Virus record (IMG/VR): IMGVR_UViG_3300032136_000002
Location: 1-64,000 of that record
Length of the DNA stretch: 64,000 nt
From: a virus
Direction: 5' to 3' (one strand)
Shown: positions 1 through 64,000 of the stretch, piece by piece
Layout of the letters: each line of letters opens with the position of its first letter
Numbering within the stretch: the first letter of the stretch is position 1
The notes under the pieces: model-generated
Seen by the model: the letters and a program-made list of their open reading frames with translations, nothing else
The model's database searches: none
What the model was told of the DNA's origin: nothing
Translations under genes and position numbers: made by a program

Positions 1-1
1 G

Positions 2-154
2 CCGGTTGACCTCAGCATCGTAGAAGCAGAACGTGTAGCTCACTCTTACCGGCCGGTCAGGATGACCGTCCTTCTCTTTCGTCACGCGCACTGAGGGGAC
101 GCGTCTCCCGTCTGTCCACGGATCACTTATGGTGATCAGATGTTCCCACTCCAT
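2..154 (-). CDS. hypothetical protein, 5' part only (runs off window edge; MEWEHLITISDPW...)
   Basis: ATG at 154 reads open to the window edge. Its probable original RBS (AAGGAG) now lies on the far side of the 155-423 insertion. Confidence 0.55.
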   Translation of the reverse strand, partial: MEWEHLITISDPWTDGRRVPSVRVTKEKDGHPDRPVRVSYTFCFYDAEVNR

Positions 155-423
155 CTAATTTTGCGCGCTGGAGACCCCCGGCTTTAGCCGGGGGAGGAAA
201 GCGCGCCCTCCTTTTGGGTTGTAAAGCGCTTCGCTCGTGATAGAACGCTGCTGGGGGCCGGGCGGGCCCCAGCAGCACGCGGAGAGACGGTAAGACATCG
301 GCGAGGCTTCCCCTCGACGCTGCGCGTCGAGGGGAAACGTGAACCATCTTGATAGGTTGTGACTAATAACCAAAGTTGCTTCCTTTCAAGAATCCCTCGC
401 CTTTAGGCGAGGGAGGACGTCAA
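155..423 (+). mobile_element. non-autonomous IS200/IS605-family element (269 bp, PATE/MITE-like) carrying a TnpB omegaRNA-like scaffold, copy 1
   Basis: Left end GAGA+hairpin CCCCCGGCTTTAGCCGGGGG; right end GAAT+hairpin CCCTCGCCTTTAGGCGAGGG...TCAA; no TSD; preceded by CCAT; near-identical to 13127-13395 and 56930-57198. Confidence 0.9.
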
Positions 424-570
424 ATAGCACCAACTCCTTGACTGCATGGATGAATGCGTTACGCTCACCTGCGCACATCACCCATGTAACCTCCACTTTG
501 ACTTCAGGGGCCCTGATACTGGGGGGCATCAGAGCCCCTCTTTCCTACTCCAATCAAGACCCGAAACGGT

Positions 571-1176
571 CTACTCTGGTACGCCATCTGGTATGCGACG
601 AACGCCGTCAATGCCGACGATAGTCATCGGGCTCGGCCACCGCATCAGGTCTTCTATTTCGGCGATAATCTTGTCCTTGGCCCGGAAGGCCGAGGGGTCG
701 GTTGCCATGACCCTGAGCGTCACCGTAAAATGGTGAACTCGCTCCTCTAAGCTGGCGGGTTTAGCCGCCAAGGGCGGGAGCTGTAACTGAACCCCCTCCA
801 TGTACTCTGGGAACCGGTTGATGAGTTGCTGCTGCAATGGGTCATTCTGCAGCACCACCCACCTCACGATGTCGTCGATGACCGAGTCCTGTCCGTCAAG
901 CAAGCCCATCGGTATCCAGTCAATCAGCCGGTGGACGTACCAGCCGGCCGGTCCAAGAGAGGGTCCGAGTGAGTGCGGCCGGAAGGAACCTATCTCCTGC
1001 TCCCCGTAGCAATCGGGTAAATCGTTAACTCGGAGCTTGATCCCCTCGTATAGCACAAAATCCTGTTTCCTCACTTTCACCCCCAACGCTCCCGTCCTCC
1101 AAAGTTGATGCGCCCCCGCTTCTATCTCCTTCACCAAACTCGGCGCACGTACCTGCTTCCACAGGGTCTTGCACAC
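571..1176 (-). CDS. hypothetical protein (true start uncertain, probably downstream)
   Basis: ORF co-oriented with neighbours; 5' part overlaps 1025-1930. Confidence 0.4.
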   Translation of the reverse strand: MCKTLWKQVRAPSLVKEIEAGAHQLWRTGALGVKVRKQDFVLYEGIKLRVNDLPDCYGEQEIGSFRPHSLGPSLGPAGWYVHRLIDWIPMGLLDGQDSVIDDIVRWVVLQNDPLQQQLINRFPEYMEGVQLQLPPLAAKPASLEERVHHFTVTLRVMATDPSAFRAKDKIIAEIEDLMRWPSPMTIVGIDGVRRIPDGVPE

Positions 1177-1930
1177 CCTCCACCTCCGTATCCATCCGAT
1201 CCGTCACATAGAGCCGGAGCTGCTCAAACACTTTGTCTACCGTCACACTGGCAACCTCGCGCTCACCGGGGCTCATGAACTCTATCTCTTCCGGCTCGTA
1301 GTACAATTTCAGCGCGGCGTCGTATGCTTCCACCCGCGCTTCCCCTTGCAATCTTCGTCTGTGGTCGAAGTTCAGAAAATGCATCGAGAATAGGCTGTGC
1401 TCGAGGGGCGTCGAAGGCCAGTAGCTGGGCGTGCTCTGTTGAGCAACCCAGAAATCGACTCCCATCTCACTGTTCCCCTCCTCTCTCAGTTTGTCAGCCA
1501 GCTTCCACACGGCCTGGCGCTGCATGAGGACCTCTTCCCCATCCTCGCCACACCAATTGAATATTGTGACGTCGCCCGACCAGAACGCGATGCGGAGCTG
1601 GTGCATCGCCTGGTTGAGCTCAATCCCACGCTGAGCGTAGAGCATCGCAATACGGCAGAGGTACGATACGCACACCGCCGGCCGCTGCTTATCGTAGACG
1701 GCACAGAGCACACCCCCCAGCGTCCGCCCCTTCAGATGCATGCAGGGGAACCTGATGCGCAGCTTCCCCTTTTCTACATTCTCGTCGGGCCGAGCAAACC
1801 GATCAGGGTTCCCGGGGTTCGCCGCCTCTGCCTCCTCAGGGGTGCAGGAAGCGTTCAAGATGGCACAGCAGAGCCCGCACCTGACGCACAGCTCACTTGT
1901 CGAACGCAACGAATCGTCGTGGTAGAACAT
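1025..1930 (-). CDS. YkgJ-like CxxCxxCC Fe-S/Zn-cluster protein
   Basis: CVRCGLCC...PCMHL...CAVYDKQRPAVCVSYLC motif pattern; RBS AAGGAGG. Confidence 0.7.
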   Translation of the reverse strand: MFYHDDSLRSTSELCVRCGLCCAILNASCTPEEAEAANPGNPDRFARPDENVEKGKLRIRFPCMHLKGRTLGGVLCAVYDKQRPAVCVSYLCRIAMLYAQRGIELNQAMHQLRIAFWSGDVTIFNWCGEDGEEVLMQRQAVWKLADKLREEGNSEMGVDFWVAQQSTPSYWPSTPLEHSLFSMHFLNFDHRRRLQGEARVEAYDAALKLYYEPEEIEFMSPGEREVASVTVDKVFEQLRLYVTDRMDTEVEGVQDPVEAGTCAEFGEGDRSGGASTLEDGSVGGESEETGFCAIRGDQAPS

Positions 1931-1995
1931 GCGCCCTCCCTTGTATCGCCCCCCTCAAGGCAGGCCAACCCACCCGGGCCATGCCCTTGAATCTG

Positions 1996-2835
1996 TTACC
2001 GGCCCTGTCGAGTTTGACGCTTGAGCCACTCATGGCCTTTGTCCGTGATCTGCAACCCAGCTTTAACCCGTCCTGTGAAAGGGTCCTCGATGCTACACCG
2101 CTCAATCAGCTCGTGCTTGAGCAGCGGCCGAGCAGCGTTGCGCACTGTGCGGACGGTCTTGACCTGAATACCCGAGGTCTCCGTAACCACCTCCCCCTTC
2201 TTGACGCCAAAGACGCGGGTCACCAAATCGGGATACGTCAACCCGCCTTTAGGACATGACGACAGAGCGCGGAGGACTCCAGCCACGTCGGAGTTGAGCG
2301 AGGGGTAATCAGGAGAGGCAGACTGTTTCACCACCGGCTTCTTGGAGGCCTTGGGTTTCGGAGCGGCCTTAGGCTCAGCCTTGGCCTTAGGTTTGGCCTT
2401 CGTTTTGGGCGGGGCTTTAGGCTCAGCCGGCGTGACGAACTTGTCCTCCATAGCCTTGGCCGCCTGCGCTGCCCGCCTCTTCGCCATCTCAAGCGGGTCC
2501 AGGTCCTCTACCTCACCCATCGCAGGGGGAGCCGGGCTCTCAGCTTGTACGGGCTGAGGCGTGGCCTTGGGCTTTGGGATAGGTTGGGGTGCTTCCGCCT
2601 TCTTCGGCGGCTCAGGAGCGGGCTCAGGGGCCTTCATGCCGCCCGACCGGTCAATGCGCCGCGGCGGCGCCTTTTCCTCCTTCCCGTTGCTCTTGGCCAA
2701 GCGGAGCTTACTCAAGCACGAGTCAATCATCACCCTCGGCGTGAACACCTCTTCAATAGGCTCAAGCGAGTCACTCACCCCGCGGAGCTCCGCGTTCCTC
2801 GCTCGAATCGCGTTCAGTCTCTTCATCCCGTCCAT
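1996..2835 (-). CDS. Pro/Ala/Lys-rich protein with possible C-terminal winged-helix DNA-binding domain
   Basis: Histone-like PKAKAKP linker; C-terminal ...LQITDKGHEWL is typical of a wHTH wing; RBS AAGGAG. Confidence 0.6.
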   Translation of the reverse strand: MDGMKRLNAIRARNAELRGVSDSLEPIEEVFTPRVMIDSCLSKLRLAKSNGKEEKAPPRRIDRSGGMKAPEPAPEPPKKAEAPQPIPKPKATPQPVQAESPAPPAMGEVEDLDPLEMAKRRAAQAAKAMEDKFVTPAEPKAPPKTKAKPKAKAEPKAAPKPKASKKPVVKQSASPDYPSLNSDVAGVLRALSSCPKGGLTYPDLVTRVFGVKKGEVVTETSGIQVKTVRTVRNAARPLLKHELIERCSIEDPFTGRVKAGLQITDKGHEWLKRQTRQGR

Positions 2836-3097
2836 TTGTTACTCCTTGAAGCGGCGGGTGTGGCCAGAACGCGCCGCCCTCGAGCTCGAGTACGACACCT
2901 CGTTCACCCACCACGTGAAAAAACCATCCCCCACACAAAGGGCATTTCATCTCCTGACCCTGTTGAGGGGCAGGAATCGACGAGCTCACGGGCACCATGT
3001 CCTCGGCCAGGACATCAGCCCCGCTAAAATCACGGCCCACAGCAAGGCAGTCATAGAGCGGCTGCCTACACTGGACGCAGATAATTCGAGCGGTCAC
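2771..3097 (-). CDS. small Zn-ribbon protein
   Basis: GTG start after AGGAGG; CVQC and CPLC pairs. Confidence 0.55.
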   Translation of the reverse strand: MTARIICVQCRQPLYDCLAVGRDFSGADVLAEDMVPVSSSIPAPQQGQEMKCPLCGGWFFHVVGERGVVLELEGGAFWPHPPLQGVTNGRDEETERDSSEERGAPRGE

Positions 3098-3206
3098 CGT
3101 TATCCTCCTTGTACCCTCTTCGCGGCCATTTTTACCCCCTTTCCCCAGGCTGCATATTGGGGTAACGTGGATCACGGATCAACTAGAATGGAGGGATTTT
3201 CCCCAC

Positions 3207-3431
3207 ATGAAGATGCGTGAACGCGTTCGTGCGTGCGGCACTCAAATCCAGATTACTGTCTTGCAAGGCCCCCCGAGGCACGCCTGGGTGGTCACAATGC
3301 ATGAGGCTCACGACCTGGTCGATAGCCTCTGCGATGCGATTGAGGAGGCGCAAGGCAACGCCAAGGTGCCAAGCCACCCTTTCGCCCCCAAGCGAGGTAA
3401 GAAGAGCCGGCCGCTGTCCCGCGGCAACTGA
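3207..3431 (+). CDS. hypothetical protein
   Basis: ORF after GGAGG, starting a small plus-strand cluster. Confidence 0.4.
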   Translation: MKMRERVRACGTQIQITVLQGPPRHAWVVTMHEAHDLVDSLCDAIEEAQGNAKVPSHPFAPKRGKKSRPLSRGN

Positions 3432-3453
3432 ACCCCAACCACGGATACCAACG

Positions 3454-3780
3454 ATGAACCACGAGCTCACGCTCCGCGTATCAGACCCACAGCTGGCCCT
3501 CCTTCAGCAAGAGGCCCGGCGCATGAGTGCCCAACACGGGCGAGAAGTGACCCCCGCCGAAGTGTGCCGCGCCCTCATCGACCTTCACCGCTACCGAGTG
3601 AGGCAGGTGGGCAATGCAGACCCGCGGACACTGATGTGGCTCTACCAGGAAGGACCATTTAATGCCCGACGAACTGAACTGGGACCCCAAAGCAGTCGTG
3701 GACGAGATGACCCCTACCGCCTTCCCCCCGCAAGAGGAAGCTCCCCTCCCAGCAGTAACCCACCCCGAGGGCTCGATTGA
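3454..3780 (+). CDS. ribbon-helix-helix-like DNA-binding protein
   Basis: MNHELTLRVSDPQLALLQQEARR...TPAEVCRALID shows a strand-helix-helix pattern. Confidence 0.5.
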   Translation: MNHELTLRVSDPQLALLQQEARRMSAQHGREVTPAEVCRALIDLHRYRVRQVGNADPRTLMWLYQEGPFNARRTELGPQSSRGRDDPYRLPPARGSSPPSSNPPRGLD

Positions 3781-3958
3781 AGCCCGCTTTGGGATAACGC
3801 CCAGGGCAGCGGCCACAGTGGCCTTGGGGGTGTGCTCGCTTTACACGGCGCCTGAGATTGACCAGCTCGAACTGGCGGCTCGGGGCATCTATGTGGACGA
3901 GAACGAACTGTTTGACCTCATCCACCGCTACTACGCCAGCCCCGTAAAGCGCCCTTAA
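3662..3958 (+). CDS. hypothetical acidic protein
   Basis: RBS AGGAAGGA; followed by a hairpin. Confidence 0.5.
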   Translation: MPDELNWDPKAVVDEMTPTAFPPQEEAPLPAVTHPEGSIEARFGITPRAAATVALGVCSLYTAPEIDQLELAARGIYVDENELFDLIHRYYASPVKRP

Positions 3959-3959
3959 A

Positions 3960-3999
3960 GCAGGAACCCCAGAGCTGACGGTGTGCTCTGGGGGCCTGC
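3960..3999. terminator. stem-loop after the 3662-3958 gene
   Basis: GCAGG..CCCCAGAGC...GCTCTGGGG..CCTGC inverted repeat. Confidence 0.4.
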
Positions 4000-4122
4000 C
4001 TACGGATCAAGTAGATGGAGTACCTCTTGGACCAGCTCTCCAGGAGGTTATCCAAATGTAGCAGAGGCGCTCACCGGCGCAACACGAACTAGGAGCGCAG
4101 ATCCGGTTTTCAACTAATTTTC

Positions 4123-4290
4123 AGGCAGCAGACTGGACTTAGTTGACATCCTCCCCGGCATAAACGCCGGGGATTCCTAAGCGGCCTTTGCCGCTCGGGA
4201 GCGTCTCTTGCGAGCTGCTCGCGGTTTCTGCTTCGCTGAGGGCCCCAATGAGCCCTCTCCACAGACTGACAGGGTCTGCCCGACCCTCAA
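4123..4290 (-). ncRNA. TnpB omegaRNA (reRNA) with right end at 4143 and guide CTAAGTCCAGTCTGCTGCCT
   Basis: Scaffold overlaps the tnpB 3' end (GGGTCGGGCAGACCC...GTGGAGAG...GAAGCAGAAACC) and ends GAAT-CCCCGGCGTTTATGCCGGGG-AGGATGTCAA. Confidence 0.75.
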
Positions 4291-5406
4291 GATATTCTTA
4301 GCAGCGTTGATGTCCGCATCATCCTCGTGGCCGCAGGCCACGCAGACAAAACGTGCTTGTGTACGACGACTCTCAGAGCTGACGTGCGCGCATCGTGCGC
4401 ACGTCTGACTGGTGTACTTCGGCGGTACAGCTACAACCTTCCCACCTCGCCATTGCCCCTTGTAGGTGAGCTGGCGGCGAAATTCAAACCACCCCTGGTC
4501 GAGAATAGCTTTGTTCAAGCCTGCTTTGCTGCGGACGTTTTTCCCCGGCTCTTCCGTGGTCCCACGTGCCGATGCGCTCATGTTTTTAACTTTCAAATCC
4601 TCAACATACACCACCGCGTGGCTTTTGCTGATGGCCGTCGAGGTTTTGTGCAGAAAGTCGTTTCGAGCGTCGGCAATGCGGATGTGCAGCCGAGAAACGA
4701 CTGCTTTCTGTTTTTTCCAGTTGCTGGAAAATCTCTTCTTCCGTGACAGGGCACGTTGCGCGGTGCCCATTTGCTTCTCCAAACGTCGGAAGCTATCTAT
4801 GGGCTGAACAAGCTCGCCGGTCGACAGGGCGGCGAACTTCGCCACCCCCATGTCGATGCCGACCTCGGACGAACTTGGATGAATGGAGTCTGCTACCTCT
4901 CGCTCGGTCTGCACCGAGATGAACCAGTGGGCACCACGGCGCTTGACGGTAACGTTTTTGATGGTTCCTTCGATTTCTCGGCTCTTACGGAACCGTACCC
5001 AGCCAAGCGCTGGCAGCTTGATTCGACGACCATTGACCCCGATGCTGTCGTTCGCCTGCGAAAAACGGAAGCTATCGAACGACCGGCCCTTCTTCTTGAA
5101 GCGAGGAAAACCTTTTCTTTTCAAGAAGAAGTCGCTGAAGGCCTTGCCCAAATCCTTAAGAACCTGTTGCTGTGGCCTACTGTGAACCTCGGAGAGAAAC
5201 GAAAGCTCTGGGTCGTTTCGGGCTACAGTGAGTTCGCGACAAAGCTCTGCATAGTTCAGTGTTTTTGAGTGCTTACTTAGACGATGCTTCTGCAGGGCAA
5301 GAGCTGAATTCCAAATAAAGCGTATAGCTCCCGCCGTGCGCTCCAAAATCACACGCTGCCCTTCGGTAGGCTCGATTCTGAACTTGTAGCCTTGACGCCG
5401 CAGCAT
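4177..5406 (-). CDS. tnpB: IS200/IS605-family RNA-guided endonuclease TnpB (409 aa)
   Basis: N-terminal GYKFRIEPT HTH_OrfB; RuvC residues GIDMG, VEDL and DADINAA intact; C4 Zn finger CARC/CVAC; no tnpA in the window. Confidence 0.95.
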   Translation of the reverse strand: MLRRQGYKFRIEPTEGQRVILERTAGAIRFIWNSALALQKHRLSKHSKTLNYAELCRELTVARNDPELSFLSEVHSRPQQQVLKDLGKAFSDFFLKRKGFPRFKKKGRSFDSFRFSQANDSIGVNGRRIKLPALGWVRFRKSREIEGTIKNVTVKRRGAHWFISVQTEREVADSIHPSSSEVGIDMGVAKFAALSTGELVQPIDSFRRLEKQMGTAQRALSRKKRFSSNWKKQKAVVSRLHIRIADARNDFLHKTSTAISKSHAVVYVEDLKVKNMSASARGTTEEPGKNVRSKAGLNKAILDQGWFEFRRQLTYKGQWRGGKVVAVPPKYTSQTCARCAHVSSESRRTQARFVCVACGHEDDADINAAKNILRVGQTLSVCGEGSLGPSAKQKPRAARKRRSRAAKAA

Positions 5407-5876
5407 CGCGCTCGTGTAGCACCGGTGTGCGCTCCCAACAAGCAGAAAAGCTACTTCACCTAACTCCCGCTGAACCCTAGGGGCGCACCTACCCCCGTGT
5501 AAACCACTGAGACCACTCAAAGCGCAGGATCTTGTTTCAGCCCCCGCGTAACTTTGATACAACGCCCGTTCACGTAATCCGTTGGTGAAACAAGATGAAG
5601 CGCAGACAACACAGGGGAGGGAGCAGCCAACACGCTTAAAAGACGAAAGCCATCAGCCCGGCAGAACTGATGGCTCCTAAGTCTGTCTATTGACCTAACC
5701 AGTCAAGGCGAGTCCTACCGCGAGTCGTCCCGGAGGTCAATAGGTAAAGAGTGCAGAGCTGCCTCTTATTGAGGCACTATGTATACATCTCCGCACATTC
5801 AATCGTCTTTTTATTGCGTCACCTGCCGAGTGAACGTTGTCGCTCCCCCTGTTCTGACTGCGCAGGGAGCAACGAA

Positions 5877-6764
5877 GTGCCACGAGCCAAGAGAAACCGC
5901 GACGGCAAGCGAGAGTTCAAGTACGCCGACACCTTCGACCTGCACCCGGCCCTCATGCCGGTACAGGACCCCAGCCTGCCAAGAGGTGAGCGTCGACGCG
6001 CACAGCGCGCTCTGGGGTTCCACAACTACATCAAGCGGACCAAGGGGGTAAGGAGGTTCCTGCCCTTGGAGGCCATCCTCACCAAGCTCAGCGGGCTTGA
6101 GATGGCCATCCTGCTCTTCATCTGCCACGTTTCAATCTACCGCGACCAGCGGTTTCACGGCGTTTGCGTGTCCATCCGCGACATTGTGGGCTACGTGAAG
6201 GACTGTAAATCCATTGGAAAGGTGCATGACGCTGTCACCCGGCTAATCGCCCTCAACCTTCTCGTCGTCCTCGAGAGGAATAAAGGGGGGCGGGCTCGAG
6301 TCCTGATGCCCAACCCCGGTGGAGGGGCGTGGACTCCCCCTCCTTTGTGTTCTGAGCAGAAACCACACGGGAATTCGTGTTCCAGCCAGGCCAGAACAGA
6401 AAGGACAGGGGATGACTCCGTAGTGTTCCAGCCAGACGGAACAGAAGGGGACCCCTCTCCTATTAAAAGAAAGAGCTCTGAAGAAAAGAAAGACCCTCCG
6501 CCCCCGGCCCAAAAGGGCCGGGGCGGGGCGGAGGAAGCGCCACCTGTTGAGGACACCGTCCCCATCGAGGAAATCTTTGCTGCAGCAAAAAACTTCTGTA
6601 AGCCGCCGGTTACTCAGAAGAACGAGCAAACTCAACGTCCTGTGTACAGGCAGGGGCTAGGTAGCGACTTCGCCGCCCGCTGCGCGGCAGCTCAGCACGA
6701 CCCGGCGGTACTCGCCGCTCAGCGCCGCTTGGAGGAAGCGCAGCGGGCAAGGGGGGTGCACTAG
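5877..6764 (+). CDS. putative HTH replication-initiator-like protein
   Basis: LSGLEMAILLFI...VSIRDIV...SIGKVHDAVTRLIALNLL wHTH followed by a low-complexity linker, as in phage/plasmid Rep proteins. Confidence 0.5.
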   Translation: MPRAKRNRDGKREFKYADTFDLHPALMPVQDPSLPRGERRRAQRALGFHNYIKRTKGVRRFLPLEAILTKLSGLEMAILLFICHVSIYRDQRFHGVCVSIRDIVGYVKDCKSIGKVHDAVTRLIALNLLVVLERNKGGRARVLMPNPGGGAWTPPPLCSEQKPHGNSCSSQARTERTGDDSVVFQPDGTEGDPSPIKRKSSEEKKDPPPPAQKGRGGAEEAPPVEDTVPIEEIFAAAKNFCKPPVTQKNEQTQRPVYRQGLGSDFAARCAAAQHDPAVLAAQRRLEEAQRARGVH

Positions 6765-6932
6765 GGTAACGACTGAGCACAGCTGACACAGGGGATAGAG
6801 GAGCTGGCCGGCGACCTCAATGGTGAAGTGCGCCTTGTCAACCCCTCACCCTGTTCGGGACCAAAACGACACGAACACGGCTAGGGGCGTGTGGGAACTG
6901 CGGTGAACTGATTGAGATGTCGACCAGCTAAG

Positions 6933-6963
6933 AAGAAGGGGCGCCTGCAGCACGTCCCTTCTC
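6933..6963 (-). terminator. intrinsic terminator-like hairpin between convergent genes
   Basis: AGAAGGGGCG...CGTCCCTTCT inverted repeat. Confidence 0.45.
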
Positions 6964-6970
6964 CCTGAAA

Positions 6971-7246
6971 TCACAAGCACCTCCGCACAGCGTCGATCAC
7001 ATCCTGCGAGAGGACTCCATTTCTCTCGGCCGATGACAGGGCCAAGAGGAAGTCCTCTCGCGATGCCGCATAAGTCAACTCCATCGCCACGTCAATAGCG
7101 ATGAGCCTGTACGTCTCTGATTGAGGTTTCGGTTGCACACACCACCCCAACGCACGACCGAGAGGAGCCCCAACACGGATGGCCTCCTCCAGCGCATCAC
7201 GGGACGCGCTGTCAGTCACGCATTTCAGAATTTCGGAGATAGTCAT
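6971..7246 (-). CDS. hypothetical protein
   Basis: ORF coupled to 7256-7690; RBS AGGGGG. Confidence 0.6.
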   Translation of the reverse strand: MTISEILKCVTDSASRDALEEAIRVGAPLGRALGWCVQPKPQSETYRLIAIDVAMELTYAASREDFLLALSSAERNGVLSQDVIDAVRRCL

Positions 7247-7255
7247 GTCATCCCC

Positions 7256-7690
7256 CTACAGCTTGACCACGTTGAAATCGCCTTTGGCCCTCGCCTCTGT
7301 TATTTGTTGCGCGAACTTCTCTAGCCCGGTGGGCTTTTCCTCTTCGGGAACCCACTGCCAGTTCTCTTCCGCAGCAGCATCGGCATCGTAGTCCACACGG
7401 ACTACTGAAGCGCTCCCAAGGGAACGGCTCTGGAAGTACAGCGCGACGAGCATGGCCCACGGGGCGGCCAAAGGATTGAGGAAGGCGAACGCTGTGGCCA
7501 GTGTCGAGATGAACATGCTGGTCTCCGCGTCTTTGATGCGCTGACCGGCCTTTTCCAAGTCGTGTGAGGTTTCGATGTCGTACAGCATCCGCCCAAGAGC
7601 GGCCTTCTGGTTCTCAGTGAGAGCAGTCTGAGCAGCCTTACCGAAACGGGCACGGATGAGAGCGTTGCGGGCGATGTTCATGATGGACAT
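7256..7690 (-). CDS. hypothetical membrane protein
   Basis: Strong RBS AAAGGAGG; hydrophobic segment FISTLATAFAFLNPLAAPWAMLVALYF. Confidence 0.7.
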   Translation of the reverse strand: MSIMNIARNALIRARFGKAAQTALTENQKAALGRMLYDIETSHDLEKAGQRIKDAETSMFISTLATAFAFLNPLAAPWAMLVALYFQSRSLGSASVVRVDYDADAAAEENWQWVPEEEKPTGLEKFAQQITEARAKGDFNVVKL

Positions 7691-7770
7691 AGGTCCTCCT
7701 TTCCCCCAGCTATATGGGGGGTGGGCAAAAAGGTTACGATATCCTTATACCCTTAGAATCTATGGATTTT
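7691..7770 (-). promoter_or_regulatory. phage-specific promoter/leader (GGTATAAGgATATcGTAACC + C-rich/G-rich hairpin + RBS)
   Basis: Closely similar to 28215-28297. Confidence 0.6.
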
Positions 7771-7781
7771 CAGTTGAGGAG

Positions 7782-8117
7782 CTACATCTGACGAGAGACA
7801 CGGAAGTGGGCAGGGCCGGACATCCCATGTTGGTATGGACGGCTCTGAATCTCCTTGTGGCGCTTGGCCATAGCGCCGACGCCTTTGACGGCGCCTATGC
7901 CCGTGCCGATGGCACCGGCGGCCATGAGACCCTTGCCCACCAGGCCGAGAGCCTCTTTCTCGATGGGCACCACACGACCTACCCCTTGGGGTTGCTCGGC
8001 GGCGAGCTTCTGAGCGAGGGACCGACCCATCTGGTCAGCAGCTGAGAACTGGAGAGCCTGGGCCGCCCAGTTCTCAGCTACCTCGTGAGCCAGCTTCTGG
8101 ATCAACTCCGGAAGCAT
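7782..8117 (-). CDS. small K-x-A motif virion/internal protein
   Basis: QKLA, QKLA and EKEA motifs followed by a Gly/Ala-rich helix; coupled to the tube gene. Confidence 0.6.
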   Translation of the reverse strand: MLPELIQKLAHEVAENWAAQALQFSAADQMGRSLAQKLAAEQPQGVGRVVPIEKEALGLVGKGLMAAGAIGTGIGAVKGVGAMAKRHKEIQSRPYQHGMSGPAHFRVSRQM

Positions 8118-8821
8118 TAGGCCGCCTGCTCGAAGCCACTGATGAGGCCGATGTTGCTCACGTTGACCGGACGCAGCCGCTCGTACTGCATGGCCACGTT
8201 CTCCTGAACCAACGTGCCCTGGGCGTCAGTGGCCCAGGTGTGGTTCGGGATGACCACCGACTCGATGTAGACCGCGCCCAACGTGTCCAGGTTGGAGTCG
8301 CGGATGTACATCATGAGCCCGATGGGCTGGTTGAACATGTCGCTCGCCAGGTTGATGAACAAGTTGTCGTAACCTGGCGGAATGCGTACATCATGCGGGT
8401 TGGCCACCTGAGTCGAGCCCGGGTTCTGCCACACGGCCGGCACCTGCACTGGCAGGACGAGGTCCTGGTAGTAGGCGTAGAGGCAGCGGAGCAGCGAGGG
8501 CCCGTGGTAGTGAATGCGGGAGAGGCCCAGCTGACCCACGGTGCGGGCGCCGATGAAGTAGCTCCGCTCCGAGCCCAGCTCCCAGACCCGCATGAAGTTC
8601 TTGTTCTGGTTGACGTTCACATTCTGAAGCGCCCCGATAGGCCAGACGATGTCCGTCTCCCCCGAGGTCAACTGCCCCTCAAGAGCGGCGGCTCCGCCGA
8701 GCTCGGCCAGCCGAGGCGGGCCGGCAGCGATGAGCGTGAGCCCACCGCTGACAAACCTCCCGTCCACCATTCCACCCTGGACGTAGGAGGTATAAGGATT
8801 CCACTGGGCAAAGCTTCCCAT
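8117..8821 (-). CDS. putative tail tube protein
   Basis: Directly downstream of the sheath; beta-rich; IGALQNVNVNQ...RVWELGS pattern seen in myophage tubes. Confidence 0.65.
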   Translation of the reverse strand: MGSFAQWNPYTSYVQGGMVDGRFVSGGLTLIAAGPPRLAELGGAAALEGQLTSGETDIVWPIGALQNVNVNQNKNFMRVWELGSERSYFIGARTVGQLGLSRIHYHGPSLLRCLYAYYQDLVLPVQVPAVWQNPGSTQVANPHDVRIPPGYDNLFINLASDMFNQPIGLMMYIRDSNLDTLGAVYIESVVIPNHTWATDAQGTLVQENVAMQYERLRPVNVSNIGLISGFEQAA

Positions 8822-8836
8822 TACTTAGCTCCTTCC

Positions 8837-11800
8837 TCAGACGATGAGGGTGATGCGGATGCGGTTGGCCGGGTAGAAGACGTCGACCGTCACATCCATC
8901 AGAATGATGTCAGGGTTGGTATCATCCTGGAGGAGGTTGTTGAGGTCGGCCCCGTTCCAGACCCTCTTGTCCACCAGGTATTCCAGCGCCGACTGGCCCA
9001 CCGTTGCGAGAGTCTCGAGGTAGGTGTCGGTGATGTTGAACCGGCCGATGTAGAACCGCATCACGGCCCGGAGCAGCTTGGACCCGTAGTCGAGAGCATT
9101 GGTGATGCTCTGTTCCTGGGTCTCCAGCGAGCTCACGTCCGTGGTCAGCTGGTGGCGGCTCTTGAGGGGCGTACCCGCCCCTTCTTGGATGAGCCACTCG
9201 GCTCCACCGGCAGCCCCCTGGTTCATCAGGGAAGGCTTGTAGATGTCGTTCGAGCCCGTCACCCCGGTGAACCCCGTGATGGGGAACTCGGTGTAGGGTT
9301 GGGCTGGGCCGTTGCCGGCGAGCTGGCCGGCCTTGGCGGCCGAGGCGAAGAACCCCGGAACCAGTTGGGTCACACCGCTGACCGAGACCTGCACCTGGTC
9401 ACACTGCTGCATGCGCACCCGGCGGGAGGCGAAGCCTTGACCACGAGCAACGATGGTCTCGATCTCCGTGGTCTTCCCTGCGGTGGTGGAGGGGATGGCA
9501 GCGCCGCGGATGTTCACCGAGAAGGTGTCGCTGATGGCGGCCGGCAGGTTGCCCGTGGTGTAGAACTCGTCCGTGTTCTCGTCGGCGGCGAAGGTCGTGT
9601 TGATGGTGACCACCGTTCCGCTGATCGAGCCGATGTTGTAGTAGAGGTCGTCCGTCCCGATGTCGAGGAAGACATCGTCGTCGACCGTGATGGCGTTGGG
9701 GTCGATGCCCTCAGCCAGGAGGGCCTGGGTCAGCGTGGCCACCTTGGTGTCGAAGGTGGTCGTGGTCAACCGGTCCCCATCGGTCCCTGAAGCCACTACC
9801 GTGTTGCTCGCCCGAGTCGGCCGACCGAGCCAGCAGTACATCACCCGCTCGCCCTTCTGCTCTGGATCGCTCATCGAGAGCACGTGCGTCCGGCCTGCGC
9901 TCAGGATGTCAGAGTCGTCGGTCAGGAAGGCCAGGCCGTAGACGTCCTTGGCCTCCAGGAAGTCGAGGGCGCTCTGCCATGCCGTCGAGGTCCCGTAGGG
10001 GGCGTCTGCACTCGTGGCTCCGACACCGATGCCGTAGACGAAGTTCGTCCCCGCGTTCTGCAGTGCGAGGAAGAGGCCGTAGGCCAGGGGATTGTCCGGC
10101 GTGACGGGAGCCAACGCTGCCTCGAGCTCTGTCGAGTCACCGAAGGCCAAGAGAGCCGGGTTCTCAGCGTCGGCCGAGACGTCGAGACGCAGCGCCGTGT
10201 AGGCGTGGTACAGGTTCACCCCGGCGCTCAGGGTGACTGGGTCACCCGAGGTGTCGCGCAGGATGTCATGTTTGATCTCGATGTCCCCCTGGGTATTGAT
10301 GAAAAGGTCCGGCTTGGGCACGGTCACGCCGTACTGAGCCGAGTCCACCAAGTCCAGGTTCTTGGCCACGATGTACCAGGTCGACCAGGTGGCCGTCTCT
10401 GCTGACTCCTGAGAAAGCTTCATCTTCCCGACGGTGCCACCCGAATGAATCTGAGTGACGTCGCCAATCCACGTGCCGTCAGCGTAGACCGAGTCTCCGA
10501 GACGAACGGGGAAGCTTCCTCCAACATGTCTGCCAGCTTGCAGGTCAAAACCTAACGTGGCGAGTGAGGTTGAGTCCGCATCCACTACGATGACGCTTTC
10601 GCTGCCCATCGTTGGACTTAGGAGGTAGAGGTAGTTTGACGCGTCAAGGAATGCGAAGGTTCCTCCCCAAAGCGCATCGATCTGGTCAGTGATGCCGCCA
10701 ATGGGTTGGGAAGCATTCTGCTTCTCACCTCGGTTGACCTGCTTTGCTGTGGCAGCACCTAAGATTTCCGTGGCTGCTGTTCCGCCGGTCACCTCCACCT
10801 CAGTCCCGTAGACGATGGTGGGAGGAGCGCCGCCGAAGAAGAGGCCCAGGTAGTCACCACCGGCGTCAACGTCACCCCATTGACCCGCGGCGTAGGCGAC
10901 TACCGTGCCAGCTCCGATGACGGCAGCGACCTGGGTGTTGATGTCGCTGATGACCTCAGCCAGAGTGGCCACGGCCCCACCGAAGGTCACAGTGACCGCG
11001 GTGCCGTTGACGCTCATGATGAGCGTGTTGGACTGGATGTTGCCATAGGTCCAGCCCGTCGAGTCGACTGAGATGATGGGCTGGCCGACGAGGTCGAGCG
11101 TCTGGGCGTTCCCTCCGTCAAGAGAGACGATGAAAGTCTCACCGTGAATCTCGACGTCGGCTGAGAGGTCCACCGTGCCCACGGCGGTCTGGGCGGCCGT
11201 GGCCGCGGCGATGAGGCTCTCGCTCACGTTGACGAAGGGCGTTGTGGCGTCACCATCTCCATCGCTGACGACGGCGATGGTGGTGCCGTTGCGCAGGAAA
11301 CTCTCGCTGCGCAGGAACTCACGAACCTCAGTACCCAGGTCAACGAAGGCTCGGATGGAGTCCTCTTCGACGTCGAGCTCGTCCATGATGCCCCGGGGGT
11401 CGGGCAAGCTCGTCTGAGGCATGTAGGCTGCGTAGTTCGAGTAGGCCCCGATGCCGTAGTAGGTCCACCCTACCCGGCTGCCCCAGCCCAATGGCGAGAG
11501 CGCGGTGCCCCCCACCAGGCGGATGCTGGCGGTGGCGCCCGAGGCTGTGGTTCTAAGCTGGAGTCTCCAGTCTGGTGAAGCCACAGTACCCACGTTGACC
11601 GCGTAGGCCGTGAACCCGCTCGGGGCTACGGTGGCTCCGTTGATGGCGGCAGCGGCGGCGACTGCGGTGAAGGGGTCCGTTCCCGAGAAGCTGAAAGTCT
11701 GCTCCGGGCCTTCGGACACCGACACAGTCAGCGTCGTGCCGTCCAAGTTGTAGCTGGCCTGTGAATTCTCAGCGGTGGCAACTGCAGAAGCCGAGGTCAG

Positions 11801-11965
11801 CGCGTCACTATTGACCGTGCCGTCACTGTTGAGTACCTCGACAATCTGCTTGCACACCCCGATCACGCAGGGGGCCAGCGTGGGGGTTAGGATGGTCGGG
11901 CTGACTTGGCGAATCTCCTGGATAACCTCGACGCCCGGCCGCACAATCTCTGACGCTGCTGCCAT
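8837..11965 (-). CDS. contractile tail sheath protein
   Basis: N-terminal RPGVEVIQE...PCVIG; C-terminal VTVDVFYPANRIRITL typical of sheaths; 1042 aa. Confidence 0.85.
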   Translation of the reverse strand: MAAASEIVRPGVEVIQEIRQVSPTILTPTLAPCVIGVCKQIVEVLNSDGTVNSDALTSASAVATAENSQASYNLDGTTLTVSVSEGPEQTFSFSGTDPFTAVAAAAAINGATVAPSGFTAYAVNVGTVASPDWRLQLRTTASGATASIRLVGGTALSPLGWGSRVGWTYYGIGAYSNYAAYMPQTSLPDPRGIMDELDVEEDSIRAFVDLGTEVREFLRSESFLRNGTTIAVVSDGDGDATTPFVNVSESLIAAATAAQTAVGTVDLSADVEIHGETFIVSLDGGNAQTLDLVGQPIISVDSTGWTYGNIQSNTLIMSVNGTAVTVTFGGAVATLAEVISDINTQVAAVIGAGTVVAYAAGQWGDVDAGGDYLGLFFGGAPPTIVYGTEVEVTGGTAATEILGAATAKQVNRGEKQNASQPIGGITDQIDALWGGTFAFLDASNYLYLLSPTMGSESVIVVDADSTSLATLGFDLQAGRHVGGSFPVRLGDSVYADGTWIGDVTQIHSGGTVGKMKLSQESAETATWSTWYIVAKNLDLVDSAQYGVTVPKPDLFINTQGDIEIKHDILRDTSGDPVTLSAGVNLYHAYTALRLDVSADAENPALLAFGDSTELEAALAPVTPDNPLAYGLFLALQNAGTNFVYGIGVGATSADAPYGTSTAWQSALDFLEAKDVYGLAFLTDDSDILSAGRTHVLSMSDPEQKGERVMYCWLGRPTRASNTVVASGTDGDRLTTTTFDTKVATLTQALLAEGIDPNAITVDDDVFLDIGTDDLYYNIGSISGTVVTINTTFAADENTDEFYTTGNLPAAISDTFSVNIRGAAIPSTTAGKTTEIETIVARGQGFASRRVRMQQCDQVQVSVSGVTQLVPGFFASAAKAGQLAGNGPAQPYTEFPITGFTGVTGSNDIYKPSLMNQGAAGGAEWLIQEGAGTPLKSRHQLTTDVSSLETQEQSITNALDYGSKLLRAVMRFYIGRFNITDTYLETLATVGQSALEYLVDKRVWNGADLNNLLQDDTNPDIILMDVTVDVFYPANRIRITLIV

Positions 11966-11978
11966 GGTCTCCTCTCCC

Positions 11979-12803
11979 TTACGTCCTGATCTTGAGGGTC
12001 AGTGGCTGACTGTCGGGAACCCTCTCCAGGGCCTCAACTGCGAGGGGCCGGCCGCCCAACGACGGCGGCTTGAGCGACCCTGACAGTTTGGGTCCTGTGC
12101 GAGCTCCCAATGCTGAGCCGCGCATACCCGGTCCCGGCGATCCGTCCAAAGCTGCAGCTGTCACCCGCCGAGCACCAAACCCAGCGGTCTGCATCTGCAC
12201 CTCAATCGCCTCTGCCTTCCGTAACTCTTGCTGTGTAATGGTATCTTGCCATTGAAAGTAGAAAGGCACCACTACCGGTACGTTATAGGCCTCGCCCTCT
12301 ACGGCGCCCTGAATGAGGGCTCCGGGGGGACTGGCTGACATCAACTGAATGCGTTGGCCGAAGTCGTGGAACCCACTCTTCAGCATGATGCGCCGCAGAA
12401 TCCAACAGTGCCTGGCTAGAATCCAAGCCAGGTACTCAGCGGTGTTCTTGTGCCGACCCACGCAGTTGTACGTGGCGTTGCCTGAGAGCAGGTCGGTGTG
12501 CTTGCGCTCACCGGTGGCCATGTTCATCGACTGCATCTGATCCATAGCTGCGCCGGCGAAGGCCATGGGCGAACGGATGAAGACTATAGCTGGGCGGTGA
12601 CCCACCATCTCGCTCTCGAGGGGAGCCTTGTCTGTGATGAGGACCTCGGTCTGAGTCTCGTCCGCATCCCAGAAGAAGCACCCCTCACCCCGGGGGGCCT
12701 GGGCGAAGAGGCTCTGCGCGAAGGAGAGGCACAGTCGAGTCACGTGGAGGAGTGGGTTCTCTCCCCAGCTGCTGACAGTGTCTCCATCGAGCAAGGTGCT
12801 CAT
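11979..12803 (-). CDS. putative tail terminator/neck protein
   Basis: Position between head-closure and sheath genes; RPAIVF motif. Confidence 0.5.
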   Translation of the reverse strand: MSTLLDGDTVSSWGENPLLHVTRLCLSFAQSLFAQAPRGEGCFFWDADETQTEVLITDKAPLESEMVGHRPAIVFIRSPMAFAGAAMDQMQSMNMATGERKHTDLLSGNATYNCVGRHKNTAEYLAWILARHCWILRRIMLKSGFHDFGQRIQLMSASPPGALIQGAVEGEAYNVPVVVPFYFQWQDTITQQELRKAEAIEVQMQTAGFGARRVTAAALDGSPGPGMRGSALGARTGPKLSGSLKPPSLGGRPLAVEALERVPDSQPLTLKIRT

Positions 12804-13126
12804 GCGGGACCTCTCAGTTGCCGGCCCTTCTCTTCGGCCTCGTCCATCACCTGCTGCCGGCCCTTATGCATGGCCTTTCCAGCGAGATAGGTCCCCAAGG
12901 CCACAACTGTGGGCAGGCCCGCTTTGCCCGCCCGGCTCGCCAGAGCTTTCACCCCTTGAGGTCCATACTTTTTCTCGAGGGCGATGCGGCCCAGGCCGCC
13001 GACGAGGTGAGCCGCGCCCGCGGCGGCCCCCGCCGTCCCGATGAGCTTAGCCTCTTGCTTCAAGCGCGCTTTGGTCGCCTCGTCCAAGGCCACCTTGATC
13101 AACTCGTCACAAAAATAGAGGTTCAT
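12800..13126 (-). CDS. small K-x-A motif internal protein
   Basis: N-terminal FCDELIKVA; Gly/Ala-rich helices. Confidence 0.65.
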   Translation of the reverse strand: MNLYFCDELIKVALDEATKARLKQEAKLIGTAGAAAGAAHLVGGLGRIALEKKYGPQGVKALASRAGKAGLPTVVALGTYLAGKAMHKGRQQVMDEAEEKGRQLRGPA

Positions 13127-13395
13127 CTAATTTTGCGCGCTGGAGACCCCCGGCTTTAGCCGGGGGAGGAAAGCGCGCCCTCCTTTTGGGTTGCAAAGCG
13201 CTTCGCTCGTGATAGAACGCTGCTGGGGGCCGGGCGGGCCCCAGCAGCACGCGGAGAGACGGTAAGACATCGGCGAGGCTTCCCCTCGACGCTGCGCGTC
13301 TCGGTGAAACGTGAACCATCTTGATAGGTTGTGACTAATAACCAAAGTTGCTTCCTTTCAAGAATCCCTCGCCTTTAGGCGAGGGAGGACGTCAA
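13127..13395 (+). mobile_element. 269-bp non-autonomous IS200/IS605 omegaRNA element, copy 2
   Basis: Near-identical to 155-423; preceded by TCAT; ends TCAA. Confidence 0.9.
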
Positions 13396-14288
13396 CCGTC
13401 GCCCCTCTCGTAGCCGTTGATGGCTCGCTCAGCGAGATAGCCCTCAGTGGTCTCGGTGTGCCCCTCAAGATTGTGCGGGTTGGTGAACTCCCGCTCGGGC
13501 GCCGGCTCGTAGGTCTTGAGGTCGCTCAGGTCGATGGGGAGCTTCCACTCGATGTCCTGCCGCGGGATGTGATGCAGGACGAGCTCATAGTGGAGCGGGA
13601 AGCGGAGGCGTTGGGTCGACGAGACCCGCTGCACCCTCCATCGCCGGTTCTCGAACTCGACGAGCATGTCGAGGGGCTTGATGGGGAACTCAGCTACGCA
13701 CCGAGCAGTTGCGTTCTCCTGCTGAGTCTTCTGGATGTCCATCAGCTCGACGTGCTTGGGCGTCGGGTCAATCTGGACGCGCAGCTCAATCGGATCGAGG
13801 AACCCTCGGACGTAAGTCGTGTCGTAGCAGGTCACGCACCCGCTCTTGACCTGCTGCCCCGTCACGTAGTCGTAGCACGAGGGGCAGCGCTGGCCGAAGG
13901 TGCGCCTGGGAAAGAGGAAGGCCCGCCGGCCAATGTGCTCTCGGAAGAGGATGTGCTCGAGCCGCCGCACTTCGAGGGCGATCAAGTCAGGCGTTGGGCC
14001 CTTGGCCGCCGTCGAGCTGTACGTGGTCTCGCTGTCGCTGACTCGCCGCACCTTGATGCGGTAGTGGAGCTCGGCGTAGAGGTCCCACCTCGGGACTTGC
14101 ACGTCCCGGAAGTAGTACTTGTCCGTGAACTCCTCAGTGACCGGGTCGAAGGGGCCCAGGGGACTCTGGCTCCGCTCCACGGTGAAGCGGTAGTCCCACA
14201 CGTCCTCCCTCGTTGGCTCAATCTCCCAGGAGACGTCCAGGTAGTCCAGTGACAGGCTGGTCACCCGCAGGTTGGTGACCGTGAGCAC
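13392..14288 (-). CDS. putative head-closure/neck protein (FN3-like N-terminus, Zn-binding insert)
   Basis: LDVSWE..YRF.VERS..YRIKV FN3-like pattern; CPSC/CVTC; ENRRWRVQRV head-closure-like segment; stop codon supplied by the element end. Confidence 0.6.
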   Translation of the reverse strand: MLTVTNLRVTSLSLDYLDVSWEIEPTREDVWDYRFTVERSQSPLGPFDPVTEEFTDKYYFRDVQVPRWDLYAELHYRIKVRRVSDSETTYSSTAAKGPTPDLIALEVRRLEHILFREHIGRRAFLFPRRTFGQRCPSCYDYVTGQQVKSGCVTCYDTTYVRGFLDPIELRVQIDPTPKHVELMDIQKTQQENATARCVAEFPIKPLDMLVEFENRRWRVQRVSSTQRLRFPLHYELVLHHIPRQDIEWKLPIDLSDLKTYEPAPEREFTNPHNLEGHTETTEGYLAERAINGYERGDG

Positions 14289-16361
14289 CTACTTGGCTCC
14301 TCGTCTCCCGAGTCGGGAGAACACAGGGGCGGTCAAAGGAGCGAGTCCTTTGGTCCGCCGACGCAGGACCTTACTCACCCTACTCGTGCCCAGTACTGAA
14401 GAGAGTCGCTCTCTCGCTCCTGACTCACTGGCGAACTTCGCCAACCGAGGGTGGAGCTCGGCCGACCCCTGTTTGGCGGTCATGGCCTCCACGGCCTCCG
14501 GCCCCTTGGCCCCGCCTATGAACCCACCTATGACGCCGGGGAGATGAGAGTAGGCTCCGAGTGCTTGAGCTCGAGCCCTATCCATTACCATTTCCCGCTG
14601 TCCTCCCATCGCCGCAAGTTGCTCTGGGCTGAAGGCCTGACCGGTTTGAGGGTGGAACTGAGGCACGGGGCCTACGCCGGCCGCGGCCCGGTTTTGAGCT
14701 TTGACTGAGACCACCCCACCGATGCCGCCAGCTGCGGCCCCGACGGCCGCGCCCATGACGGCACCCTTGGCCGCCTCACGGATGGCGTTGGCCCGCCGAG
14801 CCTCCGCCTCCATCTCTTGCGTCTTCCCGTAGGTCGTTACTCCGCGGCTGAGGCCGCCACCGACTGCACCGATGATGGCACCCTTGGCCGCGCCGTAGCC
14901 GGCCCTCTGAAGGGCACTTAACGGGGCAGCCTGTTTACCCAGGCCAATGTCTTGCATACGTCGGGCGATCTCTTGTCCACCCATGCCTACAGCGTATTCT
15001 TCGCTGCCCTTGGCCGGCCCTCCAGAGGGAACGGTCATCTCTCGTCGGCGGCTGACGGTGACGTCCCCATCGCTAGGGTTTTCGGATAGTGACCTGAAGA
15101 GCTGGCTGAGCTCATCGGTGGACAGTCCTTTGAGCTGGTCGGCCAGCTCATCGACAGAGGCGTCGGCCATCTCACCATCCATGGCCACCTTGCGTAGCCA
15201 GGTTGTAGAGGATGAGGGTTGCCACATGGCGGCTTGCTTCTCTTTGAGGTCTGCATCTTCCTTCTTACCGAGCTCAGGGGTGGCCTCAGGTTCGAGTTGT
15301 TCCGCGTCGACAGCGCTCTCCAGCTTCGAGCTCTCTTCGGTCAGCCGCTTGATAGCGGGCCGGACTCGGCCGACGGCCGGAAGCTTCACTGCTGAAGCGC
15401 CGGCCAGCACGCTTTGCTTGCGAGGCTTGGGGTACTGGCTCATGGGGAGTTGAACAGTCGTGGACCCCGCGGCCAGCTTCTCCGAGCTCGTCTTGGGCAG
15501 CGCCCCGCCGGCGGGAGTCGGCACCTGCGGGGCACCCGCTATGGGACTACCAGGTCCAGGGGAAGCCATCTCTTCGCCGCCGGGGGCGGCCGGAGCTGGA
15601 GCCGCTTGTTGGGCGGCTTGCATCTCACCACCTACTGCTTCCTGCTCTTCGGCTAAGCCGGCCTGAGCCTGCTGTTGCTCGGCCTCGAGCTGGGCCTTCT
15701 GGGCCTCTTCTTGCTCTTTGCGCACTTTGGCCGGCGCCAGGGGGTCAGGCTCGACGAGGGGTGGACCCGCAGCCTCCATGGGTGGTGGGCCAGCGGCCTG
15801 ACCTCGAAGGTCGGCCAAACCCTGGGCCATCATCTCGAGCTGGCCCTTCATGTCCGTGGCCGCCTGGGCTAACTGCTCCCGCTGCTCCATGGACTGAACG
15901 CGCTCTGAGAGGCTGGCCTGTTGAGCGTTGACCGCCTGCTCTTGAGCCTGGGCCTTCTCTTGGGCCTGCATCTCAATCTCAGCCTGCATTTGCTCTTGCG
16001 CCTGTTGGGCCTGCATGAGCTGTTGCTGGGCCATCTGCTCCTGCTGAGCCACCATAGCGAGCTGGGCCTGAGAGGCTTGAAGCTGCTCGGCGAGCTCAGC
16101 GTTCTCCGCCTTGGCCTGCTCGAACTCAAGGGCCGCTGCCACGCTAGGGTCAATCAGCGCTCGACGCTCAATCTCAGGCAGCGCTTCAACGCCACGACTC
16201 ATACTGATGGCGGCGATCTTGAGCTGACCAGCCTGCACCTGAGGCGTGCGGACAGGGGGAGGACCGGGGACCGTGGGCCGCTGAAGGTCGACCAGGAACT
16301 CGGCTGCCTTCTCGAACGGAATCTCACCAGAACCGGTGAGCCAATCATCGAGCCTCGACAT
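14289..16361 (-). CDS. large coiled-coil K-x-A motif internal/ejection protein
   Basis: Q/A/E-rich coiled coil, several KxA motifs, C-terminal glycine-zipper helices. Confidence 0.6.
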   Translation of the reverse strand: MSRLDDWLTGSGEIPFEKAAEFLVDLQRPTVPGPPPVRTPQVQAGQLKIAAISMSRGVEALPEIERRALIDPSVAAALEFEQAKAENAELAEQLQASQAQLAMVAQQEQMAQQQLMQAQQAQEQMQAEIEMQAQEKAQAQEQAVNAQQASLSERVQSMEQREQLAQAATDMKGQLEMMAQGLADLRGQAAGPPPMEAAGPPLVEPDPLAPAKVRKEQEEAQKAQLEAEQQQAQAGLAEEQEAVGGEMQAAQQAAPAPAAPGGEEMASPGPGSPIAGAPQVPTPAGGALPKTSSEKLAAGSTTVQLPMSQYPKPRKQSVLAGASAVKLPAVGRVRPAIKRLTEESSKLESAVDAEQLEPEATPELGKKEDADLKEKQAAMWQPSSSTTWLRKVAMDGEMADASVDELADQLKGLSTDELSQLFRSLSENPSDGDVTVSRRREMTVPSGGPAKGSEEYAVGMGGQEIARRMQDIGLGKQAAPLSALQRAGYGAAKGAIIGAVGGGLSRGVTTYGKTQEMEAEARRANAIREAAKGAVMGAAVGAAAGGIGGVVSVKAQNRAAAGVGPVPQFHPQTGQAFSPEQLAAMGGQREMVMDRARAQALGAYSHLPGVIGGFIGGAKGPEAVEAMTAKQGSAELHPRLAKFASESGARERLSSVLGTSRVSKVLRRRTKGLAPLTAPVFSRLGRRGAK

Positions 16362-16376
16362 CTTGATCTCCTTCCC

Positions 16377-16841
16377 CTACCGGTACAACGTCACGTGCCA
16401 GGCATTGGTGATGCCGTTGTGGTCGATGCTTTGAACCTCACTGCTGGCCACCGGTACCTGGACGGTGTGAGCTGTCGTCGAGAATCCGAGCAGCGCGTTC
16501 GCCGTCCCTGTCGATTTCACGGTGAATGCCCCATCACGAACCAAGAGAAAGCGACGGTCGACGCCGCGGCCTTGATGGTCAGACAAGTTGAGGCTGTAGG
16601 GCTGAGCAACTCCAGCGACAGAGGCGTTGATCTTGGCCACAATCTCATCCACCGTCCACGCCCGGCTCTTGGCCGGAGTGAAGGTCGTGACGACGTCACC
16701 ACCTCCGATGTCGACGATGAAGGTGAGCCCATCGACTTCAGCCCCTTCAGCCAAGTTCGTGGTTCCGATCAGCGCGCCATTGAGGAAGTTGATCATCTGC
16801 AGCTGATCGATACTGAATATGTGCCGCTCCCAGAGAGCCAT
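16377..16841 (-). CDS. putative virion structural protein
   Basis: In the head operon; TANALLGF motif similar to sheath insert domains. Confidence 0.55.
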   Translation of the reverse strand: MALWERHIFSIDQLQMINFLNGALIGTTNLAEGAEVDGLTFIVDIGGGDVVTTFTPAKSRAWTVDEIVAKINASVAGVAQPYSLNLSDHQGRGVDRRFLLVRDGAFTVKSTGTANALLGFSTTAHTVQVPVASSEVQSIDHNGITNAWHVTLYR

Positions 16842-16849
16842 GAGTCCTC

Positions 16850-17377
16850 CTAGCGCGTCAGATCAATATGATAGTACCCGCTTAGCGCGAAGTACTCCGA
16901 GTGAGTTCCACTGCCTGTGCCGAAAAAGTTTTCGATGTTCCACGCAACCTTTACCCGGTCTCGCCCCATCTCCCATTGACGCTGGAAGATGCTTATCCAG
17001 CTCTGGAGCAAAGGGGTCTTGTCTGAGACGGCCACGTTGAGCCCCCCGTCTGAAAAGGGGAGGTGATTGCGCGTCTGCAAAAGCCCCACGCTGATGAGAG
17101 TGTTCAGGATGGTGCCCTTGCGTAGGAGCGAGGCTTGGCCGCGGGCCATCAGGTCGCTAAAGGTGTACAGGCCCGTGTTAGGCGGCGTGCCATTGAAGTC
17201 CTCAATGGCATCGATGGCCGCCCAGGCCAACTGCCGCTCACTCGACTCCTCTCCCGCCACCAGCCGGTTCAACTCGGGGTAGTCCCGAATGTACATCCGG
17301 ACGGAGTAGATGAACTGGGAGAAGCCGTGGCTTGCCCCCGGGATGTTCGTCGGCACCGGCAGACCCTGAAGCGACAT
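16850..17377 (-). CDS. putative head-tail adaptor (neck 1)
   Basis: Helical protein two genes after the MCP; FSDGGLNVAV beta-hairpin typical of adaptors. Confidence 0.55.
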   Translation of the reverse strand: MSLQGLPVPTNIPGASHGFSQFIYSVRMYIRDYPELNRLVAGEESSERQLAWAAIDAIEDFNGTPPNTGLYTFSDLMARGQASLLRKGTILNTLISVGLLQTRNHLPFSDGGLNVAVSDKTPLLQSWISIFQRQWEMGRDRVKVAWNIENFFGTGSGTHSEYFALSGYYHIDLTR

Positions 17378-17857
17378 TTACTTCCCTTCCTCGACGGCCA
17401 GAGCATAGGCCTCTTCCTGGAGCTGCTTCTTCGAGTAGAGGGCCAGGTCTTCTTCCGTAACGCCTTGGCCAGCCAGGTGCTTGATGAGCTCGGCCTTGGT
17501 CATCTTGTCGATAGGCTTGGCCACGGGCTTATCCTCGACCGCGGGCTCAGGCTCAGGCGCAACCACCGTCTCGGGTGGTGGCGGCGGGGGAACAGGCGCG
17601 TCAGCCTCGGCGAAGGAGTAGTCCTTGCCCATCGGGCCGCCAACCTGAACTTTGATGACCTTGGCCCCGGCCAACCGCTCAAACTCCTTGAGGTACTTCT
17701 GGAACATGGGGGCCGATACGGCCATGGGCCGGCCCCGTTGAAGCCTGAGCTTGCCATCACAAAGGAACATGGAACGACGAGGCCGGTCGGCCAACGTGAT
17801 GCGGCTCCCACCCAACCATTCCCGCCCTGCAATCAGAGTCACCCAGTAGTTGTCCAT
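17378..17857 (-). CDS. hypothetical protein with C-terminal HeH/Rho-N-like helices
   Basis: MTKAELIKHLAGQGV...SKKQL; genes like this often follow MCPs. Confidence 0.5.
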   Translation of the reverse strand: MDNYWVTLIAGREWLGGSRITLADRPRRSMFLCDGKLRLQRGRPMAVSAPMFQKYLKEFERLAGAKVIKVQVGGPMGKDYSFAEADAPVPPPPPPETVVAPEPEPAVEDKPVAKPIDKMTKAELIKHLAGQGVTEEDLALYSKKQLQEEAYALAVEEGK

Positions 17858-17887
17858 GGTCTCCTCGCTTCAATTTTGGAAGAGAAG

Positions 17888-17942
17888 AAAAAGGGCGCGG
17901 CCATCGTGATCTCGTAGCCGGGTCACAACGCCGCGCCCTTTT
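17888..17942 (-). terminator. terminator downstream of the major capsid gene
   Basis: AAAAGGGCGCGGC/GCCGCGCCCTTTT stem followed by a U-rich tract on the minus strand. Confidence 0.7.
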
Positions 17943-17976
17943 GGCCCCTCCCTCAACTGCCCGAAGGCAGATGAAC

Positions 17977-19095
17977 TCAGTAGCTGTCCACCGACGGGAA
18001 GGTCAGTCCATCGTCGGCCCGGTGGTTCGGGGCGCCGAGGTCCTTGACCTCCTTCGGGCTCACGTCAGCCAGGATACCGTCGGCATCGTTGGACGTGGCG
18101 TCACCGGAGTAGAGCTCCAGCTTGCGCACGGCCGCGATGTTGGCGATGACCATGGCGATGTCTTCCCAGGCCTGGAACGTAATCAAGTTCGCGATCTTGT
18201 CGATGTAGAACTGGACGTTGTTCAGGACGAAGAAGCAGCCCAAGTAGTCCGGGTCCGTGAAGACGTACACGTTGCCGGGTCGGAGGATGTCGGTCTTGAC
18301 CGTCCGGACGAAGCTGAAGCCCATGACCATCTGGTACTTGTAGCCGTCGACCGTGGTCTCGCTCTGGACCTTGTCGCCCATGTCCTCGACCGTCCACTGG
18401 TGGAGGTCCAGGAACTCGCCCTCGGTGAAGAGGAACTTGCGCGGGCGCAGCCGGTTGTTGGCCAAGAGCTTGGCCAAGTTGGTCAGGTCCGGCTTCTGGA
18501 GCGGATAGACCGTGGCGTCGTCAGTGGCGGCCTGACGAGCGATGGAGCCCTTGCGCACAGAGGCCTCAACCGTGGTGCCGATGGCCGACGCGTTGAGCGT
18601 GGTCACGGAGCCACCGTTGGCCTCTTGCTGCACGGCTTGAACTGCCGCCTCGATGTGGATGGTCCACTCGCGGTCTTCAATCTCCTGGATGTCTTTGAGG
18701 CTGTTGTCCTCAATCCACTTGGTGATGGAGACGTCGTAGGCGTACAGCTCCTGGGTGAACTTCTCGAACTTCTCACTCGAGATGGTGTAGAACGGCACCT
18801 CGATGCGAGGAGCGCGGATGATGCGGGCGTCGGGCTGACCACGGAAGGTCAACGGCATGGCCCGGCTCTCGGGCTCGAGCGTGATGAGTTTCGTCACGGT
18901 GTCGTAGTTGACCGAGGGACGGACGTCCGCCTTGGTCACGGGCTCGGGCGGAACGAAGTTCCGAGCGTAGGACACCTCGCGCAGCCGGTCCCGGATCATT
19001 TTGCCGGTCAGCTGAGCGATCTTGTTTTTGCCCTCCGGCGTATCGAGCCGGGAGGCGAACAGGTCATTGATCAAGCTATAGTCTGTGCCTGACAT
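17977..19095 (-). CDS. major capsid protein (HK97 fold)
   Basis: 372 aa; follows protease, scaffold and decoration genes; IRDRLRE..., DIQEIEDRE spine helix; very high GC3; followed by a terminator. Confidence 0.8.
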   Translation of the reverse strand: MSGTDYSLINDLFASRLDTPEGKNKIAQLTGKMIRDRLREVSYARNFVPPEPVTKADVRPSVNYDTVTKLITLEPESRAMPLTFRGQPDARIIRAPRIEVPFYTISSEKFEKFTQELYAYDVSITKWIEDNSLKDIQEIEDREWTIHIEAAVQAVQQEANGGSVTTLNASAIGTTVEASVRKGSIARQAATDDATVYPLQKPDLTNLAKLLANNRLRPRKFLFTEGEFLDLHQWTVEDMGDKVQSETTVDGYKYQMVMGFSFVRTVKTDILRPGNVYVFTDPDYLGCFFVLNNVQFYIDKIANLITFQAWEDIAMVIANIAAVRKLELYSGDATSNDADGILADVSPKEVKDLGAPNHRADDGLTFPSVDSY

Positions 19096-19105
19096 GGTTC
19101 CCTCC

Positions 19106-19576
19106 CTATGCGCGGCTCATGAGCACCCGTAGGTACCCGCCGTTGTTCGCTGCAATTTGGATCACGTGGCCCATGACCTGCTCACCGCCGGCGGCGTGAG
19201 TTTTGAACCCGCTCTTGTTCGTCAGGCTGGCCGCGGCATTGGTGACCGTGGCTTGCATGAGGACCGCGCCCAATGCGGGGGCAGCGGCGTTGTCGAACAC
19301 CAGCGTGTCGAACATCATGGCATCGACGCCGATGACCGTCACCGAGCTGATAGCCTGCACGTCAGCGCGACCAGCGCTGTCGATCAGACACCAACTGGGC
19401 TTGGTATCGTCCGTCGCCCGGATGAGCTTGCCCGCCGAGTCCAGCTGCAGCAGCTCGCCCATCACCAACGGATTGGCGTTGGAGGGCTGGAGCAGGGTGG
19501 GGTCGGCAACCGGCCACACGATTCGGTCTCGCGACTGAATCGGAGTGACCACCTTCCACGTCTCTTTCGTCGCCAT
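19106..19576 (-). CDS. head decoration/cement protein
   Basis: 156 aa immediately upstream of the MCP; GELLQLDSAGKL beta-tulip-like pattern. Confidence 0.6.
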   Translation of the reverse strand: MATKETWKVVTPIQSRDRIVWPVADPTLLQPSNANPLVMGELLQLDSAGKLIRATDDTKPSWCLIDSAGRADVQAISSVTVIGVDAMMFDTLVFDNAAAPALGAVLMQATVTNAAASLTNKSGFKTHAAGGEQVMGHVIQIAANNGGYLRVLMSRA

Positions 19577-19629
19577 CTCTTCAACCTCATAGTCGAAAAA
19601 GTCCTAATGCACTGCTGCTGGTGCGCCCT

Positions 19630-20007
19630 CTATTCCAGACCCTCGAGAATGTAGCTTTCGAGATCGTTACGGGCGTTACCCGGCGTTACGTCCATCAACT
19701 CGCCGAAGGGGCGACCCGTGGGGCTCATGCCGACGGCTTCCTCAATCACATCCAACTTCCCTTCGGCCGCCTTCTTCTCGAGCAGACCGATGCAGTCATT
19801 CAGGTTCCGACTCGCGTCGAGCCCCTTGCGCTGCATTTCACCGGCGAGTTTTTCGATGCGCTCACGTCGAGCGATCTTGGTGTGCTCGCCCTCTGCCCGA
19901 AGAGCCCGGTCGCGCCAATACTGACGCTCTTGCGCCAACTTGCGCAGCGTGCCCGGCACCTCAGTGAGGACGGCAGCGATCTTCTCTGCACTTGTTTTGC
20001 TGATCAT
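19630..20007 (-). CDS. scaffold-like protein
   Basis: Helical; RKLA, EKLA and EKKA motifs. Confidence 0.55.
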   Translation of the reverse strand: MISKTSAEKIAAVLTEVPGTLRKLAQERQYWRDRALRAEGEHTKIARRERIEKLAGEMQRKGLDASRNLNDCIGLLEKKAAEGKLDVIEEAVGMSPTGRPFGELMDVTPGNARNDLESYILEGLE

Positions 20008-20014
20008 GTCTCCC

Positions 20015-21244
20015 TCACATCATTGGGTTGCCGCCAGCCGGCGAGGGCTCGACGGTGGACGGGACATTGGAGGCTCCAGGAACGCTACCGTTTTGGGCCT
20101 CTTTCTCAGACGCACCTGACTTGGAATCGAGGCGAGACGCGACTCTGCAGAACTTGCACTCCCCTTTCTCAAGGCCTTCCTGTTCACAGGTACAGCCCTC
20201 GGAGGCAATCTTGCTGATCAGTGCCCGAGCTGCGGCGATTTTGAGCTTCCGCTCACTCGCGATCTTCGCCCCGGCTTGGTCAACAACTTGGGCTCCCAAA
20301 GTCTGGTCCAATGCCTTATCGGTAGAGCGGGTCAAGGCCTTCTCACTGAGCAGAGCCGCGAGGTCCTGCTTTGAAAGAGCCTTGGCCTTCCGTTTGGTCA
20401 GATTCAGAGCAGCCTCGTTGGAGGCGAGCATGGCCCGCTGTCCTTCAGCTCCCGCGGCGAGCGGGGCGTTGAGTGGACGGTCCTCTGGCAAGACCGCACT
20501 CTTCGAGGCACGGATGTTGGTCTTGGCGTTGTCCTCCGCATACTTCTGATGCATGGCGGCGACGTACTCTTGGAGCGACCCCGTTTTGGCTTTCGCCCCA
20601 CGCTCTTTGCCCACGTACTTGTGGATGTCCCCGAAAGACATGGAACTGGGGTCTTTCCCTGTCGCCTTTTGGTAACGAGAGAAAGCCCCCTTGAGCTCCG
20701 GACTCTTGGGGTTCTGCGCGAGGACATCAGCTAAGGCCGCTTGTTTGGCCTGAGCAGCCTCATTGGTCGCCATGGCGGCAGGAGCATTCTCCTGCAGCAC
20801 CTTCTCTTGAGCAGGGTGGGTCGGGATCTTGGCCCTGGCCTCACCAAAGTTGGACGGCGCCGACTCCGCCTGCTGCTTCACATTGGTGGGCATCTGAGTG
20901 GCGTTCTCAGGGGCCCCTTCCATGGCCGTGACTATCCGGCCGACCGAAGACTGGTCGCCCTGGAGCAGGACGCGGACCACCTCTTCGATGGCACTGGCCA
21001 TCTTCTCCACACGGTCCCGGTCGGTGTCCTCCGACTCAGGGTTGTCCTGACCGCCGCCTTGGGCCTTTTCTTCCTTCTCGGCCTCGCGCTCGGCCTCATC
21101 TTTCGACTTGCGAGAGGGGGCTTTGCTTTCGCCTTGAGCTTCTGCCGATTCATCCATCTCATCGGCTGCTTGGGCGATCTTGCTCAGCGCCTGCCCCTCT
21201 GCGCCAGCCAAGACCCCATCGATCATCTGTTGGAGCGTGAGCAT
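20015..21244 (-). CDS. scaffold-like K-x-A motif protein (409 aa); first six codons and RBS appear to be a recoded replacement
   Basis: About 8 KxA motifs; a second copy of its 5' end lies at 21562-21579. Confidence 0.7.
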   Translation of the reverse strand: MLTLQQMIDGVLAGAEGQALSKIAQAADEMDESAEAQGESKAPSRKSKDEAEREAEKEEKAQGGGQDNPESEDTDRDRVEKMASAIEEVVRVLLQGDQSSVGRIVTAMEGAPENATQMPTNVKQQAESAPSNFGEARAKIPTHPAQEKVLQENAPAAMATNEAAQAKQAALADVLAQNPKSPELKGAFSRYQKATGKDPSSMSFGDIHKYVGKERGAKAKTGSLQEYVAAMHQKYAEDNAKTNIRASKSAVLPEDRPLNAPLAAGAEGQRAMLASNEAALNLTKRKAKALSKQDLAALLSEKALTRSTDKALDQTLGAQVVDQAGAKIASERKLKIAAARALISKIASEGCTCEQEGLEKGECKFCRVASRLDSKSGASEKEAQNGSVPGASNVPSTVEPSPAGGNPMM

Positions 21245-21319
21245 GCGTGTATCCTTTCAGAAACACAGAGGAAACATGGGTGCTGACGCTTCCCGTGCTT
21301 CCGCCAAGTTACTTTCCGT

Positions 21320-21581
21320 TGCGAAGCTCCCAGCTTTTGCTACAAAGCCGCTGGGGGCCGGGCGGGCCCTTTCAGTACGTGGAGAGACGGTAAGACAGCA
21401 CCGGGGCTCTCCCTCGGGGTTGCTCGTTTCGTTGAAGCGTGAACCATCTTGGAAAGAGCGGGCGATAACCAAGCCCACTCCACCCAAGAAGCCGCTTTTT
21501 TGATGGAAGCGGTGGACGCCAAGTGCGCCCCCGCCACCAACCAGAAGGCGGTGGACGTCAACTGCTGTAGCGTGAGCATGC
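21320..21581 (+). ncRNA. stand-alone TnpB omegaRNA scaffold with duplicated 3' end and two guides
   Basis: Scaffold GCTGGGGGCCGGGCGGGCCC...GGAGAGACGGTAAGACA...GAAGCGTGAACCATCTT shared with the 269-bp elements; repeat GCGGTGGACGYCAA at 21509-21522 and 21548-21561; promoter-like TTGCGA-N16-TACAAA. Confidence 0.75.
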
Positions 21582-21591
21582 ATTTCCATTC

Positions 21592-21879
21592 TCACACCCG
21601 CACGGGTGGCGGGGGCACCATGTGGGCCCCCGCCACCACCGAGTTGTCCGGTTGCACGACTTCTGTGTTTGGAACGGTGTAGTTGGTCTTCTGCAGGTTG
21701 GTCTTGGAGACCACCTTCCCAACAAGCTGCTTAGACGTAGTGGGTTTGGACGGATTGCTTTGCATCCGTTTCCCATCCCCTCCAGGGTTGGGAGGGCTGA
21801 TGATTGAGGGGTGTGAAGTGTACGCTGCAATCTTCAGCAGCTCCTCAACCATCGCCCGATAAAAGACCGGCGTGATCAC
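21592..21879 (-). CDS. small K-x-A motif internal protein
   Basis: N-terminal FYRAMVEELLKIAA. Confidence 0.7.
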   Translation of the reverse strand: MITPVFYRAMVEELLKIAAYTSHPSIISPPNPGGDGKRMQSNPSKPTTSKQLVGKVVSKTNLQKTNYTVPNTEVVQPDNSVVAGAHMVPPPPVRV

Positions 21880-21882
21880 GAT

Positions 21883-22191
21883 TCACCCGTTACGCCGCTT
21901 CCTGATTGCTTTTCCTGCCCCGTAGACGCCGATCCCCAGAGCGGGTAGCCCAACAGCGGCAGCAACGCCCGGGGCAACGTCTTTCACAATCCGTTTCCCA
22001 CGACGTTCCGCTTCGCGACGGGACACACCGAGTAGGCCTTCCCGCGTGGCATGTCGCCGCCCTAGAGCGCGGTACACCCCACCTAAGACAGCGTTCTTCT
22101 CCAATGTCTCAGCGCGCAGGAGAGGCTGATCGCTTACAGCGATCTTCTCAAGTTCATCGATCATCGCGTTATAAAACACCGAGTAATCCAT
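21883..22191 (-). CDS. small K-x-A motif internal protein
   Basis: FYNAMIDELEKIAV...LEKNA; C-terminal hydrophobic helix plus basic tail. Confidence 0.7.
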   Translation of the reverse strand: MDYSVFYNAMIDELEKIAVSDQPLLRAETLEKNAVLGGVYRALGRRHATREGLLGVSRREAERRGKRIVKDVAPGVAAAVGLPALGIGVYGAGKAIRKRRNG

Positions 22192-22200
22192 GAGCTGCTC

Positions 22201-22971
22201 CTAGTACCATTCAACCGGGTAACCCATCTCTTCGAGCAGGCCGAGAGCGGCTGCGTCGACGTCGTGAGCTGTCTTCTCTGCGTACTCCGGAGCCAGGAGG
22301 TCTCCGTCGTCCGTCATGAGGCCGGCGGCGGCCAGATGCTCGGCAGCCCGCTCATAGACGGCTTCGTCGAAGCTCTTCTTGTTCATGTCGGACAGCTTTT
22401 TGCCGCCGTAGGCAGCGGTGCCCAAAGCCGCGGCAGCACCGGCACCGACGCCTACCTGCTTGGCGCGACGCTTGATGATCTCTTTGCCGGCTTCACGCCA
22501 GACCGGAGAGTTACCCTCGAGCGCAGTGCTCACTCCGGCTTGACGGAGCTTTTTTTGCCCTGCTCGACGACCCACCACGTTGGCGAGGCGGCCGGGGAGG
22601 TCTTTCACCGCAGCGCCGACGTCTTTCAGACTGACCTTGGCCTCTTTGCGGATGGCATTGACCAAGGGGTTGCCCATGCTGTACTCGGCGACTTTCTGGA
22701 TGCCGCGAAGTTCAGCCACGAACGAGTGAGCCATGACCTGGCCAGCGTACTTGCTGTTGGCAAACATTTGCTCGTCATCGCTGGCGACCTTGGTCACACC
22801 TTCGAGCTCGCTCATCGCCTCGATGATTTGCTCGTCGGAGAGCTGACTCACGTCGATGTCGTAGGCCTCAGCGATTTTCTGGAGCAGCTCCAGGCTGGCA
22901 GTCTTGTCGAGTTCTTCTTCGGTGGGTCCAGTGTCGAGCGTGCCGAACATCTCGGCCAGAACAGGGTCCAT
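22201..22971 (-). CDS. scaffold-like K-x-A motif protein
   Basis: DKTA, QKIA, TKVA, QKVA, RKEA and EKTA motifs; RBS GGAGG. Confidence 0.7.
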   Translation of the reverse strand: MDPVLAEMFGTLDTGPTEEELDKTASLELLQKIAEAYDIDVSQLSDEQIIEAMSELEGVTKVASDDEQMFANSKYAGQVMAHSFVAELRGIQKVAEYSMGNPLVNAIRKEAKVSLKDVGAAVKDLPGRLANVVGRRAGQKKLRQAGVSTALEGNSPVWREAGKEIIKRRAKQVGVGAGAAAALGTAAYGGKKLSDMNKKSFDEAVYERAAEHLAAAGLMTDDGDLLAPEYAEKTAHDVDAAALGLLEEMGYPVEWY

Positions 22972-23058
22972 ACTTGCCTCCAATCGATTTTTCCAACTGC
23001 GTGTTTAGGCAGCGAAAAAAGCGATCTTTGAGACAAGTCCTGTCTCTACGCTTTGCTC

Positions 23059-23955
23059 CTAGTCGGCTTCGAGCTGTTCGCGCTCTAGCCCTGATGTCGT
23101 AGGACGGGCGTCCAATGCTTTCGATACCGGCTCAGACAAGTGAGCTCGGTTGAAGTACATGGACGGAAACATCCCAAAGACTGATTGAAGCACACGTCCC
23201 TTTTGATCCGCAAGAGGGTCGTCAACTTGATCGGGTGCATCAGGCCCGCAAACCCGCTCAACCATTGAGGGATGGTCACGGAAAAGGAATTGAACAAGAC
23301 GGGGAAGGACTCGCAAAAGTCGCTGGCGATATCCAGCGTAACCGTCCGCGAGTTGATCCATGCAGGGGTGATCAATAGGTCGGTCACCCATATCAGATTT
23401 GGGTTTGGCCACGATGACAATGCGCGTGACTCGCCGCTTCAGTGGGGGGTAAAGGCCGCTACGCCCCTCTATCAACGGGGCGAGGTGCTCTAATAACGAA
23501 TCCCTTCCTGACAGTGGGCTAAAAGGAAAGATGTCGTTACCAGGCCCGCCCCGCGGCCGAAAGCACTGCCCCCGGCCCTCGAGCTCGTCTGCCAGCCCAC
23601 GATGGCCGGCTGAGCACAGGCTCATCCTCTGGTACTCCCGAGGCTTGAGCACCATGCCCAGTGAGCCCATGCTGCCCATCGCCTCCCCGGGACACTTGGC
23701 CATCTCGGCCAAGGTCTCTTTGTCCAGGTCTGGCTCCTCACTGTTGAGCGAGGGTAGGGCCCGGTGAAAGTGACTCTGGATGCGCTTGATGATTTCGGCC
23801 CGCTTGCGCAGGTCCATCTCAGCCTGCTTGCGCTTCTGATTGAAGTAGGCCGTCAGCTCCCGTTCAGCCTTCGCGTCGTCGAAGTCACCGCTGGTGGCAG
23901 AGCCACCCTCGAACTCTGGAAACGCAGGGTTCTGCGCCTTTTTACACTCGGCCAT
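23059..23955 (-). CDS. hypothetical protein, protease-associated
   Basis: Directly follows the protease with its own AGGAGG RBS. Confidence 0.65.
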   Translation of the reverse strand: MAECKKAQNPAFPEFEGGSATSGDFDDAKAERELTAYFNQKRKQAEMDLRKRAEIIKRIQSHFHRALPSLNSEEPDLDKETLAEMAKCPGEAMGSMGSLGMVLKPREYQRMSLCSAGHRGLADELEGRGQCFRPRGGPGNDIFPFSPLSGRDSLLEHLAPLIEGRSGLYPPLKRRVTRIVIVAKPKSDMGDRPIDHPCMDQLADGYAGYRQRLLRVLPRLVQFLFRDHPSMVERVCGPDAPDQVDDPLADQKGRVLQSVFGMFPSMYFNRAHLSEPVSKALDARPTTSGLEREQLEAD

Positions 23956-23963
23956 GGGGCCTC

Positions 23964-24872
23964 CTAGAGGGACAGGGATTGAGTAGAGCCGAAGGCACAG
24001 TCATGGCACCCCCCGCGGCACTGCTGCTTCTCTGGCCGAAGAGGACACTGGCCGGCCAGCTTGGCCAGGATGTAGCTGGTCTTGTCGGCGCCGATGAACA
24101 CGACCGAGAGGTCAAAGAAGCGGGGGTGCAGGTTCCACATGAACACCTTGCGGCCGTCAGGATAGATCTTGCCCCGCTCGAACATGAGCTGCGAGGAGTA
24201 ATCGGAAGTAGTAACCGACAACCCTCGAATGGGTTTGCGTCGGTGCTCAGCCAAATCTCTGCGAAAGTTCCCTGTTATTCTCGACCAGTCTGTGGTGATG
24301 CTACACAGGTCATAGGGAACTCGGGCACCCATGCTAACTGACGGGAATTGCCCGCTCTCGAGTTTGTCTATGACACCGTCTGCCCCTTCGAGACGTGCTT
24401 TGTTCCTGTCGAAAGCGCAGATGAGAAGGACCCTCTTCATTAGCGGGTCCCAATACGAGTATTCGATAGACCCAAAAGCTCGTTTAGGGTCTTGGTTTTT
24501 ATGATGTTGGAAAACGTTCGCGTTATAGAAGGTGGGGTACCCCCACTCCCACTTGGCCCCCATCGCCTTCTGCATGCGGTGGCTCATCCCGTACCACCCC
24601 TGCGGTACATGGATGAGAGCAGCTTCCGGGAAGTAGTCTCCGTTGCTGTTACTGCCGTAGTACTCCCCCGCCCCAAGCGCCGAGATGAGAGTGAATATCT
24701 TACCCGGGTCCGGGGCCAATGAGCGGAGGAAAGAGCGGAGGTGCTCTTGTGCCGGCCCCGAAGCCTCCCCCTGTTTGATGAAACCGGGGCCTTCACCATA
24801 GCCCGGGTGAACGAGCTGGAAGAGGCCGCCCTGGTTGGGGTCGACAATGAGGTGGCAGCGCTTTTCGATCAT
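23964..24872 (-). CDS. prohead maturation protease
   Basis: NSNGDYF, FQHHKN (His), VSMG (Ser) and FFDLSVVFIGAD: HK97/herpes-type protease motifs. Confidence 0.75.
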   Translation of the reverse strand: MIEKRCHLIVDPNQGGLFQLVHPGYGEGPGFIKQGEASGPAQEHLRSFLRSLAPDPGKIFTLISALGAGEYYGSNSNGDYFPEAALIHVPQGWYGMSHRMQKAMGAKWEWGYPTFYNANVFQHHKNQDPKRAFGSIEYSYWDPLMKRVLLICAFDRNKARLEGADGVIDKLESGQFPSVSMGARVPYDLCSITTDWSRITGNFRRDLAEHRRKPIRGLSVTTSDYSSQLMFERGKIYPDGRKVFMWNLHPRFFDLSVVFIGADKTSYILAKLAGQCPLRPEKQQCRGGCHDCAFGSTQSLSL

Positions 24873-26173
24873 CTGAAGGCCGCACGCGCTCGAGCTAAGT
24901 TGGCTTGACGCTCTTGCTCTTTTTGAGCTTGGCCCACGTTAGCGGTAGCTCGTTGTTTCCCAGTTTCTTGAGCAAACGCTTTTTGCTCGAGCAGGCTGCT
25001 AGCCGACGCCGCCGTAGACTGTTCAGCTTGGAACCTCCCCATCTGCTGAGCAAACGCTTTGGGCTGTTCAAAACTTTGCCCTTGGCGAAGCTTTGCCCGA
25101 TTCATCCGAAGCTCATGCCGAGCTCGCGCCTTGTCCGTAGCTACGGCCTTGGTAATCTCACCTGGCATCAACGCTTGCTGCCGGGCTACATCTTGACCGA
25201 TCTGAACCGGGCCAAGAGCTTGTTGCCGACGAATGAACTCTCCCGTCCGGCGCCGCTCGCCTTCAGCCAGGTCTGCAACCTGAAGACCTCCAGGAGCCAT
25301 CCGACTCCCGTACGTGAACGCTGTATCCCCACGGGCTCGGTCACGGGCGGCCATGAGGTTGCCGATGTCCTGCGTGGTCACCTGCCCCATCTCAGCCACC
25401 CGGTTGACGAAGGAGCTGGCCACCAACGGGTCCTCAGCCATCTCAGGGTTGAACTTGTGGAGGGTGTTGTAGGCCATCTCCACCCGCTTGCGGTCCATCT
25501 TCTTGAGGCCAGGGTTGGCTTCGACCATAGCTTTGTAGCCACGGGCTCGACCGATGGCGTTGGAGGCCTTGTCGTAGATGGCGTCTAGCCCCTTCATGCC
25601 GGCGCCTACAATGAGGCTGGCCCCAGCGAGAGTACCCATGCCCTTCAGCGTGGAGCCGAAGGCCTGACGAAACCCTTGGCCGGCAATCTGCTGACCCACC
25701 ATTGGAGCCGCCGCCGCCATGACGGGGTCGATGGCTGCTTGCTTTTTCTTTTGCTTTTTGGCTTTGGCTGCCGCCTCTTCTTCTTGTTGAATCTTGTGGC
25801 GCTCTCTCCCCGCAGCTATCAACCCCCCGCCTGTGCCAGCAATGTCAATAACACCAGGGAGGACGTACCTGCCCATGAAAGGGCTGTGGAGAGCCAACGC
25901 TGATTCGTGAATCCCACCAGCAACGGCTCCCTTGGCCGCGCCTAATCCACCCTCAGCCAAGGCTCCAATAGCCGCTCCCTGAGGTCCGCCAGCTGCAGCT
26001 CCGCGAATTCCGCCTCGCACCGCGCCCAAAACCCCTCCACCAAGAGCCCCGCCTTTCATCGCAGCGATTTGAACACGGGGGTCATACTTTATCGGAGGTT
26101 CCGCTGGACGGCGTTCCGCCAGTTTTTGCTTCCGCTCGTTCTCGAAATCGAGGAACTCGTCGATGGCACCCAT
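24869..26173 (-). CDS. K-x-A motif internal/ejection protein with glycine-zipper helices
   Basis: Gly-rich hydrophobic segments; YNTLHKFNPEMAEDPLVASSFV. Confidence 0.6.
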   Translation of the reverse strand: MGAIDEFLDFENERKQKLAERRPAEPPIKYDPRVQIAAMKGGALGGGVLGAVRGGIRGAAAGGPQGAAIGALAEGGLGAAKGAVAGGIHESALALHSPFMGRYVLPGVIDIAGTGGGLIAAGRERHKIQQEEEAAAKAKKQKKKQAAIDPVMAAAAPMVGQQIAGQGFRQAFGSTLKGMGTLAGASLIVGAGMKGLDAIYDKASNAIGRARGYKAMVEANPGLKKMDRKRVEMAYNTLHKFNPEMAEDPLVASSFVNRVAEMGQVTTQDIGNLMAARDRARGDTAFTYGSRMAPGGLQVADLAEGERRRTGEFIRRQQALGPVQIGQDVARQQALMPGEITKAVATDKARARHELRMNRAKLRQGQSFEQPKAFAQQMGRFQAEQSTAASASSLLEQKAFAQETGKQRATANVGQAQKEQERQANLARARAAFR

Positions 26174-26532
26174 TAGATGAACCTCTGCGTGTAGGGGTCG
26201 TAGTAATTGCGCGTGGCGTACTGGCGAGCCTTGAACTGGTCGTACTTGCCCTTCATGTAGCGGCCAGCCCCTGCATGGTGAAGTGCCCCAGCCCCAATCA
26301 AGTAGGGGGACACTCGCACGAGGCCGCCGACGGCAGCTCCTCGAGCTCCACCACCGGCCGCACGAGAGGCGGCCTGCCCCGCTCCCTTAGCCCCGGCGTC
26401 GACGACGCGGGCGACGTGGCCGGGCAACCGCCCAATGGCGCCCAGTACACCACCTACGGCCTTGGCCTTACTCGCCTCCTTGTGGAGCAAGTACAGCCGG
26501 CCGAGCTCAGCCAAGCGCTCAAACTCATTCAT
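26173..26532 (-). CDS. small K-x-A motif internal protein
   Basis: LHKEA followed by a G/A-rich basic helix; translationally coupled on both sides. Confidence 0.6.
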   Translation of the reverse strand: MNEFERLAELGRLYLLHKEASKAKAVGGVLGAIGRLPGHVARVVDAGAKGAGQAASRAAGGGARGAAVGGLVRVSPYLIGAGALHHAGAGRYMKGKYDQFKARQYATRNYYDPYTQRFI

Positions 26533-27371
26533 CAGGCCACCTCGCTTCGCAGTTGCTTGCTGACGTCTTTGATCTTCTCCCCAACATACTCCAGGGCAGC
26601 AGCAATTTTGAAGCGCTCAAGCGCGGCCTTCTCGAAAGCGAAGAAGGATTGGACAAAGGGGTGCTTCGTCCGCACCAGGTATGCGTGCTTGCTCAGGGCG
26701 ACACCGTCGTCAACGTCTACACCTCGAGCGGCCCAGTCCTCTTGGATGTGCCGCATCGCGATCTTGGCCATTCCCTCGATGTGCTGCACGCGGCCGAGCG
26801 CACGGGCTACATCGACAGACGAACCACCATCTTGGACCAGCTGACGGGCCTGCTTGCACAGGTCGAAAGCCGCCGTGTCGTACTCGTGAGAGGCGTCACG
26901 GTACGCGTCGGCGAAGTGGTCGTTCATACGACGCAACTCGATCCACTGCTGTTGAGCACGCTTCTCGATCATCTTCGGTGGCTGTTGCTCTGCTGCTGCC
27001 TTCTCTTGCGCGAAGATATCCCCCGCCGAATCCATGCCCGGAAGATATCGATCACCTTGAGGGCCAGCCATGACTCCATGGTCCATGCTGAGCTCCTTGA
27101 GCACTTGAGAAGGATCAGCCGGGCCGCCCGGGAAGCAGACGACTCGGTGAGACCCCTCCGCAGTTTTGAACATCGTTTGGAAAGTCTCGTTGTTCGTAAA
27201 CTCAATCACTCTGCGGACTTGCTCGTGGTTGAGCTTACCATGCCACCGAGCGACCTTGACCACCGCATCACTCAGCGGTATGCCCGAATGAAGGTGCAGG
27301 TGACTGGCCTTCTTGCCCAGCTCCTGAAGCTCCCTCGGGTCTACAAGACTCCCCTCCTTACGGTGGGGCAT
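26532..27371 (-). CDS. K-x-A motif head assembly protein
   Basis: About 8 KxA motifs; LNHEQVRRVIEFTN. Confidence 0.6.
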   Translation of the reverse strand: MPHRKEGSLVDPRELQELGKKASHLHLHSGIPLSDAVVKVARWHGKLNHEQVRRVIEFTNNETFQTMFKTAEGSHRVVCFPGGPADPSQVLKELSMDHGVMAGPQGDRYLPGMDSAGDIFAQEKAAAEQQPPKMIEKRAQQQWIELRRMNDHFADAYRDASHEYDTAAFDLCKQARQLVQDGGSSVDVARALGRVQHIEGMAKIAMRHIQEDWAARGVDVDDGVALSKHAYLVRTKHPFVQSFFAFEKAALERFKIAAALEYVGEKIKDVSKQLRSEVA

Positions 27372-27450
27372 CGTCTTCGCTCCTATAGCTCCTGAGCCCT
27401 TCATGGCGTTACAGGTGCTTAGATACACTTGTTTGTCAAGATAGCACGAG

Positions 27451-28182
27451 GTGGATCAGATGGGAAGGAGCGGACCTCGGTGGGTATCTTACCTCAGCGC
27501 CGCTGAAAAATTGGGAATCACCTTGTCTGAAGTGGAGGCTCTCGTACAAAGTCACCTTGTCAGGAGCCTCGATGACGGAGAGGCCAAATTCGTTGCTGAA
27601 AGCGACCTGGACGAGCTCTCCAGTCTGAAAGAACTTCCCCCAGTTGATACCGCCCGTCTGGCCCGAAACCAGGCGCTGATTGATCAGCGAGTTCACCGAC
27701 TCGAAGAGGCGGTGAACCTCCTGTTCGAGGCCAACCAATTCACCTCGTTCAACATGGGCTACCTTGACGACCAGACCTTGATCGAGCTCTACGGCAACAT
27801 CCTACAGATGCTCGAGCAGCCTGAGTGGCCCTTGCCCCGCCTCCTCAACTGCGCCGAGGTCTACCACAAGCTGACCGAAGTAGAGGTCGAACGACTGATT
27901 GAGCTGTCAGGCCAAGAGCACCCCTGGCGCCCCTTCCTCGAGCTCTGCGTCAAGCAGCTGGTTTGGCTGGCCAAACAGCCTTCACTGCTCGAACAATACG
28001 AATGGGCCCGCGCACGAGACCTCATCCACCACGGCCTTGGCCAACTCCGCCGACTCACCATTGCGTACTGCTCGCTCAAGGGCGACCCCTCTCCCCTCGT
28101 CGCCCTCGCTGCTCAGGCATGTCGAGAAGACACGGATTTGATCGACATTTTGGTGTGTAAAAACTACTCAAAAACACCGTAA
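27451..28182 (+). CDS. HTH (excisionase/MerR-like) DNA-binding protein
   Basis: YLSAAEKLGITLSEVEALVQSHLV HTH followed by a coiled coil. Confidence 0.65.
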   Translation: MDQMGRSGPRWVSYLSAAEKLGITLSEVEALVQSHLVRSLDDGEAKFVAESDLDELSSLKELPPVDTARLARNQALIDQRVHRLEEAVNLLFEANQFTSFNMGYLDDQTLIELYGNILQMLEQPEWPLPRLLNCAEVYHKLTEVEVERLIELSGQEHPWRPFLELCVKQLVWLAKQPSLLEQYEWARARDLIHHGLGQLRRLTIAYCSLKGDPSPLVALAAQACREDTDLIDILVCKNYSKTP

Positions 28183-28214
28183 TTAGAACACGCGTAAACA
28201 CCCATAAAAACCCG

Positions 28215-28297
28215 CAAAAATCAAGACTTTATAGGTATAAGTATATTGTAACCATTTTCCACCCCCAAACATAACTTGTGGGGTAAAGGAGATTCTC
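28215..28297 (+). promoter_or_regulatory. phage-specific promoter/leader (GGTATAAGtATATtGTAACC + hairpin + AAAGGAG)
   Basis: Closely similar to 7691-7770. Confidence 0.6.
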
Positions 28298-28822
28298 ATG
28301 ACAAAGAAAGACCAAGGAATGTCGGCCTGGGATTACATCGGCACCGGACTCGGGGGCGCTGTCCTCGGCGCCGTCGGCGCCGGAATTGGCGGAGCCATCG
28401 GCGGTGAGATGGTTGCAGCGGAAGCCGCAGCCGCCAAAGCTGCTGTGGATGCCTGTGTCCTCACCCAACAGGGCGTGGCCATTGGCGCCACCGTTGGCGG
28501 CGGTGTCGGGGGTGCACTGGGCGCCATGGGTGCCAGCTGGTGGAACTACCCCGATTTGGATGCCTCCCTGGGCGCACCCGCTCAGCAGCAAGCTCCCGCA
28601 CCCCCGGCCGCACTGCCCAGCCTAAAAGAGATCAGGGAACAGAGCGCCGTCGACCGCGCCAAGCTGGAGGCCCGAGTGGCCTACCACAAAGCGCTCGAGG
28701 GGGCGTTGCCCGCCCAAGGGGGCGGTAAGGGAGTCGAAGTCATCATGAACTCAGTCCGAGCTTTGCTGGAGGCCGGGAAGGTCGCCGAGGCGCAACTCTT
28801 ACTGGCGCAACTGACCAAGTAA
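28298..28822 (+). CDS. glycine-zipper membrane protein
   Basis: Two GxxxG-rich hydrophobic segments; strong RBS; own promoter and terminator. Confidence 0.7.
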   Translation: MTKKDQGMSAWDYIGTGLGGAVLGAVGAGIGGAIGGEMVAAEAAAAKAAVDACVLTQQGVAIGATVGGGVGGALGAMGASWWNYPDLDASLGAPAQQQAPAPPAALPSLKEIREQSAVDRAKLEARVAYHKALEGALPAQGGGKGVEVIMNSVRALLEAGKVAEAQLLLAQLTK

Positions 28823-28856
28823 GAGTTCAACCGGGTGACGCCCCGACAACGTCACT

Positions 28857-28895
28857 GGAAACCCACCCCATCACGTGAGTGGTGGGTTTCCTTTT
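28857..28895 (+). terminator. intrinsic terminator between convergent genes
   Basis: GGAAACCCACC/GGTGGGTTTCC stem followed by TTTT. Confidence 0.75.
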
Positions 28896-30699
28896 AGTTT
28901 CCTACCATATCGTACTCAATCGGGATGATGATGTCCGGCCGTGGGTGAGTAATCATCGAAGCGAGCAAGCAGCTCAGGATGGAATGAAAGGTGTCATCGG
29001 GTTTGCCTGGCGTCCGCTGGAACTGATCCATGTTCATCGACGTCGAGTACTCTTTGAAGATGTTGAGGACGTCCTCGCCGAAGGGCTCTTCAAACTCCTC
29101 CCACTTGGGCAGCCTGATGACACGGCCTGTCTGTTTGAGGGCGTTGAACAGGTCCTGCATAACCTCGGTGCGGAAGACGGTGAAGCGGCCCAGGCCAGGC
29201 TCCCACTTGATCTTCTTTTTTTGCCTCCACACGTACTGGTACTTCTTCACCCGGTCCTTGCCATATCTCCGAGCAAGGGTGTCGTTGCGGTCAAAGCCCC
29301 CGCCGTAGTCAGCTCCGATGATGGAGACCTGGTGGTCGTCGAGGAACTTCATCAGCATGGCCATCATCGTCGTCGGGTCGGCTTCAGTCCCCTCGAAGCG
29401 GTAGCAGAAGAAGATGGTGAAGACCCCTTGCAGGTAGGCCCCCAGGCTGAGCACGGTGTGGCTCGACCCCTCACTGGTACCCCAGTCGATGCCAGCTGAT
29501 ACGCCTGAGTAGTCACCGCTACGGCTGTGCTTCAGGCTGTCGGCCATGCTGATGTGGTCGGCGCAGGTGGCTATGAGCTGAGCCCTCGTGATGGGCCTCT
29601 CACCGGCGTCCGCCGACAGAGCCAGGACCTCGTTGTAGTAGGCCGTCTTCGAGTAGCTCTGCAGGGGGAACAGAATCTTCTCTCGCCACTCCTCCTCGTT
29701 CTGCACAACCCAAGGCACCATGAGCTGACAGATGCGGTACCCGTCATAGGTCACCCGGTCTTGGTTGGCCTCGGTGCGAGGTTGGAACGAGACCCACTGG
29801 GCGTTGGGGTGCATCGGGTTGATGTAGCCCCCGCACTTGTCGCAGATGGGCCCCTTCTTCCCGATGTTCTTCATCCCCAGCGTGTTCCAGTGCCAGGGGC
29901 TGTGCTTCTCACAGGGGATGGCCCACTCGTTCTGCGTCGAGTAGCGGTTCCAGTAGACCGCCATTGTGTTGTCAACAGACTTCGGCGTACCGCTGAGCCG
30001 CTCCAACCTCCAGGGGCTATGACTCGAGCACTGAGCAATGACGGGGATGTTGTCGACGAGGATGTCTTGGAGCTCGTCGAGCAGGTTCAGGTCGCTTGAG
30101 ATACCTCGGACCCGGTCAGCATTGTGGAAGGCGTAGCGGATGCGGATTTGGCTGTGGTTGCGGAACTGCTTGAAGAAGACGTTCTGGCTGAGTCGGCTTG
30201 ATACCAGAGTCGAAATGATCTCACTCATTTCCATCGGCTCTCGAATCCGGTCGGTGGAAAAGACGATGGCCTGCTGTGTGGACGAGGTGACGTACAGAGT
30301 CTTGAAGCCCACGATCAGGCTGGCGTAGGTCAGCGCTGTGTTGCCCAGGTACGTGCTCTTCTCACTCTGCCGGCTGAAGCAGAGCAACACCCTTCGGTGT
30401 TTGGCGTCATAGGGCTCCTTCAGGTAGCGCCGGCCCTTGAAGGAGAAGTTCCGCATCTCCCCCTCGATGGGCATCCTGATGGCGAAGGGAACGAACTCCG
30501 AGGGGAGGATGGTATGGCGGTCAATCTGAGGCCTCTCGTACTCCAGGTCCCCGTAGGCCGCCTCCTCACACTCGATGTCGAGCTCCTTGTCCGCCCGCTC
30601 TTCAGCGTCGAGGAGCTCCTCGATCTCGCGGTCAGTCCACACCCCGGCCCGCAGCTTTTCGGCGGAGATCCGCGGCGTGTGGACAGCTGGAAAGTCCAT
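28894..30699 (-). CDS. terminase large subunit (GpA-like)
   Basis: Walker A variant SRQSEKST, Walker B LLDE, SGTP, nuclease motifs GIDWG and PDDTFHS. Confidence 0.9.
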   Translation of the reverse strand: MDFPAVHTPRISAEKLRAGVWTDREIEELLDAEERADKELDIECEEAAYGDLEYERPQIDRHTILPSEFVPFAIRMPIEGEMRNFSFKGRRYLKEPYDAKHRRVLLCFSRQSEKSTYLGNTALTYASLIVGFKTLYVTSSTQQAIVFSTDRIREPMEMSEIISTLVSSRLSQNVFFKQFRNHSQIRIRYAFHNADRVRGISSDLNLLDELQDILVDNIPVIAQCSSHSPWRLERLSGTPKSVDNTMAVYWNRYSTQNEWAIPCEKHSPWHWNTLGMKNIGKKGPICDKCGGYINPMHPNAQWVSFQPRTEANQDRVTYDGYRICQLMVPWVVQNEEEWREKILFPLQSYSKTAYYNEVLALSADAGERPITRAQLIATCADHISMADSLKHSRSGDYSGVSAGIDWGTSEGSSHTVLSLGAYLQGVFTIFFCYRFEGTEADPTTMMAMLMKFLDDHQVSIIGADYGGGFDRNDTLARRYGKDRVKKYQYVWRQKKKIKWEPGLGRFTVFRTEVMQDLFNALKQTGRVIRLPKWEEFEEPFGEDVLNIFKEYSTSMNMDQFQRTPGKPDDTFHSILSCLLASMITHPRPDIIIPIEYDMVGN

Positions 30700-30725
30700 T
30701 TTTTATCCTGCCTCTTTGGAGGCCG

Positions 30726-31052
30726 ATGATGACGGATGTGCGAAAATGGCTCAAGACGCTGCTCCCGCTACTGGCCGACCTGCTCGACGCCAAGGTCAAG
30801 ACCGAAGAGGAGAAGCTCGCTGAAGACCCCAAGCCAGGCAGCGTGCACTTCCTCTGCTACATCCTCCAACCCAAGGTAGAGGGCAAGGTGCGGCACCAGG
30901 ACTTCATGAACCGCGACCTGGGCAAAACGCTCTACACCACCATCCAGACCGAAGCCTGGCACTCAGGCATCCCACTACGCTACGTCACGATTGATTACGA
31001 CCCCAAAAGGATGGAGATTCGACTGAGTTTGTCTGTCGACTGTCAACGATAG
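30726..31052 (+). CDS. hypothetical protein
   Basis: RBS GGAGG; high GC3. Confidence 0.55.
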   Translation: MMTDVRKWLKTLLPLLADLLDAKVKTEEEKLAEDPKPGSVHFLCYILQPKVEGKVRHQDFMNRDLGKTLYTTIQTEAWHSGIPLRYVTIDYDPKRMEIRLSLSVDCQR

Positions 31053-31215
31053 CCTCGAAGCGGCCAAGCGTGTGAAGCAGCGCCGTCTTCACCTCGTCTT
31101 GCTCAAAAGGCAGACGGCAATACCCCTCCTTGATCATGTCGATGACAGCGTCGGTAGGCATTTGTTCAGCAGCTTCAACCACCTCTTGGCAAATCGACAC
31201 CTGAAGCTCATTCAC
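30985..31215 (-). CDS. hypothetical protein
   Basis: GTGA overlap with the upstream gene. Confidence 0.45.
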   Translation of the reverse strand: MNELQVSICQEVVEAAEQMPTDAVIDMIKEGYCRLPFEQDEVKTALLHTLGRFEAIVDSRQTNSVESPSFWGRNQS

Positions 31216-31592
31216 GCCAACCCCTCCCGGAGCAGAGTAAGCACTTGCTCCTCCCCCCAGTCTTGTGGCCGACCCTTTTGGAACACACGGACGCAGTAGC
31301 TCCGTAGCTCCTCAATCCATTCTACCTTGACCTCTTTGGCCCCCGGCCAACCGCCGTAGACCACCCTCTGCAATTTTTGCCCGAAGTTGAGAGGGAAGGG
31401 ACCACTCGGGCAAAACGCATGCAGCACAAAGTGCGTGGGCCGGAAAGTGAACTCAAGCTCGATGCGCCCCAGTTTCAGCTCAGTGAACTCCACCGACTGT
31501 ACCGACAGCGCCCCTTTAGGGATACCCGCCTTCTCCCTTTGCTCTTCGTTCACCAAGTTTTGCAGCGACCGCGGTACAGGTAGTGACATCAC
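31212..31592 (-). CDS. hypothetical protein
   Basis: RBS AAGGAG; coupled to neighbours. Confidence 0.55.
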   Translation of the reverse strand: MMSLPVPRSLQNLVNEEQREKAGIPKGALSVQSVEFTELKLGRIELEFTFRPTHFVLHAFCPSGPFPLNFGQKLQRVVYGGWPGAKEVKVEWIEELRSYCVRVFQKGRPQDWGEEQVLTLLREGLA

Positions 31593-32455
31593 GACTCCTT
31601 CGCTTCGAGTTGGACCTTTTCGTCTGGGGCAGAGATGGTACCACCAAGCGAATCCACTGTGGTGGCCTGGTGACTCCGTGTCTGTAGCTGGAATGCACGG
31701 AATGAATCCAGCACGTCAGTCATCGCCGTAGCTGACGCCGTCGCCTCCTCCTGCGCCATCTTGGCCGACAAGACGTAGTTGCGGAAAGCTGTGGAATGGT
31801 CTTTGCTCGCCGGCTCGTGCTCGAGCTCGAGGGCCTTGAAGTACGCGATGTCTCTCAAATGGGTGAAGAGCTTGTTCGCGTCAATGTGCCGTGCGGTCCC
31901 CACCCCCGTTTTCCAGAGGAGCAAGTGGACACCACTGGGCCCCTGGGCTTTGACCGCCAGCTGCAGCCAGTCCTGGTGCGCCACCCGGCGCCGGCGGATG
32001 AACTCGCCCCACTCTTTGCCGTTGAGAAGCGAGCTGTTCCAGAAGTAGTGCTGAAAAAGTTGGTAGGCCTCTAAGCTGACTCCGTGATTCACCTCACGGT
32101 TGATCCGAGTCACCGCCTGCTCGGGGGTGAGCGGAGACAAGATGAAAGTCTCAACCAAAGCTCGCCGCCTGGGCTCGCCGAGCAGCTCAATCGCCTCCTT
32201 CATCGACGGCGTGCGCACCCACGCATCGTAGATGCCCTGCCGGCGGACGTAGACCACGCTTGGCCGATGGGCGAGGTTGTTTCCCCGGAACGGGACGGGC
32301 ATGTCTGCCATGACCTGCCCGCGAACAGTGGTGAGGTAGGAGTTCTCAACCGGCCCGAGGTTGGCCATCTCGCACATGGCTTTGACCTCGTCAAAGGTGT
32401 GCTCGCACCGGGAGAGCAGGAACTTGATCCAGTAAAGAGACGGGTGTTCAGACAT
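31589..32455 (-). CDS. hypothetical protein (possible terminase small subunit or packaging factor)
   Basis: Helical; upstream of the terminase; TAATG coupling. Confidence 0.5.
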   Translation of the reverse strand: MSEHPSLYWIKFLLSRCEHTFDEVKAMCEMANLGPVENSYLTTVRGQVMADMPVPFRGNNLAHRPSVVYVRRQGIYDAWVRTPSMKEAIELLGEPRRRALVETFILSPLTPEQAVTRINREVNHGVSLEAYQLFQHYFWNSSLLNGKEWGEFIRRRRVAHQDWLQLAVKAQGPSGVHLLLWKTGVGTARHIDANKLFTHLRDIAYFKALELEHEPASKDHSTAFRNYVLSAKMAQEEATASATAMTDVLDSFRAFQLQTRSHQATTVDSLGGTISAPDEKVQLEAKES

Positions 32456-34455
32456 TAAGCTTGGATTTGACTCCTGAAGGCGAGCTCGCGCAAGGCGACG
32501 ATAACCTCTTCGATTCGCTTGACCGCATTGGCCACCGACATTTCAGGAATGTCGGGGAGGCCCAGGCGCGCAGCGATGAGCGTATGAGACAGCTTCTGCA
32601 CCGTCTCTTCCAGCTCAGGCAGGTACTCGACGAAGGTGGTGAAGTTCTCAGGGGTCATGAATCCCAAAGAGAGCACCTTGTCTACGGCCAGTGGGTCGTT
32701 GAGGTCTGCCGCCTCTTTGAGGAGGAGCTCCTTTTTGGGCAGGGCAGAGGCGAGCTTGACTGCGTGGTCTCGCGCCTCTTTGTAATGGCTCGACGGCATC
32801 TGGATGAACCGGCAGTGGTTGACTGTGGTGTAGCGGCCCAACGATGCACGCTTGAGCTTGGCCGAGGCCAACTTCTCTGGCATGCCCAATGCGCCGGCCA
32901 TCAAGAGCGCGTCAGGGCGCTCGATCATTGTCCGATGTGCGTGCGGCACCTCGGCCACGGCCGGCCCCTGGAAGCTCCACGTCGCCCCGTCACCCAGGAT
33001 GCGGACTGAACCATCCTTCTCGAGGTCACCTGGCTTGACGAACTGATTCGGGTCCTCGGTCAACGCCAGGGCTGAGCCCTCGAGCGGGCAGAAGCGGACA
33101 GACTCAGGCAGGCCGTACTCAGCCGGCCCCAAAGGCGCGGGCTGTTTGAGCCCAGGCACCAAGCGCAGAGTGACGGACTCGCCCATGATGGTCTCGAACC
33201 GTGTGGCCGGCCCTTGCTGGTCAGAGAAAGCGGCCTTGACTGTCCCCGGGGGGAAGGCCTGAACGCTGCCGGCCTCGGTCACCCGGTAGAAGAACCCGTC
33301 CCCTTCAAGCAGGTCCTGGCTGGGCAGGTCAGGCGTCTTGCTCTGAAGCACACCGGCGATGTCGCCTTGTACGGCTGAGGCAGACCCGCTGGTGAAGATA
33401 CGCAAGGGGAGCGATACCCCCTCGAAGTCCGTCACGGGGAAGACCCATCCCAGGTGCTCTCGGCCCATCGAGTCCAGGACCTTGTATTGCCCGAACTCGT
33501 TGATGACCTCTGCTGGGAGACTCTTGTCGGCGATGTCATTCTGCTCAACAGGGTCAGTCGTGACGAGGGCTGACTCTTGCGTGTCCGCCCGCTTGACCAG
33601 CTCTTCACCTACGAGCTGAGCCATCTTGATGCGGTCGGCATACAGCTCTTTCGGGTGGAAGAACCGGCTGTTAGCCGTCTTGAGCAAGTAGGTGTCACCT
33701 TGCCGAGTCAAGAGCACTGTGTCGGGTCTCACCCCTTCGGCCGCCGTCTTGAGTATCTCCTCGGGCAACGTCGGCTCCGCCCCGGCAATGAGCTGTACCA
33801 GCTCAGCGTGTTTGCTGATGAGCTGGCAGGCCGTCACCTGGTCCCGGTTGAGCTCGAGCTGCATCCGATCCTTGTCCTCTTGAGTCATGGTTGGCACGAG
33901 AGCTGAGAGCAGCATCCGGTCGTGACCGAGCTTCATCCCATCAGAGGAGACAGCCCCACGGCCCAGGACCTGATTCTCCGCTCGGTCGGGGGGGAGAAGA
34001 TGAGGCGACAGGAGCGCGTTCTCCGCCGGCGGGTTGCCCGGGGAGTCGAACACGTTGGGCCGGAAGAGAGCCTCGCGTACCCGACGGTCGGTCAGCGGCA
34101 TCGGTCGGCCCCGGCCGTCGATGAAGACGTCGAGGCTCTTGAGCCGCCCGTCTCTGATGATGACGGGAATCTTAATGCGGGCTGACCCTTCAATCTCGGC
34201 CATCGTGCGCCCAGCGGGCGTGTTGAGCCGTTCCGTCTTGGTCCGAACCAGGATGAACCCCAGCCCGTAGGCCCGCTCCCCGTCGACCTGGCGCATGACC
34301 ACCGATGAATCATGGTTACCCAGGAAGGCGTGCTGCTTGTGGGCCTCTTGGAGAATCTCCTCTACCCAGGAGTCCGGGTTGTCAGAAAGCTTCGCCTCCA
34401 TGGCCAGCTTGGTGTGCTCCGTCTCTCGTCGCGTTACAAAGAGCGGCTCAATCAT
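32455..34455 (-). CDS. K-x-A motif head/internal structural protein (666 aa)
   Basis: About 8 KxA motifs; IPVIIRDGRLKSLDVF. Confidence 0.6.
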   Translation of the reverse strand: MIEPLFVTRRETEHTKLAMEAKLSDNPDSWVEEILQEAHKQHAFLGNHDSSVVMRQVDGERAYGLGFILVRTKTERLNTPAGRTMAEIEGSARIKIPVIIRDGRLKSLDVFIDGRGRPMPLTDRRVREALFRPNVFDSPGNPPAENALLSPHLLPPDRAENQVLGRGAVSSDGMKLGHDRMLLSALVPTMTQEDKDRMQLELNRDQVTACQLISKHAELVQLIAGAEPTLPEEILKTAAEGVRPDTVLLTRQGDTYLLKTANSRFFHPKELYADRIKMAQLVGEELVKRADTQESALVTTDPVEQNDIADKSLPAEVINEFGQYKVLDSMGREHLGWVFPVTDFEGVSLPLRIFTSGSASAVQGDIAGVLQSKTPDLPSQDLLEGDGFFYRVTEAGSVQAFPPGTVKAAFSDQQGPATRFETIMGESVTLRLVPGLKQPAPLGPAEYGLPESVRFCPLEGSALALTEDPNQFVKPGDLEKDGSVRILGDGATWSFQGPAVAEVPHAHRTMIERPDALLMAGALGMPEKLASAKLKRASLGRYTTVNHCRFIQMPSSHYKEARDHAVKLASALPKKELLLKEAADLNDPLAVDKVLSLGFMTPENFTTFVEYLPELEETVQKLSHTLIAARLGLPDIPEMSVANAVKRIEEVIVALRELAFRSQIQA

Positions 34456-34718
34456 GAGATTTTTCCTCCGGTTATGACTCCCTGTTGCTGAAGCATCGCG
34501 ACGATGGCACGGCCAATGGCCAACATCTCGGGGCGTGCTTTCTTCGGGTCGATCTCCATCGGGCCGATTTGATCGGTGATGGTGTAACGAGTCTCACCCG
34601 ACGCCGCTGTTGTCTCTTCCACGTTGCGCCGTTTGACTACAGGTGGCGCTGCAGCGAGTTCCTCTTGCAGATATTTGACTGCCAACGTGGCAAAGTCTTC
34701 CGCGCTGAGCGCCATCAC
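34452..34718 (-). CDS. hypothetical protein
   Basis: Coupled to the spike gene. Confidence 0.5.
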   Translation of the reverse strand: MMALSAEDFATLAVKYLQEELAAAPPVVKRRNVEETTAASGETRYTITDQIGPMEIDPKKARPEMLAIGRAIVAMLQQQGVITGGKIS

Positions 34719-35863
34719 TCACCTCTCACCTTGCGAGCCTGGTACATGTTGGGGGCCATCGACGGCGTCGGCGGGCCTGTCTGCGGCCCTATCACCTGAT
34801 GGGTGTGGGCGGCTAGGAAGGAGATGAGCGCAGGCGTGGCCAACACCACGCTGAACGCTGCGCTTTGACTGCCCAGAAGAATGGAGTTGCTCTGAATCAC
34901 CTTCTGCCCGTTGATGCGCTCCGTACTCGAGGCGGCTTCGAGCTCGTGACGCCCTGACACGTTGGTCGACAGGTTGGCCCCGCAAGTGACCTCGACGTCC
35001 CCCGTGCTGCCCAGAGTCGCGCTGCCTTCAATCTGGCCTTCCAGGTCACCACCGACGGTCAAGTTCACGTTCTTGGCCACGTCAAGGGTGACTGAACCTT
35101 CTTGGTCAATGGACAAATGATAGACTGCTTCGCCCTCAAGATCACCGGTGACCGCATTCAGCGCCTGTGGGGCAACCACGAGCTCGAAGCGCTTGTCGTC
35201 GTCTACCCGGCCAAGCTTCACCGCTACCGTGGCCTGCTCGTGCTCAGCCGCCTCCTTACCTACAACAGCCAAGGTCGCGTGAGACTCTCCACTAGCGTTC
35301 TCATCTGCCCGAGAGACAAGCCAGGTGAGCTGGCCGCCCTGAGTCCAAAGCGCGTAGTTCTCACACACGTCCCGCAGGTAGTTGAGCAGGGGAATGTAGA
35401 AGCGCCGACAGGCCGCCGTGGCTCCTATCTCGAGCACCCCGCCGCGGTGGAGGTAGAGCTCGTTCCCGTCCCTGCCCCGAATCTGAATGTCACCTTCTTG
35501 CATGAAGGGGCGGCCGGCCTGGTAGGTGACCTCTGTGTCCCCCTGGTCCGCCGCCTGGTCCCCGTCCTCTTCCGCAGGGATGCGCTCGAAGGGGGTGACG
35601 AAGCAGAGGATGAAGGGGTCAGCGTCGCTGGGCCGACAGACCTTCACCTTAGCCCCCACCTCAGGCATGGAGTTGAACCCCTCGCCGCGGCTAAAGTGGA
35701 AGTACGGGGACCCCCAGGTGAGGTCGAGGAAGGTTCGCTGACTCACCAGAGTACGCACGTCGCAGGTGAAACGGCGGGTATTCACATTGACAATCCGCCC
35801 CTCCTCAACGCGTACGTGGTTGAGCCCGCGCTCAATCGTGCTCTCACGAAACGGCCTGGTCAT
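34715..35863 (-). CDS. baseplate central spike protein (gp5/gpV-like)
   Basis: OB-fold PEVGAKVKV, beta-helix repeats, C-terminal AHTH...TGPP metal-binding apex. Confidence 0.75.
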   Translation of the reverse strand: MTRPFRESTIERGLNHVRVEEGRIVNVNTRRFTCDVRTLVSQRTFLDLTWGSPYFHFSRGEGFNSMPEVGAKVKVCRPSDADPFILCFVTPFERIPAEEDGDQAADQGDTEVTYQAGRPFMQEGDIQIRGRDGNELYLHRGGVLEIGATAACRRFYIPLLNYLRDVCENYALWTQGGQLTWLVSRADENASGESHATLAVVGKEAAEHEQATVAVKLGRVDDDKRFELVVAPQALNAVTGDLEGEAVYHLSIDQEGSVTLDVAKNVNLTVGGDLEGQIEGSATLGSTGDVEVTCGANLSTNVSGRHELEAASSTERINGQKVIQSNSILLGSQSAAFSVVLATPALISFLAAHTHQVIGPQTGPPTPSMAPNMYQARKVRGE

Positions 35864-35866
35864 CGA

Positions 35867-36565
35867 TTAGTACCGAGGGTATCCCGCTTGCCGCTGACCC
35901 ATAGCGCGCCCGCCGGCAAAGCCTGCAGCTGCAGGTACGGCCAAAGCAGTTCCACCCGCCAACGCGCCAACACGCCCCATGTGAGTCCCCATGACTCCGC
36001 GGACGCCACCAGCGCGGTACGCTTCACCCATTTGCTTGATGCCTCCAGACAGCCCCATCTGCCGCCACCCGCGAACACCCTTAGCCAGAGACGACGCGGC
36101 GGCTTGTGTCCCGCCGGCAATGCCCCGACCTATGTCCGCCGCACCGCGCCCCATGCTCCGTACCCCACCAACAACTCCTCCTTGAGCAGCGGCCGGCGCT
36201 GCTGCTGCTGCAGCCGCTGGAGCAGCACGAGGCACCGGAGGTGGCGTTGCTGCCCGTCGAGGTACCGGAGGTGGCGTTGCTGCCCGTCGAGGTACCGGAG
36301 GTGGCGTTGCTGCCCGTCGAGGTACCGGAGGAGGCGTTGCTACGCGCCCAGCGTGTGCCGGAGCCGCCGCAGTGGGAACTGTCGGCCGCGGTGCAGGGGG
36401 ACCCGTCAACTTAGCTTTCGGAGCACGCGTTGCTGACCTTTTCACCGCTTGCGTTAACGTTCGGCCAACTGCCCCCGAAAAAGCCTCTTTGACCAGTTCC
36501 TCACGCAGGAGGTCGCCAATCTCACCAAAAGCTGAACTGAAGAAGACCTCTTGATCGATATGCAT
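35867..36565 (-). CDS. K-x-A motif internal protein with Pro-rich tandem repeat
   Basis: F...EELVKEA N-terminus; (RRAATPPPVP)n; RBS GAGAGGGG. Confidence 0.65.
   Translation of the reverse strand: MHIDQEVFFSSAFGEIGDLLREELVKEAFSGAVGRTLTQAVKRSATRAPKAKLTGPPAPRPTVPTAAAPAHAGRVATPPPVPRRAATPPPVPRRAATPPPVPRRAATPPPVPRAAPAAAAAAAPAAAQGGVVGGVRSMGRGAADIGRGIAGGTQAAASSLAKGVRGWRQMGLSGGIKQMGEAYRAGGVRGVMGTHMGRVGALAGGTALAVPAAAGFAGGRAMGQRQAGYPRY
36228..36341. repeat. 30-bp coding tandem repeat, about 3.8 copies
   Basis: Unit CGAGGTACCGGAGGTGGCGTTGCTGCCCGT. Confidence 0.9.
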
Positions 36566-36575
36566 GTCGCCCCTC

Positions 36576-39500
36576 TCAGTACGGCCCCTTTTTGCCCTTG
36601 CCAAATTCGGCTCCATAAGCAAGCCCTGGGACCGGATGCGCCCCATGCAGGTCGCTAACCCATCCCCGTTGGGCACCCTCTATAACGGTTGACTTCAGAT
36701 TCTCATGATTCAGCCGAGCAAGCCAATCCTCCTGGAGGTCAAGGGGAATTTGGCCGACGCCTTTGATCATGGGCTCGTACTTGATCGGCTTCTTCCCCTT
36801 GAGCTCACCGCGGTTGATTTGCTGGATTGTACCTAAGGGGACCTGGTCATTGCGAACGACATCTATGCTGTCCCCAGGGTCAACTACCCGGGCGTTGTTG
36901 GTCATCGTGCGCACCACCACCTCTGAGTGCCGGCGCTTGACCCCCTCTGCGGAGTAGATGCTATTGAGCTCATCGGCCAAGTAGTTCTGCACTGTGTTCA
37001 CGTTGGTCAAAGGCAACAGCTCATGCGGGTTGACGGGTCCCCCTGTCAAAGGCATCCCCTTCTTCACGCGGTCACCTTTTTTGATGTTGAGCTTCCGATT
37101 GGCCCGTACATAGTGCCGCCGGCCGGCTACCATCACGTTCCACCCACCAGCGGGGTCCTTCTTGATGGACTGTACCGTCCCACCCGTAGAGGCCAGCACA
37201 GCAGAGCCTTTGAGCTTTTGAGTGAGGTTCAAGAGCTCGTTGGAGCGGCCGAAGTCATCAAGGGCTTTCTTCTGTCCTGCAGGGGCCATGACACCCCCGG
37301 CGTGGAACTGCCGCATCTGAAGCTGCGTTCCCCGCTCACCCAATGACTGCGAGGCTAGCACCCCAATGTTTGTCCCCTCGTCATAGAGCTGGCCCGTCTC
37401 AGAGAGTCCCAAGCACTTCTGGCAAACTCCGTTGGTATGAGCGCATCGCATGGGCGAACGGACCACAACCTTAGGGACCTTGGCCTTGCGCATCTGGCTG
37501 AGGTGCTCAGGCTTGAGCAGCGTGCCCGCGGGAATGACGCCGTCACCCACTTTGATATCGAGCTGCGTGTGCCGACCCAAGATGTCGGACTCATCGGTCG
37601 ACAGGGCAATCCCCGCATCGGTCTTGCAGTCAGCTGAGTCGACGAGTTGATTCATCGAAGCGTTGACCAGCCGCTTGGACAAGTACCCCGGCTCAGACAC
37701 AGACTGGACCTTCTGAATGATGCCCTTACGGCCGCCTGACACCGAGGCCCAGTAGTCAGCCGACGAGAGGCCCTCTGAGTAGGAGCGCTCAACGGGAGAA
37801 GGGACCGGTCGACCTTGGGCATCCTCGTACAGCACGGGGGCCGCAGTGAGCTGACGGTAGCCGTTCCCTTTGATGCCAGCGCTGCGCTCGGTGCGGTCCA
37901 AGTTCGTGAGACCCTTCTGGGCTTTCCCCTTCACCTTGGTCTCAATCTCAGTCAACGCATCGGCGTAGACCGAGACCAGCTTCTTTGCGTCCTCCTCCTT
38001 CTCCATGTTGAGACCGGCCGTGCGCTCCCGGGCCTTCTTGAGCACCGGGTCTCGAACGTCGCGGTGAACCTTCAGGTCGTCGAGGCCGACAGTGTACCCC
38101 ATGAAGTAAGCGCGCTCGTTACCCAGGTCCTTGAGTCGGTCGACTCGGCGAGCGTAACTCTTGGGGTCGAGCTCCGCCATCTGCTGGTAGGTCTTCCCCT
38201 GTTCCTTCTTGTCGAACCGGTACTTGAAATCGCTCAGGATCTTCTCATCCTGCATATCCTTGGGGAGGGTGGCGTGCAGCTGCAACCGTCCCAGGGTCGT
38301 CTTCTTCCCCCCGACCTGGGCTACATCGGTCACGTCCAGCTTTCCTTGTTTGACCGCCTTCTCAAGATCAGCTTGGTTGGAAAACTTCAAGTTGGACTGC
38401 TTGCCTACCTCAGTCAGATTGTAGAGCCCGACTTGCATCTCTTTGATGGGCGTATAAGCGACTTTCCCAGAGGCGGGGGAGAAAAGGATGTTCGACGGCT
38501 TCATCTTCTCCGCTTCTTCCACAGCCTCGTTTGTCATAGGAACAAACGCTGCCATGGTATCCCCGTCAAAGTCTGCACCATAAGAGCTGGTCACGAGCGG
38601 ATGTATTTGAATTGCTTTGCCTTCAGTCAACCGAGGTTTGAAAGCTTGAACTCCGTGTTTGTGAAGAACGGGGTCGCGTTTGAGCAACACTGGTCGCTGT
38701 TCAGCCGCGCGCTCAAGCGCCTTATTGGCGATGGCCGTATTCTGTTGGATCTCTTGTTTGGCCTGCATGGGAGTGAGGCCAAAAGAATTACGGATTTCAC
38801 GGACGACGAACGGCTTGTACATCTCCATCGCCGCTTTACGGGGAATGCCCACCTCATCCAAGCTGAGGGACGGCTCCGGCACGATGGTCGAGCGCATCGT
38901 CATGTCCTGCCGCTTCTTGATGAGTTTCCGCTGGTAGAACCCCGTCTTGGGGTTAGCCCCCGCGATGACGTCGAGGATGCCGGGGTAGTCACGGTTGAGG
39001 GTACCTCCAAGACCAGTGAGGCTCTTCATCTCGTCATAGAGCTCGCGACGCAGTGGGGCCCGCTCTTCATCAGGGAGCCCCTTGTGCATGGTGCGGAGCT
39101 TCTGGTTGGTCAGTGAGATGTGCTTGTAGAACTGGTTGACATCTTCAAACTGGATGGACCCATCGCCTGAAACGCTCATCGGCCGCATGACGGGGGGCAT
39201 GACCGGAACGTGCTTGGTCATGTACGCCTCAGTCGGCGAGAGCTTGGCTTTCTTCAAAGCGCTCAGATATTTGATACGCCGGTTGGCCTTGTTGAGCGGC
39301 GTGCCGCGGAGCTTCCCTATCCGCCCCCGTTCGGCCTCGAGCTCTTTGTCGATGTCCACATTCTTGAGCAGCCGACCGACCGCACTCGGCCCGTACTGGG
39401 CCCCCTCAACGTCAGCATCCACCAACTTGCCGTCAGCGGTCACCCCTTTCTCACCATTGATAACCTTCTGGTACTCCTTGCGGTCCACCCCAGTGAGTGA

Positions 39501-42500
39501 GGAGATGGCCCCTTCGAACAGCGGGTTGGGCATGGGCTCGTGCAGCGTGATGTGGCTCCACTTCTTTCCCTCTGTCCCGCCCGTGGTCTCAGGGTCGAAC
39601 AGCCCCCCCTTCTCTGGGTCGAGCGTCCCGGCCTTGACTGACTTGCCTCCGTCTTTGATGGCGCCTGAGCTCGTCTCGAGGACCTGCTTGTCCGTGAGCG
39701 GAAGGAGGTTGAGACTGTTGCCCTCCTTCTCGACGTTCACCCCGACCGTCTTGAGCATCCCCTCGAACTTTTTGAAGGCGAAGGTTGGTTTGGGTGGTGG
39801 AAGGAGCTCGCCGGCTTGCAAAGCACCCCAGAGTTCGTCGTTGTCACCGTGTTGACCTCGATCAGCTTTGTACGTGGCCATCTCGCGAATATTGTGAACG
39901 GCGCCGTGAGATAGCAGGGAGTACAACTCCATCTGTCCCATGGCCTGCCCCCCGTGAGGGTGGCCCGACCGCGGGGCCAGGTTGCGGTCGTAGGAGGCCC
40001 GGGAACGGGCGGTCATCTTCTGGTCGACCTGGTGGTGGAGCTTCAACGTATACTGCTGCCCCGTCATGACGTTAGGAATCTCTTTGCCCGTCTTGGGGTC
40101 AATGAGGTTCTCCGTGTCAGAGAGCTCGGCCTTCTTCAGAGCGGCCTTCACCTCACCCCGCGCATCGTCGAGGGCGAAGTTCTGCACCTTGAAGGGCTTC
40201 CCTTCCTTCTCCGCTATCTTGCCGGCCGCCGTCTCGAGTATCTGGCCTACGTTCATCCGGCCCATGACGCCAAGCGGGTTATGGAGGACCTGAATGGGTT
40301 TCCCGTCCTTGGTCTGAGGCATCTCTGAGTCAGGAGTCACACGAACGACAATCCCCTTGTTAGCGTGACGACTTACAATTTTGTCGCCAACTTGCGCGGG
40401 TTCCTCGGTCTTGACGTGAACCTTGACCCCGTCACGGGACTTGGTGACCTCGACGACCTCACCGGGGAAATCCTGGTCCCAGACCTGGCCCTTGTCGTCG
40501 TAAGTCCGAAGGAGGCTCTTGTGGATGCGGCCGAGGTCCATCTCCCCCTTGCGGACCACACGCTTGGTCATGCCGGCGATGAGCGTGTCTCCGGGCTCCA
40601 CCCGCTGGCCCACCTTGATGACTCCGTCGTCGCCGAGCTTCTCCTGCTGTTTCACCGTCATCCGCTGGGGGAAGTTGGCGACGTAGGACTTCTTCCCCTT
40701 GAGCTCACCCTCGGCCTTGTGAAAGCCCTTCTTATACAGGTGTTCCGACGTGAGTTGGCGAGCTGCGGACTCACTGATGACGATGCCGTCTTCGACGTTG
40801 TGCCCCTTAGCCGGGAGGTAAGCTACGCGGAGGTTGACGCCGGGAGCGTAAGTGCCTCCCTTCGAGAAATTCGTGTCGGCGATGAGCTGCCCCTCTTTCA
40901 CTGTGTCGCCGACCTTCACTTGGGGCTCAGAGTTGAGGACCCCCTTTTTCTCGTTAAGCGGGTAGTTGTCGTAGATCGGAACGTCTTTGACCTTCCCGTC
41001 TGCGCCCTTGATTTTGATCGAGTCCTTCTCGACGCCGACTACCTCCCCTGCAAGGGGAGCCGTTTGAGCGGTGAAGCTTCCCATCACGTCATCAAAGCTC
41101 TTGCCGCCCTGGACCGACTGGACTAGCGGGGCCTCCCGGTACTTGAGGGAGACGGCCTGCTCCTGGTGCCGCCCGCTCATGGTCACCCGGTTCTGGGAGT
41201 TGTTCCCGAGGAAGGGGACCATGTTGAGGGGGAGTGAGAACATCTGGGCCGCCGAGGGCATGACGTAGTCAGCCTTCTTCATCGAGGTGAGCCCCATCTT
41301 CCCCTCTTTGAGGCTGGCCTTAAGCTGGTCCCGCTTGGGGGTGGGCTTCCCGTCCTTCCCCCACGTCACCTCATCGGCCATAACCACGACTTTCTCTTGT
41401 GCCGTGGCGGGGTCAACTCTCTCCACTTTCCCCGTTTTGGTGTTGTAGAGGGGGATGGTTATGCTACCCTTCTCTTTACGCATTCCAAGCGCAGTGTGAA
41501 GAGTTACGCCTGTCTTCGGACCTTCCGGAGTATGGAGGGGGTCTAGGAACCCCAGGTGTGAAGGGTCAACGAGCTTCACTTCCTCGGTGAGCTTGTGCTC
41601 ACTCTGAATGCCTCCCTCGGTCCCAACGACGGTGGTCTTTTGCTGACCGCCCACCATAGCCACGGGGTTTGTGTCGTCGGCTTGGTTGGCCAGGGAGCTC
41701 TTGGCGAAGAATTGGTTGATGGGCCGGTTGAAGTAGTCCGTACCCACGATGTCTTTGATCTTGCCCTTGCGGTCCAGGTTGTTCAGAACCCGTCGCTCAA
41801 TGATGGGCTTCTGCTCTTTGATGCGGTTCGAGATGAAGTCCTCAACCCCTTGGAGCTGCTTGAACTGAAGAGACTCCCGGTTGTCCGGCTCCCGCTCCCC
41901 CCGAGACACCTTCAAAAGGTTGGAGCTGGTTTCCATCATGGCCACTGGGCCCAACGTTTTTATGGGCTTACCGAGAGTCTTCTTGGTAACCTCCGGGTCG
42001 AGCTCAGCTCCCTCGAAGCGATCTCGAATCACCTGAGAGGCATCTTCAAAGGTGGTCGCCTTGGCCCGCGGGTTGATCTTTCCCGCCAGGCGGATGATGT
42101 CTTGCTCCACCTTCTTTTGGTCCACCTTGTTGGCAGCGAAGATTTCGCGACCCCACTTCTTCTCGAGGGCCTTATCCCCTACGCCCAGGGCCTGCATGAC
42201 GGAGTAAAGCGGGGGGTTGGACCCACCGATCCGCATCTTGAACTTCCGTTTGCCTGGGTCAAAATCAAGGTGGTAGGACCCACCCCTGATGTTGATTTGG
42301 CTCTCAAGCTCGCCGTTCTGCTTCACCCTCGAGTAGACCCCCGGTCGCAAAGTCCAGAGGTTGTCCGTCTGATACTCAGTCCCGTTGACGATGTACGAGT
42401 ACCTGCGGGTGATTTGAGGTAGTGTGGCCACTCGCCTGGTCGAGGTATCAACTACTTTGCCCGTCTTGTTGTCGACTAACTCGAAAGAAGCTTTGACGAC

Positions 42501-42695
42501 TGATCCAAAGGTACGCCCGGCCAGCTTCTTCTCTTTCTGCGTCCGAACGTCATGCGTGTCTGGCTCGTCTGTGACCTCAACCCCGGTCACCCTGAGAGTC
42601 TGAGCACTTCCTTTGATAGGGAATGACTGATGAATCGCCTTGGTCACCCGTTCTTTGAGAGCTTCTTGGCTCTCTCGCGGGTCAAGTCGCGCCAT
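36576..42695 (-). CDS. DNA-directed RNA polymerase, fused beta-beta' single polypeptide (2039 aa)
   Basis: Beta motifs TPEG, GDKIVSRHANKG, RMNVGQ, KLHH and GGQAMGQME, then beta' motifs GGLFD, KRDPVLH, GADFDGD, GYLSKRL and GERGTQLQMRQFH, all in one frame. Confidence 0.92.
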   Translation of the reverse strand: MARLDPRESQEALKERVTKAIHQSFPIKGSAQTLRVTGVEVTDEPDTHDVRTQKEKKLAGRTFGSVVKASFELVDNKTGKVVDTSTRRVATLPQITRRYSYIVNGTEYQTDNLWTLRPGVYSRVKQNGELESQINIRGGSYHLDFDPGKRKFKMRIGGSNPPLYSVMQALGVGDKALEKKWGREIFAANKVDQKKVEQDIIRLAGKINPRAKATTFEDASQVIRDRFEGAELDPEVTKKTLGKPIKTLGPVAMMETSSNLLKVSRGEREPDNRESLQFKQLQGVEDFISNRIKEQKPIIERRVLNNLDRKGKIKDIVGTDYFNRPINQFFAKSSLANQADDTNPVAMVGGQQKTTVVGTEGGIQSEHKLTEEVKLVDPSHLGFLDPLHTPEGPKTGVTLHTALGMRKEKGSITIPLYNTKTGKVERVDPATAQEKVVVMADEVTWGKDGKPTPKRDQLKASLKEGKMGLTSMKKADYVMPSAAQMFSLPLNMVPFLGNNSQNRVTMSGRHQEQAVSLKYREAPLVQSVQGGKSFDDVMGSFTAQTAPLAGEVVGVEKDSIKIKGADGKVKDVPIYDNYPLNEKKGVLNSEPQVKVGDTVKEGQLIADTNFSKGGTYAPGVNLRVAYLPAKGHNVEDGIVISESAARQLTSEHLYKKGFHKAEGELKGKKSYVANFPQRMTVKQQEKLGDDGVIKVGQRVEPGDTLIAGMTKRVVRKGEMDLGRIHKSLLRTYDDKGQVWDQDFPGEVVEVTKSRDGVKVHVKTEEPAQVGDKIVSRHANKGIVVRVTPDSEMPQTKDGKPIQVLHNPLGVMGRMNVGQILETAAGKIAEKEGKPFKVQNFALDDARGEVKAALKKAELSDTENLIDPKTGKEIPNVMTGQQYTLKLHHQVDQKMTARSRASYDRNLAPRSGHPHGGQAMGQMELYSLLSHGAVHNIREMATYKADRGQHGDNDELWGALQAGELLPPPKPTFAFKKFEGMLKTVGVNVEKEGNSLNLLPLTDKQVLETSSGAIKDGGKSVKAGTLDPEKGGLFDPETTGGTEGKKWSHITLHEPMPNPLFEGAISSLTGVDRKEYQKVINGEKGVTADGKLVDADVEGAQYGPSAVGRLLKNVDIDKELEAERGRIGKLRGTPLNKANRRIKYLSALKKAKLSPTEAYMTKHVPVMPPVMRPMSVSGDGSIQFEDVNQFYKHISLTNQKLRTMHKGLPDEERAPLRRELYDEMKSLTGLGGTLNRDYPGILDVIAGANPKTGFYQRKLIKKRQDMTMRSTIVPEPSLSLDEVGIPRKAAMEMYKPFVVREIRNSFGLTPMQAKQEIQQNTAIANKALERAAEQRPVLLKRDPVLHKHGVQAFKPRLTEGKAIQIHPLVTSSYGADFDGDTMAAFVPMTNEAVEEAEKMKPSNILFSPASGKVAYTPIKEMQVGLYNLTEVGKQSNLKFSNQADLEKAVKQGKLDVTDVAQVGGKKTTLGRLQLHATLPKDMQDEKILSDFKYRFDKKEQGKTYQQMAELDPKSYARRVDRLKDLGNERAYFMGYTVGLDDLKVHRDVRDPVLKKARERTAGLNMEKEEDAKKLVSVYADALTEIETKVKGKAQKGLTNLDRTERSAGIKGNGYRQLTAAPVLYEDAQGRPVPSPVERSYSEGLSSADYWASVSGGRKGIIQKVQSVSEPGYLSKRLVNASMNQLVDSADCKTDAGIALSTDESDILGRHTQLDIKVGDGVIPAGTLLKPEHLSQMRKAKVPKVVVRSPMRCAHTNGVCQKCLGLSETGQLYDEGTNIGVLASQSLGERGTQLQMRQFHAGGVMAPAGQKKALDDFGRSNELLNLTQKLKGSAVLASTGGTVQSIKKDPAGGWNVMVAGRRHYVRANRKLNIKKGDRVKKGMPLTGGPVNPHELLPLTNVNTVQNYLADELNSIYSAEGVKRRHSEVVVRTMTNNARVVDPGDSIDVVRNDQVPLGTIQQINRGELKGKKPIKYEPMIKGVGQIPLDLQEDWLARLNHENLKSTVIEGAQRGWVSDLHGAHPVPGLAYGAEFGKGKKGPY

Positions 42696-42809
42696 GTGAT
42701 CCTCACTGTGGTGTGCCTATACGGACTCTAAGGTAGCGAAATTTATAAGTCAATGCCCGATATAAGAACTATGGTGCGAGACCGTTAGCTCATCGGTCTC
42801 TAGGAAGGT

Positions 42810-43025
42810 ATGAGTCAATTGAATCCCAATGGAAGTGGAACCTCTAGCGAGACCGTGTTCTCTGATGCCCTTAGTCTGTTTGAGGGCGTTGTGGAGAGCA
42901 TGGTGACTGAATGTTGTAGTGGATCTGGTCTCCTCGGTGAAGTCGGATCGGGAGTAGGCCCTTCAACCTGTTTGGCCGATGACATCGATATCGTGTCGTC
43001 GTCCCTATCGGATGAGGGGGAATGA
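42810..43025 (+). CDS. small acidic hypothetical protein
   Basis: RBS AGGAAGG; downstream of TATAAG motifs. Confidence 0.4.
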   Translation: MSQLNPNGSGTSSETVFSDALSLFEGVVESMVTECCSGSGLLGEVGSGVGPSTCLADDIDIVSSSLSDEGE

Positions 43026-43028
43026 GCG

Positions 43029-43127
43029 ATGCTTCTCTTCTTCATCAGTGTTTTCGTAGCGACAGTGTTGTCGTGTATTACGGAGACTATGGCGGATTGG
43101 GAAGCGGGTCGCTTTTGGTGCTGGTAG
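43029..43127 (+). CDS. 32-aa hydrophobic peptide (MLLFFISVFVATVLSCITE...)
   Basis: Manual translation; followed by a hairpin. Confidence 0.35.
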   Translation: MLLFFISVFVATVLSCITETMADWEAGRFWCW

Positions 43128-43144
43128 GCACCTGAGGCGGTAAC

Positions 43145-43182
43145 AGGTGGCCCTAACCTCACGGGAGGGGCCACCTCCTTTT
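43145..43182 (+). terminator. terminator-like hairpin between convergent genes
   Basis: AGGTGGCCCT/GGGGCCACCT stem followed by CCTTTT. Confidence 0.55.
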
Positions 43183-46100
43183 AGATTGCCGCCGCTTCCG
43201 GACCTCGACGAGGAGCTCTCCCTTCAGGAAGAGGGGCTCCGGCACTTCGAGGACCTTGTTGATTCCCACCGCGGGTGAGCAGCTCAACGACCATGTCGGC
43301 GAGTTGCGGGCTCTGTTGCGCTATCTGTTGCAACGCCACCTGCTGATGCTCTGGGGGCATCTGAGCCATCTGCTGCGCCATCTGCTGAGCAATCTCAGGG
43401 AGAGGTTGCTGTGGAGGAGGTTCAGCCGCTGGCTGCCCCGGAACACCGCCCTGTTGCACCCCCTCCAATGCCTCGCCAGGCGCCGCGTCTGTCATCCCCT
43501 GCTGAGCTTGCATTTGCTCACGCTGCATGACAGCTTGGCTCCGCGCCTGGTACTTGCTCATGACCACCTGGGCTTCGCCTTGAACCTCGGCCTGGGCCAA
43601 CTGGTTCTTTTTTAGCGTCTCCATGCGCCGGGCCGCCTCGGCCATCATGAGCTCGTCCTCCTTCTCCGGAGAGAGGTCGGCGTCGAGCAAGAGTGTGGAG
43701 TCTGACACCTTCTGCGCCTGGTTGTACTGGAAGAGAAGCGCTTTGCGCTGCAGGTCGTCGGCCATCTTGAAGGGCTTGAACCTCACTCGAGGCTCGGGCC
43801 ACTCGAGGTACGTCGCGACGTTCTTCACGATGAAGTGGCGCAGGACATGGGTCATGTCCGAGACATAGCGAATGAAGTGATTCTCCAGCATCCGCATCGA
43901 CACGTTGCTTCCACTAAAGGAAAGCCCTCCGGTGATAAACTCTCGAGGGACGTGCATGCCGGCGATGATGTGGTCGTTGAGCATCTGCATCTCCTGGAAG
44001 GTCAGCAGTGCTCGGCCGTCTCCTCCAATGACCTGATGCCCCAAGGGCAGCGGCATGATGGGGACGTAGGCCCGGTCCTTGCGCCACCGATTGATCTCAG
44101 CTTGCACGTGGTCCCGCCATTTTCGAAGGTCAATGGAGCTGTTATGAGTCGCCACCCCAGCCACACAAAACGATTTGTCCCCACGCACCTGGAAGCCGCG
44201 GACCACGTCAACTCCTTCAATAGCAACTTTGCTCCGAACCCTGAGGTACACATAGCCGTCTCGGAAGAACCCGCACCGTGAGTGCCCTGGAGGTGCTTCT
44301 GGCCCTCGGCCCAACAGGTGGGCCAGATAGTCCGCTTGAGTGCCGTTCACGTTCACCTGGTAGTACGGCAGTTTGGCTATCTCGTCCTCTCGCGGGATAG
44401 TGCATTGGGTCGTAGGGAGCACTTCGTGGGAGAGCAAGATGGTGCGCGCATCCATCGCAAGTTGAGGGCTTACGGTCTTCAGCCCAATACGCCTCGTCGC
44501 AGTGCTGAAGTCACACCCATCCCCGAGTAACAACCCCTCGAGAGCACTGAGCGCTATGGGGCCTGGTGCCTCCATAATGAATCGAGGGAGCCGTTTGCGC
44601 TGCGCCCCTCGGCCACATGCGAATAGGACACTGCTGAGGATGACGTCATTGACTACGTACTCAATGCACCCCGGACCATGAGCGAAGGTCCCACTCGGTT
44701 TATGGGCTAGTCCAGCAAGCGCCTGGTCGAGCCTTTGACGTAGGTGGGGTTTGTCGATGTCTAAGGCTAGTGCGGCAAGCGCGCCCTTGGTCGACCCTTG
44801 TGCTGCGTAGAGGCCTATGACAAAGGCCAAGTCACTGGTCACCGGGAGATACCGAGGGGTGCGCTCAATCTGCCCTTGCTGCACAAAAGCAGCGCGGGCG
44901 TTGTTGAACTCCTCAATAGACCACCCCCGATCAGCCAAAAAGTCCATCCGGGGGGAGGCCTGCCGGGACAACCCCACCCGAGAAAAATCTGGGAGCCCCT
45001 CCTGCTCAAAATACTCATAGATTTCGGCTGACTGCTGGTTTATCCGACGATAAACCCAAGACTTAGTGGCTGCCCGCTCCGGGTTGTACTCCGCCAAATC
45101 AAGCTGTAACGCAGTCCACGTTGGCCGGTGGGTGGGATAGCAGACGTAGTCCTTCTCAGCCACATCCTTCGCCTCGACCCATGAAGGCTCCCCCAAACTA
45201 TCGTAACCACGCCATTCCCCAGGCACCCGTTTCACTGCCAATAGGGGGTGCCCTGCGGACAACGTAAAGGGGAAGGCCGTCAACGAAGCGGCAGTCACCT
45301 TGAATACCGGTTCCCCAACCTCAACAGGACGGTCAACTGCGGCCTCTACTTTTTCCCACCGACCCTTATGGGTACGGACAAAATCACCTTGATCCACTTC
45401 CCCCGCAGGTTTAATCCCCTTTCGTGTCTCGATCAGAGTGTCGTGAGTGACACAGTAAGGGTCTGCCTGAGCGGAACCAGCTGCAGGGTAAATGATAGAC
45501 AGCGGGTAGATGCGCTCAAGGGCCACGGCCTCATTCGACTTTTTCAACACCTGAAGCAAGAACGCGTCTTTGAGCACTGGGAGGAGCATGGGGATACCCA
45601 TCCCTGCATCCTTGGTCCCCGTGAGCATGCTTGGCCGCCGGAGGTGGCAGAAGTTCGTCTTGTAGAGCCGGAGCTGCTTCTGCTTGCGTACGGCGTCCAA
45701 CACAATTTGAGGCATCACTTCTATCACGTGGGGCTTGCCCAGCATGATGTCGTTCTTGACCGACCGCGGTACCCGGAAGAAGTAACTGTCCTCTCCCGTA
45801 ATGTCGTTGTGCACCACGGTGATGTCTTCCGGATTCCAGATAATCAGCTTGATGTCGCGAGGGCTCTTGATCTGAACATCACGGACTTCAGCCTCGCCGC
45901 TCACCCCACACTCTGGACAGGGGTTGAGGACGAACTTGTGATGCTGGAATCTGTAAGTCGAATCTTTGATCGCTGTCCATTGACCGCAAGAACCGCACTT
46001 CAGGTATTTCACGAACGGGTACTGGATAGAAATCATTGAGTTCCCGTACGCGTAGTAGTACAGACCTAAATCGAGGAAGAACTTCCGAATCTGGAGAGTG

Positions 46101-46387
46101 TCTTCGAGGAACTCCTCCCACAACTCTGTGACTTCTTTAGTCTTGTGCTCCACTACAATATCGGTGAGCGGGTACTCAGCCATTTTGCTGATGACTGCTG
46201 AGACTGTTGGGTTGGTCAGGTAGAAGTAGCGGCACCATCGGAACAGCCGACGGATAGTGTCCGGAAGGTAGGTCTGGGCAACATCGAAGAACGGGGATGG
46301 GTAGGAAAGTCCACTCGAGCTGCCGCCTGTAATGCGGCTGCGCGCAGGGCTGAAACGCTCGAAATTCCCTTGGTTATAGTCAAACAT
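43181..46387 (-). CDS. portal protein containing an intein
   Basis: YYAYGN, HLRR...GMGIP portal-like motifs; Q-rich C-terminus; intein at 44141-45454. Confidence 0.8.
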   Translation of the reverse strand: MFDYNQGNFERFSPARSRITGGSSSGLSYPSPFFDVAQTYLPDTIRRLFRWCRYFYLTNPTVSAVISKMAEYPLTDIVVEHKTKEVTELWEEFLEDTLQIRKFFLDLGLYYYAYGNSMISIQYPFVKYLKCGSCGQWTAIKDSTYRFQHHKFVLNPCPECGVSGEAEVRDVQIKSPRDIKLIIWNPEDITVVHNDITGEDSYFFRVPRSVKNDIMLGKPHVIEVMPQIVLDAVRKQKQLRLYKTNFCHLRRPSMLTGTKDAGMGIPMLLPVLKDAFLLQVLKKSNEAVALERIYPLSIIYPAAGSAQADPYCVTHDTLIETRKGIKPAGEVDQGDFVRTHKGRWEKVEAAVDRPVEVGEPVFKVTAASLTAFPFTLSAGHPLLAVKRVPGEWRGYDSLGEPSWVEAKDVAEKDYVCYPTHRPTWTALQLDLAEYNPERAATKSWVYRRINQQSAEIYEYFEQEGLPDFSRVGLSRQASPRMDFLADRGWSIEEFNNARAAFVQQGQIERTPRYLPVTSDLAFVIGLYAAQGSTKGALAALALDIDKPHLRQRLDQALAGLAHKPSGTFAHGPGCIEYVVNDVILSSVLFACGRGAQRKRLPRFIMEAPGPIALSALEGLLLGDGCDFSTATRRIGLKTVSPQLAMDARTILLSHEVLPTTQCTIPREDEIAKLPYYQVNVNGTQADYLAHLLGRGPEAPPGHSRCGFFRDGYVYLRVRSKVAIEGVDVVRGFQVRGDKSFCVAGVATHNSSIDLRKWRDHVQAEINRWRKDRAYVPIMPLPLGHQVIGGDGRALLTFQEMQMLNDHIIAGMHVPREFITGGLSFSGSNVSMRMLENHFIRYVSDMTHVLRHFIVKNVATYLEWPEPRVRFKPFKMADDLQRKALLFQYNQAQKVSDSTLLLDADLSPEKEDELMMAEAARRMETLKKNQLAQAEVQGEAQVVMSKYQARSQAVMQREQMQAQQGMTDAAPGEALEGVQQGGVPGQPAAEPPPQQPLPEIAQQMAQQMAQMPPEHQQVALQQIAQQSPQLADMVVELLTRGGNQQGPRSAGAPLPEGRAPRRGPEAAAI
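44141..45454 (-). mobile_element. intein (438 aa) with LAGLIDADG homing endonuclease
   Basis: Y|CVTHDT...ATHN|S junctions; IGLYAAQGS and LEGLLLGDG LAGLIDADG helices. Confidence 0.9.
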
Positions 46388-47298
46388 CAGCCCTGCGTCC
46401 CTTTCCCAGTGAGGCGGCCTATGCCGGCACCTACGCGCTTGCCGACGGAGCCAAGAGTTTCACCTAGAGCGAAATTGCCTACGACGGGAAGTGCACCACC
46501 TGCGACGTATCCTGCACTGCTGCCGATAGCCTGTCCCACTACTGCCGGGTCACCCGTACGGACGCCTTCAGCTATAGCTGGGGCGGCCATGATACCCGTC
46601 ATCCCAATACCGAGCGGCCCTTGTACGCGCCCGATGTTTTTTAGAGTCTCAAGGCGTTTGCCCTTGGTCGCAAACCCCCGCATTACCCCGGGAATGGAAG
46701 TCAGCCCCTCTTGGGCTGCCCGTTGCATCTCAGGGGACACCTCCGTACCTGGAGCCAGCATGCGCTTGTAGGCCTCTTCACGCTCCTTGCCCGTCCAACC
46801 CCTACCTCCGAAACGACTCTTGCCTGCGACAATCTGCGCCTGCGTTCGAGGGGCGTACCCTGTCAGAGAGTGGGCCTGTCGTTGAACCGCCCGAGTTACC
46901 TGCTGTCGGCCGGCCCGCGTTGCCAACTGCCCCCCAGCCAAACCTGCCGCACCCCCCAGAATGGCCCCCCGCACGGCCCCGGCTCCCCGAGCTCCCTCCG
47001 GGGCAGTTGCGGCACCGTGCGCGGCTCCAACGCCTGCCCCCATCAGTGCGCCCGCCCCACGCCCCGTCCACGCTTCACGAACATGGGCTTTCCCAAAATG
47101 TTCGCCAACCCCTTTCACCCCAGGGATTTTGCTGACCAGCTGGCCTACAGGACCTGAGGCTCGCCGCAACGTGTCTGACGCACCGCCTAGTGCTCGGCCG
47201 ACCGTGCGGAGGCCAGGCAAGAACGCCTCTTTCTGTAGAGCGTCGTCCCAGGTCTCTACAAGGGCCTGACTGAACTCGGCGCTATTGAGTTTTTGCAT
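46387..47298 (-). CDS. K-x-A motif internal protein with glycine-zipper helices
   Basis: WDDALQKEAF N-terminus; G/A-rich. Confidence 0.65.
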   Translation of the reverse strand: MQKLNSAEFSQALVETWDDALQKEAFLPGLRTVGRALGGASDTLRRASGPVGQLVSKIPGVKGVGEHFGKAHVREAWTGRGAGALMGAGVGAAHGAATAPEGARGAGAVRGAILGGAAGLAGGQLATRAGRQQVTRAVQRQAHSLTGYAPRTQAQIVAGKSRFGGRGWTGKEREEAYKRMLAPGTEVSPEMQRAAQEGLTSIPGVMRGFATKGKRLETLKNIGRVQGPLGIGMTGIMAAPAIAEGVRTGDPAVVGQAIGSSAGYVAGGALPVVGNFALGETLGSVGKRVGAGIGRLTGKGTQG

Positions 47299-48052
47299 GG
47301 AAGGCCTCCAGTTGCTCTCTCAACGTCTTCGTCATCCCACGCGCATACTCGAAAGCCACGAGGAGTTTGCCCACTTGGACGTCGACGACACTTTCTTCCA
47401 GGTAGTCCTCTCGATCATACCCTTTGGAGTAGACCTCGTGAAACCGCTTGCGCACGGGCTCAGGATCGAAGACGGGAACCTTTTTCAGCGCCTTCTGCGG
47501 CGCACCGCAGGTATCGCACTCCTGGTTGTCGTCATCGGTGTCGATGTTGCCGCACCTCGTGCACCGGTACTCCGCCCGTGCTGCGTAGGGTTGAGCAAAG
47601 TGAATTGGGGGCGGCGTGTAGAACACCCCCTGCTCGAGGGAGCAGGCCGCCGCATACCGTGCAACCTCCTCTGCGAAGAAATGCTCCTTGGCCTGGTTCA
47701 TGACCTGGACACCGGCTATGAGCTGCGCCAGCGTGGGCATATCCAGCACTTTGAAATCCGGTATCTCCCCGTTAAGGCCAGAGATAGTGAGGGTGAACAC
47801 CTCCCACTGGGTCCACGGGGTATTGACCAAGTGCATCGTCTTGATGGCGTTGATACGGTTACGGTTCTGCGCGCTCACCTCCACCCCAAACTCACTTTTG
47901 ATCTCAGACCAGATGGTAGAGGGCTCCCAGGTCAACCACTCAGGCTTGAAAGCGTCGAGCAAGATGACATCGAGGGCCAGCGGATGCGCATTGGGATTGG
48001 TGAACATCAAACGCGTAGTGGAATCCCCTTCAGCCACCAGGGCCTCCTTCAA
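47282..48052 (-). CDS. hypothetical protein with Zn ribbon
   Basis: WEPSTIW motif; CTRC/CDTC. Confidence 0.6.
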   Translation of the reverse strand: MKEALVAEGDSTTRLMFTNPNAHPLALDVILLDAFKPEWLTWEPSTIWSEIKSEFGVEVSAQNRNRINAIKTMHLVNTPWTQWEVFTLTISGLNGEIPDFKVLDMPTLAQLIAGVQVMNQAKEHFFAEEVARYAAACSLEQGVFYTPPPIHFAQPYAARAEYRCTRCGNIDTDDDNQECDTCGAPQKALKKVPVFDPEPVRKRFHEVYSKGYDREDYLEESVVDVQVGKLLVAFEYARGMTKTLREQLEAFHAKTQ

Positions 48053-48094
48053 TTTGAGGTGTCCTCTAGAGATACCTGAAGATTGAGGGAAGTG

Positions 48095-48850
48095 CTATGC
48101 GAGGACACCGGTGAGCGACTGGGAGCGCACGCCGTCACTCGAGAAGGTGATGGCTACGAGGTCACCAACGGCACGGGCATCGGTCTCTGCGGTGAGGTCG
48201 GGCACGGTCACAGTGCAGGCCGTCTCGGTCAGAGCGGCTCCGCCGTTGGCGCCAGTGGTGTTGGCCGGCAGACACTCCACGCCGCTGACCCAACAGGTCC
48301 ACCCCTCGCCGGTCCCGCCCGTCAGCGCGGTGGCTGCGGTCACCACGGGGGTTCCCGCGCCGCCGCCGTTGCAGGTCAGATAGCCATCCGAGTCCGCCGC
48401 GTTGGCGTTGACCGCGGTGGCTATCTGGTCGGCGGTCGAGACACCAGCCTCTACCGTAATGACAAAAGCGTTCCCAGTCTTGGCCACAGCTTCGGAACCC
48501 GCCGTTCCACCGTCCGCGATTGCGACGGTGAAGTCATTGCCCGCAGTACCAGGCTTGAGCGCTGTGAACACGAGCTCAGCGGTCCCCGTGCCAAGGGTCA
48601 AGGCCGCAAAGTCTTGACCTTGTACCATGTTTGAGCCCTTGAGCACGATGTCACCGCCGGCTGCGGCCGGGTGACCGCCATCGACCCACTCGAGCTCGGA
48701 AAAGGTGCCGGAGCGCCCCTCGAGCACGGAGAAGCCGTTCTCGATGTCACTGCGCAGGTCCCCTATTTCACCGGGAACGCCGCCTTTGCCATTGGACACC
48801 AGATGGGGCCGCCGTGGCGCTTCCCCTCCAAAACTCTTGCTGATAGTCAT
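48095..48850 (-). CDS. putative virion surface/structural protein
   Basis: FTALKPGTAGND...ATALTGG sheath-like domain; RBS GAGGAGG. Confidence 0.6.
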   Translation of the reverse strand: MTISKSFGGEAPRRPHLVSNGKGGVPGEIGDLRSDIENGFSVLEGRSGTFSELEWVDGGHPAAAGGDIVLKGSNMVQGQDFAALTLGTGTAELVFTALKPGTAGNDFTVAIADGGTAGSEAVAKTGNAFVITVEAGVSTADQIATAVNANAADSDGYLTCNGGGAGTPVVTAATALTGGTGEGWTCWVSGVECLPANTTGANGGAALTETACTVTVPDLTAETDARAVGDLVAITFSSDGVRSQSLTGVLA

Positions 48851-48863
48851 CGTTCCTCCTCAC

Positions 48864-50075
48864 TCACGTTGTTGTCTGGGCTTGCGCCAACTGAGCGATC
48901 AAACGCTTTTGAACCAGCGGCATTGATTCAAAAATCGCCACCGGACTCTTTGTCATCTCTTTGACCATATCGTCGCCGAAGTGCTGCAAGAGCACGTCAC
49001 GGTTCTTCGCCGTCAGCTCGCGCAGACTCCGCTCTTCGAGGACCATGTTACCCTCAGTCCACTTCCACTCAGCCACCTTGGCCACGCCAAAGGTAGTCTC
49101 CCATGGGTCCGGGAGCTGAGAGTCCCACAGTCGGTCGGCATGGTTCATGATGTCCAACTGCGCTAAGACCTCGGCGAAGGTGTCGGGCTCAAGAGAAGCC
49201 TTCTTTTCGAGCAACTCGTCGAGCAGCGACACGCTCTCACTCGCACCATCGCGCCATAGCCGCTTGCGCAAGTTGACAGCAACCTTGATACCCCCGATGT
49301 CACGATACCCATCAGCGCCATAGTCCGAGGCAGTCTTGGACAGAGGGTACCCAATGGCATGGGCCCGAGCCGCGAGCTTCTCGCAGAAGCTTCGTCGGGT
49401 ACGCGGGTGGAGGTGACGGTAGTTCTGGTCAAAGTAATCAGCGGCCTCTTTGACCTGACGGTAACTGATCAGAGGAAACTGTCGATCCCCCTGATCAGAA
49501 ATCAAGGCATACCACCCATCGTCGTACTCCTCGGCTTCTTTGACAACATCCTCTCCCGTCACGTCGATGTAGGGGTTGGAGATGGTGTCATCCACAGCCA
49601 GCTTGCGCGCTGGCGTGTAGGCCGTGATGGGCATCTGACGGCTCCCCACGAGCTCACTATTTTTCTCGTGGCGCTCACCAGGAACCACTTTGAGTTCCGC
49701 ACCATCAGACTTGATTAGCGTCTTGGTGGCCAACTTGATCACCGAGAGCGGAGGCTCAATTTCGTAAGCTCGACAGGCTTTAAGCAAGTTGGCCGCCACC
49801 TTGGTCTGCGCCACCGGAGGGAGTGAGTCCTTCGTGTGGTGGAAATACGCGCAGGAGAGCAAGGCGTGACCCACGTCATGGCAAGCGAACTTACGCAGTT
49901 GCTCATCGCCGTTAACCAACACCCCGGCGAAGGCGTTATCGGGGAGACGGGCCTGCTCCTCAAGGCCCAGCATCTCCAGTGAAGCGAGCTCATCCGGCAG
50001 GGCCGCCCCTGTCTTGGTGAGCAGCGCACCGTTGTCGTCGTAGATATCGAGAACAACCCCAGCGAATTTGTTCAT
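48864..50075 (-). CDS. K-x-A motif head protein, first gene of the structural operon
   Basis: About 10 KxA motifs; LPDNAFA...RKF and RQFPL repeats. Confidence 0.6.
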   Translation of the reverse strand: MNKFAGVVLDIYDDNGALLTKTGAALPDELASLEMLGLEEQARLPDNAFAGVLVNGDEQLRKFACHDVGHALLSCAYFHHTKDSLPPVAQTKVAANLLKACRAYEIEPPLSVIKLATKTLIKSDGAELKVVPGERHEKNSELVGSRQMPITAYTPARKLAVDDTISNPYIDVTGEDVVKEAEEYDDGWYALISDQGDRQFPLISYRQVKEAADYFDQNYRHLHPRTRRSFCEKLAARAHAIGYPLSKTASDYGADGYRDIGGIKVAVNLRKRLWRDGASESVSLLDELLEKKASLEPDTFAEVLAQLDIMNHADRLWDSQLPDPWETTFGVAKVAEWKWTEGNMVLEERSLRELTAKNRDVLLQHFGDDMVKEMTKSPVAIFESMPLVQKRLIAQLAQAQTTT

Positions 50076-50208
50076 GCCTTCTGCTCCCTGGCAGGCGTCC
50101 TAGCTGCGGTGAATGCAGTCAGCTTACCACGAGACGCAAGCAAGCGAAAAGTTGGACCTGCCGCAGGTACAAGAACCCCGAAGCCAGAAACCTTAGGAGG
50201 TTAGTACC

Positions 50209-50697
50209 ATGGCTCTGATTGCAACGAAACCTGCTATGCGCTGTTTCGCCGATGTCGATACATTTGACCCGGCCAAAGATCGGTGCGCCGCATGCCACTT
50301 CCAGGATGCATGCGAGAAACAAATCGACGAAGACAACGTTGACGAACTCGAGCAAGAGGACAGCGAAGACGAGCTGGACGGCGTCAGTCGTTTAGCTGGG
50401 AGGGCGAATCCGTTTGCCTCCGCAGTGAGCGGATTCGCTCCAGGGGTAACGCAATATCACACAGTGACTCCGACAGCACCGTATTCCCCGCCCAGTCCCA
50501 ACCTCTCCTGTGAAGGCGTGTCGCCTGTAGTTCAGGTCCCACGGCAAGAGGGTGAAGAAGTCTGGGGTCGGCTGGCCAAGAACGTTGGCCTTGGTGCTTT
50601 AGCCAGGGCCCTGGTTGAAGCGAGTCTGGTCGCAGAGGACGAGCGAACGCGACCGGTGGGTCAGTGGGGCCGAGTGGATCGACCACGAAAGAAATAA
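50209..50697 (+). CDS. hypothetical Cys-containing protein
   Basis: RBS AGGAGG; CF...CAAC...C motif. Confidence 0.6.
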   Translation: MALIATKPAMRCFADVDTFDPAKDRCAACHFQDACEKQIDEDNVDELEQEDSEDELDGVSRLAGRANPFASAVSGFAPGVTQYHTVTPTAPYSPPSPNLSCEGVSPVVQVPRQEGEEVWGRLAKNVGLGALARALVEASLVAEDERTRPVGQWGRVDRPRKK

Positions 50698-50722
50698 CTA
50701 AGAGGGTGATTCATCGTCCGGG

Positions 50723-52645
50723 GTGGAGTACATATTAAGCATGACGCTTCGATTCCCCATCCTGGACGATGAAAAAGCCTACCTTGGAACATGGTTGTTC
50801 CTGCCCAAGAAGTACATTGCGGAACAGGTCCTCCGCAGTTCATTGACACTGCCCATTGATCAAACCCGTACAATGGTCTGTTTTCAGGATCATCCCAACC
50901 ACTTAGCTGTACCCCGATGCCTAATCCCGCGAGCTGAGTTGGAAACTCAGTTCCCTGTGGTGGACCTGATTCCCGCGTCTCAAGAGCACACCGTCCAGTC
51001 GGACATCACCCTCGACATGATGCGGCCCGACAGGAGCGTTCAGCATGACAGTGTTGAGGCCATGATCGAAGCCGGAGGCGGTATCCTCAACCTCAGCTGC
51101 GTAGCAGGAGACACTATCCTGGGCCTCAACCGAGGAGGCAAAGGGTTTTCCATGCCGATCTCCACGGTCTACGAGCGATTGCGTGGAGGGAGGTACGCTT
51201 GGGATACGTCGATACCTACAAAAATCCGAAGTTTGAAGGAGAACTGGGTTGGGCTGCATCGACTCGTAGATGTAGTTTGTACCGGAGTCAAAGAAACCGT
51301 TGTGTTACGACTAACCAACGGTAAAACCGTTACCCTAACTCCAGACCACCGTGTCCTAACGTCTCAAGGGTGGGTACCTGCTGGTGAGTTACATTGCGGG
51401 GACCTTGTAGTGACCGACGCTACCGCCCCCTCATGCAAAGATTCAAAAATCGAAGACGCGCACTGCGCCCACCACACCGCCGGATACGTCGGATTCGGTT
51501 ACGGCATGCCTTTTCAAGTTGAGGTTGAAAGCGTCACCCCAGGGCCTCAAACTCAGGTCTACGACGTAATCTGTGACGACCCTCATCACAACTTCGCAGG
51601 TAACGGAATAATTCTGCACAATTGCGGAATGGGAAAAACCGTAATCGCCCTCGAGCTCGTCGCCAGGCTGAAAAAGAAAACCCTCATCGTCGTCAAGGGT
51701 GACGGACTGATTGGGCAGTGGCGGGACCAAATTCAAGACCGCCTGAAATTCCCCACTGAGCTTGGCCTCATTCAGGGGCCGGTCAACTCTTGGAAGTGGG
51801 AGGGGTGCGCTATCACCCTTGCTTCCCTCGACACGCTCGCACGTCACCACGCCAATGTGCCTGCCGAGCTACGACGCAGCATGGGCGTAGTGGTGTGGGA
51901 CGAGTGCCACTCCGTTGCTGCGATGAGCTACAGCAAGACTGCGGCCTTGTTCCCCGGCCAGCGCTTTGGCCTCACCGCCACAGTGCACCGGGAGGACGAC
52001 ATGGAGAGCGTCTTCCTCTGGCACATCGGGCCCGTCGCTTTCAGCGACCTCACTCAAGACCTCATCCCGACGGTCACCCTTCTCCCCTCACCCATCGACC
52101 TGCGGTTGAACGACCCCTACGTCTACAGGCAGGTCTGCGATAAGCGGCGAGAGCTCAGCCACACCAAGTTGATGAACTACGTCGCCAACCTCGAACAGGA
52201 GATCAACTTCGTTGAGCGGCATCTCAGAGAAGCAGTCAACGCCGGGCGGCGCATCCTCGCCATCAGTTGGTCGAAGGACCAGCTCAACACCCTGCATAAG
52301 CGCTTCCCCCAAAGCGGCCTCATCACTGGGGACGTCAAGGGGGCCACTGCTCGACAGCGGGCTTTGTCTGACCACCAACTCACCTTCGGTATCGCCCAGC
52401 TTGCTCGAGAGGCCCTTGACGAGGCCGAGCTGGATACACTGTTCATCCTAACAGAGTACCGCTCAGCCGGTATGCTCCAGCAATCGGTTGGGCGAATTCA
52501 GAGGCTCCTCAAAGGCCGCAAGAAGAGCCCTCGCGTTGTGATCATCCAACACAACCGCGTGCAAGGCATCAGTCATCGAGCCCGCCATATGATCCGGTAT
52601 TTCCGTGCCCAAGGCTTCACTGTAGAAGAGGCACCTCAACGATAG
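50723..52645 (+). CDS. superfamily 2 (DExH) helicase with mini-intein
   Basis: Walker A S|CGMGKT, DECH, GLTAT, QSVGRIQR. Confidence 0.9.
   Translation: MEYILSMTLRFPILDDEKAYLGTWLFLPKKYIAEQVLRSSLTLPIDQTRTMVCFQDHPNHLAVPRCLIPRAELETQFPVVDLIPASQEHTVQSDITLDMMRPDRSVQHDSVEAMIEAGGGILNLSCVAGDTILGLNRGGKGFSMPISTVYERLRGGRYAWDTSIPTKIRSLKENWVGLHRLVDVVCTGVKETVVLRLTNGKTVTLTPDHRVLTSQGWVPAGELHCGDLVVTDATAPSCKDSKIEDAHCAHHTAGYVGFGYGMPFQVEVESVTPGPQTQVYDVICDDPHHNFAGNGIILHNCGMGKTVIALELVARLKKKTLIVVKGDGLIGQWRDQIQDRLKFPTELGLIQGPVNSWKWEGCAITLASLDTLARHHANVPAELRRSMGVVVWDECHSVAAMSYSKTAALFPGQRFGLTATVHREDDMESVFLWHIGPVAFSDLTQDLIPTVTLLPSPIDLRLNDPYVYRQVCDKRRELSHTKLMNYVANLEQEINFVERHLREAVNAGRRILAISWSKDQLNTLHKRFPQSGLITGDVKGATARQRALSDHQLTFGIAQLAREALDEAELDTLFILTEYRSAGMLQQSVGRIQRLLKGRKKSPRVVIIQHNRVQGISHRARHMIRYFRAQGFTVEEAPQR
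51098..51622 (+). mobile_element. mini-intein (175 aa, no endonuclease)
   Basis: S|CVAGDT...TPDHRVL...ILHN|C; inserted in Walker A; AT-richer codons. Confidence 0.9.
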
Positions 52646-52660
52646 CAATTAGGAGTAGTT

Positions 52661-53395
52661 ATGGATCAAACAGATGCGAGCTCCTACTTGAGTCACCTCG
52701 ACTGGGAGCTCGCGTGGTGCAAATGTACGCTGTGCCCTGAACTAGCCAAGCACCGCACCTATGTCATTCCCGGTTGGGGCAACCCAAAATCCAACATCAT
52801 GCTGGTCGGGGACAAGCCGGACGAAGAGGACGACGCAGCGGGTTACCCCTTTGTTGGCCGAGTAGGGAACATCCTCCGTGTGCTCCTCTACTACTACGCC
52901 GGTCTGTCCGACCATGAGTACTTCCTCGACTACGTCGTGATGTGCCGTACGGCGCGCGTGGCCGGGGGAGTGCTCAAACCCCGAGAGCCCAAAGCCGAAG
53001 AGGTCAAGAACTGCCAGGAACGGCTTCAGGGCGCCATCTACACCGTCGACCCCACCATCATCGTCGCCCTGGGCCCTCTGGCCCTGCGGGCGCTGACCGG
53101 TGAGGCCGGCGGCATCACAAAGACCCGTGGGTCAGTGTTCACTGCCAAAATCCCCGGCGTGCTCACTGAATCCATCATGTACCCCGTACTCGCCACCTAC
53201 GCCCCCAGCTACCTCGCGGTCAACACAAGCAAGCGAGAAGTAGCTAATGGGCTCTGGGACCAAATGAAAGCCGACTTGCGACTGGCAACTCGGCTCAGCG
53301 ACATAATGAACGAGAAATACTACGGAATCCCCCGGCCAGACCGGGAAGCTCTTGTCGAACAGAGGAAGGAAGAAGCCCGTGCACAAGATGAATGA
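52661..53395 (+). CDS. uracil-DNA glycosylase family 4
   Basis: CTLC, VGDKP..EDD..G.PFVG, IVALG, TYAPS. Confidence 0.85.
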   Translation: MDQTDASSYLSHLDWELAWCKCTLCPELAKHRTYVIPGWGNPKSNIMLVGDKPDEEDDAAGYPFVGRVGNILRVLLYYYAGLSDHEYFLDYVVMCRTARVAGGVLKPREPKAEEVKNCQERLQGAIYTVDPTIIVALGPLALRALTGEAGGITKTRGSVFTAKIPGVLTESIMYPVLATYAPSYLAVNTSKREVANGLWDQMKADLRLATRLSDIMNEKYYGIPRPDREALVEQRKEEARAQDE

Positions 53396-53810
53396 AAAGC
53401 GTGTTCAGCTCGCCCAGCAGCGCTACGAAGAGACCCGGGAGGCCCGAGACACCTTCTGGGTAGAGAACGCGGAGGTACTCGAACGCTATCAAGAGCTGTG
53501 CGAGCTGAACAACATGGCGCTCAAGCGCCTTGACCAAGCTTGCAGGGAGACCAAGGTCAGTGCAGGCCCGATGAAAGTACGCATCGCCCAACACCCGGTC
53601 TATGACGTGGACTACCTGGAGAATCTGTTCTCCACTCAGCCCGAGGTGTGCAAACAGCTCATCTCGGTGACCAAGAAAGTGAACCGGCCCTACTTTGAGA
53701 AACTGGCTAACCAAGGCTGCTTTACCGAAGAGACTCTCGGCCGCGCCATCACGCGTGTGGAGGAAAAGGTTCAGCTCATCGGAGCCCCTAAGCCTACAAT
53801 TCTTCAATGA
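53379..53810 (+). CDS. hypothetical protein
   Basis: Coupled ORF with an N-terminal coiled coil. Confidence 0.6.
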   Translation: MHKMNEKRVQLAQQRYEETREARDTFWVENAEVLERYQELCELNNMALKRLDQACRETKVSAGPMKVRIAQHPVYDVDYLENLFSTQPEVCKQLISVTKKVNRPYFEKLANQGCFTEETLGRAITRVEEKVQLIGAPKPTILQ

Positions 53811-54157
53811 AAATCAAACACCACATCGAAATCACGATCAAAGGGAAGGAGCCGTTTGTCTTGCCCCAAGAGATACCGAAATGGGTTGAAGAGCTCAAAG
53901 GTCACGTGGAGTCACTGGTTGGCGACGGGAAGGCCCAAATCTCCAGGAGCCGCCAATTTGGCTTGGCCACTGACTTTTCCCGAGTCAAAGTGTCCGGGCA
54001 CTTTGGGGTTACCCTGACGTGCAATCAGGACATCGAAACGATGAAGATGGCTGCTGACCTCGCCGGCTACATCGCTGACACCATTGTCTTTGAGGAAGAC
54101 TACGAGACGATGACCAACGTTTTGAGGCACTACAATGTTGAGCAACAAGCCAAGTAA
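53807..54157 (+). CDS. hypothetical protein
   Basis: ATGA overlap with the upstream gene. Confidence 0.6.
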   Translation: MKIKHHIEITIKGKEPFVLPQEIPKWVEELKGHVESLVGDGKAQISRSRQFGLATDFSRVKVSGHFGVTLTCNQDIETMKMAADLAGYIADTIVFEEDYETMTNVLRHYNVEQQAK

Positions 54158-54458
54158 AATTCGCGGGGTAGCCTGCACCAAGATTGAGATGAACATTCAC
54201 CCCGCCCACGGGGCCGCAGTCGAGGTGAGCTACGTGCTACACACTGAGGCCGGGAGAGCCGTGGCCGAGGGGAAGATGAGTGGGCCCTGGCCACAGGAAG
54301 TCGCTACTGCTGTGGACACACTCGTGAAATCAGTAGAGGGCACGATATTGAATAGTATATTTGGAGGTGAGACAAATGAACCCGATTTTGGAGGGAGCAC
54401 ACACTCAGAGGGCAATCGTTCCGCTCTCTTTGGAGCTCGAGTCCCAACCCGAGATTAA
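54135..54458 (+). CDS. hypothetical protein
   Basis: Coupled ORF; RBS GAGG. Confidence 0.5.
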   Translation: MLSNKPSKIRGVACTKIEMNIHPAHGAAVEVSYVLHTEAGRAVAEGKMSGPWPQEVATAVDTLVKSVEGTILNSIFGGETNEPDFGGSTHSEGNRSALFGARVPTRD

Positions 54459-55470
54459 AATTCACAAGTTCGACGAAGTCTACTCCGCGGTAGACCAGCT
54501 CAACCAGCTGAACATCCCCTCCCCACCTGAAATCAGGACTCTCGCCGACCTTGAGTTTGAGGATGCTGACGTAGTCAACGCTCCCGGCATCGGCCGGCTG
54601 CGCATGACCGACTGGGCCCAGCGGCGTATCGGGAGCATGATGGGGGTGAAATGGTCCAAATTCTTCGGGCCGATGGAACCTGACGCCATCAAGACGGCCA
54701 TCACGAGCCACCTCAACGGCGTGGGCGATAAAGGACAGGGTATCAAGCTGGTCAGCCGCGAGCTGATGGAGAGTGAGTCCTACAAGACCGACGGCATCCT
54801 GCGCGGCGTAGTCAGCCCTTCCTACAGTGAGTTCCGCGACGTCCACGCTCTGGACCGCCTGTACGAGGTGGCCGGCAGCATACTCGAGGTCGAGTGGGGC
54901 TTCACCGAGGTTCACCTCCTCGACAGTGGATCTTACTTCAACCTGATCCATACCTACCCATTCCCTCTCATACCTGGATCGGGTGACACCGCTTACGTGG
55001 GCCTGCAGCTGCGCAACAGCGAAGTAGGCGCGCATTCTTGGGAAGGTATCGCTCGGGTCCTGCGCCTTGTGTGCGTCAACGGTATGATGGTCCCCTTGTT
55101 CTCAGGCAAAGTGTTCCGGTTCATCCACAAGGGCATGCAGCTGGAACGGATTGACCAGTCAATCGAGGAAGCATTGGATCAGTGTTACCAGTCAATGGAG
55201 CAGCTGCCCCCGATGTACGGGAAGCTCTTGGACCGTCCTATCGACGAGCCCGAAGAGCACCTCCGTTCCTTCCTCGAGAGTCACAACGTCAGCTTGACCG
55301 TAAGGGATGCTGTGGTCGATGCGTACGCTACTGAAGAAATCGAAGGCGACAACGCTTACCGCGCACTGCAAGCCATCACCCGGATGAGTCCTGCTTTGCG
55401 CGACGACCCCCAACGTCAGCGTGACATTGAGATTCTGGCCGGCCAATACACAGAACACATGTTGCAGTAG
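54376..55470 (+). CDS. DUF932/DUF945-like protein
   Basis: GLQLRNSEVG...RLVCVNGM...FIHKG motif set; RBS GGAGGT. Confidence 0.7.
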   Translation: MNPILEGAHTQRAIVPLSLELESQPEIKIHKFDEVYSAVDQLNQLNIPSPPEIRTLADLEFEDADVVNAPGIGRLRMTDWAQRRIGSMMGVKWSKFFGPMEPDAIKTAITSHLNGVGDKGQGIKLVSRELMESESYKTDGILRGVVSPSYSEFRDVHALDRLYEVAGSILEVEWGFTEVHLLDSGSYFNLIHTYPFPLIPGSGDTAYVGLQLRNSEVGAHSWEGIARVLRLVCVNGMMVPLFSGKVFRFIHKGMQLERIDQSIEEALDQCYQSMEQLPPMYGKLLDRPIDEPEEHLRSFLESHNVSLTVRDAVVDAYATEEIEGDNAYRALQAITRMSPALRDDPQRQRDIEILAGQYTEHMLQ

Positions 55471-55473
55471 GTC

Positions 55474-55510
55474 GAGGGGAGCGGTGGGCCCGACCTGCCG
55501 CTCCCCTTCT
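55474..55510 (+). terminator. stem-loop
   Basis: GAGGGGAGCGG...CCGCTCCCCTT inverted repeat. Confidence 0.5.
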
Positions 55511-55530
55511 GTCTTCTGAGGAGGTGTGAT

Positions 55531-56928
55531 TTGGCGGTGCACAACGAGCTGCGGCTAATCAGCAAGGTCATTGAGACCGGAGACGTACGTCCCCTGATTC
55601 GTTCCCGCATGACACCATCGTTGTTCCGCAATCCTGAAGCCCGCGCCATGTTCGAGGAGCTGTGGCGCTACTACCACAACCAACGCCACTACGGCGAGAC
55701 CCCCAAGCGTGGGTGGATGGAGTCGAAGTTTCAGAGCTTTACCCTCTTCCCTGGCATCGACGAGTCGGTCACAGAGCTGGTCGAGTACGTTCGGCGTGAC
55801 ACGCTCGCCCAGCGCATCTACGAAGTGCTCACCTCAACCTATGAGCACATCCACACCGACCCCCATGAAGCCCTCAACCTGCTCTACCAGCAGGCCGGCG
55901 AGCTCAAATCCATCAGTGCCCACAAGGGCTCGAACTTCACGCTACACGAGGTGACTGAAGAAATCTGGGAGCGATACCTAGAAAAAGAACGTTTACGCCT
56001 ATCTGGAGGAGTCAGTGGCATCCCATGGCCTTGGGCGCCACTGAACAAAGTAACTGGAGGACTCGAGAATGAACAGCTCATCGTCCTTTACGGTCCTCCA
56101 AAGTCAATGAAAACCATGTTCGCCGTTCAACTCGCAGTCCATGCCTACCTGTGGAACAACCAGCGGGTCCTTCTCTACTCCGCTGAGATGCCACGAAAAG
56201 ATATGCAGGACCGCATGGCGGCGTGCATCGCTGAGGTGGACTACGGTCGCATTGACCTTGGCTACCTCACCGTCGACGAAAAGGCGCGCTACAAGGATGC
56301 TCTCGACTTCATCCGCGACGAGGCCCTGGCCAACCCGTCCGGCCGAGGACCTATGCTCCACTACGCTTCGGACCACGAAGCAGACGTGCGAGGCAACGTA
56401 GCCCTCATCCGGTCCCTGGCCGAAGAGCTCGAAGCCGACCTGGTCATCGTCGACTCCTTCTATCGCCTGGCTGACCGGTCAGGCCGAGTGGACCTCGACT
56501 GGAAGGTCGTCGGCAACGTCGCTCAGGATCTTAAAGCGCTGGCTAAGCACTTGGGCATTCCCGTCCTCGGCATCACTCAAGCCAACGAGGGCAAGCAGCT
56601 GGCCTTCTCAAAGGTTATCAGCATGGAGACTGACCTGGCCATGATGGTGGAGATGGCCTACGAGTGTTCAGAGTACACGGACCTCAACCTCACCTTCACC
56701 GCGAGCCGCAAGATCAAACAGCCCGGATTTCAACTTCGAGTCCAACCCTACACCCGGTTCTCCTTCCAAGGGTGGTTGGAGTTCAAGGACGCAGAGTCAA
56801 ACTACGAGGTTGACCAGGGCACCAAAGCAACCAACTTCGGCAACAAGCGGGCACCCCGTCCCAAGGGCCCGCCTCCCATCAACAACGACGCCGCGCTCAT
56901 TCACGACCTGGTAACCCGAGCACACTGA
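55531..56928 (+). CDS. DnaB-like replicative helicase
   Basis: GIPWPW, Walker A GPPKSMKT, SAEM, VIVDS, ITQAN. Confidence 0.9.
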   Translation: MAVHNELRLISKVIETGDVRPLIRSRMTPSLFRNPEARAMFEELWRYYHNQRHYGETPKRGWMESKFQSFTLFPGIDESVTELVEYVRRDTLAQRIYEVLTSTYEHIHTDPHEALNLLYQQAGELKSISAHKGSNFTLHEVTEEIWERYLEKERLRLSGGVSGIPWPWAPLNKVTGGLENEQLIVLYGPPKSMKTMFAVQLAVHAYLWNNQRVLLYSAEMPRKDMQDRMAACIAEVDYGRIDLGYLTVDEKARYKDALDFIRDEALANPSGRGPMLHYASDHEADVRGNVALIRSLAEELEADLVIVDSFYRLADRSGRVDLDWKVVGNVAQDLKALAKHLGIPVLGITQANEGKQLAFSKVISMETDLAMMVEMAYECSEYTDLNLTFTASRKIKQPGFQLRVQPYTRFSFQGWLEFKDAESNYEVDQGTKATNFGNKRAPRPKGPPPINNDAALIHDLVTRAH

Positions 56929-56929
56929 A

Positions 56930-57198
56930 TTGACGTCCTCCCTCGCCTAAAGGCGAGGGATTCTTGAAAGGAAGCAACTTTGGTTATTAGTCACAACCTA
57001 TCAAGATGGTTCACGTTTCACCGAGACGCGCAGCGTCGAGGGGAAGCCTCGCCGATGTCTTACCGTCTCTCCGCGTGCTGCTGGGGCCCGCCCGGCCCCC
57101 AGCAGCGTTCTATCACGAGCGAAGCGCTTTACAACCCAAAAGGAAGGCGCGCTTTCCTCCCCCGGCTAAAGCCGGGGGTCTCCAGCGCGCAAAATTAG
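56930..57198 (-). mobile_element. 269-bp non-autonomous IS200/IS605 omegaRNA element, copy 3 (inverted)
   Basis: Reverse complement of copies 1 and 2; lies between the helicase stop and the primase ATG. Confidence 0.9.
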
Positions 57199-58212
57199 AT
57201 GAGCGCAGTAGTTGAAACTCTCACCCCCCTGGTGGGCTCTTTCCGCAAGAGCGGGACTGACTGGGTCACCCGGTCGTGTCCCTTCCACAGCGACCGCACA
57301 CCCTCATTCGCGGTCAACACGCGGAACGGCTGCTGGGTTTGTCACAGCTGTGGGCAGAAAGGGACGCTGCCCCGGCTGCTGAAGCTCCTCGGCCTCCCCC
57401 GCGAACAAGTCGACCGCATCATGACTCCTCTGCGAGAGCAACTTGAGGAGTACGTGCGGAGACAACAATTTGCGCTCGACCACCGGTTTGAGCGAGACCC
57501 CTTCCGGGCCGACTACCCCTTGCCTGAGCACCTCTTGGGCCTCTACGACTTCTGCCCAACGCTCCTGCTCGAAAAGGGGTTCGACCCCGCGGTCCTGCAG
57601 TCCCTCGACATCGGATTTGACCGAGGACGCAACCGCATCACCTTCCCCATCAGAGACCTCTACGGGAACCTGGCCGGCCTCTCAGGCCGCACCACGGTCG
57701 GGGCCTATCCAAGGTACAAGGTCTACACCGCCGGCTTCGAGGCAAGCACCGGCTGGGTAAACAGCGACTTCGGGGCCAACTTCGATGAGGAGTACCCCGA
57801 CTACACCATCGACAAGAGCCGCTTTTTGTGGAACGGCCACGAGGCCCTCCCCATCGCAATGGACTCCCCTTCAGAAGAGCCTGTTATCGTTGTGGAAGGC
57901 TACAAGGCGTGTTTGTGGTTGATTCAAGCCGGGTTTCCCTTGACCGTAGCCCTAATGGGCGCCTCGCTGAGCACATTCCAAGCTGACCTCTTACGCCGCT
58001 TGGCCAACCCCATCGTACTGTTCCTCGACAACAATTCCGCGGGTCACGCGGGTACAAGAAGAGCAGTCGATAGTCTTAGCCGTTCCAACACCGTAAAATC
58101 CGTGACATACCCTGACTGGGCAATTTCATCTACGCAACCTGACGACTTTGAGACTGACGTACTTAACCACTTGATACTCAACGCAAAGCCTGAGTACTGG
58201 AAAGGAAACTGA
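57199..58212 (+). CDS. DnaG-type DNA primase
   Basis: CPFH..DRTPSF...CHSC zinc finger; RITFPI; Toprim VVEG and LFLDN. Confidence 0.9.
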   Translation: MSAVVETLTPLVGSFRKSGTDWVTRSCPFHSDRTPSFAVNTRNGCWVCHSCGQKGTLPRLLKLLGLPREQVDRIMTPLREQLEEYVRRQQFALDHRFERDPFRADYPLPEHLLGLYDFCPTLLLEKGFDPAVLQSLDIGFDRGRNRITFPIRDLYGNLAGLSGRTTVGAYPRYKVYTAGFEASTGWVNSDFGANFDEEYPDYTIDKSRFLWNGHEALPIAMDSPSEEPVIVVEGYKACLWLIQAGFPLTVALMGASLSTFQADLLRRLANPIVLFLDNNSAGHAGTRRAVDSLSRSNTVKSVTYPDWAISSTQPDDFETDVLNHLILNAKPEYWKGN

Positions 58213-58213
58213 A

Positions 58214-59422
58214 ATGCCTGAGACACGCTACATCACCAAGCCTCGAAGGTTCCATCAAGGCCTCGGCCATCAAATGCGGAATGCCGGCAGCGCCTTCGGC
58301 AGCTTCTCTGACCGGTGGCAACCACCGGACGCTGGTGAAGCTCCTCCAGCCTTCATCACCCTCATCAACGGGAACTACGAACAGGAGGTTGAGCTAGCTG
58401 ACACCGGAGAAAAAGGAGTCATCACTACTCACTCTTGGACCTACTTCCGCCACTGGATGCCCTTCGCCCACAGGTACGAAACTTGCTCTGCCGGGCTGAA
58501 ACTCTACACCAGCGATACCGGAGCTTGGGTATTCCAGGTAGGAAGTGGGCCCTGTGAGCTATGCAACGCTGACGGAGTGAACAACCCTCAGCTCATTCAA
58601 GCTGCCACCATCGGTGTATGGGGGTTGCAGCATGAGGTGAAGACAAAAGTCCCTGGCCAAGACCGGGAACGAACGAGCTGGGAGCTTTGCGCCAAGCGGG
58701 GCTGTCCCCATTGCGACGCAGGGAATACCCCTGTCCCCGTCCGACGCGCCTGGTGGCCAGCACGATCGAAGGATATGGCCGCCCTGGGCATCTACGAAGC
58801 GGAAAACTTGGGGCTCAAGTGCAGTGCCGGTTGCGACGAGGACATGCACACGGCAGGCAGTCAATGCGGAAACTGTCCGCATATTTTCATCGCACTCGAA
58901 GAGACGAGCATGACTGAAGCAGAGTTTCAGAGCCACTTGTCTGCCGCTACCACTTGTCCGGACTGCAACTCTTACGAGTACCCTCAGCCAATTCGAGAAT
59001 GCCCCACTTGCGGGAACACCGAATCCCCTGAGATCTATGACGTGCGTATCAAACTCGTTATGAAGAAGGAGTCAACCACTAATCGTCGAGGTAGGCAGCA
59101 AAATCGTTACGAACTTCAGCTTCTAGGTGACCGCAAGATCACTGCAGAGCAGCAAGCTCAGCTCGCGGAAATAGCTGTTCCTTACGATTTCGACCAGATT
59201 GTTGGTCCATCTTCTCTTGACGAGCAGCGGGCATTGCTCAACGAACCTACTCGAGGAGGGCAAGGGCAACCGAGCCAACAGCTCCCCGCCTCCTCCCAGA
59301 ACCAGTACGTTGACTATAACCGCGCTGGTGGGCAACATCCCGCTGCGCCTCCGACGGCCCCGCCGCTTGCAGGGCGACCTGACTTCTTCCGGAAGCCCAA
59401 CCTGACCAGCGGCCAACGATAA
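58214..59422 (+). CDS. Cys-rich putative single-stranded DNA-binding protein
   Basis: Between primase and polymerase; several CxxC pairs; disordered C-terminus. Confidence 0.45.
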   Translation: MPETRYITKPRRFHQGLGHQMRNAGSAFGSFSDRWQPPDAGEAPPAFITLINGNYEQEVELADTGEKGVITTHSWTYFRHWMPFAHRYETCSAGLKLYTSDTGAWVFQVGSGPCELCNADGVNNPQLIQAATIGVWGLQHEVKTKVPGQDRERTSWELCAKRGCPHCDAGNTPVPVRRAWWPARSKDMAALGIYEAENLGLKCSAGCDEDMHTAGSQCGNCPHIFIALEETSMTEAEFQSHLSAATTCPDCNSYEYPQPIRECPTCGNTESPEIYDVRIKLVMKKESTTNRRGRQQNRYELQLLGDRKITAEQQAQLAEIAVPYDFDQIVGPSSLDEQRALLNEPTRGGQGQPSQQLPASSQNQYVDYNRAGGQHPAAPPTAPPLAGRPDFFRKPNLTSGQR

Positions 59423-59433
59423 CCTTCAACCCA

Positions 59434-59467
59434 GTCTCCCCCAGGGGCCGAAGCCCCTGGGGGAGAC
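59434..59467 (+). terminator. strong stem-loop
   Basis: GTCTCCCCCAGGGGC-CGAA-GCCCCTGGGGGAGAC perfect stem. Confidence 0.55.
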
Positions 59468-59480
59468 GTCTACCTACGAG

Positions 59481-61517
59481 GTGACCATGCATTGGACCAT
59501 CGACCGGCCCGACCCCGTACGCATATGCACTGATTCAGATTTGAGAGCCCTCAAAGACAAGCTGGCCAACAACCCGGTGGCCGCCTTTGATACTGAGACC
59601 ACTGGCCTTCACCCCACTGACGACCACATCCTGTTTTGGTCTCTGTCGACCGGCGACGACCGTTACTTCCTCGAGCGCCAGCACCTCGAACCCATGCGCC
59701 AGGTGATGGAGGACCCTGAGCGGACATGGATAGGGACGCATACCAAGTATGACGCCCACATGATGGCCAACGCGGGCATCACTTTAAGTGGTCAGTGGTA
59801 CTGCACCCTGGTCATGGACCGGATGGTGGACTGTGACCAGCCCCACGGTCTGAAGGACGTCTACGAGCGAGAGTTCGACGAACACGTCTTGTCCTTCGGG
59901 GAGGTGTTCTACCCGCGCAACGCAGTGGGCAAGCCGGCAAAACCCAAAGGTAAAGAGATGGGTGAGATCCTTCTCGAAGCCTGGGACAGCCGACCCGACG
60001 AAGTAATCGAGTACGCCTCCCTCGACGCCTGGATGAGCTTCAGGATTTTCAGGGTCCTCCAACAGCGCCTGAAAGACACGGTGACCTGGAGAGGACAGGA
60101 CATGTGGGACCTCTACCTCGACATCGAGGAGCCCTTCACTCACGTCCTGCACGGGATGGAGCGGCGAGGCATGGTCCTCGACGTGCCCTACCTCGAAGCC
60201 CAGGGCAAGAAGATGGAGGAGGAGGTTGACCGGCTCAAGCGCAAGCTAGCCAAGGTGGCCGGCCGAGTCATCAATCCTGGCAGCACCAAGCAACTCGTTG
60301 AGTATTTTTTCGAGGTCAAAGGCCTCCCCGTCACCAAGTACACGGACAAGGGAGCCCCTGCCGTCGACAAGCATGTCTTGGCCGAACTCACCAAGATGGG
60401 AGTGGAAGAAGCTGGAATCGTCGCTGAAATACGGAAGGTCGACAAAACCCACAGCGCCTTCGTCACGGGACTCGTCAACAAGATCAGCCCCGACGGCCGT
60501 ATCCACAGCACCTTCAACCAGCACGTCGCAGACACCACCCGCCTGAGTAGCAACAACCCCAACCTCCAGCAAATACCCAACCCCGAGAACGACCCCTGGA
60601 ACATCCGCAAGGCCTTCATCGCCCCTAAAGGGCACGTCTACCTCGCCTGTGACTATGATCAAATCGAGCTTTACATCACAGCCCACTTCAGTCGAGATCC
60701 CGCGTTACTCGACGCCATCTCCAAAGGTCGAGACCTGCACGCTGCTACAGCCGCTTTTGTATGGAACGAGAACTACGACGATATAGTTGCCGCCAAGAAG
60801 AACAAAGAGGACACCGGTGAACGCGCAAACTTCTTACGAAGTATACGTCAGTTTGCGAAAGTTGTCGGGTTCGGTTTACTTTACGGGAAAGGGCCGAATT
60901 TACTAGCCTCCGAGCTAGGGTTCTTCGACAAAGTAAAGGCAAAACACCCCAAGGCCACCGAGAAACAAATTACGTCAGAGGCCAAGAAGATGGCCATAGA
61001 ATTGACGGAAAAGTATTTCGACCGCATGCCTCTCGTTCGAGACTTCATCAAGCGCACCCACGAGATGGCCGCGGACTTCAAGTACGTGGAGACGTGGATG
61101 GGCCGGCGGCGTTGGCTGCGTCAGGTCGCTGACCAGGAACTGATTGACGCTCACCAGGCCCACGCCATCGAGGTAGCTATTCGGCGGCACCGTGACCCCT
61201 CACAGGCCCTTTGCTGGTGTGACATCTGCAGAGACACCCGCGCTGGCGAGAGGCGGGCCACCAACAGTCCAGTCCAAGGTACAGCCTCCGACGTCATCCA
61301 GTGCGCCCTAAACCAGATGCATTATGATAGTCAGTTAGGGGGTATCGGACTCATCCTTCAGGTCCATGACGAGGCTGGATTTTACGTGCCAAAAGATATC
61401 GTGCAGGATGTGAAACCGCGCATACAATGGCACTTAGAGAATCCCGGGATCGACGACCTGCAAGTCCCCCTCCGTGCAGGCCTAGAGACAGGGCCAAACT
61501 GGCAGGAGGCCAAATAG
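59481..61517 (+). CDS. polA: family A DNA polymerase with 3'-5' exonuclease
   Basis: Exo I FDTET; RLSSNNPNLQ; motif A DYDQIE; motif B RQFAKVVGFGLLYG; motif C VHDE. Confidence 0.95.
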   Translation: MTMHWTIDRPDPVRICTDSDLRALKDKLANNPVAAFDTETTGLHPTDDHILFWSLSTGDDRYFLERQHLEPMRQVMEDPERTWIGTHTKYDAHMMANAGITLSGQWYCTLVMDRMVDCDQPHGLKDVYEREFDEHVLSFGEVFYPRNAVGKPAKPKGKEMGEILLEAWDSRPDEVIEYASLDAWMSFRIFRVLQQRLKDTVTWRGQDMWDLYLDIEEPFTHVLHGMERRGMVLDVPYLEAQGKKMEEEVDRLKRKLAKVAGRVINPGSTKQLVEYFFEVKGLPVTKYTDKGAPAVDKHVLAELTKMGVEEAGIVAEIRKVDKTHSAFVTGLVNKISPDGRIHSTFNQHVADTTRLSSNNPNLQQIPNPENDPWNIRKAFIAPKGHVYLACDYDQIELYITAHFSRDPALLDAISKGRDLHAATAAFVWNENYDDIVAAKKNKEDTGERANFLRSIRQFAKVVGFGLLYGKGPNLLASELGFFDKVKAKHPKATEKQITSEAKKMAIELTEKYFDRMPLVRDFIKRTHEMAADFKYVETWMGRRRWLRQVADQELIDAHQAHAIEVAIRRHRDPSQALCWCDICRDTRAGERRATNSPVQGTASDVIQCALNQMHYDSQLGGIGLILQVHDEAGFYVPKDIVQDVKPRIQWHLENPGIDDLQVPLRAGLETGPNWQEAK

Positions 61518-61518
61518 T

Positions 61519-61908
61519 ATGACTCGGATACAACTGAGGAAGAGGGTGTTAGCGACGGTGCCCGTGGACATCCGAAAAGCCATGGGCGAGCTGAGCGAGC
61601 CCATCACGAACCACATCGTCGACGCTACGCTCGAAGCAATCATGGACGCCACGGTTGAGGGAGAGAAAGTGCGGATTTACGGGTTCGGCTCGTTGGAGAC
61701 GAGCGTTCGCCCACCTCACCTGGTGTATTGCAACCTCAGCCACGATCCGGGTTTCAAAGTGACCAAGCCCCACGTTCGAGTCTACCTGCGGCCCTGTACC
61801 GCCTGGAAAGACCGGTTATCCTGTCAGGTCCAAAACCAGTTCGACGAGATAGCTGAACAGCAGCTTAGGCTCGCAAAACAAAAGACCAAAGGAGTTCGCA
61901 ATGGATAA
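61519..61908 (+). CDS. HU/IHF-like DNA-binding protein
   Basis: GEKVRIYGFGSL. Confidence 0.75.
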   Translation: MTRIQLRKRVLATVPVDIRKAMGELSEPITNHIVDATLEAIMDATVEGEKVRIYGFGSLETSVRPPHLVYCNLSHDPGFKVTKPHVRVYLRPCTAWKDRLSCQVQNQFDEIAEQQLRLAKQKTKGVRNG

Positions 61909-62074
61909 GTACGGGTACGTTCCGGAGGACCCATCTGACCTCGAGAAGCGCGCCGGCAAAGAGGCTGTCTGCCCTGTCTGCGGCGCCCAGTTGAGCGGCA
62001 CCCCGCCGGTCTGTCCTTCCTGTGGCAGCCGGCCCTTCGAGAAAAGGAACACTGATGGGCAAAAAGACAGCTGA
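61901..62074 (+). CDS. 57-aa double Zn-ribbon protein
   Basis: Manual translation MDKYG...LEKRA...CPVCG...CPSCG; RBS AAGGAG. Confidence 0.6.
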   Translation: MDKYGYVPEDPSDLEKRAGKEAVCPVCGAQLSGTPPVCPSCGSRPFEKRNTDGQKDS

Positions 62075-63305
62075 GCCTGAACTCACACGCCAAGAAGTGA
62101 TTGCCCGCACCCTCCAAAACATCAACACGACGCTCAACGCCGAGACGGCCAAGAGCGAGTGGAAGGAGTACGTGGTCCTAGCCAAGGACGTGACAAGCCC
62201 CTTCCTCCTCCGCCGGCCGACCGGCCTTGCCAGCCTCGACATCTGCCTGGGGGGCGGCTTCCCTGCGGGAGGCTCCATCCAGATAGGGGCCAAGGACGGG
62301 GTGGGCAAGAACGCGCTGACCTTACAGACCCTTGCCATGAACCAACGTATCTACGGCAAAGAGTCAGCCGTCGCCTGGTGCCCCACCGAGGTGAAGTTCG
62401 ACAAGCCCTTCGCCCACATGTTCGGCGTGGCCGTGCCTATGAGCACTGAAGAGGTCGCTCAGTACGCAACTGCTCGAGAGGGGTTGGGCTACCCCCCAAT
62501 GAGCAAGGACGAACTCAAGATGTGCAAGCGGTCTGTAGGTACCTTCGTCGTCATCGACCAAGGCTCCACAGCCCAACGACTTGATGCCGTAGCCCAGCTC
62601 GTCCAGAGCAATGCCTTCCAAATCATCGTCATAGACTCTGTCGCCGCCATCTTGACTAATCAGAGGGACGACACCCCGCTCGACGAGTTCGCCCAGCAAT
62701 CCAGCGAGGCCTTCCTCCTGAGCGAGTGGCAGAAGAAAATGTACGGCGCCTACAACTCAGGCTCCCCTCGAGACCCGAACTACACCACGACCATCATGAT
62801 CAACCAGGTACGGGCCAAGCGGAACAGGAAGGGCCCCTTCGACCGAGACTGGGAGATCAAGGGGGCTCACGCGCTACGCCACGCCAAGCTCGGAGACATC
62901 GTCCTGTCCCGCGGAGAGATACTGGTCTCCACGGAGAAGCAGAAGGAGGACCCTGAGGACCTCACCGCCCGCAAGAAGGTGAAGCACCAAATCGGCAAGA
63001 AGGTGAGGTGGGAGATAGCCAAAGGCAAGGCTGGCTTCCACGAGGGACCCAAGGGCATGGTGGAGTACCACTACGACACCGGCTTCTATATCGAGAAGGA
63101 CCTGGTAGACACCGCTTTCGGGCTCGGCCTCATCGTCCAGGTCAAGCAGGGCACCTACGCCCTGATAACTCCGGACGGAGAAGTGGTAGAAGAAGTACGA
63201 GGCAGGAAAGGTTTTTACGAAAAGGCGTATGACATCGAATGGTTTGACAAGGTGTACAAGATGATTTTGCGGAAGGCTGATATCACGTGCTTGTTCAAGC
63301 TGTAG
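62055..63305 (+). CDS. recA: RecA-like recombinase
   Basis: PTGLASLDICLGGGFP, GAKDGVGKN, IVIDSVAA, INQVR, GAHALRH. Confidence 0.9.
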   Translation: MGKKTAEPELTRQEVIARTLQNINTTLNAETAKSEWKEYVVLAKDVTSPFLLRRPTGLASLDICLGGGFPAGGSIQIGAKDGVGKNALTLQTLAMNQRIYGKESAVAWCPTEVKFDKPFAHMFGVAVPMSTEEVAQYATAREGLGYPPMSKDELKMCKRSVGTFVVIDQGSTAQRLDAVAQLVQSNAFQIIVIDSVAAILTNQRDDTPLDEFAQQSSEAFLLSEWQKKMYGAYNSGSPRDPNYTTTIMINQVRAKRNRKGPFDRDWEIKGAHALRHAKLGDIVLSRGEILVSTEKQKEDPEDLTARKKVKHQIGKKVRWEIAKGKAGFHEGPKGMVEYHYDTGFYIEKDLVDTAFGLGLIVQVKQGTYALITPDGEVVEEVRGRKGFYEKAYDIEWFDKVYKMILRKADITCLFKL

Positions 63306-63802
63306 CTCGGTTCCGCGGGGAGACCTACTGCGCTCAATGCCAACGGCTCAAACCCTGTACCACCCTCACCATGCAATGCAAGGAACGGGGAACGACGGTC
63401 AGCCATGCGTTCTGTGAGCAATGCGTCCGCGAGGGCATCGGCATTGAGGTCGCTCTCCCTGACCCGCAAGTCCAACGTTCACTCGCTCGCCGGCGGCGAA
63501 TGTCCCGCCTGGGTGAGCGCGCTACCGCTCGAGAGATTGGAGGGAAGCTGACCCCCAACTCCGGAGCAACGAGAGGAGACGGAGATGTTTTGACCGACCA
63601 ATGGATGGTCGAAGAGAAAAAGACCACGAGCAAGAGCTACCGCTTGTCAGTGAACCAGCTGGACAAGACCAAGGCCCAGGCTCACGCCCATCAGCGGGAT
63701 TGGGTGATGCGCATTCGCATGCCCGAGACAGACCTTGCCGTGGTCGACTGGAATGTCTTGAGAGGACTGGTGATCGAGCGTGAACCGACTGACCGAGAAT
63801 GA
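63287..63802 (+). CDS. Holliday junction resolvase-like PD-(D/E)xK nuclease
   Basis: E...GG..TPNSGA...GD...EEKKTTSKSY. Confidence 0.65.
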   Translation: MLVQAVARFRGETYCAQCQRLKPCTTLTMQCKERGTTVSHAFCEQCVREGIGIEVALPDPQVQRSLARRRRMSRLGERATAREIGGKLTPNSGATRGDGDVLTDQWMVEEKKTTSKSYRLSVNQLDKTKAQAHAHQRDWVMRIRMPETDLAVVDWNVLRGLVIEREPTDRE

Positions 63803-64000
63803 GTTCAATTTCATCGAAATGTGGGAAATCGAGAAAGAACTGGACCAATGGGCTCGTCATCTCGACGACAACCCCATCCCCTGGAAGACTGAACACGAAT
63901 GGAACGCCCACCGAGCTGAGCACTGTTTCCACCCCTCCGCCCTGGCGCGCTACTTATGCGGCATTCAGCCCTGCAAACTATACCTCTGGCACATGCTGAT
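63780..64000 (+). CDS. partial Cas4-like/PD-(D/E)xK exonuclease (runs off window edge)
   Basis: The frame from GTG 63780 gives ...FHPSAL...C...CKLYLW, a typical N-terminus of phage Cas4-like exonucleases. Confidence 0.45.
   Translation, partial: MNRLTENEFNFIEMWEIEKELDQWARHLDDNPIPWKTEHEWNAHRAEHCFHPSALARYLCGIQPCKLYLWHML

Follow-up and report, generated by a model that had tools for sequence, protein, structure and literature searches.

Non-autonomous IS200/IS605 mini-elements with omegaRNA scaffolds at start codons of a phage genome

Described relatives of the phage mini-elements

Omega RNA-bearing PATEs have already been published (Meers 2023, PMC10055086), and the phage mini-elements considered here belong to the kind described. 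The PATE-like elements of Geobacillus stearothermophilus likewise encode no protein, retain both transposon ends together with an omegaRNA, and depend on a supply of TnpA and TnpB in trans; as in the mini-elements, DNA guides located in the ends recognise their TAM and TEM (PMC10055086). The covariation of TAM, TEM and DNA guide has been described, as has a TTCAT TAM, which is that of the IscB element ISGst5 (PMC10055086). The TAM word is common to ISGst5 and the mini-elements, so that ISGst5 could likewise dock on ATGAA starts, but it has an IscB-type nuclease with the omegaRNA upstream, whereas the mini-elements carry a TnpB-type scaffold at the right end. Unlike the Geobacillus elements, those described here reside in a phage genome, exist as three to four very young copies, lie antisense to and flush with start codons, and use YCAT as TAM.

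The PATEs of the archaeon Haloquadratum walsbyi (Dyall-Smith et al. 2011, PMC3119063) are, according to the available text of that paper, also IS605-type elements that have lost their core, carry palindromes close to the termini and do not duplicate the target. Their families are described there as homogeneous (>90% identity), and one member, HqIRS71, keeps a C-terminal remnant of tnpB, as the mini-elements do. They are archaeal and chromosomal and predate the discovery of omegaRNA, and the available text does not report placement at start codons (PMC3119063).

The end architecture resembles that of IS608 of Helicobacter pylori, which has subterminal hairpins and is cleaved 19 nt 5' of the foot of the left one (20 nt in the mini-elements) and 10 nt 3' of the foot of the right one (also 10 nt); in both, TCAA is the right cleavage site, and four nucleotides located 5' of the left hairpin act as the guide for the target (PMC3201880). 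IS608 carries tnpA and tnpB and targets TTAC through the guide AAAG, whereas the mini-elements are devoid of genes and target TCAT through GAGA. The right-end guide of IS608, which we take to be GAAT, is also that of the mini-elements.

Among natural proteins of solved structure, ISDra2 TnpB (PDB 8H1J/8EXA) is the closest relative of a TnpB encoded by the same phage (E about 1e-55); both retain the catalytic D-E-D residues and have an omegaRNA that overlaps the gene's 3' end. ISDra2 is a complete transposon with both ends, whereas the phage tnpB has no left end. The TAM of ISDra2 is presumably TTGAT. A functional parallel would be provided by the free-standing homing endonucleases of T-even phages (Seg and Mob), which cut the insert-less allele in a co-infecting phage, the insert then being copied by recombination. 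These enzymes rely on protein-based recognition with one gene per site, whereas the mini-elements, if active, would be RNA-guided and act through separate guide genes.

Copies, ends and start-codon positions

The window analysed comprises the first 64,000 nt of a 102-kb viral record (IMGVR_UViG_3300032136_000002), which is about 56% complete. It contains three copies of a 269-nt element, at exactly the positions given in a preliminary description: copy A at 155-423 (+), copy B at 13127-13395 (+) and copy C at 56930-57198 (-). They are nearly identical, pairwise differences amounting to 2-4 nt. Compared with a master sequence, copies B and C have one substitution each and copy A has a single cluster of three altered bases (329, 330 and 333). 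A fourth young copy, L150, with new flanks, was found on an unrelated metagenome contig (JGI); a second JGI metagenome match was due to chance. All four known young copies are at most one mutational event from the common master, with at least 98.5% identity, which points to very recent spread, and from this degree of identity in different contexts we infer recent mobility.

As previously noted, there is no target site duplication: the left flanks are CCAT (151-154), TCAT (13123-13126) and TCAT (the complement of 57199-57202) for copies A, B and C, respectively, and the right flanks are unrelated. The element is without terminal inverted repeats and instead has subterminal hairpins at both ends, on one strand. 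In copy A (all features on the + strand) these lie at 175-194 and 394-413; they have stems of equal length, a TTTA loop and an AGGA tail in common, and the right-end portion of the covariance model R1 described below also picks up the left hairpin. The left-end guide GAGA, reported earlier, lies directly 5' of the left hairpin (171-174) and is expected to pair with TCnT, and the right-end guide GAAT (390-393) with the TEM TCAA (420-423). The TCnT rule holds completely at three of the four young sites and at three of four positions in the remaining one. This exception, the CCAT of copy A, departs from the predicted TAM at position 1, and we count it against our preferred explanation. Guide/TAM pairs in other family members are AAAA-TTAT, CAAA-TGAT, GAAA/GAGA-TCAT and AAAG-TTAC, although the rule itself was used to locate these TAMs, making the agreement partly circular.

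The only coding trace within the 269 nt is a C-terminal remnant of tnpB of 37 codons (239-349 in copy A, +), which aligns with the region of the phage tnpB from NAAKNI to the stop codon. No hidden protein was detected in the mini-element, a 72-codon antisense frame, which at the primase gene closes with a TAG immediately ahead of the ATG, being without Pfam or PHROG match.

The CAT preceding each copy is, as had been pointed out, the complement of the ATG of a gene. At copy A this is an ORF running off the contig end (1-154, -), at copy B an ORF at 12800-13126 (-), and at copy C a DnaG-type primase (57199-58212, +), the assignment of which has Pfam and PHROG support and relatives of which align from residue 1. 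Copy C sits between the primase gene and that of a DnaB-like helicase (55531-56928). The gene upstream of copy B (13392-14288, -) now ends at a TGA contributed by the right end of the element, and reconstruction of the empty site gives overlapping stop and start codons (ATGA). The preference for TCAT and start codons extends to L150, which again follows TCAT at a start codon, as the preliminary interpretation demanded of any further copy, and is located at an ATGA overlap.

On reconstruction, the empty sites of copies A and B and of L150 regain a Shine-Dalgarno motif at normal spacing. The insertions have cut three genes, including that of the primase, off from their ribosome-binding sites, and this too counts against the explanation that we favour. 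No replacement ribosome-binding site was found in the left end of the mini-elements; in some relatives, an outward-facing GGAG in the left end stands in place of the displaced one.

A census of YCAT in the genome, which is about 92% coding, gave 47 occurrences at starts, 109 at other non-coding positions and 1359 in coding sequence. Seven related TCAT-targeting elements, in other phages and in bacteria, adjoin verified gene N-termini (RecQ, GNAT, a tail terminator, phrog_6128, a RusA-like protein, an HJ resolvase and a glycosyltransferase). The start-codon position is not peculiar to these mini-elements and recurs among TCAT-targeting relatives. An extra left-end pattern scan for TCAT-type elements, which returned mostly chance matches and two to three usable elements, was left out of the main tally.

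An older, diverged relative, copy 4, occupies about 21245-21561 (+) and is 78% identical over the core. It follows the start codon of the gene at 20015-21244 (-) and has a second right-end-like tail (21548-21561, +); no left-end hairpin was found in it. Neither this copy nor the tnpB gene at 4177-5406 featured in the preliminary description.

The omegaRNA scaffold and its possible partners

Model R1 was built from 19 bacterial tnpB 3' ends only, none of them from this genome, and 18 of its 29 base pairs covary through compensatory change. It matches each mini-element end to end (model positions 1-163, 62-65 bits), in agreement with the full scaffold claimed for them: at 233-423 in copy A (+; 62 bits, E about 5e-21), at 13205-13395 in copy B (+) and at 56930-57120 in copy C (-). 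Copy 4 is also matched, at 21333-21522 (+). These matches substantiate the earlier assignment of the mini-elements as non-autonomous IS200/IS605 elements with a complete omegaRNA scaffold. Relative to the model, the mini-elements carry a 35-nt insertion in one hairpin, and their RNA has a strong secondary structure (z = -7.3). In Rfam, the scaffold stays below the gathering score of every family, the 3' hairpin giving a weak partial match to HgcC (24.4 bits versus a gathering score of 50). No additional omegaRNA locus was detected in the 64-102 kb portion of the record.

The three 20-nt guides quoted previously are indeed the sequences immediately 3' of each right end, at 424-443 (+) for copy A, 13396-13415 (+) for copy B and 56910-56929 (-) for copy C. 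In copy A, the guide region spans AAGGAG (gene strand), the ribosome-binding site from which the gene with its start at 154 has been separated; in copy C, it runs antisense to the 3' end of the helicase gene, across the final codons and the stop. By the architecture of the element itself, every guide necessarily matches the empty site reconstructed for its own copy, and none of the three has a second match within the 102-kb genome.

The motif TTGYAA-N16-TAGAAC, presented before as promoter-like, is present, but as a promoter it is weak: it agrees with the sigma-70 consensus at 8 of 12 positions, its -10 box lacks the final T, and a sigma-70/terminator scan of positions 1-700 called no promoter. 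The TAGAAC box is what remains of the tnpB codons for the conserved NAAKNI residues.

The phage tnpB (4177-5406, -) encodes 409 residues from an ATG at 5406, with HTH_OrfB_IS605, OrfB_IS605 and Cas12f1-like_TNB domains (Pfam). Its RuvC D-E-D residues align with D191/E278/D361 of ISDra2 TnpB, a numbering that we assume for the catalytic residues (alignment to 8BF8/8H1J), and the protein is intact. Its omegaRNA (4143-4308, -) scores 93 bits with R1, ends in a GAAT-hairpin-TCAA right end and is followed by a guide at 4123-4142 (-). No left-end hairpin was found upstream, and a tnpB without a left end is expected to be immobile.

The mini-elements had been proposed to borrow TnpB in trans. An outside source is not required, since the window encodes an intact TnpB of its own, but the phage TnpB is no obvious partner because its scaffold is only ~58% identical to that of the mini-elements, the same level as unrelated family members. 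The two have the CM family and the right-end motif in common, whereas the tnpB remnant of the mini-elements differs from the C terminus of the phage TnpB. The cognate TnpB is, in our view, more likely to be host-borne than the phage's own. As for TnpA, the 102-kb record contains no PF01797 match.

A scaffold-specific pattern had no match to an autonomous parent in GTDB genomes and IMG/VR (a single 17-mer match in IMG/VR being ascribed to chance), BLAST against four candidate genomes and 401 Burkholderiales genomes gave matches to no more than the 34-nt right end, and a peptide search with the tnpB remnant gave no matches. There was no DNA match to the mini-element in GenBank phages. No empty-site allele was retrieved: the nearest primase in IMG/VR is only 45% identical, too distant for nucleotide-level sites, and two other flanking proteins yielded no relatives. 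The negative results for TnpA, an autonomous parent, empty sites and a promoter weigh against the explanation that we favour, as does the low scaffold identity of the phage TnpB.

Probable origin and possible activity of the mini-elements

We consider it likely, taking the explanation as a whole and with the proposed spread and homing included, that the mini-elements arose by deletion from an IS608-like IS200/IS605 transposon and are of the PATE type, encoding no protein. What has been kept is two ends of the type recognised by TnpA and the 3' end of tnpB, that is, the omegaRNA gene. A Y1 TnpA, supplied by the host or by the unsampled 44% of the phage, would have pasted single-stranded circles 3' of YCAT. 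As YCAT is the complement of ATGR, surviving insertions would mainly be those flush with start codons and antisense to the gene, as we propose for a phage that is ~92% coding. The TCAA of the right end reads TTGA on the gene strand and would rebuild the stop codon of an interrupted ATGA overlap. Transcription of each copy, antisense to the phage operon, would give an omegaRNA of which the 3' 16-20 nt come from the flank. Guided by this omegaRNA, a cognate TnpB that reads the same TAM would cleave alleles lacking the element, whether these arise by excision or belong to a co-infecting phage, and recombination following the cut would restore or spread the insertion. That the mini-elements are transcribed, load TnpB and home is something that we infer.

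On this explanation, the phage offers a clear natural case of IS200/IS605 elements that carry only a guide RNA and spread within a virus, and the exact empty sites listed make excision, TnpB-dependent retention and phage-to-phage homing directly testable. That TCAT elements repeatedly dock on start codons suggests a way in which single-strand transposons could find safe insertion sites where genes are densely packed. The right end would rebuild stops at ATGA overlaps, and a ribosome-binding site is present in some left ends. The elements are also of interest for mining compact TnpB/omegaRNA pairs.

The mini-elements might be purely selfish passengers, moved by a host TnpA and persisting solely because they are tolerated at start-codon junctions, with an omegaRNA that is either unexpressed or a relic without a partner and contributes neither to retention nor to spread. 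Mobile PATEs consisting of termini only are known from the available text on H. walsbyi (PMC3119063), and such a reading accommodates the failure of the scan to call a promoter and the lack of a cognate TnpB among our finds, the scaffold of the phage TnpB not being specially related; the copies, moreover, are too young for conservation of the scaffold to reveal selection. We nevertheless think it unlikely, as every copy has the scaffold in full, across all 163 model positions, the deletion spared exactly the omegaRNA-coding part, the older copy 4 retains the scaffold at 78% identity, and PATEs often encode omegaRNAs according to Meers et al. (PMC10055086).

A more elaborate proposal, and one that we rate as decidedly improbable, is that the phage has domesticated a multi-guide system in which its TnpB, lacking a left end, loads the omegaRNAs of the three mini-elements and copy 4 and cuts co-infecting relatives without the insertions. 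By analogy with the free-standing homing endonucleases of T4-like phages, this would amount to distributed RNA-guided homing or marker exclusion, again with little probability. Consistent with it, the same genome encodes a TnpB that is intact, has the D-E-D residues and an omegaRNA of its own, and lacks a left end; five omegaRNA loci of one CM family lie within 57 kb, all of the guides address gene junctions of core phage genes, and a theoretical proposal exists for non-restorative homing into co-infecting phages (PMC13565253). In its fullest form, which we regard as rather doubtful, one immobile TnpB (4177-5406) would be served by its own guide, copy 4 and the three mini-elements, each aimed at the element-free core junction of a competitor. 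The elements would then belong to a lineage with ends adapted to start codons, TCAT docking on ATGA, TCAA rebuilding the upstream stop and, in many relatives, an outward-facing left-end GGAG replacing the ribosome-binding site; for this we see only a slim chance. The scaffold and tnpB remnant of the mini-elements, however, come from a different TnpB lineage; those closest relatives of the phage TnpB for which a left end is defined have TTAT, not TCAT, as their target; and the transposon ends of the mini-elements look fully functional, which suggests recent arrivals rather than fixed genes.

That the repeats are not transposons at all, being instead an intergenic regulatory or structural cassette of the phage (promoter, terminator or antisense RNA) duplicated by recombination, is scarcely credible, for although they are highly structured and always found at gene junctions antisense to the genes, they have precise boundaries with a TAM and no duplicated flank, IS608-like ends, a tnpB coding remnant inside, a match to the family CM in every copy and an identical copy in an unrelated sequence context. 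The annotation of phage genomes is affected as well, because these 270-nt gaps are not promoters.

Copies, Termini, and Target Word

The three repeats named in the preliminary description, here copies A, B, and C or collectively minis, lie at 155-423 (+), 13127-13395 (+), and 56930-57198 (-), each 269 nt long. The record has 102,280 bp, the first 64 kb of which make up the window, and is about 56% complete (CheckV). Their multiplication has been very recent; B and C each carry one substitution relative to the consensus, and copy A departs from it in one three-base cluster (positions 329, 330, and 333). This is the only multi-base difference among the copies, GAGGGG in A (329-333) versus TCGGTG in B (13301-13305) and C. 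A palindrome that is imperfect in the other copies thereby becomes a perfect 13-bp hairpin, and a 6-bp long-range pairing that is predicted for those copies is lost. The cluster falls within 35 nt inserted relative to the family model. It looks like a single templated event, a quasi-palindrome (template-switch) mutation. As previously noted, insertion has left no target duplication, because identity begins after CCAT, TCAT, and TCAT, respectively, and ends with TCAA, and the flanks of the three copies are unrelated.

The folded RNA of the element is structured well above shuffled controls (z = -7.3). At each end is a GC-rich hairpin of 8 bp whose loop is TTTA and after which comes AGGA; that on the left begins 20 nt into the element, with GAGA immediately before it, and that on the right has GAAT before it and 10 nt after it, the last four being TCAA. 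Under the IS608 pairing pattern, reportedly that of Barabas 2008, GAGA does specify TCnT, as had been predicted, and the guides and target words (TAMs, 5' of the insertion) of relatives agree. Among relatives fetched by the right-end motif, left guides AAAA/CAAA/GAAA or GAGA/AAAG go with TTAT/TGAT/TCAT/TTAC, a survey that placed the TAM by the same rule and so offers consistency rather than independent proof. IS608 is cleaved 19 nt 5' of the left hairpin foot and, on the right, at TCAA 10 nt 3' of the foot (PMC3201880), and cleavage sites of this type pair with a tetranucleotide located 5' of each hairpin (PMC3201880, PMC10055086).

OmegaRNA Scaffold and the Resident TnpB

Within copy A, 239-349 encodes a 37-codon tail and stop that align with the NAAKNI-to-stop region of the resident tnpB. 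Rfam returned no family at gathering score, only a partial HgcC match on the 3' hairpin, and for this reason a covariance model, R1, was built from 19 bacterial loci, none from the phage genome, in which tnpB ends in the same right-end motif and is 43-60% identical to the phage gene over the aligned stretch, some being partial. Of the 29 pairs in its RNAalifold consensus, 18 show compensatory changes. R1 matches the 3' end of the phage tnpB (4143-4308, -; 93 bits) and, along its full length, all three minis (233-423, 13205-13395, and 56930-57120; 62-65 bits, E about 1e-21), bearing out the complete scaffold claimed for each. It also matches copy 4, an older diverged relative, at 21333-21522 (41 bits) and, by its hairpin part only, the left-end hairpins (18 bits); the other 38 kb of the genome gave no additional match. 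Judged by these matches and the tnpB remnant, the minis are each a left end of about 78 nt fused with the 3' portion of a tnpB element, the roughly 190 nt that encode the omegaRNA.

The genome encodes an intact TnpB of 409 aa, whose reading frame is open over 4177-5562 (-) but truly begins at the ATG at 5406. All three Pfam domains are present, and residues align with the catalytic D191/E278/D361 of ISDra2. A roughly 15-aa insertion follows the RuvC glutamate region. The gene is equipped with a right end and an omegaRNA of its own; the 345-nt spacer upstream of it contains no recognizable left-end hairpin, the 20-nt guide matches nowhere else in the genome, and no Y1 transposase is encoded in the 102 kb. 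Phage-borne tnpB is not unusual, since 621 GenBank phage records contain homologues. The closest TnpB relatives are from Beta- and Gammaproteobacteria, a weak hint of a host there.

As parent of the minis this TnpB is ruled out, because their scaffold is only about 58% identical to its omegaRNA in a model-guided alignment, as it is to unrelated family members, and their remnant is unlike its C terminus; on the same grounds it does not appear an obvious partner. That the immobile TnpB uses the minis as dispersed guide genes has a low probability.

The feature is real and was correctly identified, and its kind is already known. Protein-less elements derived from IS605-type transposons (PATEs) have been described in Haloquadratum, where some likewise retain tnpB C-terminal remnants (PMC3119063). 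PATEs often encode omegaRNAs, necessarily used in trans, and the TCAT of the minis falls within the ISGst5 TAM, TTCAT (Meers et al., PMC10055086). Placement at start codons is unmentioned in the literature consulted (PMC10055086, PMC3119063, PMC3201880, PMC13565253). The interest of the minis lies in this start-codon/ATGA niche, with its regeneration of stop codons, in the tolerance by essential genes of losing a ribosome-binding site, and, at low probability, in their service as guides to the resident TnpB.

Insertion at Start Codons

The CAT preceding each mini is indeed the complement of a start codon in all three cases: that of an ORF running off the contig end (1-154), an ORF at 12800-13126, and a DnaG-type primase (57199-58212) directly 3' of a DnaB-type helicase. 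Alignments of relatives to the primase begin at residue 1-4, and the closest primase in IMG/VR is 45% identical. A search of JGI metagenomes with the scaffold pattern, which had no matches in GTDB genomes or IMG/VR, yielded one true extra copy, the young 269-bp L150 (Ga0316201_10174440, 1478-1746) on a 1.9-kb contig. Its sequence equals the A/B/C consensus, the inferred master copy. It follows TCAT, and the CAT opens an antisense reading frame, in line with the preference predicted for further copies. Its flanks have no counterpart in the 102-kb record at DNA or protein level; the contig may derive from a portion of the same phage that the record misses, or from a different replicon.

Removal of the elements in silico restores normal gene starts: AAGGAG 10 nt 5' of the ATG at A, an ATGA stop/start overlap preceded by GAGAGGGG at B, a stop codon, one base, and ATG at C, and an ATGA overlap preceded by GAGGAGGGG at L150. 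This supports assigning CAT to the flank and the view that each element entered precisely between the ATG and the ribosome-binding site. The gene upstream of B, like that upstream of L150, is now terminated by a TGA formed from the element's final bases. About 64% of this phage's genes carry a strong ribosome-binding motif, and the left end of the minis provides no replacement (...caaaattag|ATG). On the gene strand, an open frame of 72 codons (56980-57198, +, and likewise in other copies) begins with TTG, 7 nt beyond an AGGA, and its terminal TAG abuts the host ATG. It could permit termination-reinitiation coupling to the displaced gene; it may also be due to chance, because it has no match in Pfam or PHROG and all inter-copy differences in it are non-synonymous.

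By rough gene calls, YCAT occurs 47 times at start codons in this genome, against 109 times elsewhere in non-coding DNA and 1359 times within genes. Random use of YCAT would place three of three insertions at starts with a probability of about 3e-5, which is very unlikely; if gene-disrupting insertions were lost, the value is about 0.03 (about 0.01 including L150), only mildly unlikely. In right-end-motif loci of 120 genomes and 119 viral contigs, 11 elements had a TCAT-type left end; for seven of these, an antisense gene starts at the CAT and its Pfam/PHROG profile begins at the N terminus. One, a 361-bp protein-less element (L079:4020-4381, Telluria sp. MAG), stands before RecQ; the other six, all with tnpB (L126:1671-2844, Oxalobacteraceae; L163, L222, L159, L196, and L153, IMG/VR contigs), adjoin genes for a GNAT acetyltransferase, phage tail terminator, phrog_6128, RusA-like resolvase, Holliday-junction resolvase, and glycosyltransferase. 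TCAT-targeting IS200/IS605 elements therefore dock at start codons recurrently, and the simplest explanation is selection together with a TAM complementary to ATGA. A left-end GGAG, facing outward on the gene strand at 6-8 nt from the junction, occurs in L079, L126, L163, L222, and L159, as well as in the TCAT-type L266, and would replace the displaced ribosome-binding site.

Proposed Mode of Action and the Older Copy

We envisage that TnpA supplied in trans would move the minis by single-strand peel-and-paste, that antisense transcription would yield an omegaRNA guided by the 16-20 nt past the right end, and that a cognate TnpB would cut the TAM-adjacent empty site, leading to recombinational restoration or spread. 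Such cleavage and restoration or spread have been shown for Geobacillus elements (PMC10055086), and theoretical work has considered homing into co-infecting phages (PMC13565253). The promoter proposed for each copy fared less well: only 8 of the motif's 12 positions agree with the consensus, and a promoter scan makes no call. A candidate promoter is nevertheless possible, because TG lies two bases 5' of the -10-like box and a comparably placed pair of boxes occurs in copy 4.

Copy 4 (about 21245-21561, +, within 21223-21641) is an omegaRNA locus that lacks the hairpin at its left end; it has two tails of right-end type, one ending at 21522 and one at 21561. The 16 nt after the first equal 21622-21637 bar one mismatch, and CCAT adjoins; the 20 nt after the second repeat 21227-21246, itself preceded by TCAT (21223-21226), with two mismatches, both synonymous in the gene at 20015-21244. 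The left part of copy 4 provides AAAGGA 7 nt upstream of that gene's ATG. More generally, the phage is thinly represented in profile libraries, most of the large ORFs tested (601-1388 aa) having no Pfam match. Tandem 30-nt units (five overlapping 60-nt copies) occupy 36198-36377, in a coding region just 5' of a 2039-aa ORF.

Follow-up and report, generated by a model that had tools for sequence, protein, structure and literature searches.

Within the head-gene cluster of this phage lies a 335-bp cassette (21227-21561) that holds a complete guide RNA of transposon type, and the question it raises is whether this RNA still serves the phage or is what an old insertion left behind. The original prediction saw in it an immobilised TnpB omegaRNA with two guides, aimed at the flanking genes of related phages that lack the cassette, the carrier being protected by synonymous changes. 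We re-derived its coordinates and match counts from the sequence and found all of them correct. In what follows, the window is the whole 64-kb stretch of DNA that was analysed, which is part of a 102,280-bp record.

The cassette as an insertion at the start of gene B

20015-21244, minus strand: gene B, 409 aa, scaffold-like by position, no family match
21223-21226, plus strand: TCAT motif, the left insertion boundary; on the minus strand, gene B Met7 and the first base of Ile8
21227-21246, plus strand: rebuilt gene B start (six codons and 2 nt), which is the guide-2 near-target in the carrier itself
21232-21292, unstranded: long imperfect hairpin of ~23 bp, which folds and has a terminator-like call
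21592-21879, minus strand: gene A, 95 aa, a conserved small protein

The cassette is the relic of a non-autonomous IS200/IS605-type element with a complete omegaRNA, inserted after TCAT. It is an insertion because six distinct cassette-less relatives have gene A and gene B adjacent, with gene B starting 7-15 nt after gene A. The insertion point is directly 3' of TCAT, six codons into gene B, and the boundary is exact: when the empty site is reconstructed in silico, the reading Gln-Gln/Met-Ile is restored, as in all relatives. On the far side of the cassette, the displaced ATG of gene B still lies 12 nt after the gene A stop codon, and this layout of stop, spacer and start recurs in the relatives.

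At its left end, in the place of the usual transposase hairpin, the cassette brings a ribosome-binding site that is new to gene B, together with the six displaced gene B codons in recoded form. A 20-nt near-repeat of the flank in this position is not a normal product of the IS200/IS605 family. Because the gene B N-terminus (MLTLQQ) is invariant across six homologues, we infer that the rebuilt start kept the phage viable after the insertion. Gene B is located two small genes upstream of the major head protein (17977-19095), and a search of 401 genomes from the phylum to which the closest TnpB relative belongs did not find it. The rebuilt start and the new Shine-Dalgarno sequence (plus-strand TCCTTT, 21252-21257) together make up one arm of the hairpin at 21232-21292.

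Three 269-bp non-autonomous elements in the window provide a comparison.

155-423, plus strand: copy 1, after CCAT, immediately 5' of an opposite-strand start codon
13127-13395, plus strand: copy 2, after TCAT, in an ATGA stop/start overlap
56930-57198, minus strand: copy 3, after TCAT, immediately 5' of a start codon

The left 86 nt of the cassette do not align with the left end of these elements, whose left-end hairpin is missing from it, and no Y1 transposase was found in the 102-kb record. Having no left end that TnpA recognises, the cassette cannot move by TnpA, and "immobilised" is apt in the sense that the left-end hairpin of the 269-bp elements is gone. The motif YCAT (CCAT or TCAT) precedes all three of these insertions and also both near-targets described below, as predicted.

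An origin of the left module as a copy of the gene A 3' end and junction was rejected, the similarity being confined to the 20-nt repeat. Open reading frames of 79, 108 and 112 aa within the cassette were likewise rejected as genes, as they occur only on the phage's own contigs or lack real homologues. A search of the phage collection returned no DNA similar to the locus. Among viral contigs, exact patterns of the scaffold, of the guide-1 target and of the gene B junction gave nothing related, and in genome contigs the scaffold pattern had no match.

An omegaRNA scaffold with a doubled right end

4177-5406, minus strand: the sole TnpB of the 102-kb record; its own omegaRNA is at 4143-4310
21319-21346, plus strand: weak promoter-like pattern (TTGCGA, 16 nt, TG-n-TACAAA), read from the alignment, a hint only
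21331-21522, plus strand: full-length omegaRNA scaffold, a covariance model match that ends at right end 1
21544-21561, plus strand: right end 2, a second 3' arm and tail that can pair with the same 5' arm (21492-21499)

A covariance model (R1) of 46 bacterial members of the phage TnpB clade and the phage TnpB's own omegaRNA matches 21331-21522 at 40.5 bits (E 2.4e-11) over model positions 1-172 of 172, and the 269-bp elements reach 56-57 bits on the same model. The scaffold is 78% identical to those elements, with eight double-sided and ten one-sided pair-preserving changes. Judged by this full-length match, it is a TnpB-family omegaRNA, which agrees with the predicted scaffold type. Rfam holds no family for the cassette region. 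The promoter-like pattern sits where the 269-bp elements have a similar one; a consensus promoter scan called no promoter, including at 21319-21346.

Right end 1 consists of a hairpin (21492-21512; 8 bp, 5-nt loop) and a tail (21514-21522). That the 3' end occurs twice had been predicted, and two copies are present, with the right-end tail at 21509-21522 and again at 21548-21561 with one base different; the repeated unit is not merely these 14 nt. It comprises 18 nt, the hairpin 3' arm plus the tail (21505-21522 and 21544-21561, 15/18 identical, 21 nt between). Two 18-nt repeats and a 21-nt spacer give an array-like layout, and "mini-array" describes this sequence arrangement only. Because both right ends share one hairpin 5' arm, the two guides would need mutually exclusive folds, and constrained folds of the two alternative hairpins are close in energy (-32.2 and -35.0 kcal/mol). 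The tail of right end 1 ends in GCCAA, with C where T is invariant in 47 family members, whereas right end 2 keeps the family-invariant T (canonical GTCAA). Among ~70 bacterial family members none has a doubled right end, all being single, so a working RNA of this kind would be without precedent.

The phage TnpB keeps the catalytic Asp, Glu and Asp when aligned with ISDra2 TnpB, and a nuclease-dead repressor system was rejected on the presence of these residues. It may not be the cognate enzyme of the cassette RNA, because its own omegaRNA is of a different sub-type (112 vs 40 bits for the cassette scaffold on the family model) and its closest genomic relative, at 70% identity, abuts TTGAC and not YCAT.

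Two guides and their near-targets

21523-21543, plus strand: guide 1, the 21 nt that follow the canonical scaffold end
21562-21581, plus strand: guide 2, the displaced original gene B start, with the ATG at 21579-21577 on the minus strand
21605-21637, unstranded: near-perfect palindrome in the last codons of gene A, with CCAT in its loop
21618-21641, plus strand: CCAT and the carrier's guide-1 near-target, gene A codons Val-Val-Ala-Gly-Ala-His/Met

There are indeed two guide positions, and they are not equivalent. Guide 1 is the canonical guide, because the scaffold, according to the family model, stops at right end 1. Guide 2, by its sequence, is the original insertion flank, in a non-canonical position from which it would need the alternative hairpin to be presented. 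Guide 1 (21523-21542) matches 21622-21641 at 16 of the first 17 positions and 17/20 overall (mismatches at 4, 18 and 20), behind CCAT at 21618-21621; this near-target is a site 99 nt away and not the flank of the present insertion. Guide 2 (21562-21581) matches 21227-21246 at 18/20 (mismatches at 4 and 7), preceded by TCAT at 21223-21226. Both near-targets lie less than 340 bp from the cassette, on the same strand and immediately 3' of YCAT. Position -5 is A at both, and T or C at the three 269-bp insertions.

A chance origin of these matches is excluded. When three mismatches or fewer are allowed, each guide matches one further site, and no more, in all 102,280 bp of the record: the adjacent one. 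Reversed-pattern controls over the same record gave zero matches, and four control guides, those of the three 269-bp elements and that of the TnpB element, match nothing in it at four or fewer mismatches. Within the 64-kb window, a 17-mer with a copy at one or no mismatch within 400 nt is found at three loci only, and such a copy is preceded by YCAT at only 2 of 63,183 positions. The window-wide and record-wide counts led us to reject the possibility that the guide-1 match arose by chance from GC-rich sequence.

As claimed, the mismatches at position 4 of guide 1 and at positions 4 and 7 of guide 2 fall on third codon positions of genes A and B, read on the minus strand, and are synonymous. 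The carrier's recoding shows no departure against codon bias; recoding against bias was rejected as a signature, since usage is unremarkable.

The guide-2 allele comparison rests on distant relatives (L094, L012, L095 and L099). The Gln5 codon of gene B is the guide version and not the carrier version in 4/4 relatives that keep Gln-Gln, which makes the functional copy in the carrier the derived state. Across all 12 seed bases L094 agrees with guide 2, behind CCAT, and the other three have one or two guide-2 seed mismatches each. On the alleles read, then, Gln5 and the L094 seed side with the guide and not with the carrier's codons, as the original prediction expected of cassette-less phages. 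Closer homologues of genes A and B (P0002-P0006 and P0012-P0016; 65-88% protein identity) are known here as proteins. In the closest gene A homologues VVAGAHM is retained and the next residue is V, S or T; the V and T forms permit YCAT with a perfect guide-1 seed.

Homing, scar or regulation

The reading in which the cassette steers a TnpB against cassette-less relatives, as homing or exclusion, is coherent, and we adopt it tentatively. Under it, RNA would be made from the plus strand and loaded in trans by a cognate TnpB of the phage, of an unsequenced part of the phage, or of the host. The canonical 3' end would present guide 1, which would recognise YCAT followed by the gene A codons Val-Val-Ala-Gly-Ala-His with GCG for Ala, and the alternative hairpin would present guide 2, which would recognise TCAT or CCAT followed by the original gene B start, that is, the empty site. 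Co-infecting relatives with such alleles would be cut 0-100 bp from the cassette position, and would either be lost or be repaired from the carrier, with the cassette copied in. The carrier's own mismatches in the 12-nt TAM-proximal region (4 and 7 for guide 2; 4 for guide 1) should blunt self-cleavage. Such a scheme would be the standard logic of TnpB homing, extended in the manner of free-standing homing endonucleases.

Several observations speak for homing: a full-length, structure-preserving omegaRNA; the polarity and boundary of the insertion, with the frame restored; unique YCAT near matches for both guides, where four control guides have none; the guide version of Gln5 in 4/4 relatives and the L094 seed; the retained VVAGAHM; an intact TnpB; near-equal hairpin energies; a published in vitro test in which two adjacent mismatches within positions 1-12 abolish TnpB cleavage (PMC10097598); and the published discussion of "non-restorative homing" (PMC13565253) taken up below. 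Against it, guide 1 has only one seed mismatch to the carrier site, whereas that in vitro test used double mismatches. The sub-type of the phage TnpB and the TTGAC of its relative also weigh against it, as do the C for an invariant T in right end 1, the A at position -5, codon usage with no recoding against bias, and the 0/~70 family members with a doubled right end. In addition, drift, or recombination with a related phage, equally predicts synonymous differences. The predicted RNA-guided attack on cassette-less alleles is partly supported, by the insertion, the omegaRNA, the Gln5 codon, the L094 seed and the retained catalytic residues, and is weakened by the doubtful cognate and by differences that fit drift or recombination just as well. 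In its complete form, with a fixed two-guide omegaRNA, alternative hairpins and a TnpB in trans that cuts gene A and gene B alleles of cassette-less phages under synonymous self-protection, we consider it rather unlikely.

If it were true in that form, the cassette would be the first case in nature of an RNA-guided system that parallels free-standing homing endonucleases, and would represent a natural intermediate with two spacers on the way from a transposon guide to a CRISPR array. TnpB homing is known from transposons that restore themselves in bacterial chromosomes and plasmids; between competing phages it has only been proposed in the literature found (PMC13565253), and the term "non-restorative homing" is used there in discussing spread into co-resident DNA that TnpB drives in the absence of TnpA. 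A working cassette would mean that the guide RNA of a transposon can lose its mobility and take a nearby site as its new target, and that a genome can hold a near-target shielded by silent changes. It would also mean that a doubled right end can carry two guides, which bears on the origin of CRISPR arrays from single guides.

The closest known system is the TnpB-omegaRNA homing of IS200/IS605 elements, including omegaRNA-only elements (Karvelis 2021, PMC8612924; Meers 2023, bioRxiv 10.1101/2023.03.14.532601). The cassette shares with it the scaffold family, the order of tail and then guide, placement just 3' of a short motif, apparently with no classical duplication of the target, a guide that equals the empty-site flank, and a TnpB in the same genome that is nuclease-competent by its residues. 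It differs in having no TnpA-recognised left end and in sitting in the 5' end of an essential gene with a rebuilt start, by virtue of which the carrier's motif still precedes the near-target. Its right-end arm and tail are doubled, and its canonical guide corresponds to a site 99 nt away and not to the present flank. The T-even free-standing homing endonucleases SegF, SegG and MobE ("intronless homing", marker exclusion; PMC13565253) likewise lie between conserved phage genes, and the proposed targets in the neighbouring genes of relatives, the distinction of self from non-self by a few substitutions, and the expected co-conversion or exclusion in mixed infection are also alike. Here, by contrast, target choice would lie with an RNA guide and with a nuclease whose gene is elsewhere, not with a protein of the cassette, and cleavage is only proposed.

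Nearly as likely as homing is that the cassette is an inert scar. A miniature omegaRNA element would have landed in gene B, whose start was rebuilt by a rare rearrangement or by recombination with a related phage, the old start staying as flank. A second illegitimate event, for example template switching with a copy at the gene A CCAT of a relative, would have doubled the right end. With no present transcription or loading, the near matches would be history. Guide 2 would need no selection, since any IS605-type insertion flank resembles a guide for its empty site, and purifying selection acting on the functional copies, or descent from a donor phage, would account for differences that are synonymous only. 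The unremarkable codon usage, the mutated family-invariant base in right end 1, the lost transposase hairpin, a cognate TnpB that is only putative (different omegaRNA sub-type, TTGAC relative), the promoter scan that called none and a doubled right end without precedent are all in line with it. However, the scaffold has kept its full length and its base pairs, and the displaced 20-nt flank, although it should be free to drift, has only two differences, at least one of which arose in the functional copy. Two separate rare events must also each have yielded a YCAT-adjacent near match in neighbouring genes, and repeat-mediated deletion should have removed a useless 335-bp insert that lies between 20-nt repeats. 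Even as a scar, the locus, which is small and fully defined, would show clearly how a phage can rebuild a gene start and in this way survive an insertion in an essential gene.

A regulatory RNA, in which the plus-strand transcript or the 23-bp mRNA hairpin tunes gene B translation or the A:B ratio, as antisense RNA or as guide for a TldR-like TnpB repressor, is improbable: the hairpin at 21232-21292 does cover the ribosome-binding site and start codon of gene B, and the cassette is antisense to the late operon, but the hairpin may be a mere by-product, and a repressor guide should match its own genome perfectly, whereas both guides are seed-mismatched. Transcription-repressing domesticated TnpB relatives exist, the nuclease-dead TldR proteins (PMC10705468), whose omegaRNA-type guide is likewise non-mobile and directed at one fixed gene; unlike TldR, the phage TnpB has all three residues of the catalytic triad, and its candidate guides are mismatched to the carrier genome.

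The layout of the cassette can also be set beside CRISPR arrays and the type V transposon-CRISPR intermediates (TranC). Similarly to these, an 18-nt repeat and a 21-nt spacer are followed by a second repeat and spacer, all of them downstream of a scaffold of TnpB type; unlike them the cassette has only two units, its repeat is part of the scaffold hairpin, and there are no adaptation genes. Two TranC structures (PDB entries 9jfo and 9jfq) are among the matches listed in the comparison of the phage TnpB.

Structure and insertion history of the cassette

The cassette, a 335-base insert at 21227-21561, combines an omegaRNA fixed in place with a reconstructed gene start and a right end that is doubled. 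It lies in the head module of an IMG/VR virus record of 102,280 bp (estimated 56% complete, the window being its first 64 kb), among genes on the minus strand.

Head-module genes around the cassette
17977-19095, minus strand, major head protein
20015-21244, minus strand, gene B (409 aa), between the major head protein and the large terminase
21592-21879, minus strand, gene A (95 aa), between the same two genes
28894-30699, minus strand, large terminase

Neither gene A nor gene B has a match in Pfam or PHROGs, and gene B is termed scaffold-like by position only. Residues 1-27 of gene B are invariant across six homologues of 65-72% identity, and the gene is unlikely to withstand losing its first six codons together with the ribosome-binding site. 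Along the minus strand, the gene A stop codon (21594-21592) is followed by a 12-nt spacer and an ATG plus five codons, reading MLTLQQ (21579-21562). Next comes the right end in reverse complement, and after it the remaining cassette sequence. A Shine-Dalgarno sequence then precedes a repeated MLTLQQ, which runs on into Met7 and the remainder of gene B. Once 21227-21561 is deleted in silico, gene B reads through without a break and starts 12 nt after gene A.

Metagenome and viral contigs yielded six distinct relatives (L012, L094, L095, L097, L098 and L099, with L100 a duplicate of L099) in which the cassette is absent and gene B begins 7-15 nt after gene A, reading Gln-Gln-Met-Ile or -Val; two of these records gave neither a TnpB nor an omegaRNA match. 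Such cassette-less junctions point to a lineage-specific insertion directly 3' of TCAT, just as IS200/IS605 elements insert directly 3' of their motif. Read on the opposite strand, the YCAT motif (CCAT or TCAT) is ATG followed by a purine, the ATG here being internal Met7. The left 86 nt of the cassette hold the new Shine-Dalgarno sequence and six codons in place of the usual left-end hairpin; the repeat in this left module is limited to ~20 nt, and the remainder resembles nothing nearby. Together with the new gene start, the left module is predicted to fold into a long hairpin of ~23 bp.

The omegaRNA scaffold and its doubled right end

We built a covariance model on 46 bacterial omegaRNAs plus that of the phage's own TnpB, and scored the related features of the window.

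TnpB and omegaRNA features with covariance-model scores
4177-5406, the sole TnpB in the record; its own omegaRNA, 112 bits
155-423, 13127-13395 and 56930-57198, the 269-bp elements, omegaRNA-bearing and 99% identical; 56-57 bits
21331-21522, cassette scaffold; 40.5 bits (E 2.4e-11), from first to last model position

The cassette is 78% identical to the 269-bp elements, with eight pairs changed on both sides and ten changed on one side with pairing kept, in a structure picked to fit both sequences, so that broken pairs are invisible in this comparison. The full-length match and the kept pairs argue for a complete omegaRNA, of a sub-type common to the 269-bp elements and distinct from TnpB's own RNA. 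A weak promoter-like pattern at 21319-21346 is matched in position in those elements.

Among about 70 bacterial relatives of the phage TnpB gathered for comparison, right ends follow one plan, in which a hairpin of 8 bp with a 4-nt loop leads into a ten-base tail (ending GTCAA) and the flank comes next. In the cassette, 18 nt at 21505-21522, comprising the hairpin 3' arm, one base and a tail of nine bases, appear again at 21544-21561 (15 of 18 bases identical), the copies being spaced by 21 nt; the single 5' arm (21492-21499) can pair with either 3' arm, the predicted folds being less than 3 kcal/mol apart. The first right end has canonical geometry but a tail C where 47 of 47 aligned family members have T; in the second, which directly adjoins the true insertion flank, the T is retained. 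Since the model stops at the first of the two, the canonical guide position falls to 21523-21543 (guide 1) and not to the flank at 21562 (guide 2). No doubled right end was found among the bacterial family members examined, among which the two-guide layout is unprecedented. As pure conjecture, the doubling could have arisen by a template switch with a copy formerly at the gene A site.

Guide matches and alleles without the cassette

The original prediction was that the two guides nearly match the flanking genes behind YCAT, and on re-check its coordinates and counts were all correct. Across the whole 102,280-bp record, the single further match at up to three mismatches is 21622-21641 for 21523-21542 and 21227-21246 for 21562-21581, both on the same strand as the guides and directly 3' of CCAT or TCAT. 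Reversed-pattern controls of both guides gave zero matches in the complete record, and nowhere is there a match, at up to four mismatches, to the 20 bases lying 3' of each right end in the three 269-bp elements and the TnpB element. Only three loci in 64 kb contain 17-mers with a copy at up to one mismatch within 400 nt, and YCAT precedes such near-copies at 2 of 63,183 positions. Because the matches are unique and YCAT-adjacent, the controls empty and local near-repeats scarce, the pattern is real.

Outside tandem repeats, the one other such near-repeat (14755 and 14872, 117 nt apart; 14744-14891) lies in ORF 14289-16361. The guide 1 target, a run of gene A codons that follows CCAT at a distance of 99 nt, sits inside a near-perfect palindrome (21605-21637) with 12-bp arms, in the last codons of gene A and with CCAT in its loop. 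This palindrome may mark a favoured insertion site for single-strand transposons, or may fold as an RNA structure where gene A ends.

It had further been proposed that non-carrier alleles carry the guide version, and DNA of distant relatives bears this out in part for guide 2. At guide position 4 (Gln5), four of the four relatives keeping Gln-Gln have CAG, as does the guide, and the carrier's functional copy has CAA; the change thus arose in that copy. At position 7 (Leu4) the relatives read CTT, CTA, CTG and CTT, the guide CTA and the carrier CTC. All twelve TAM-proximal bases of L094 match the guide behind CCAT, but the other relatives have one or two seed mismatches each. Close gene A homologues keep, at the protein level, Val-Val-Ala-Gly-Ala-His-Met, then Val, Ser or Thr, of which the Val and Thr forms may carry CCAT or TCAT with a perfect guide 1 seed. 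TnpB cleavage is abolished by two adjacent mismatches within positions 1-12 and tolerates distal ones (PMC10097598). On that basis the carrier should be safe at its gene B site, where the seed has two mismatches; protection is less sure at its gene A site, which has one.

Possible function and the candidate nuclease

RNA-guided homing or exclusion is the most coherent account, favoured tentatively, in which we infer expression, loading and target alleles; it passed one partial allele test, in distant relatives. The cassette is then a variant of TnpB-omegaRNA homing, with some features common to free-standing homing endonucleases. Weighing against function, position -5 is A at both carrier sites versus T or C at the three recent insertions, codon usage does not point to forced recoding (34% of Gln codons are CAA; among Leu codons CTC is preferred and CTA is least used), and the sole hint of transcription is the weak promoter-like pattern. 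In addition, purifying selection, or donation of the rebuilt start by a related phage, would equally leave synonymous-only differences, as expected of an inert scar, a contender that we rate almost as likely as homing or exclusion. A scar would need two independent rare events, both of which left, in an essential gene next to the cassette, a near match adjoining YCAT. Also against a scar, the scaffold is intact, and the displaced 20-nt flank, expected to drift freely, differs from the functional copy at only two sites, at least one of which changed in the functional copy. A regulatory role for the cassette is improbable.

If homing or exclusion is at work, the phage TnpB is an uncertain candidate for the nuclease, given the different RNA sub-type and a nearest relative that abuts TTGAC. 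In the phage enzyme, Asp, Glu and Asp line up with the catalytic residues of ISDra2 TnpB, and no Y1 transposase was found in the record. Bacterial TnpB relatives use TTGAC or TTTAC; the closest genomic one (70%), in the Gemmatimonadaceae assembly L014, belongs to a complete IS (900-2740) with a divergent tnpA, after TTGAC and just downstream of an apparent tRNA 3' end. This relationship hints at the host phylum, in 401 genomes of which gene B was not found. Within 4143-5600, the phage TnpB element has a canonical right end, and upstream of the gene no left-end hairpin can be recognised; with no TnpA in the record, this copy too may be unable to move. One possible boundary of the element is a TTCAT lying ~190 nt before the TnpB start codon.

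The 269-bp elements follow CCAT or TCAT, each immediately 5' of an opposite-strand start codon, and part downstream genes from their original ribosome-binding sites. One splits an ATGA stop/start overlap, its right end re-creating the upstream gene's stop codon. Elsewhere, a 30-nt unit is repeated five times in tandem (36198-36377) at the overlap of minus-strand ORFs 35867-36676 and 36576-42695.

Follow-up and report, generated by a model that had tools for sequence, protein, structure and literature searches.

The head-morphogenesis block of the phage genome represented by IMG/VR record IMGVR_UViG_3300032136_000002 includes a gene whose first six codons are encountered twice, once on each side of an insert, and the question that this locus raises is how an essential phage gene came to be furnished with a second start. 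The stretch of DNA analysed, referred to here as the window, is the first 64 kb (64,000 nt) of a linear record of 102,280 nt with a CheckV completeness of 56%. The locus lies on the - strand, in a block that also contains the major head protein gene (17977-19095; phrog_2522, E = 3e-12) and a protease-like ORF. Located between these two, the 409-aa gene probably encodes the head scaffolding protein, and is called the scaffold gene below; its product has no match among Pfam or PHROG families. Homologues of the protein (P0002-P0006) have the first 29 residues in common, and T3, L4, Q5, Q6 and M7 are invariant across eight sequences. Some of the homologues (among P0004-P0006) have a central Gly/Ala-rich insertion of 70-100 residues that is absent in the present phage. 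Just upstream of the scaffold gene is orf95, the tail of which is intact (...AGAHMVPPPPVRV); this PPPPVR tail is kept in all relatives.

Reading of the interval between the two genes on the - strand bore out the arrangement described in the first-pass annotation. The orf95 stop codon (TGA, 21594-21592) is followed after 12 nt by ATG CTC ACG CTA CAG CAG (21579-21562), with TTGA following at once. At 21244 the 409-aa ORF opens with ATG CTC ACG CTC CAA CAG ATG, and it has the separate ribosome-binding site that had been claimed for it (Table 1). The upstream copy, which no longer leads into the gene, is termed the orphan, and the other the working or gene-proximal copy. Together they form a 20-nt direct duplication (21227-21246 and 21562-21581) comprising codons 1-6 of the scaffold gene plus 2 nt. 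The copies are identical at 18/20 positions, and both differences (CTA/CTC and CAG/CAA) are synonymous and fall at third-codon positions. A repeat search reported a somewhat longer direct repeat of 24 nt (21223-21246 versus 21558-21581; 88% identity, 335 nt apart); since this opens with TCAT in one copy and TCAA in the other, the true duplication is one of 20 nt with two mismatches. No additional sites with three or fewer mismatches to the 20-mer were found in the whole window, none (0) occurred in 100 dinucleotide shuffles, and the whole 102-kb record holds no third copy.

Table 1. Coordinates, in the window, of the duplicated start, the element copies and the associated genes
Feature	Position	Strand	Basis or remarks
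Scaffold gene (409 aa, acidic, head module)	20015-21244	-	ORF list; intact, native N-terminus MLTLQQM
TCAT target motif (TAM) at the split point	21223-21226	+	antisense of codons 7-8 (ATG A..)
Gene-proximal 20-mer	21227-21246	+	antisense of working codons 1-6 plus GC; mismatches to orphan at 4 and 7 from TAM
New Shine-Dalgarno, AAGGA	21252-21256	-	7 nt before working ATG; inside private segment X
Private spacer X (23-31 nt)	21247-21269, up to 21277	+	no counterpart in canonical copies; carries new Shine-Dalgarno
Body of element copy 3	21270-21522	+	nhmmer E = 1e-67; core 78-81% identical to canonical copies
First right end, RE1	21509-21522	+	...GACGCCAA
Putative 'guide 1' segment, 25 nt, between the two right-end motifs	21523-21547	+	19/22 identical to 21622-21643
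Second right-end motif, RE2, 14 nt	21548-21561	+	...GACGTCAA; flush with orphan start
Orphan 20-mer	21562-21581	+	antisense of ancestral codons 1-6 plus GC; at the guide position of an omegaRNA
orf95 (95 aa, small conserved head-module gene), just upstream of the scaffold gene	21592-21879	-	homologues P0011-P0020
CCAT + 22-nt self-target resembling guide 1, within orf95 tail	21618-21643	+	sequence match
Canonical element copy 1, 269 nt	155-423	+	nhmmer; directly upstream (antisense) of a gene's ATG
Canonical element copy 2	13127-13395	+	nhmmer
Canonical element copy 4	56930-57198	-	nhmmer
tnpB, the only one of the record	4177-5406; 4143-5406 with its omegaRNA-like 3' end	-	Pfam OrfB_IS605, Cas12f1-like_TNB, HTH_OrfB

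Relatives of the locus indicate which of the two starts is the older. Profile scans for the scaffold locus returned six viral and four metagenome loci with 30-43% identity, two of the metagenome loci containing the 5' end, while a single-protein scan of viral contigs and tblastn of the locus against GenBank phages each returned no relative; the close protein relatives (P0002-P0006 and P0012-P0016) show 52-75% identity. Comparison of the gene start at the DNA level involved the eight related loci that contain the 5' end (30-43% identity). At 8/8 of these a single start is located 8-16 nt after the stop codon of the orf95 homologue, with no second copy of MLTLQQ and no element, and ACG CTA CAG CAG ATG, which corresponds to the codons of the orphan copy, is read in several of them, including L005 and L013. 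A single start at this distance from the orf95 stop in the relatives means that the orphan copy occupies the ancestral position and has ancestral-type codons. The sequence that would continue it, ATG ATC, is now 335 nt away, with TCAT on the element's strand. The GTCAA end of the element is flush with the sequence that formerly came after TCAT, and the right junction is thus that expected of an IS200/IS605 insertion. The first-pass annotation had proposed insertion at TCAT between codons 6 and 7; the start position in the relatives, the TCAT at the split point and the flush GTCAA end all agree with this, and it is likely that the element split the scaffold gene at this point.

The 315 nt between the two 20-mers proved to be a divergent member, copy 3, of a repeat family with four copies in the window, its sense strand being +. 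The three remaining copies, termed canonical, are near-identical and 269 nt in length. They immediately follow CCAT, TCAT and TCAT, the YCAT being the antisense of the neighbouring gene's ATG, such that each sits exactly between YCAT and the preceding gene. [quoted passage not shown] Canonical elements fold far better than shuffles (z = -7.0 for copy 1). The right-end motif GGWGGACGYCAA, which is TCAA-type and located about 10 nt after the hairpin, has five hits against 0.08 expected, two of them in copy 3. At copy 2 the TTGA end of the element re-forms the stop codon of the upstream gene, and no obvious Shine-Dalgarno remains before the downstream ATG after any of the three canonical insertions. 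A weak nhmmer match at 31979-32042, which falls within a coding ORF, was set aside.

Insertion at YCAT, the GTCAA end, the LE and RE hairpins and a core resembling a tnpB 3' end are hallmarks of gene-less IS200/IS605-type elements, and the family appears to be of this kind. Since gene-less IS200/IS605 derivatives that encode an omegaRNA are already known (PMC10055086), the family itself is ordinary. Searches for relatives of the element elsewhere gave nothing of substance. An exact search with a conserved 17-mer gave one match in viral contigs, attributable to chance, and 20 in genome contigs, all of which were chance matches or fell in a Chloroflexi protein-coding gene. A degenerate 32-nt pattern had no match in viral contigs, blastn of the element against GenBank phages gave no match, and the same was true of an antisense 79-aa ORF employed as a protein query for element relatives.

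The family is linked by sequence to the resident tnpB. The encoded protein matches ISDra2 TnpB (8bf8) with E = 1e-55, contains RuvC motifs and, judged from its sequence, looks catalytically intact. The 3' end of the gene is omegaRNA-like, with a right end (...GATGTCAA) at about 4143, and the core and right end of the element are collinear with it (nhmmer E = 0.015). Same-sense matches to the Rfam family HgcC (RF00062), sub-threshold against a cut-off of 50 bits, were returned for both the tnpB 3' end (4130-4257, - strand; 28.8 bits) and the right third of a canonical element (353-436, + strand; 24.4 bits). At gathering thresholds Rfam returned nothing over the whole window, and a local E-value search around copy 3 gave chance matches only. 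Over 4177-5562 (- strand) there is no recognisable left end upstream of tnpB, and the 102-kb record, which is 56% complete, has no gene for TnpA (Y1 transposase, PF01797); a TnpA may act in trans. For RNA from the + strand of copy 3, no sigma-70-like promoter was found, and one weak terminator-like site only. The closest TnpB (69% identity) is from a 177-kb phage contig, L037/G001, which has no copy of the element and only a remote homologue of the scaffold protein.

Alignment of copy 3 to the canonical copies revealed that every pair of its LE hairpin is deleted or broken, with the RE hairpin kept, and nhmmer homology to the family begins at 21272. Given the loss of the LE hairpin, copy 3 is a relic rather than a mobile member of the family. 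Its internal stems have been retained, and in 11 of the pairs both partners have changed, a signal that derives from comparison of two lineages and that ssDNA hairpins could equally give; the folding z is -2.7. Copy 3 looks like an old, immobile relic with an RNA-like core that may still be constrained. RE1 and RE2 are 39 nt apart, giving a repeat-spacer-repeat-spacer layout (21509-21561, + strand), and the stem of the RE2 hairpin is built partly from bases of the 25-nt guide 1 segment. An open frame of 112 codons (21257-21595, - strand; GTG start, with ATGs at 21589 and 21583) runs antisense across the entire copy, from the orf95 stop to a TGA located 12 nt upstream of the scaffold ATG, and could either maintain coupled translation across the insert or have arisen by chance, for which the odds are roughly 3% per frame. 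A different frame, of 79 codons, begins at the orphan ATG (21579) and ends at 21340. Searches of viral contigs, genome contigs and GenBank phages revealed no second scar of this sort and no other member of a copy-3 subfamily.

The left side of the insert departs from the canonical layout: copy 3 has TCAT at the split point, yet a 20-nt duplication flanks the insert. Both the gene-proximal 20-mer and spacer X are absent from the three canonical copies and stand in place of the lost LE, indicating that the replacement start is private to this locus and is not cargo of the element; blastn-short of X against the record gave no match elsewhere. The first-pass annotation had regarded the second start as a synonymous duplicate supplied by the cassette. 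The duplicate does indeed differ only synonymously, but its attribution to the cassette is not supported, given its absence from the canonical copies.

The favoured view is that the scar is a product of recombination or repair, most likely of imprecise recombinational repair between phage genomes. The order of events that we infer, with a part for TnpB, is as follows. A non-autonomous IS200/IS605-type PATE with an omegaRNA-like scaffold would have entered the scaffolding gene on the antisense strand, inserting at TCAT between codons 6 and 7, such that the antisense of codons 1-6 came to adjoin its right end. If the DNA was broken at roughly 20 nt from the TAM, which is the cutting distance of TnpB, the gene side would have retained TCAT and the next 20 nt, with the other side of the break being repaired by copying of the element from a filled genome. 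If the copied strand stalled or ended within the left-end hairpin, and was then joined via filler to the retained 20 nt, the outcome would be that observed, namely a working start consisting of a second copy of the six codons with a new Shine-Dalgarno, and an element immobilised by replacement of its left end.

Two features argue for the repair model. The duplication measures 20 nt from the TAM, which is within the 15-21 bp cutting distance reported for a TnpB (PMC11043419), and the same element has a second TAM-anchored duplicate, of 22-25 nt, in the form of guide 1 and the orf95 tail. Against it, there is one locus only, the microhomology at the junction amounts to about 3-4 nt and is imperfect, and neither the filler X nor the RE1-guide 1-RE2 layout is cleanly derived; indeed, the layout was not cleanly derived by any model tried. 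End joining is, moreover, uncommon in phage genomes. Taken as a whole (PATE insertion, a locus-specific patch, imprecise recombinational repair and an orphan in guide position), this is considered the best explanation, with about an even chance of being correct.

A different route to the same end would be an unequal crossover between two defective genomes. In one, the element would occupy the CCAT of the orf95 tail, with the scaffold gene intact; in the other, it would occupy the TCAT of the scaffold gene, with orf95 intact. Recombination in or near the element would yield a genome in which both genes are intact, and such a recombinant would be strongly favoured by selection. All that lies between the CCAT and the TCAT (about 51-60 nt, comprising the six codons, the spacer and the orf95 tail) would then be duplicated on either side of a single element. 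Both types of right junction that it calls for are present, RE1 being joined to orf95-tail sequence and RE2 to codons 1-6. In addition, X in the gene sense opens with an ATG beside the element body, and an in-frame TGA follows whose distance to the working ATG is exactly 12 nt; the orphan ATG is natively preceded in the same manner, by ATG...TGA plus 12 nt. At the sequence level the resemblance finds no statistical support: X as a diverged orf95 tail plus spacer was rejected, the similarity not being significant (p = 0.14 versus random genomic 32-mers), and the six codons of X are unlike the PPPPVR tail of all relatives. The aligned left end of the family should also start about 8 nt before the ATG of X, and the exchange would need to have occurred outside the element, 25 nt into one flank and, at the opposite side, 14 nt from the right end. 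An unequal crossover is thus viewed as an unlikely source of the scar.

All three canonical copies abut an antisense start codon, and copy 3 might have done likewise, inserting after the CAT of the scaffold ATG, in which case the gene-proximal copy would be the original one and the 18-20-nt repeat akin to a target-site duplication. The 20-mers do flank the 315-nt insert exactly as a target-site duplication would. IS200/IS605 transposition makes no such duplication, however, and there is none at the canonical copies. The repeat starts immediately beyond TCAT, and the orphan directly adjoins RE2, both of which are expected only for insertion at TCAT; furthermore, it is in the orphan, not in the working copy, that the spacing to the orf95 stop is ancestral and the codons match those of the relatives. 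Insertion at the start codon therefore appears quite improbable.

Equally little credence can be given to the idea of a purpose-built cassette that always carries recoded first codons and a ribosome-binding site, and that homes harmlessly into an essential gene. Formally, the block that runs from the recoded six codons, right after the TAM, to GTCAA could be one transposed unit; the recoding is located in the TAM-proximal seed, and integrating elements with a replacement gene end behave in this manner. The three other members of the family have no such segment, though, copy 3 lacks the left-end hairpin required for moving, and no second instance was present in any collection searched, making this too a poor prospect. 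Finally, a chance resemblance or an assembly artefact is very improbable indeed. The record is a viral contig derived from a metagenome, and repeats can lead assembly astray, but the shuffles predict 0 matches, the 20-mers are not identical and each has unique surroundings, orf95 also has a near-identical contig 101,747 nt long, and both flanking genes are intact.

The orphan 20-mer occupies, by position, the place of a guide ('guide 2') in an omegaRNA derived from the right end, and may be one. The gene's own target keeps the TAM and has mismatches to guide 2 at positions 4 and 7; for guide 1 and its self-target in orf95, the mismatches are at positions 4 (a synonymous change), 18 and 20. Mismatches in the first 1-4 nt are reported to abolish unwinding by TnpB (PMC12803034). 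The two TAM-proximal synonymous mismatches would protect the scaffold gene should the resident TnpB use RNA from copy 3, and mismatches in the seed are compatible with self-protection. With only two or three changes, however, selection for escape is not distinguishable from the ordinary divergence of relatives that recombine, and of the two synonymous changes one is towards a preferred codon and the other away from one. It could feasibly be that both TAM-anchored duplicates (20 nt and 22-25 nt) mark places where TnpB cut and the repair that ensued was imprecise, and that copy 3 is an immobilised, two-guide proto-array whose self-targets have escaped by silent seed mutations, serving as a weapon or homing device against related phages with the ancestral sequences; this extension of the model is doubtful.

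Comparison with known systems helps to delimit what is unusual here. PATEs are gene-less derivatives of IS200/IS605 elements that still encode an omegaRNA, which TnpB employs in trans (Meers et al. 2023, PMC10055086). The present family resembles them in its LE and RE hairpins, its insertion at a fixed motif without duplication (at the canonical copies), its GTCAA-type right end, a core with homology to a tnpB 3' end, and the presence of an intact-looking tnpB elsewhere in the genome. Copy 3 is unlike PATEs in that it has no LE hairpin, is associated with a 20-nt target duplication, has two right-end motifs around a 25-nt target-like segment, and is located inside an essential phage gene. As in homing, the putative guide that adjoins the right end equals the stretch located after the TAM in an empty site, and a break would be repaired from the filled copy. 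Normal homing is scarless, whereas the left side of copy 3 keeps a TAM-anchored 20-nt remnant and filler, for which an imprecise, one-sided repair would be needed.

Replacement of a gene end is familiar from prophages and islands in tRNA or tmRNA genes, which are integrating elements that bring a replacement gene end with them. There, as here, the interrupted gene is complete by virtue of a second terminus at one junction, with an orphan fragment at the other. The present case differs in having no integrase or att-type recombination, in that a 5' end with a new ribosome-binding site is concerned rather than a 3' end, and in that the duplicate is not assigned to the mobile unit. Phage genomes that bear homing endonucleases, for their part, achieve self-immunity through silent changes in the target, and the resident target here likewise differs from the presumed cleavable sequence only synonymously. 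Recognition in this instance would be RNA-guided, if the putative guide is one, unlike that of a homing endonuclease, and two changes are no proof of selection.

Insertion and homing of IS200/IS605 elements are generally regarded as scarless. The locus described here presents a real and unusual insertion scar left by an element of a known kind, as opposed to a demonstrated new mechanism, with both the split point and the duplicated start well supported. If it is a one-off recombination scar only, it is still a well-documented case of the repair of an essential gene after a transposon hit. A TAM-anchored 20-nt duplicate that restores the frame in an essential phage gene would show one route by which an element becomes fixed and harmless, and the occurrence in one genome of a putative guide and a mismatched, TAM-flanked self-target would make self-immunity and inter-phage targeting testable with the resident TnpB.

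Follow-up and report, generated by a model that had tools for sequence, protein, structure and literature searches.

Elements of the IS200/IS605 type that carry TnpB and its omegaRNA are believed to maintain themselves by having the unoccupied site cut and being copied back into it. The guide of every IS605 element is the DNA lying to the right of the insertion site, and according to the IS608 rule the four bases placed 5′ of the hairpin foot pair with the cleavage site. ISDra2 TnpB cuts the target strand 20–21 bp from the TAM, and the other strand 15 bp from it (PMC8612924). Protein-less mini-elements carrying omegaRNAs for use in trans have been described (10.1101/2023.03.14.532601), and the proposal that transposons home from one co-infecting phage to another rests mostly on theory (PMC13565253). 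The same review, in its part on TranC, deals with systems where the omegaRNA is split into a tracrRNA and a crRNA (PMC13565253).

The locus analysed here lies in a window of 64 kb, which is the first part of a linear, 102-kb IMG/VR virus record of 56% estimated completeness. It is on the plus strand, in the 347-nt gap between two head-module genes, and the genes around it are all on the minus strand. The first gene (20015..21244), coding for 409 aa, is placed two genes upstream of the major head protein gene (17977-19095, PHROG 2522, E 3e-12); the second one (21592..21879) codes for 95 aa. The head-module neighbours, both flanking proteins included, gave no Pfam or PHROG match. The N-terminal 27 residues of the 409-aa protein are invariant in six homologues, which elsewhere are 65–72% identical, and the C-terminus of the 95-aa protein is conserved in nine homologues, so both genes need those ends.

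Within the gap, at 21488-21561, a single hairpin 5′ arm serves two copies of the 3′ arm and tail of an omegaRNA right end, hereafter R1 and R2. The locus shares with IS200/IS605 omegaRNAs and PATE-like elements a scaffold homologous to TnpB-linked omegaRNAs, a hairpin followed by a (T/C)CAA tail, tnpB 3′ frame remnants inside the scaffold, guides made of the DNA that adjoins the end on its right, and targets made of a motif and the same DNA, unoccupied. Homology, a right-end hairpin with a tail of about 10 nt, and a motif-flanked target for each guide, by which an omegaRNA is recognised, were thus all found. It differs from these elements in lacking a left end and a neighbouring tnpB, and in having two right-end tails, two flank-derived guides, a deviant tetranucleotide and a deviant end; moreover, duplicated target pieces of 20–22 nt rebuild the two genes that had been interrupted. 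The left-end hairpin and the Y1 transposase of a mobile IS200/IS605 or PATE element were not found, the transposase having been looked for over the 102-kb record.

The repeat-spacer-repeat geometry, the spacer-like lengths and the possible pairing between repeat and arm recall TranC and the type V CRISPR-Cas12 systems, taken as they are presented in the relevant part of PMC13565253. Unlike the arrays treated in that part, the locus consists of two units only, the second being a half hairpin, its spacers copy adjacent self genes instead of foreign DNA, and it lacks a separate tracrRNA gene, an adjacent effector, adaptation genes and relatives with variable repeat numbers (PMC13565253). Neither a repeat number varying among relatives nor spacers independent of their own flanks, which would characterise CRISPR or TranC, were observed. 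The only complementary arm is borne by one contiguous scaffold; pairing with R2 is thermodynamically possible, and no separate RNA is evident. A further likeness is with the free-standing homing endonucleases Seg and Mob of T-even phages, active in intronless homing and marker exclusion: in the summary of PMC13565253, they too form selfish cassettes between conserved genes in which their targets lie, and self and non-self differ by few substitutions. In contrast to Seg and Mob, recognition at the present locus would rely on a guide RNA and not on a protein, and no nuclease is encoded in the cassette (PMC13565253). Overall, the locus looks more like the repair scar of RNA-guided cutting than like the start of a CRISPR array.

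Reading of the sequence gave the following order. The guide tetranucleotide GAAG (21488-21491) precedes the 8-nt 5′ arm of the right-end hairpin (21492-21499) and a 5-nt loop. R1 is made of a 3′ arm (21505-21512) and a 10-nt tail ending with CCAA at 21522; R2 (21545-21561) is made of a second 3′ arm and a tail ending with TCAA, and has no 5′ arm of its own. Between R1 and R2 are 22 nt of different sequence. The pair was recovered in a repeat search as an 18-nt repeat of 89% identity with a 39-nt spacing, and the 12-nt core of the tail, with Y allowed at one position, occurs exactly twice in the 64 kb, at R1 and at R2. Comparison with 33 family members showed that GAAG replaces a nearly invariant GAAT and that CCAA replaces TCAA in R1. 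It also showed derived bases common to R1 and R2, which are therefore sister copies. Since R1 and R2 differ at two positions and have different flanks, an assembly artefact is unlikely.

Folding predicted that the 5′ arm pairs with R1 with a probability of 0.95 if the RNA ends before R2, and with R2 with a probability of 0.85 once R2 is included, R1 and guide 1 being then folded away in between. Duplex energies were −11.8 kcal/mol for R1 and −12.8 kcal/mol for R2. As modelled, it is thermodynamically possible for either 3′ copy to pair with the single 5′ arm.

The sequence upstream of the doubled end, from 21318 to 21522 on the plus strand, was recognised by BLAST and by a covariance model as an omegaRNA-type scaffold ending with the CCAA of R1. 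It contains remnants of the tnpB 3′ reading frame, a long-range helix, a penultimate stem-loop and the right-end hairpin. By BLAST, 21318-21451 is 78% identical to three mini-elements of the same phage, described below. Homology with these begins at their position 66, and left of 21356 the family model, which does detect the left-end hairpins of the mini-elements, detected nothing. All 39 relatives of the phage's TnpB on viral contigs share one end architecture, consisting of GGAATC, a hairpin, and GGAGGATGTCAA. The covariance model was trained on 27 TnpB-linked omegaRNAs, leaving out the mini-elements and the doubled-end locus. It matched the locus over its full length (all 144 positions, 21356-21522) with 37 bits and an E-value of 4e-9, compared to 63 bits for the three mini-elements and 100 bits for the omegaRNA of the phage's own TnpB, both at full length as well; left-end hairpins apart, the 102-kb record had no further matches. 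A full-length match ending at R1 means that the scaffold is complete, if divergent. Rfam gave no match at gathering thresholds. The locus is an outlier of the family at positions conserved in at least 90% of its members, where it has GAAG for GAAT, GGTGGA for GGAGGA and, in R1, CCAA for TCAA. Relative to the mini-elements, all changes in the right-end hairpin (8–9 bp) and in the preceding stem-loop are fully compensatory, the long-range helix of the family is retained, and a conserved remnant of the TnpB C-terminal frame is present both in the locus, from about 21340 onwards, and in the mini-elements (tblastn, E ~0.02). These features speak for descent of the scaffold from an element that once worked, and against a chance resemblance.

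The descriptive part of the original prediction was borne out by these analyses. It had reported a 3′ arm and tail doubled around a single 5′ arm, as sequence reading and repeat search also found, and a canonical right end altered to a GAAG form, a deviation which, together with that of CCAA, holds against the 33 family members. The absence of a left-end hairpin agrees with the homology start at position 66 and with the family model, and the pairing of either copy with the 5′ arm agrees with folding (0.95 and 0.85) and duplex energies. The assignment of the right end to an IS200/IS605-type omegaRNA was upheld by the covariance model, at 37 bits, and the proposal that the locus is non-mobile by the missing left-end hairpin, the deviant tetranucleotide and end, and the lack of TnpA in the 102-kb record.

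The three mini-elements, of the PATE/MITE type, are located at 153-423 (plus), 13125-13395 (plus) and 56930-57200 (minus). They are 271 nt long, 99% identical and devoid of ORFs; as features they are annotated at 155..423, 13127..13395 and 56930..57198. Each has a left-end hairpin, an omegaRNA-like body and a canonical right end, at ~390-423, 13362-13395 and, on the minus strand, 56930-56963. All three adjoin the start codon of an opposite-strand gene. Copies 2 and 3 are inserted in ATGA stop/start overlaps, which are restored upon their in silico excision; the TCAA end of the element recreates the upstream stop, so that insertion was silent for both genes. At their left boundaries the mini-elements adjoin CCAT, TCAT and TCAT. 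When the IS608 rule was checked on relatives, the left-end guide CAAG corresponded to TGAC in five loci, and AAAA to TTAT in two loci; for the GAGA guide of the mini-elements, the rule predicts TCNT, consistent with TCAT. Adding the two sites at the doubled-end locus, inferred insertion sites are YCAT in 5/5 cases.

The only tnpB of the record (4177-5406, minus strand) codes for 409 aa from the Met at 5406, with HTH, RuvC and zinc ribbon domains, and its catalytic D-E-D and zinc finger are intact. Its own omegaRNA and right end are at 4143-4285 (minus strand); the left-end hairpin of this element (region 4143-5600) has decayed. The relatives closest to this TnpB, at 69% and 54% identity, are preceded by TTAT and not by TCAT. 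The 69% relative belongs to a 177-kb phage (L009/G001) and shows no synteny with the tnpB of the present phage. No TnpA (Y1 transposase) was detected in the 102-kb record. A TCAT-type nuclease may be encoded by the host, or by the part of the phage genome that the record lacks.

Both sequences following the doubled tails proved to be copies of the flanking genes. Guide 1 (c′, 22 nt, 21523..21544, plus strand) copies the stretch that follows a CCAT in the 95-aa gene. This site, hereafter site 2 (CCAT and 22-nt target c, 21618..21643), has its CCAT in His-Met codons near the end of the gene. Guide 1 matches 21622-21643, directly after CCAT, at 19/22 positions, and this is its sole other match in the 64 kb, for a chance expectation of 0. 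Within its first 17 positions the only mismatch is at position 4, where the change is synonymous in the 95-aa gene; the two others, at positions 18 and 20, are changes of the non-coding copy, since the gene keeps conserved residues there. The last codons of the gene also contain a perfect 12-bp inverted repeat (21605-21637), the first arm of which is fully complementary to part of guide 1 (21527-21538). A long plus-strand transcript might sequester guide 1 by means of this arm.

Guide 2 (b, 20 nt, 21562-21581, plus strand) represents the former beginning of the 409-aa gene (start and six codons), and is followed, within 21562..21591, by the original 12-nt intergenic spacer. Its counterpart is site 1, a TAM-like TCAT (21223..21226) which is the antisense of the ATGA at codon 7 (Met) of the gene, and next to it a 20-nt copy, b′ (21227..21246), which makes up the present codons 1–6, start included, plus 2 nt. 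Guide 2 matches 21227-21246, directly after TCAT, at 18/20 positions, a match unique in the 64 kb (chance expectation 0), and the mismatches, at target positions 4 and 7, are both synonymous in the 409-aa gene. Removing 21227-21561 in silico left the stop of the 95-aa gene, 12 nt and a start codon in succession, with an unchanged 409-aa protein, and exactly this tight junction exists in L008, a distant relative on a metagenome contig. Guide 2 and the next 10 nt are therefore the original gene start and spacer. Judging from this restored junction, the insert is a 335-nt cassette placed at the internal ATGA of codon 7, and bringing a replacement for the six codons that it severed.

Between b′ and the scaffold is a 71-nt linker (21247..21317, plus strand) with no clear homologue, holding the present RBS-like site of the 409-aa gene. 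It resembles a left end weakly at best and has no hairpin, and as a tnpB 3′ coding remnant it scored weakly (tblastn, E 0.27). The possibility that the linker and b′ are a diverged gene-junction allele from another lineage was rejected, in so far as it means a copy of 21582-21621 of the same age. The alternative C-terminal tail that such an allele implies is in none of the nine 95-aa protein homologues, and the identity of the linker to 21582-21621 is far lower than that in the other duplicated pieces.

Relatives were searched for arrays of the same kind. No CRISPR-like array was found in the 39 related TnpB loci or in two IMG/VR pattern scans, where the only tandem duplications, of 2 copies, were those of L050 and L051. 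In L050 (130-300), a phage TnpB locus, a tandem duplication without spacer covers the ~64 nt with which the omegaRNA ends, final stem-loops and right end included. Where the 7.2-kb viral contig L051 comes to its end (7100-7172), a solo right-end hairpin, long and palindromic, precedes a tandem duplication of 33 nt (loop, 3′ arm, tail and 12-nt flank), which places a second tail 21 nt behind the first. These two cases indicate that partial duplications of the right end occur elsewhere as plain accidents. Reduced forms of the family were seen beside full tnpB genes: a mini remnant of ~45 nt, with hairpin and tail, in L045 (1720-1767), and an internally deleted element of ~330 nt that has both ends in L040 (4620-4948). 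The 409-aa protein and its alignment, used as queries, found nothing in viral contigs, and in the metagenome scan only the distant L008. INPHARED phages gave no match to the locus, and exact-pattern searches for the mini-element/div4 scaffold subtype returned chance matches in coding DNA only, none of them in genome contigs.

The original prediction had interpreted the doubled end as an intermediate between omegaRNA and CRISPR. Its omegaRNA right end, its lack of mobility and its dual pairing stand. A split into tracrRNA and crRNA, or an array in the CRISPR sense, is not supported: the model places one contiguous scaffold ending at R1, and both spacers copy adjacent genes beside YCAT, as ordinary junctions between right end and flank would give. 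A search for homologues of variable repeat number, in 39 related TnpB loci and two IMG/VR pattern scans, brought up no comparable array. A functional intermediate is in this sense unsupported, not refuted.

We favour another origin, to which we give a probability of about 60%. The locus would be the remnant of an immobilised IS200/IS605 (TnpB/omegaRNA) element, in which two right-end/flank junctions were joined during repair of TnpB-made breaks. This remnant would be lodged antisense between the two head-module genes, its scaffold up to R1 being an ordinary, divergent omegaRNA, and no spacer-acquisition process would have built the doubled 3′ end. The two junctions would come from two neighbouring YCAT target sites, ~60 nt apart: R2 followed by b as the right junction of an element inserted at site 1 (TCAT, codon 7 ATGA of the 409-aa gene), and R1 followed by c′ as the right junction of an element inserted at site 2 (CCAT, His-Met of the 95-aa gene). 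Both target sites are also present uninterrupted in today's sequence. The interrupted genes would have been repaired by short target duplications, of 20 nt on the left (b′) and of 22 nt after R1 (c′). The distances from the motif to the ends of these duplicated pieces, 20 and 22 nt, agree with that at which ISDra2 TnpB cuts the target strand, so the mosaic probably results from breaks made by guide-b and guide-c RNPs and imprecisely repaired. Repair would have occurred between element-bearing and element-free alleles, the mosaic would have survived because its arrangement keeps both genes intact, and the mismatches at target positions 4 and 7 would spare the phage's own copies. Alternatively, a right end may have slipped, as in L050 and L051, followed by an aberrant TnpA event at the better-matching outer sites (TCAT, TCAA), and then by a self-inflicted cut and a deletion. 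After either history, guide 1, being contiguous with a structurally intact scaffold, may still direct cutting, that is homing, given a cognate TCAT-type TnpB; guide 2 could act only through pairing of R2 with the single 5′ arm.

Two other routes were tried and rejected. Two tandem elements might have crossed over unequally, or TnpA might have made one ‘extended’ excision at the outer TCAT; either would duplicate b, and either needs an added slippage of the right end to give the order R1-c′-R2. Several points count against a repair scar. No single event that we tried yields R1-c′-R2-b, and each history tried takes two steps or more. The two-insertion history is deduced, the searches having recovered no relative in which one of the sites carries a single insertion. 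The lengths of 20–22 nt, the mismatches near the motif and the intact scaffold equally fit a selected two-guide cassette. Finally, the left breakpoint, at 20 nt, implies a former guide-b RNP, and guide b now hangs only on R2.

The most direct competitor is indeed a functional two-guide omegaRNA locus, where the one 5′ arm acts like an anti-repeat, to which either R1 or R2 pairs. The arm-R1 and arm-R2 pairings are about equally stable, the latter dominating in a long transcript, the units have the length of guides (20–22 nt), and the covarying helices of the family are retained in the scaffold. Yet such a locus is unlikely. It is a single instance, with no array-bearing relative in the 39 TnpB loci or the two IMG/VR scans, R2 has no hairpin of its own, and we know of no TnpB that accepts a scaffold interrupted by ~40 nt. 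Its right-end region also departs from the family at three to four positions with a conservation of 90% or more, with 37 bits against 63 in the model, and no promoter was predicted in a scan covering the sigma-70 type. Extended to a purpose, the same proposal has a cognate TnpB cutting cassette-free relatives in both flanking genes, by homing or marker exclusion, and the carrier immune to itself by synonymous changes. Each guide does have its motif-flanked site beside the cassette, one on the left and one on the right, where conserved protein regions are encoded, and the phage's own sites have a mismatch at position 4 that is synonymous in both genes. However, all synonymous sites of these codons are near the motif, so this mismatch pattern neither discriminates nor proves selection, and the only TnpB of the record has relatives after TTAT, not TCAT; we hold this extension to be doubtful. 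That the locus is a natural cassette for RNA-guided ‘intronless homing’ or marker exclusion, with two guides on one scaffold and a carrier protected by recoding, is improbable in our view.

At the other extreme, scaffold, R1, guide 1, R2 and guide 2 might all be inert, decaying debris, none of whose RNA guides anything now. The lost left end, the deviant GAAG and CCAA, the lower model score, the missing promoter and the lack of an identified cognate nuclease all go in this direction. Decay fits poorly, however, with a right-end hairpin and a penultimate stem-loop kept by fully compensatory changes, with a retained long-range helix, and with a guide 1 that mismatches its target at one only of the first 17 positions; we find general decay rather unlikely, if conceivable. 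Much less credit goes to an origin of R2 by simple replication slippage, as a tandem duplication of the L051 kind, or by assembly chimerism, with no second target site: both are very improbable. Tandem duplications of 33 nt (L051) and 64 nt (L050) do exist, but after slippage the DNA behind R2 should resemble guide 1, whereas the sequence found there is that with which the 409-aa gene originally began, at exactly the post-TCAT position. The identity of the flanks thus contradicts slippage as the sole event. As for a collapsed or chimeric assembly, it is unlikely because R1 and R2 differ in sequence, and an independent contig of 101,747 bp encodes an identical 95-aa protein.

One phage thus combines an intact TnpB, three mini-elements silently placed in stop/start overlaps, and one stranded omegaRNA. 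The guides of the latter point at the conserved ends of both genes that were once interrupted, and its breakpoints are at the expected cut distance. If two guides do function on this scaffold, duplication of a right end alone could create a proto-array. If the locus is a homing cassette, it would be a living first step from the one-guide RNA of a transposon to a multi-guide array, taken without spacer-acquisition machinery, and the cassette would be copied into siblings by recombination, or the rival phage destroyed. If, as we favour, it is a repair scar, RNA-guided breaks would remodel phage genomes, and insertions into coding sequence would be rescued by target duplication. The locus offers a concrete natural substrate on which homing of transposons in phages can be tested.
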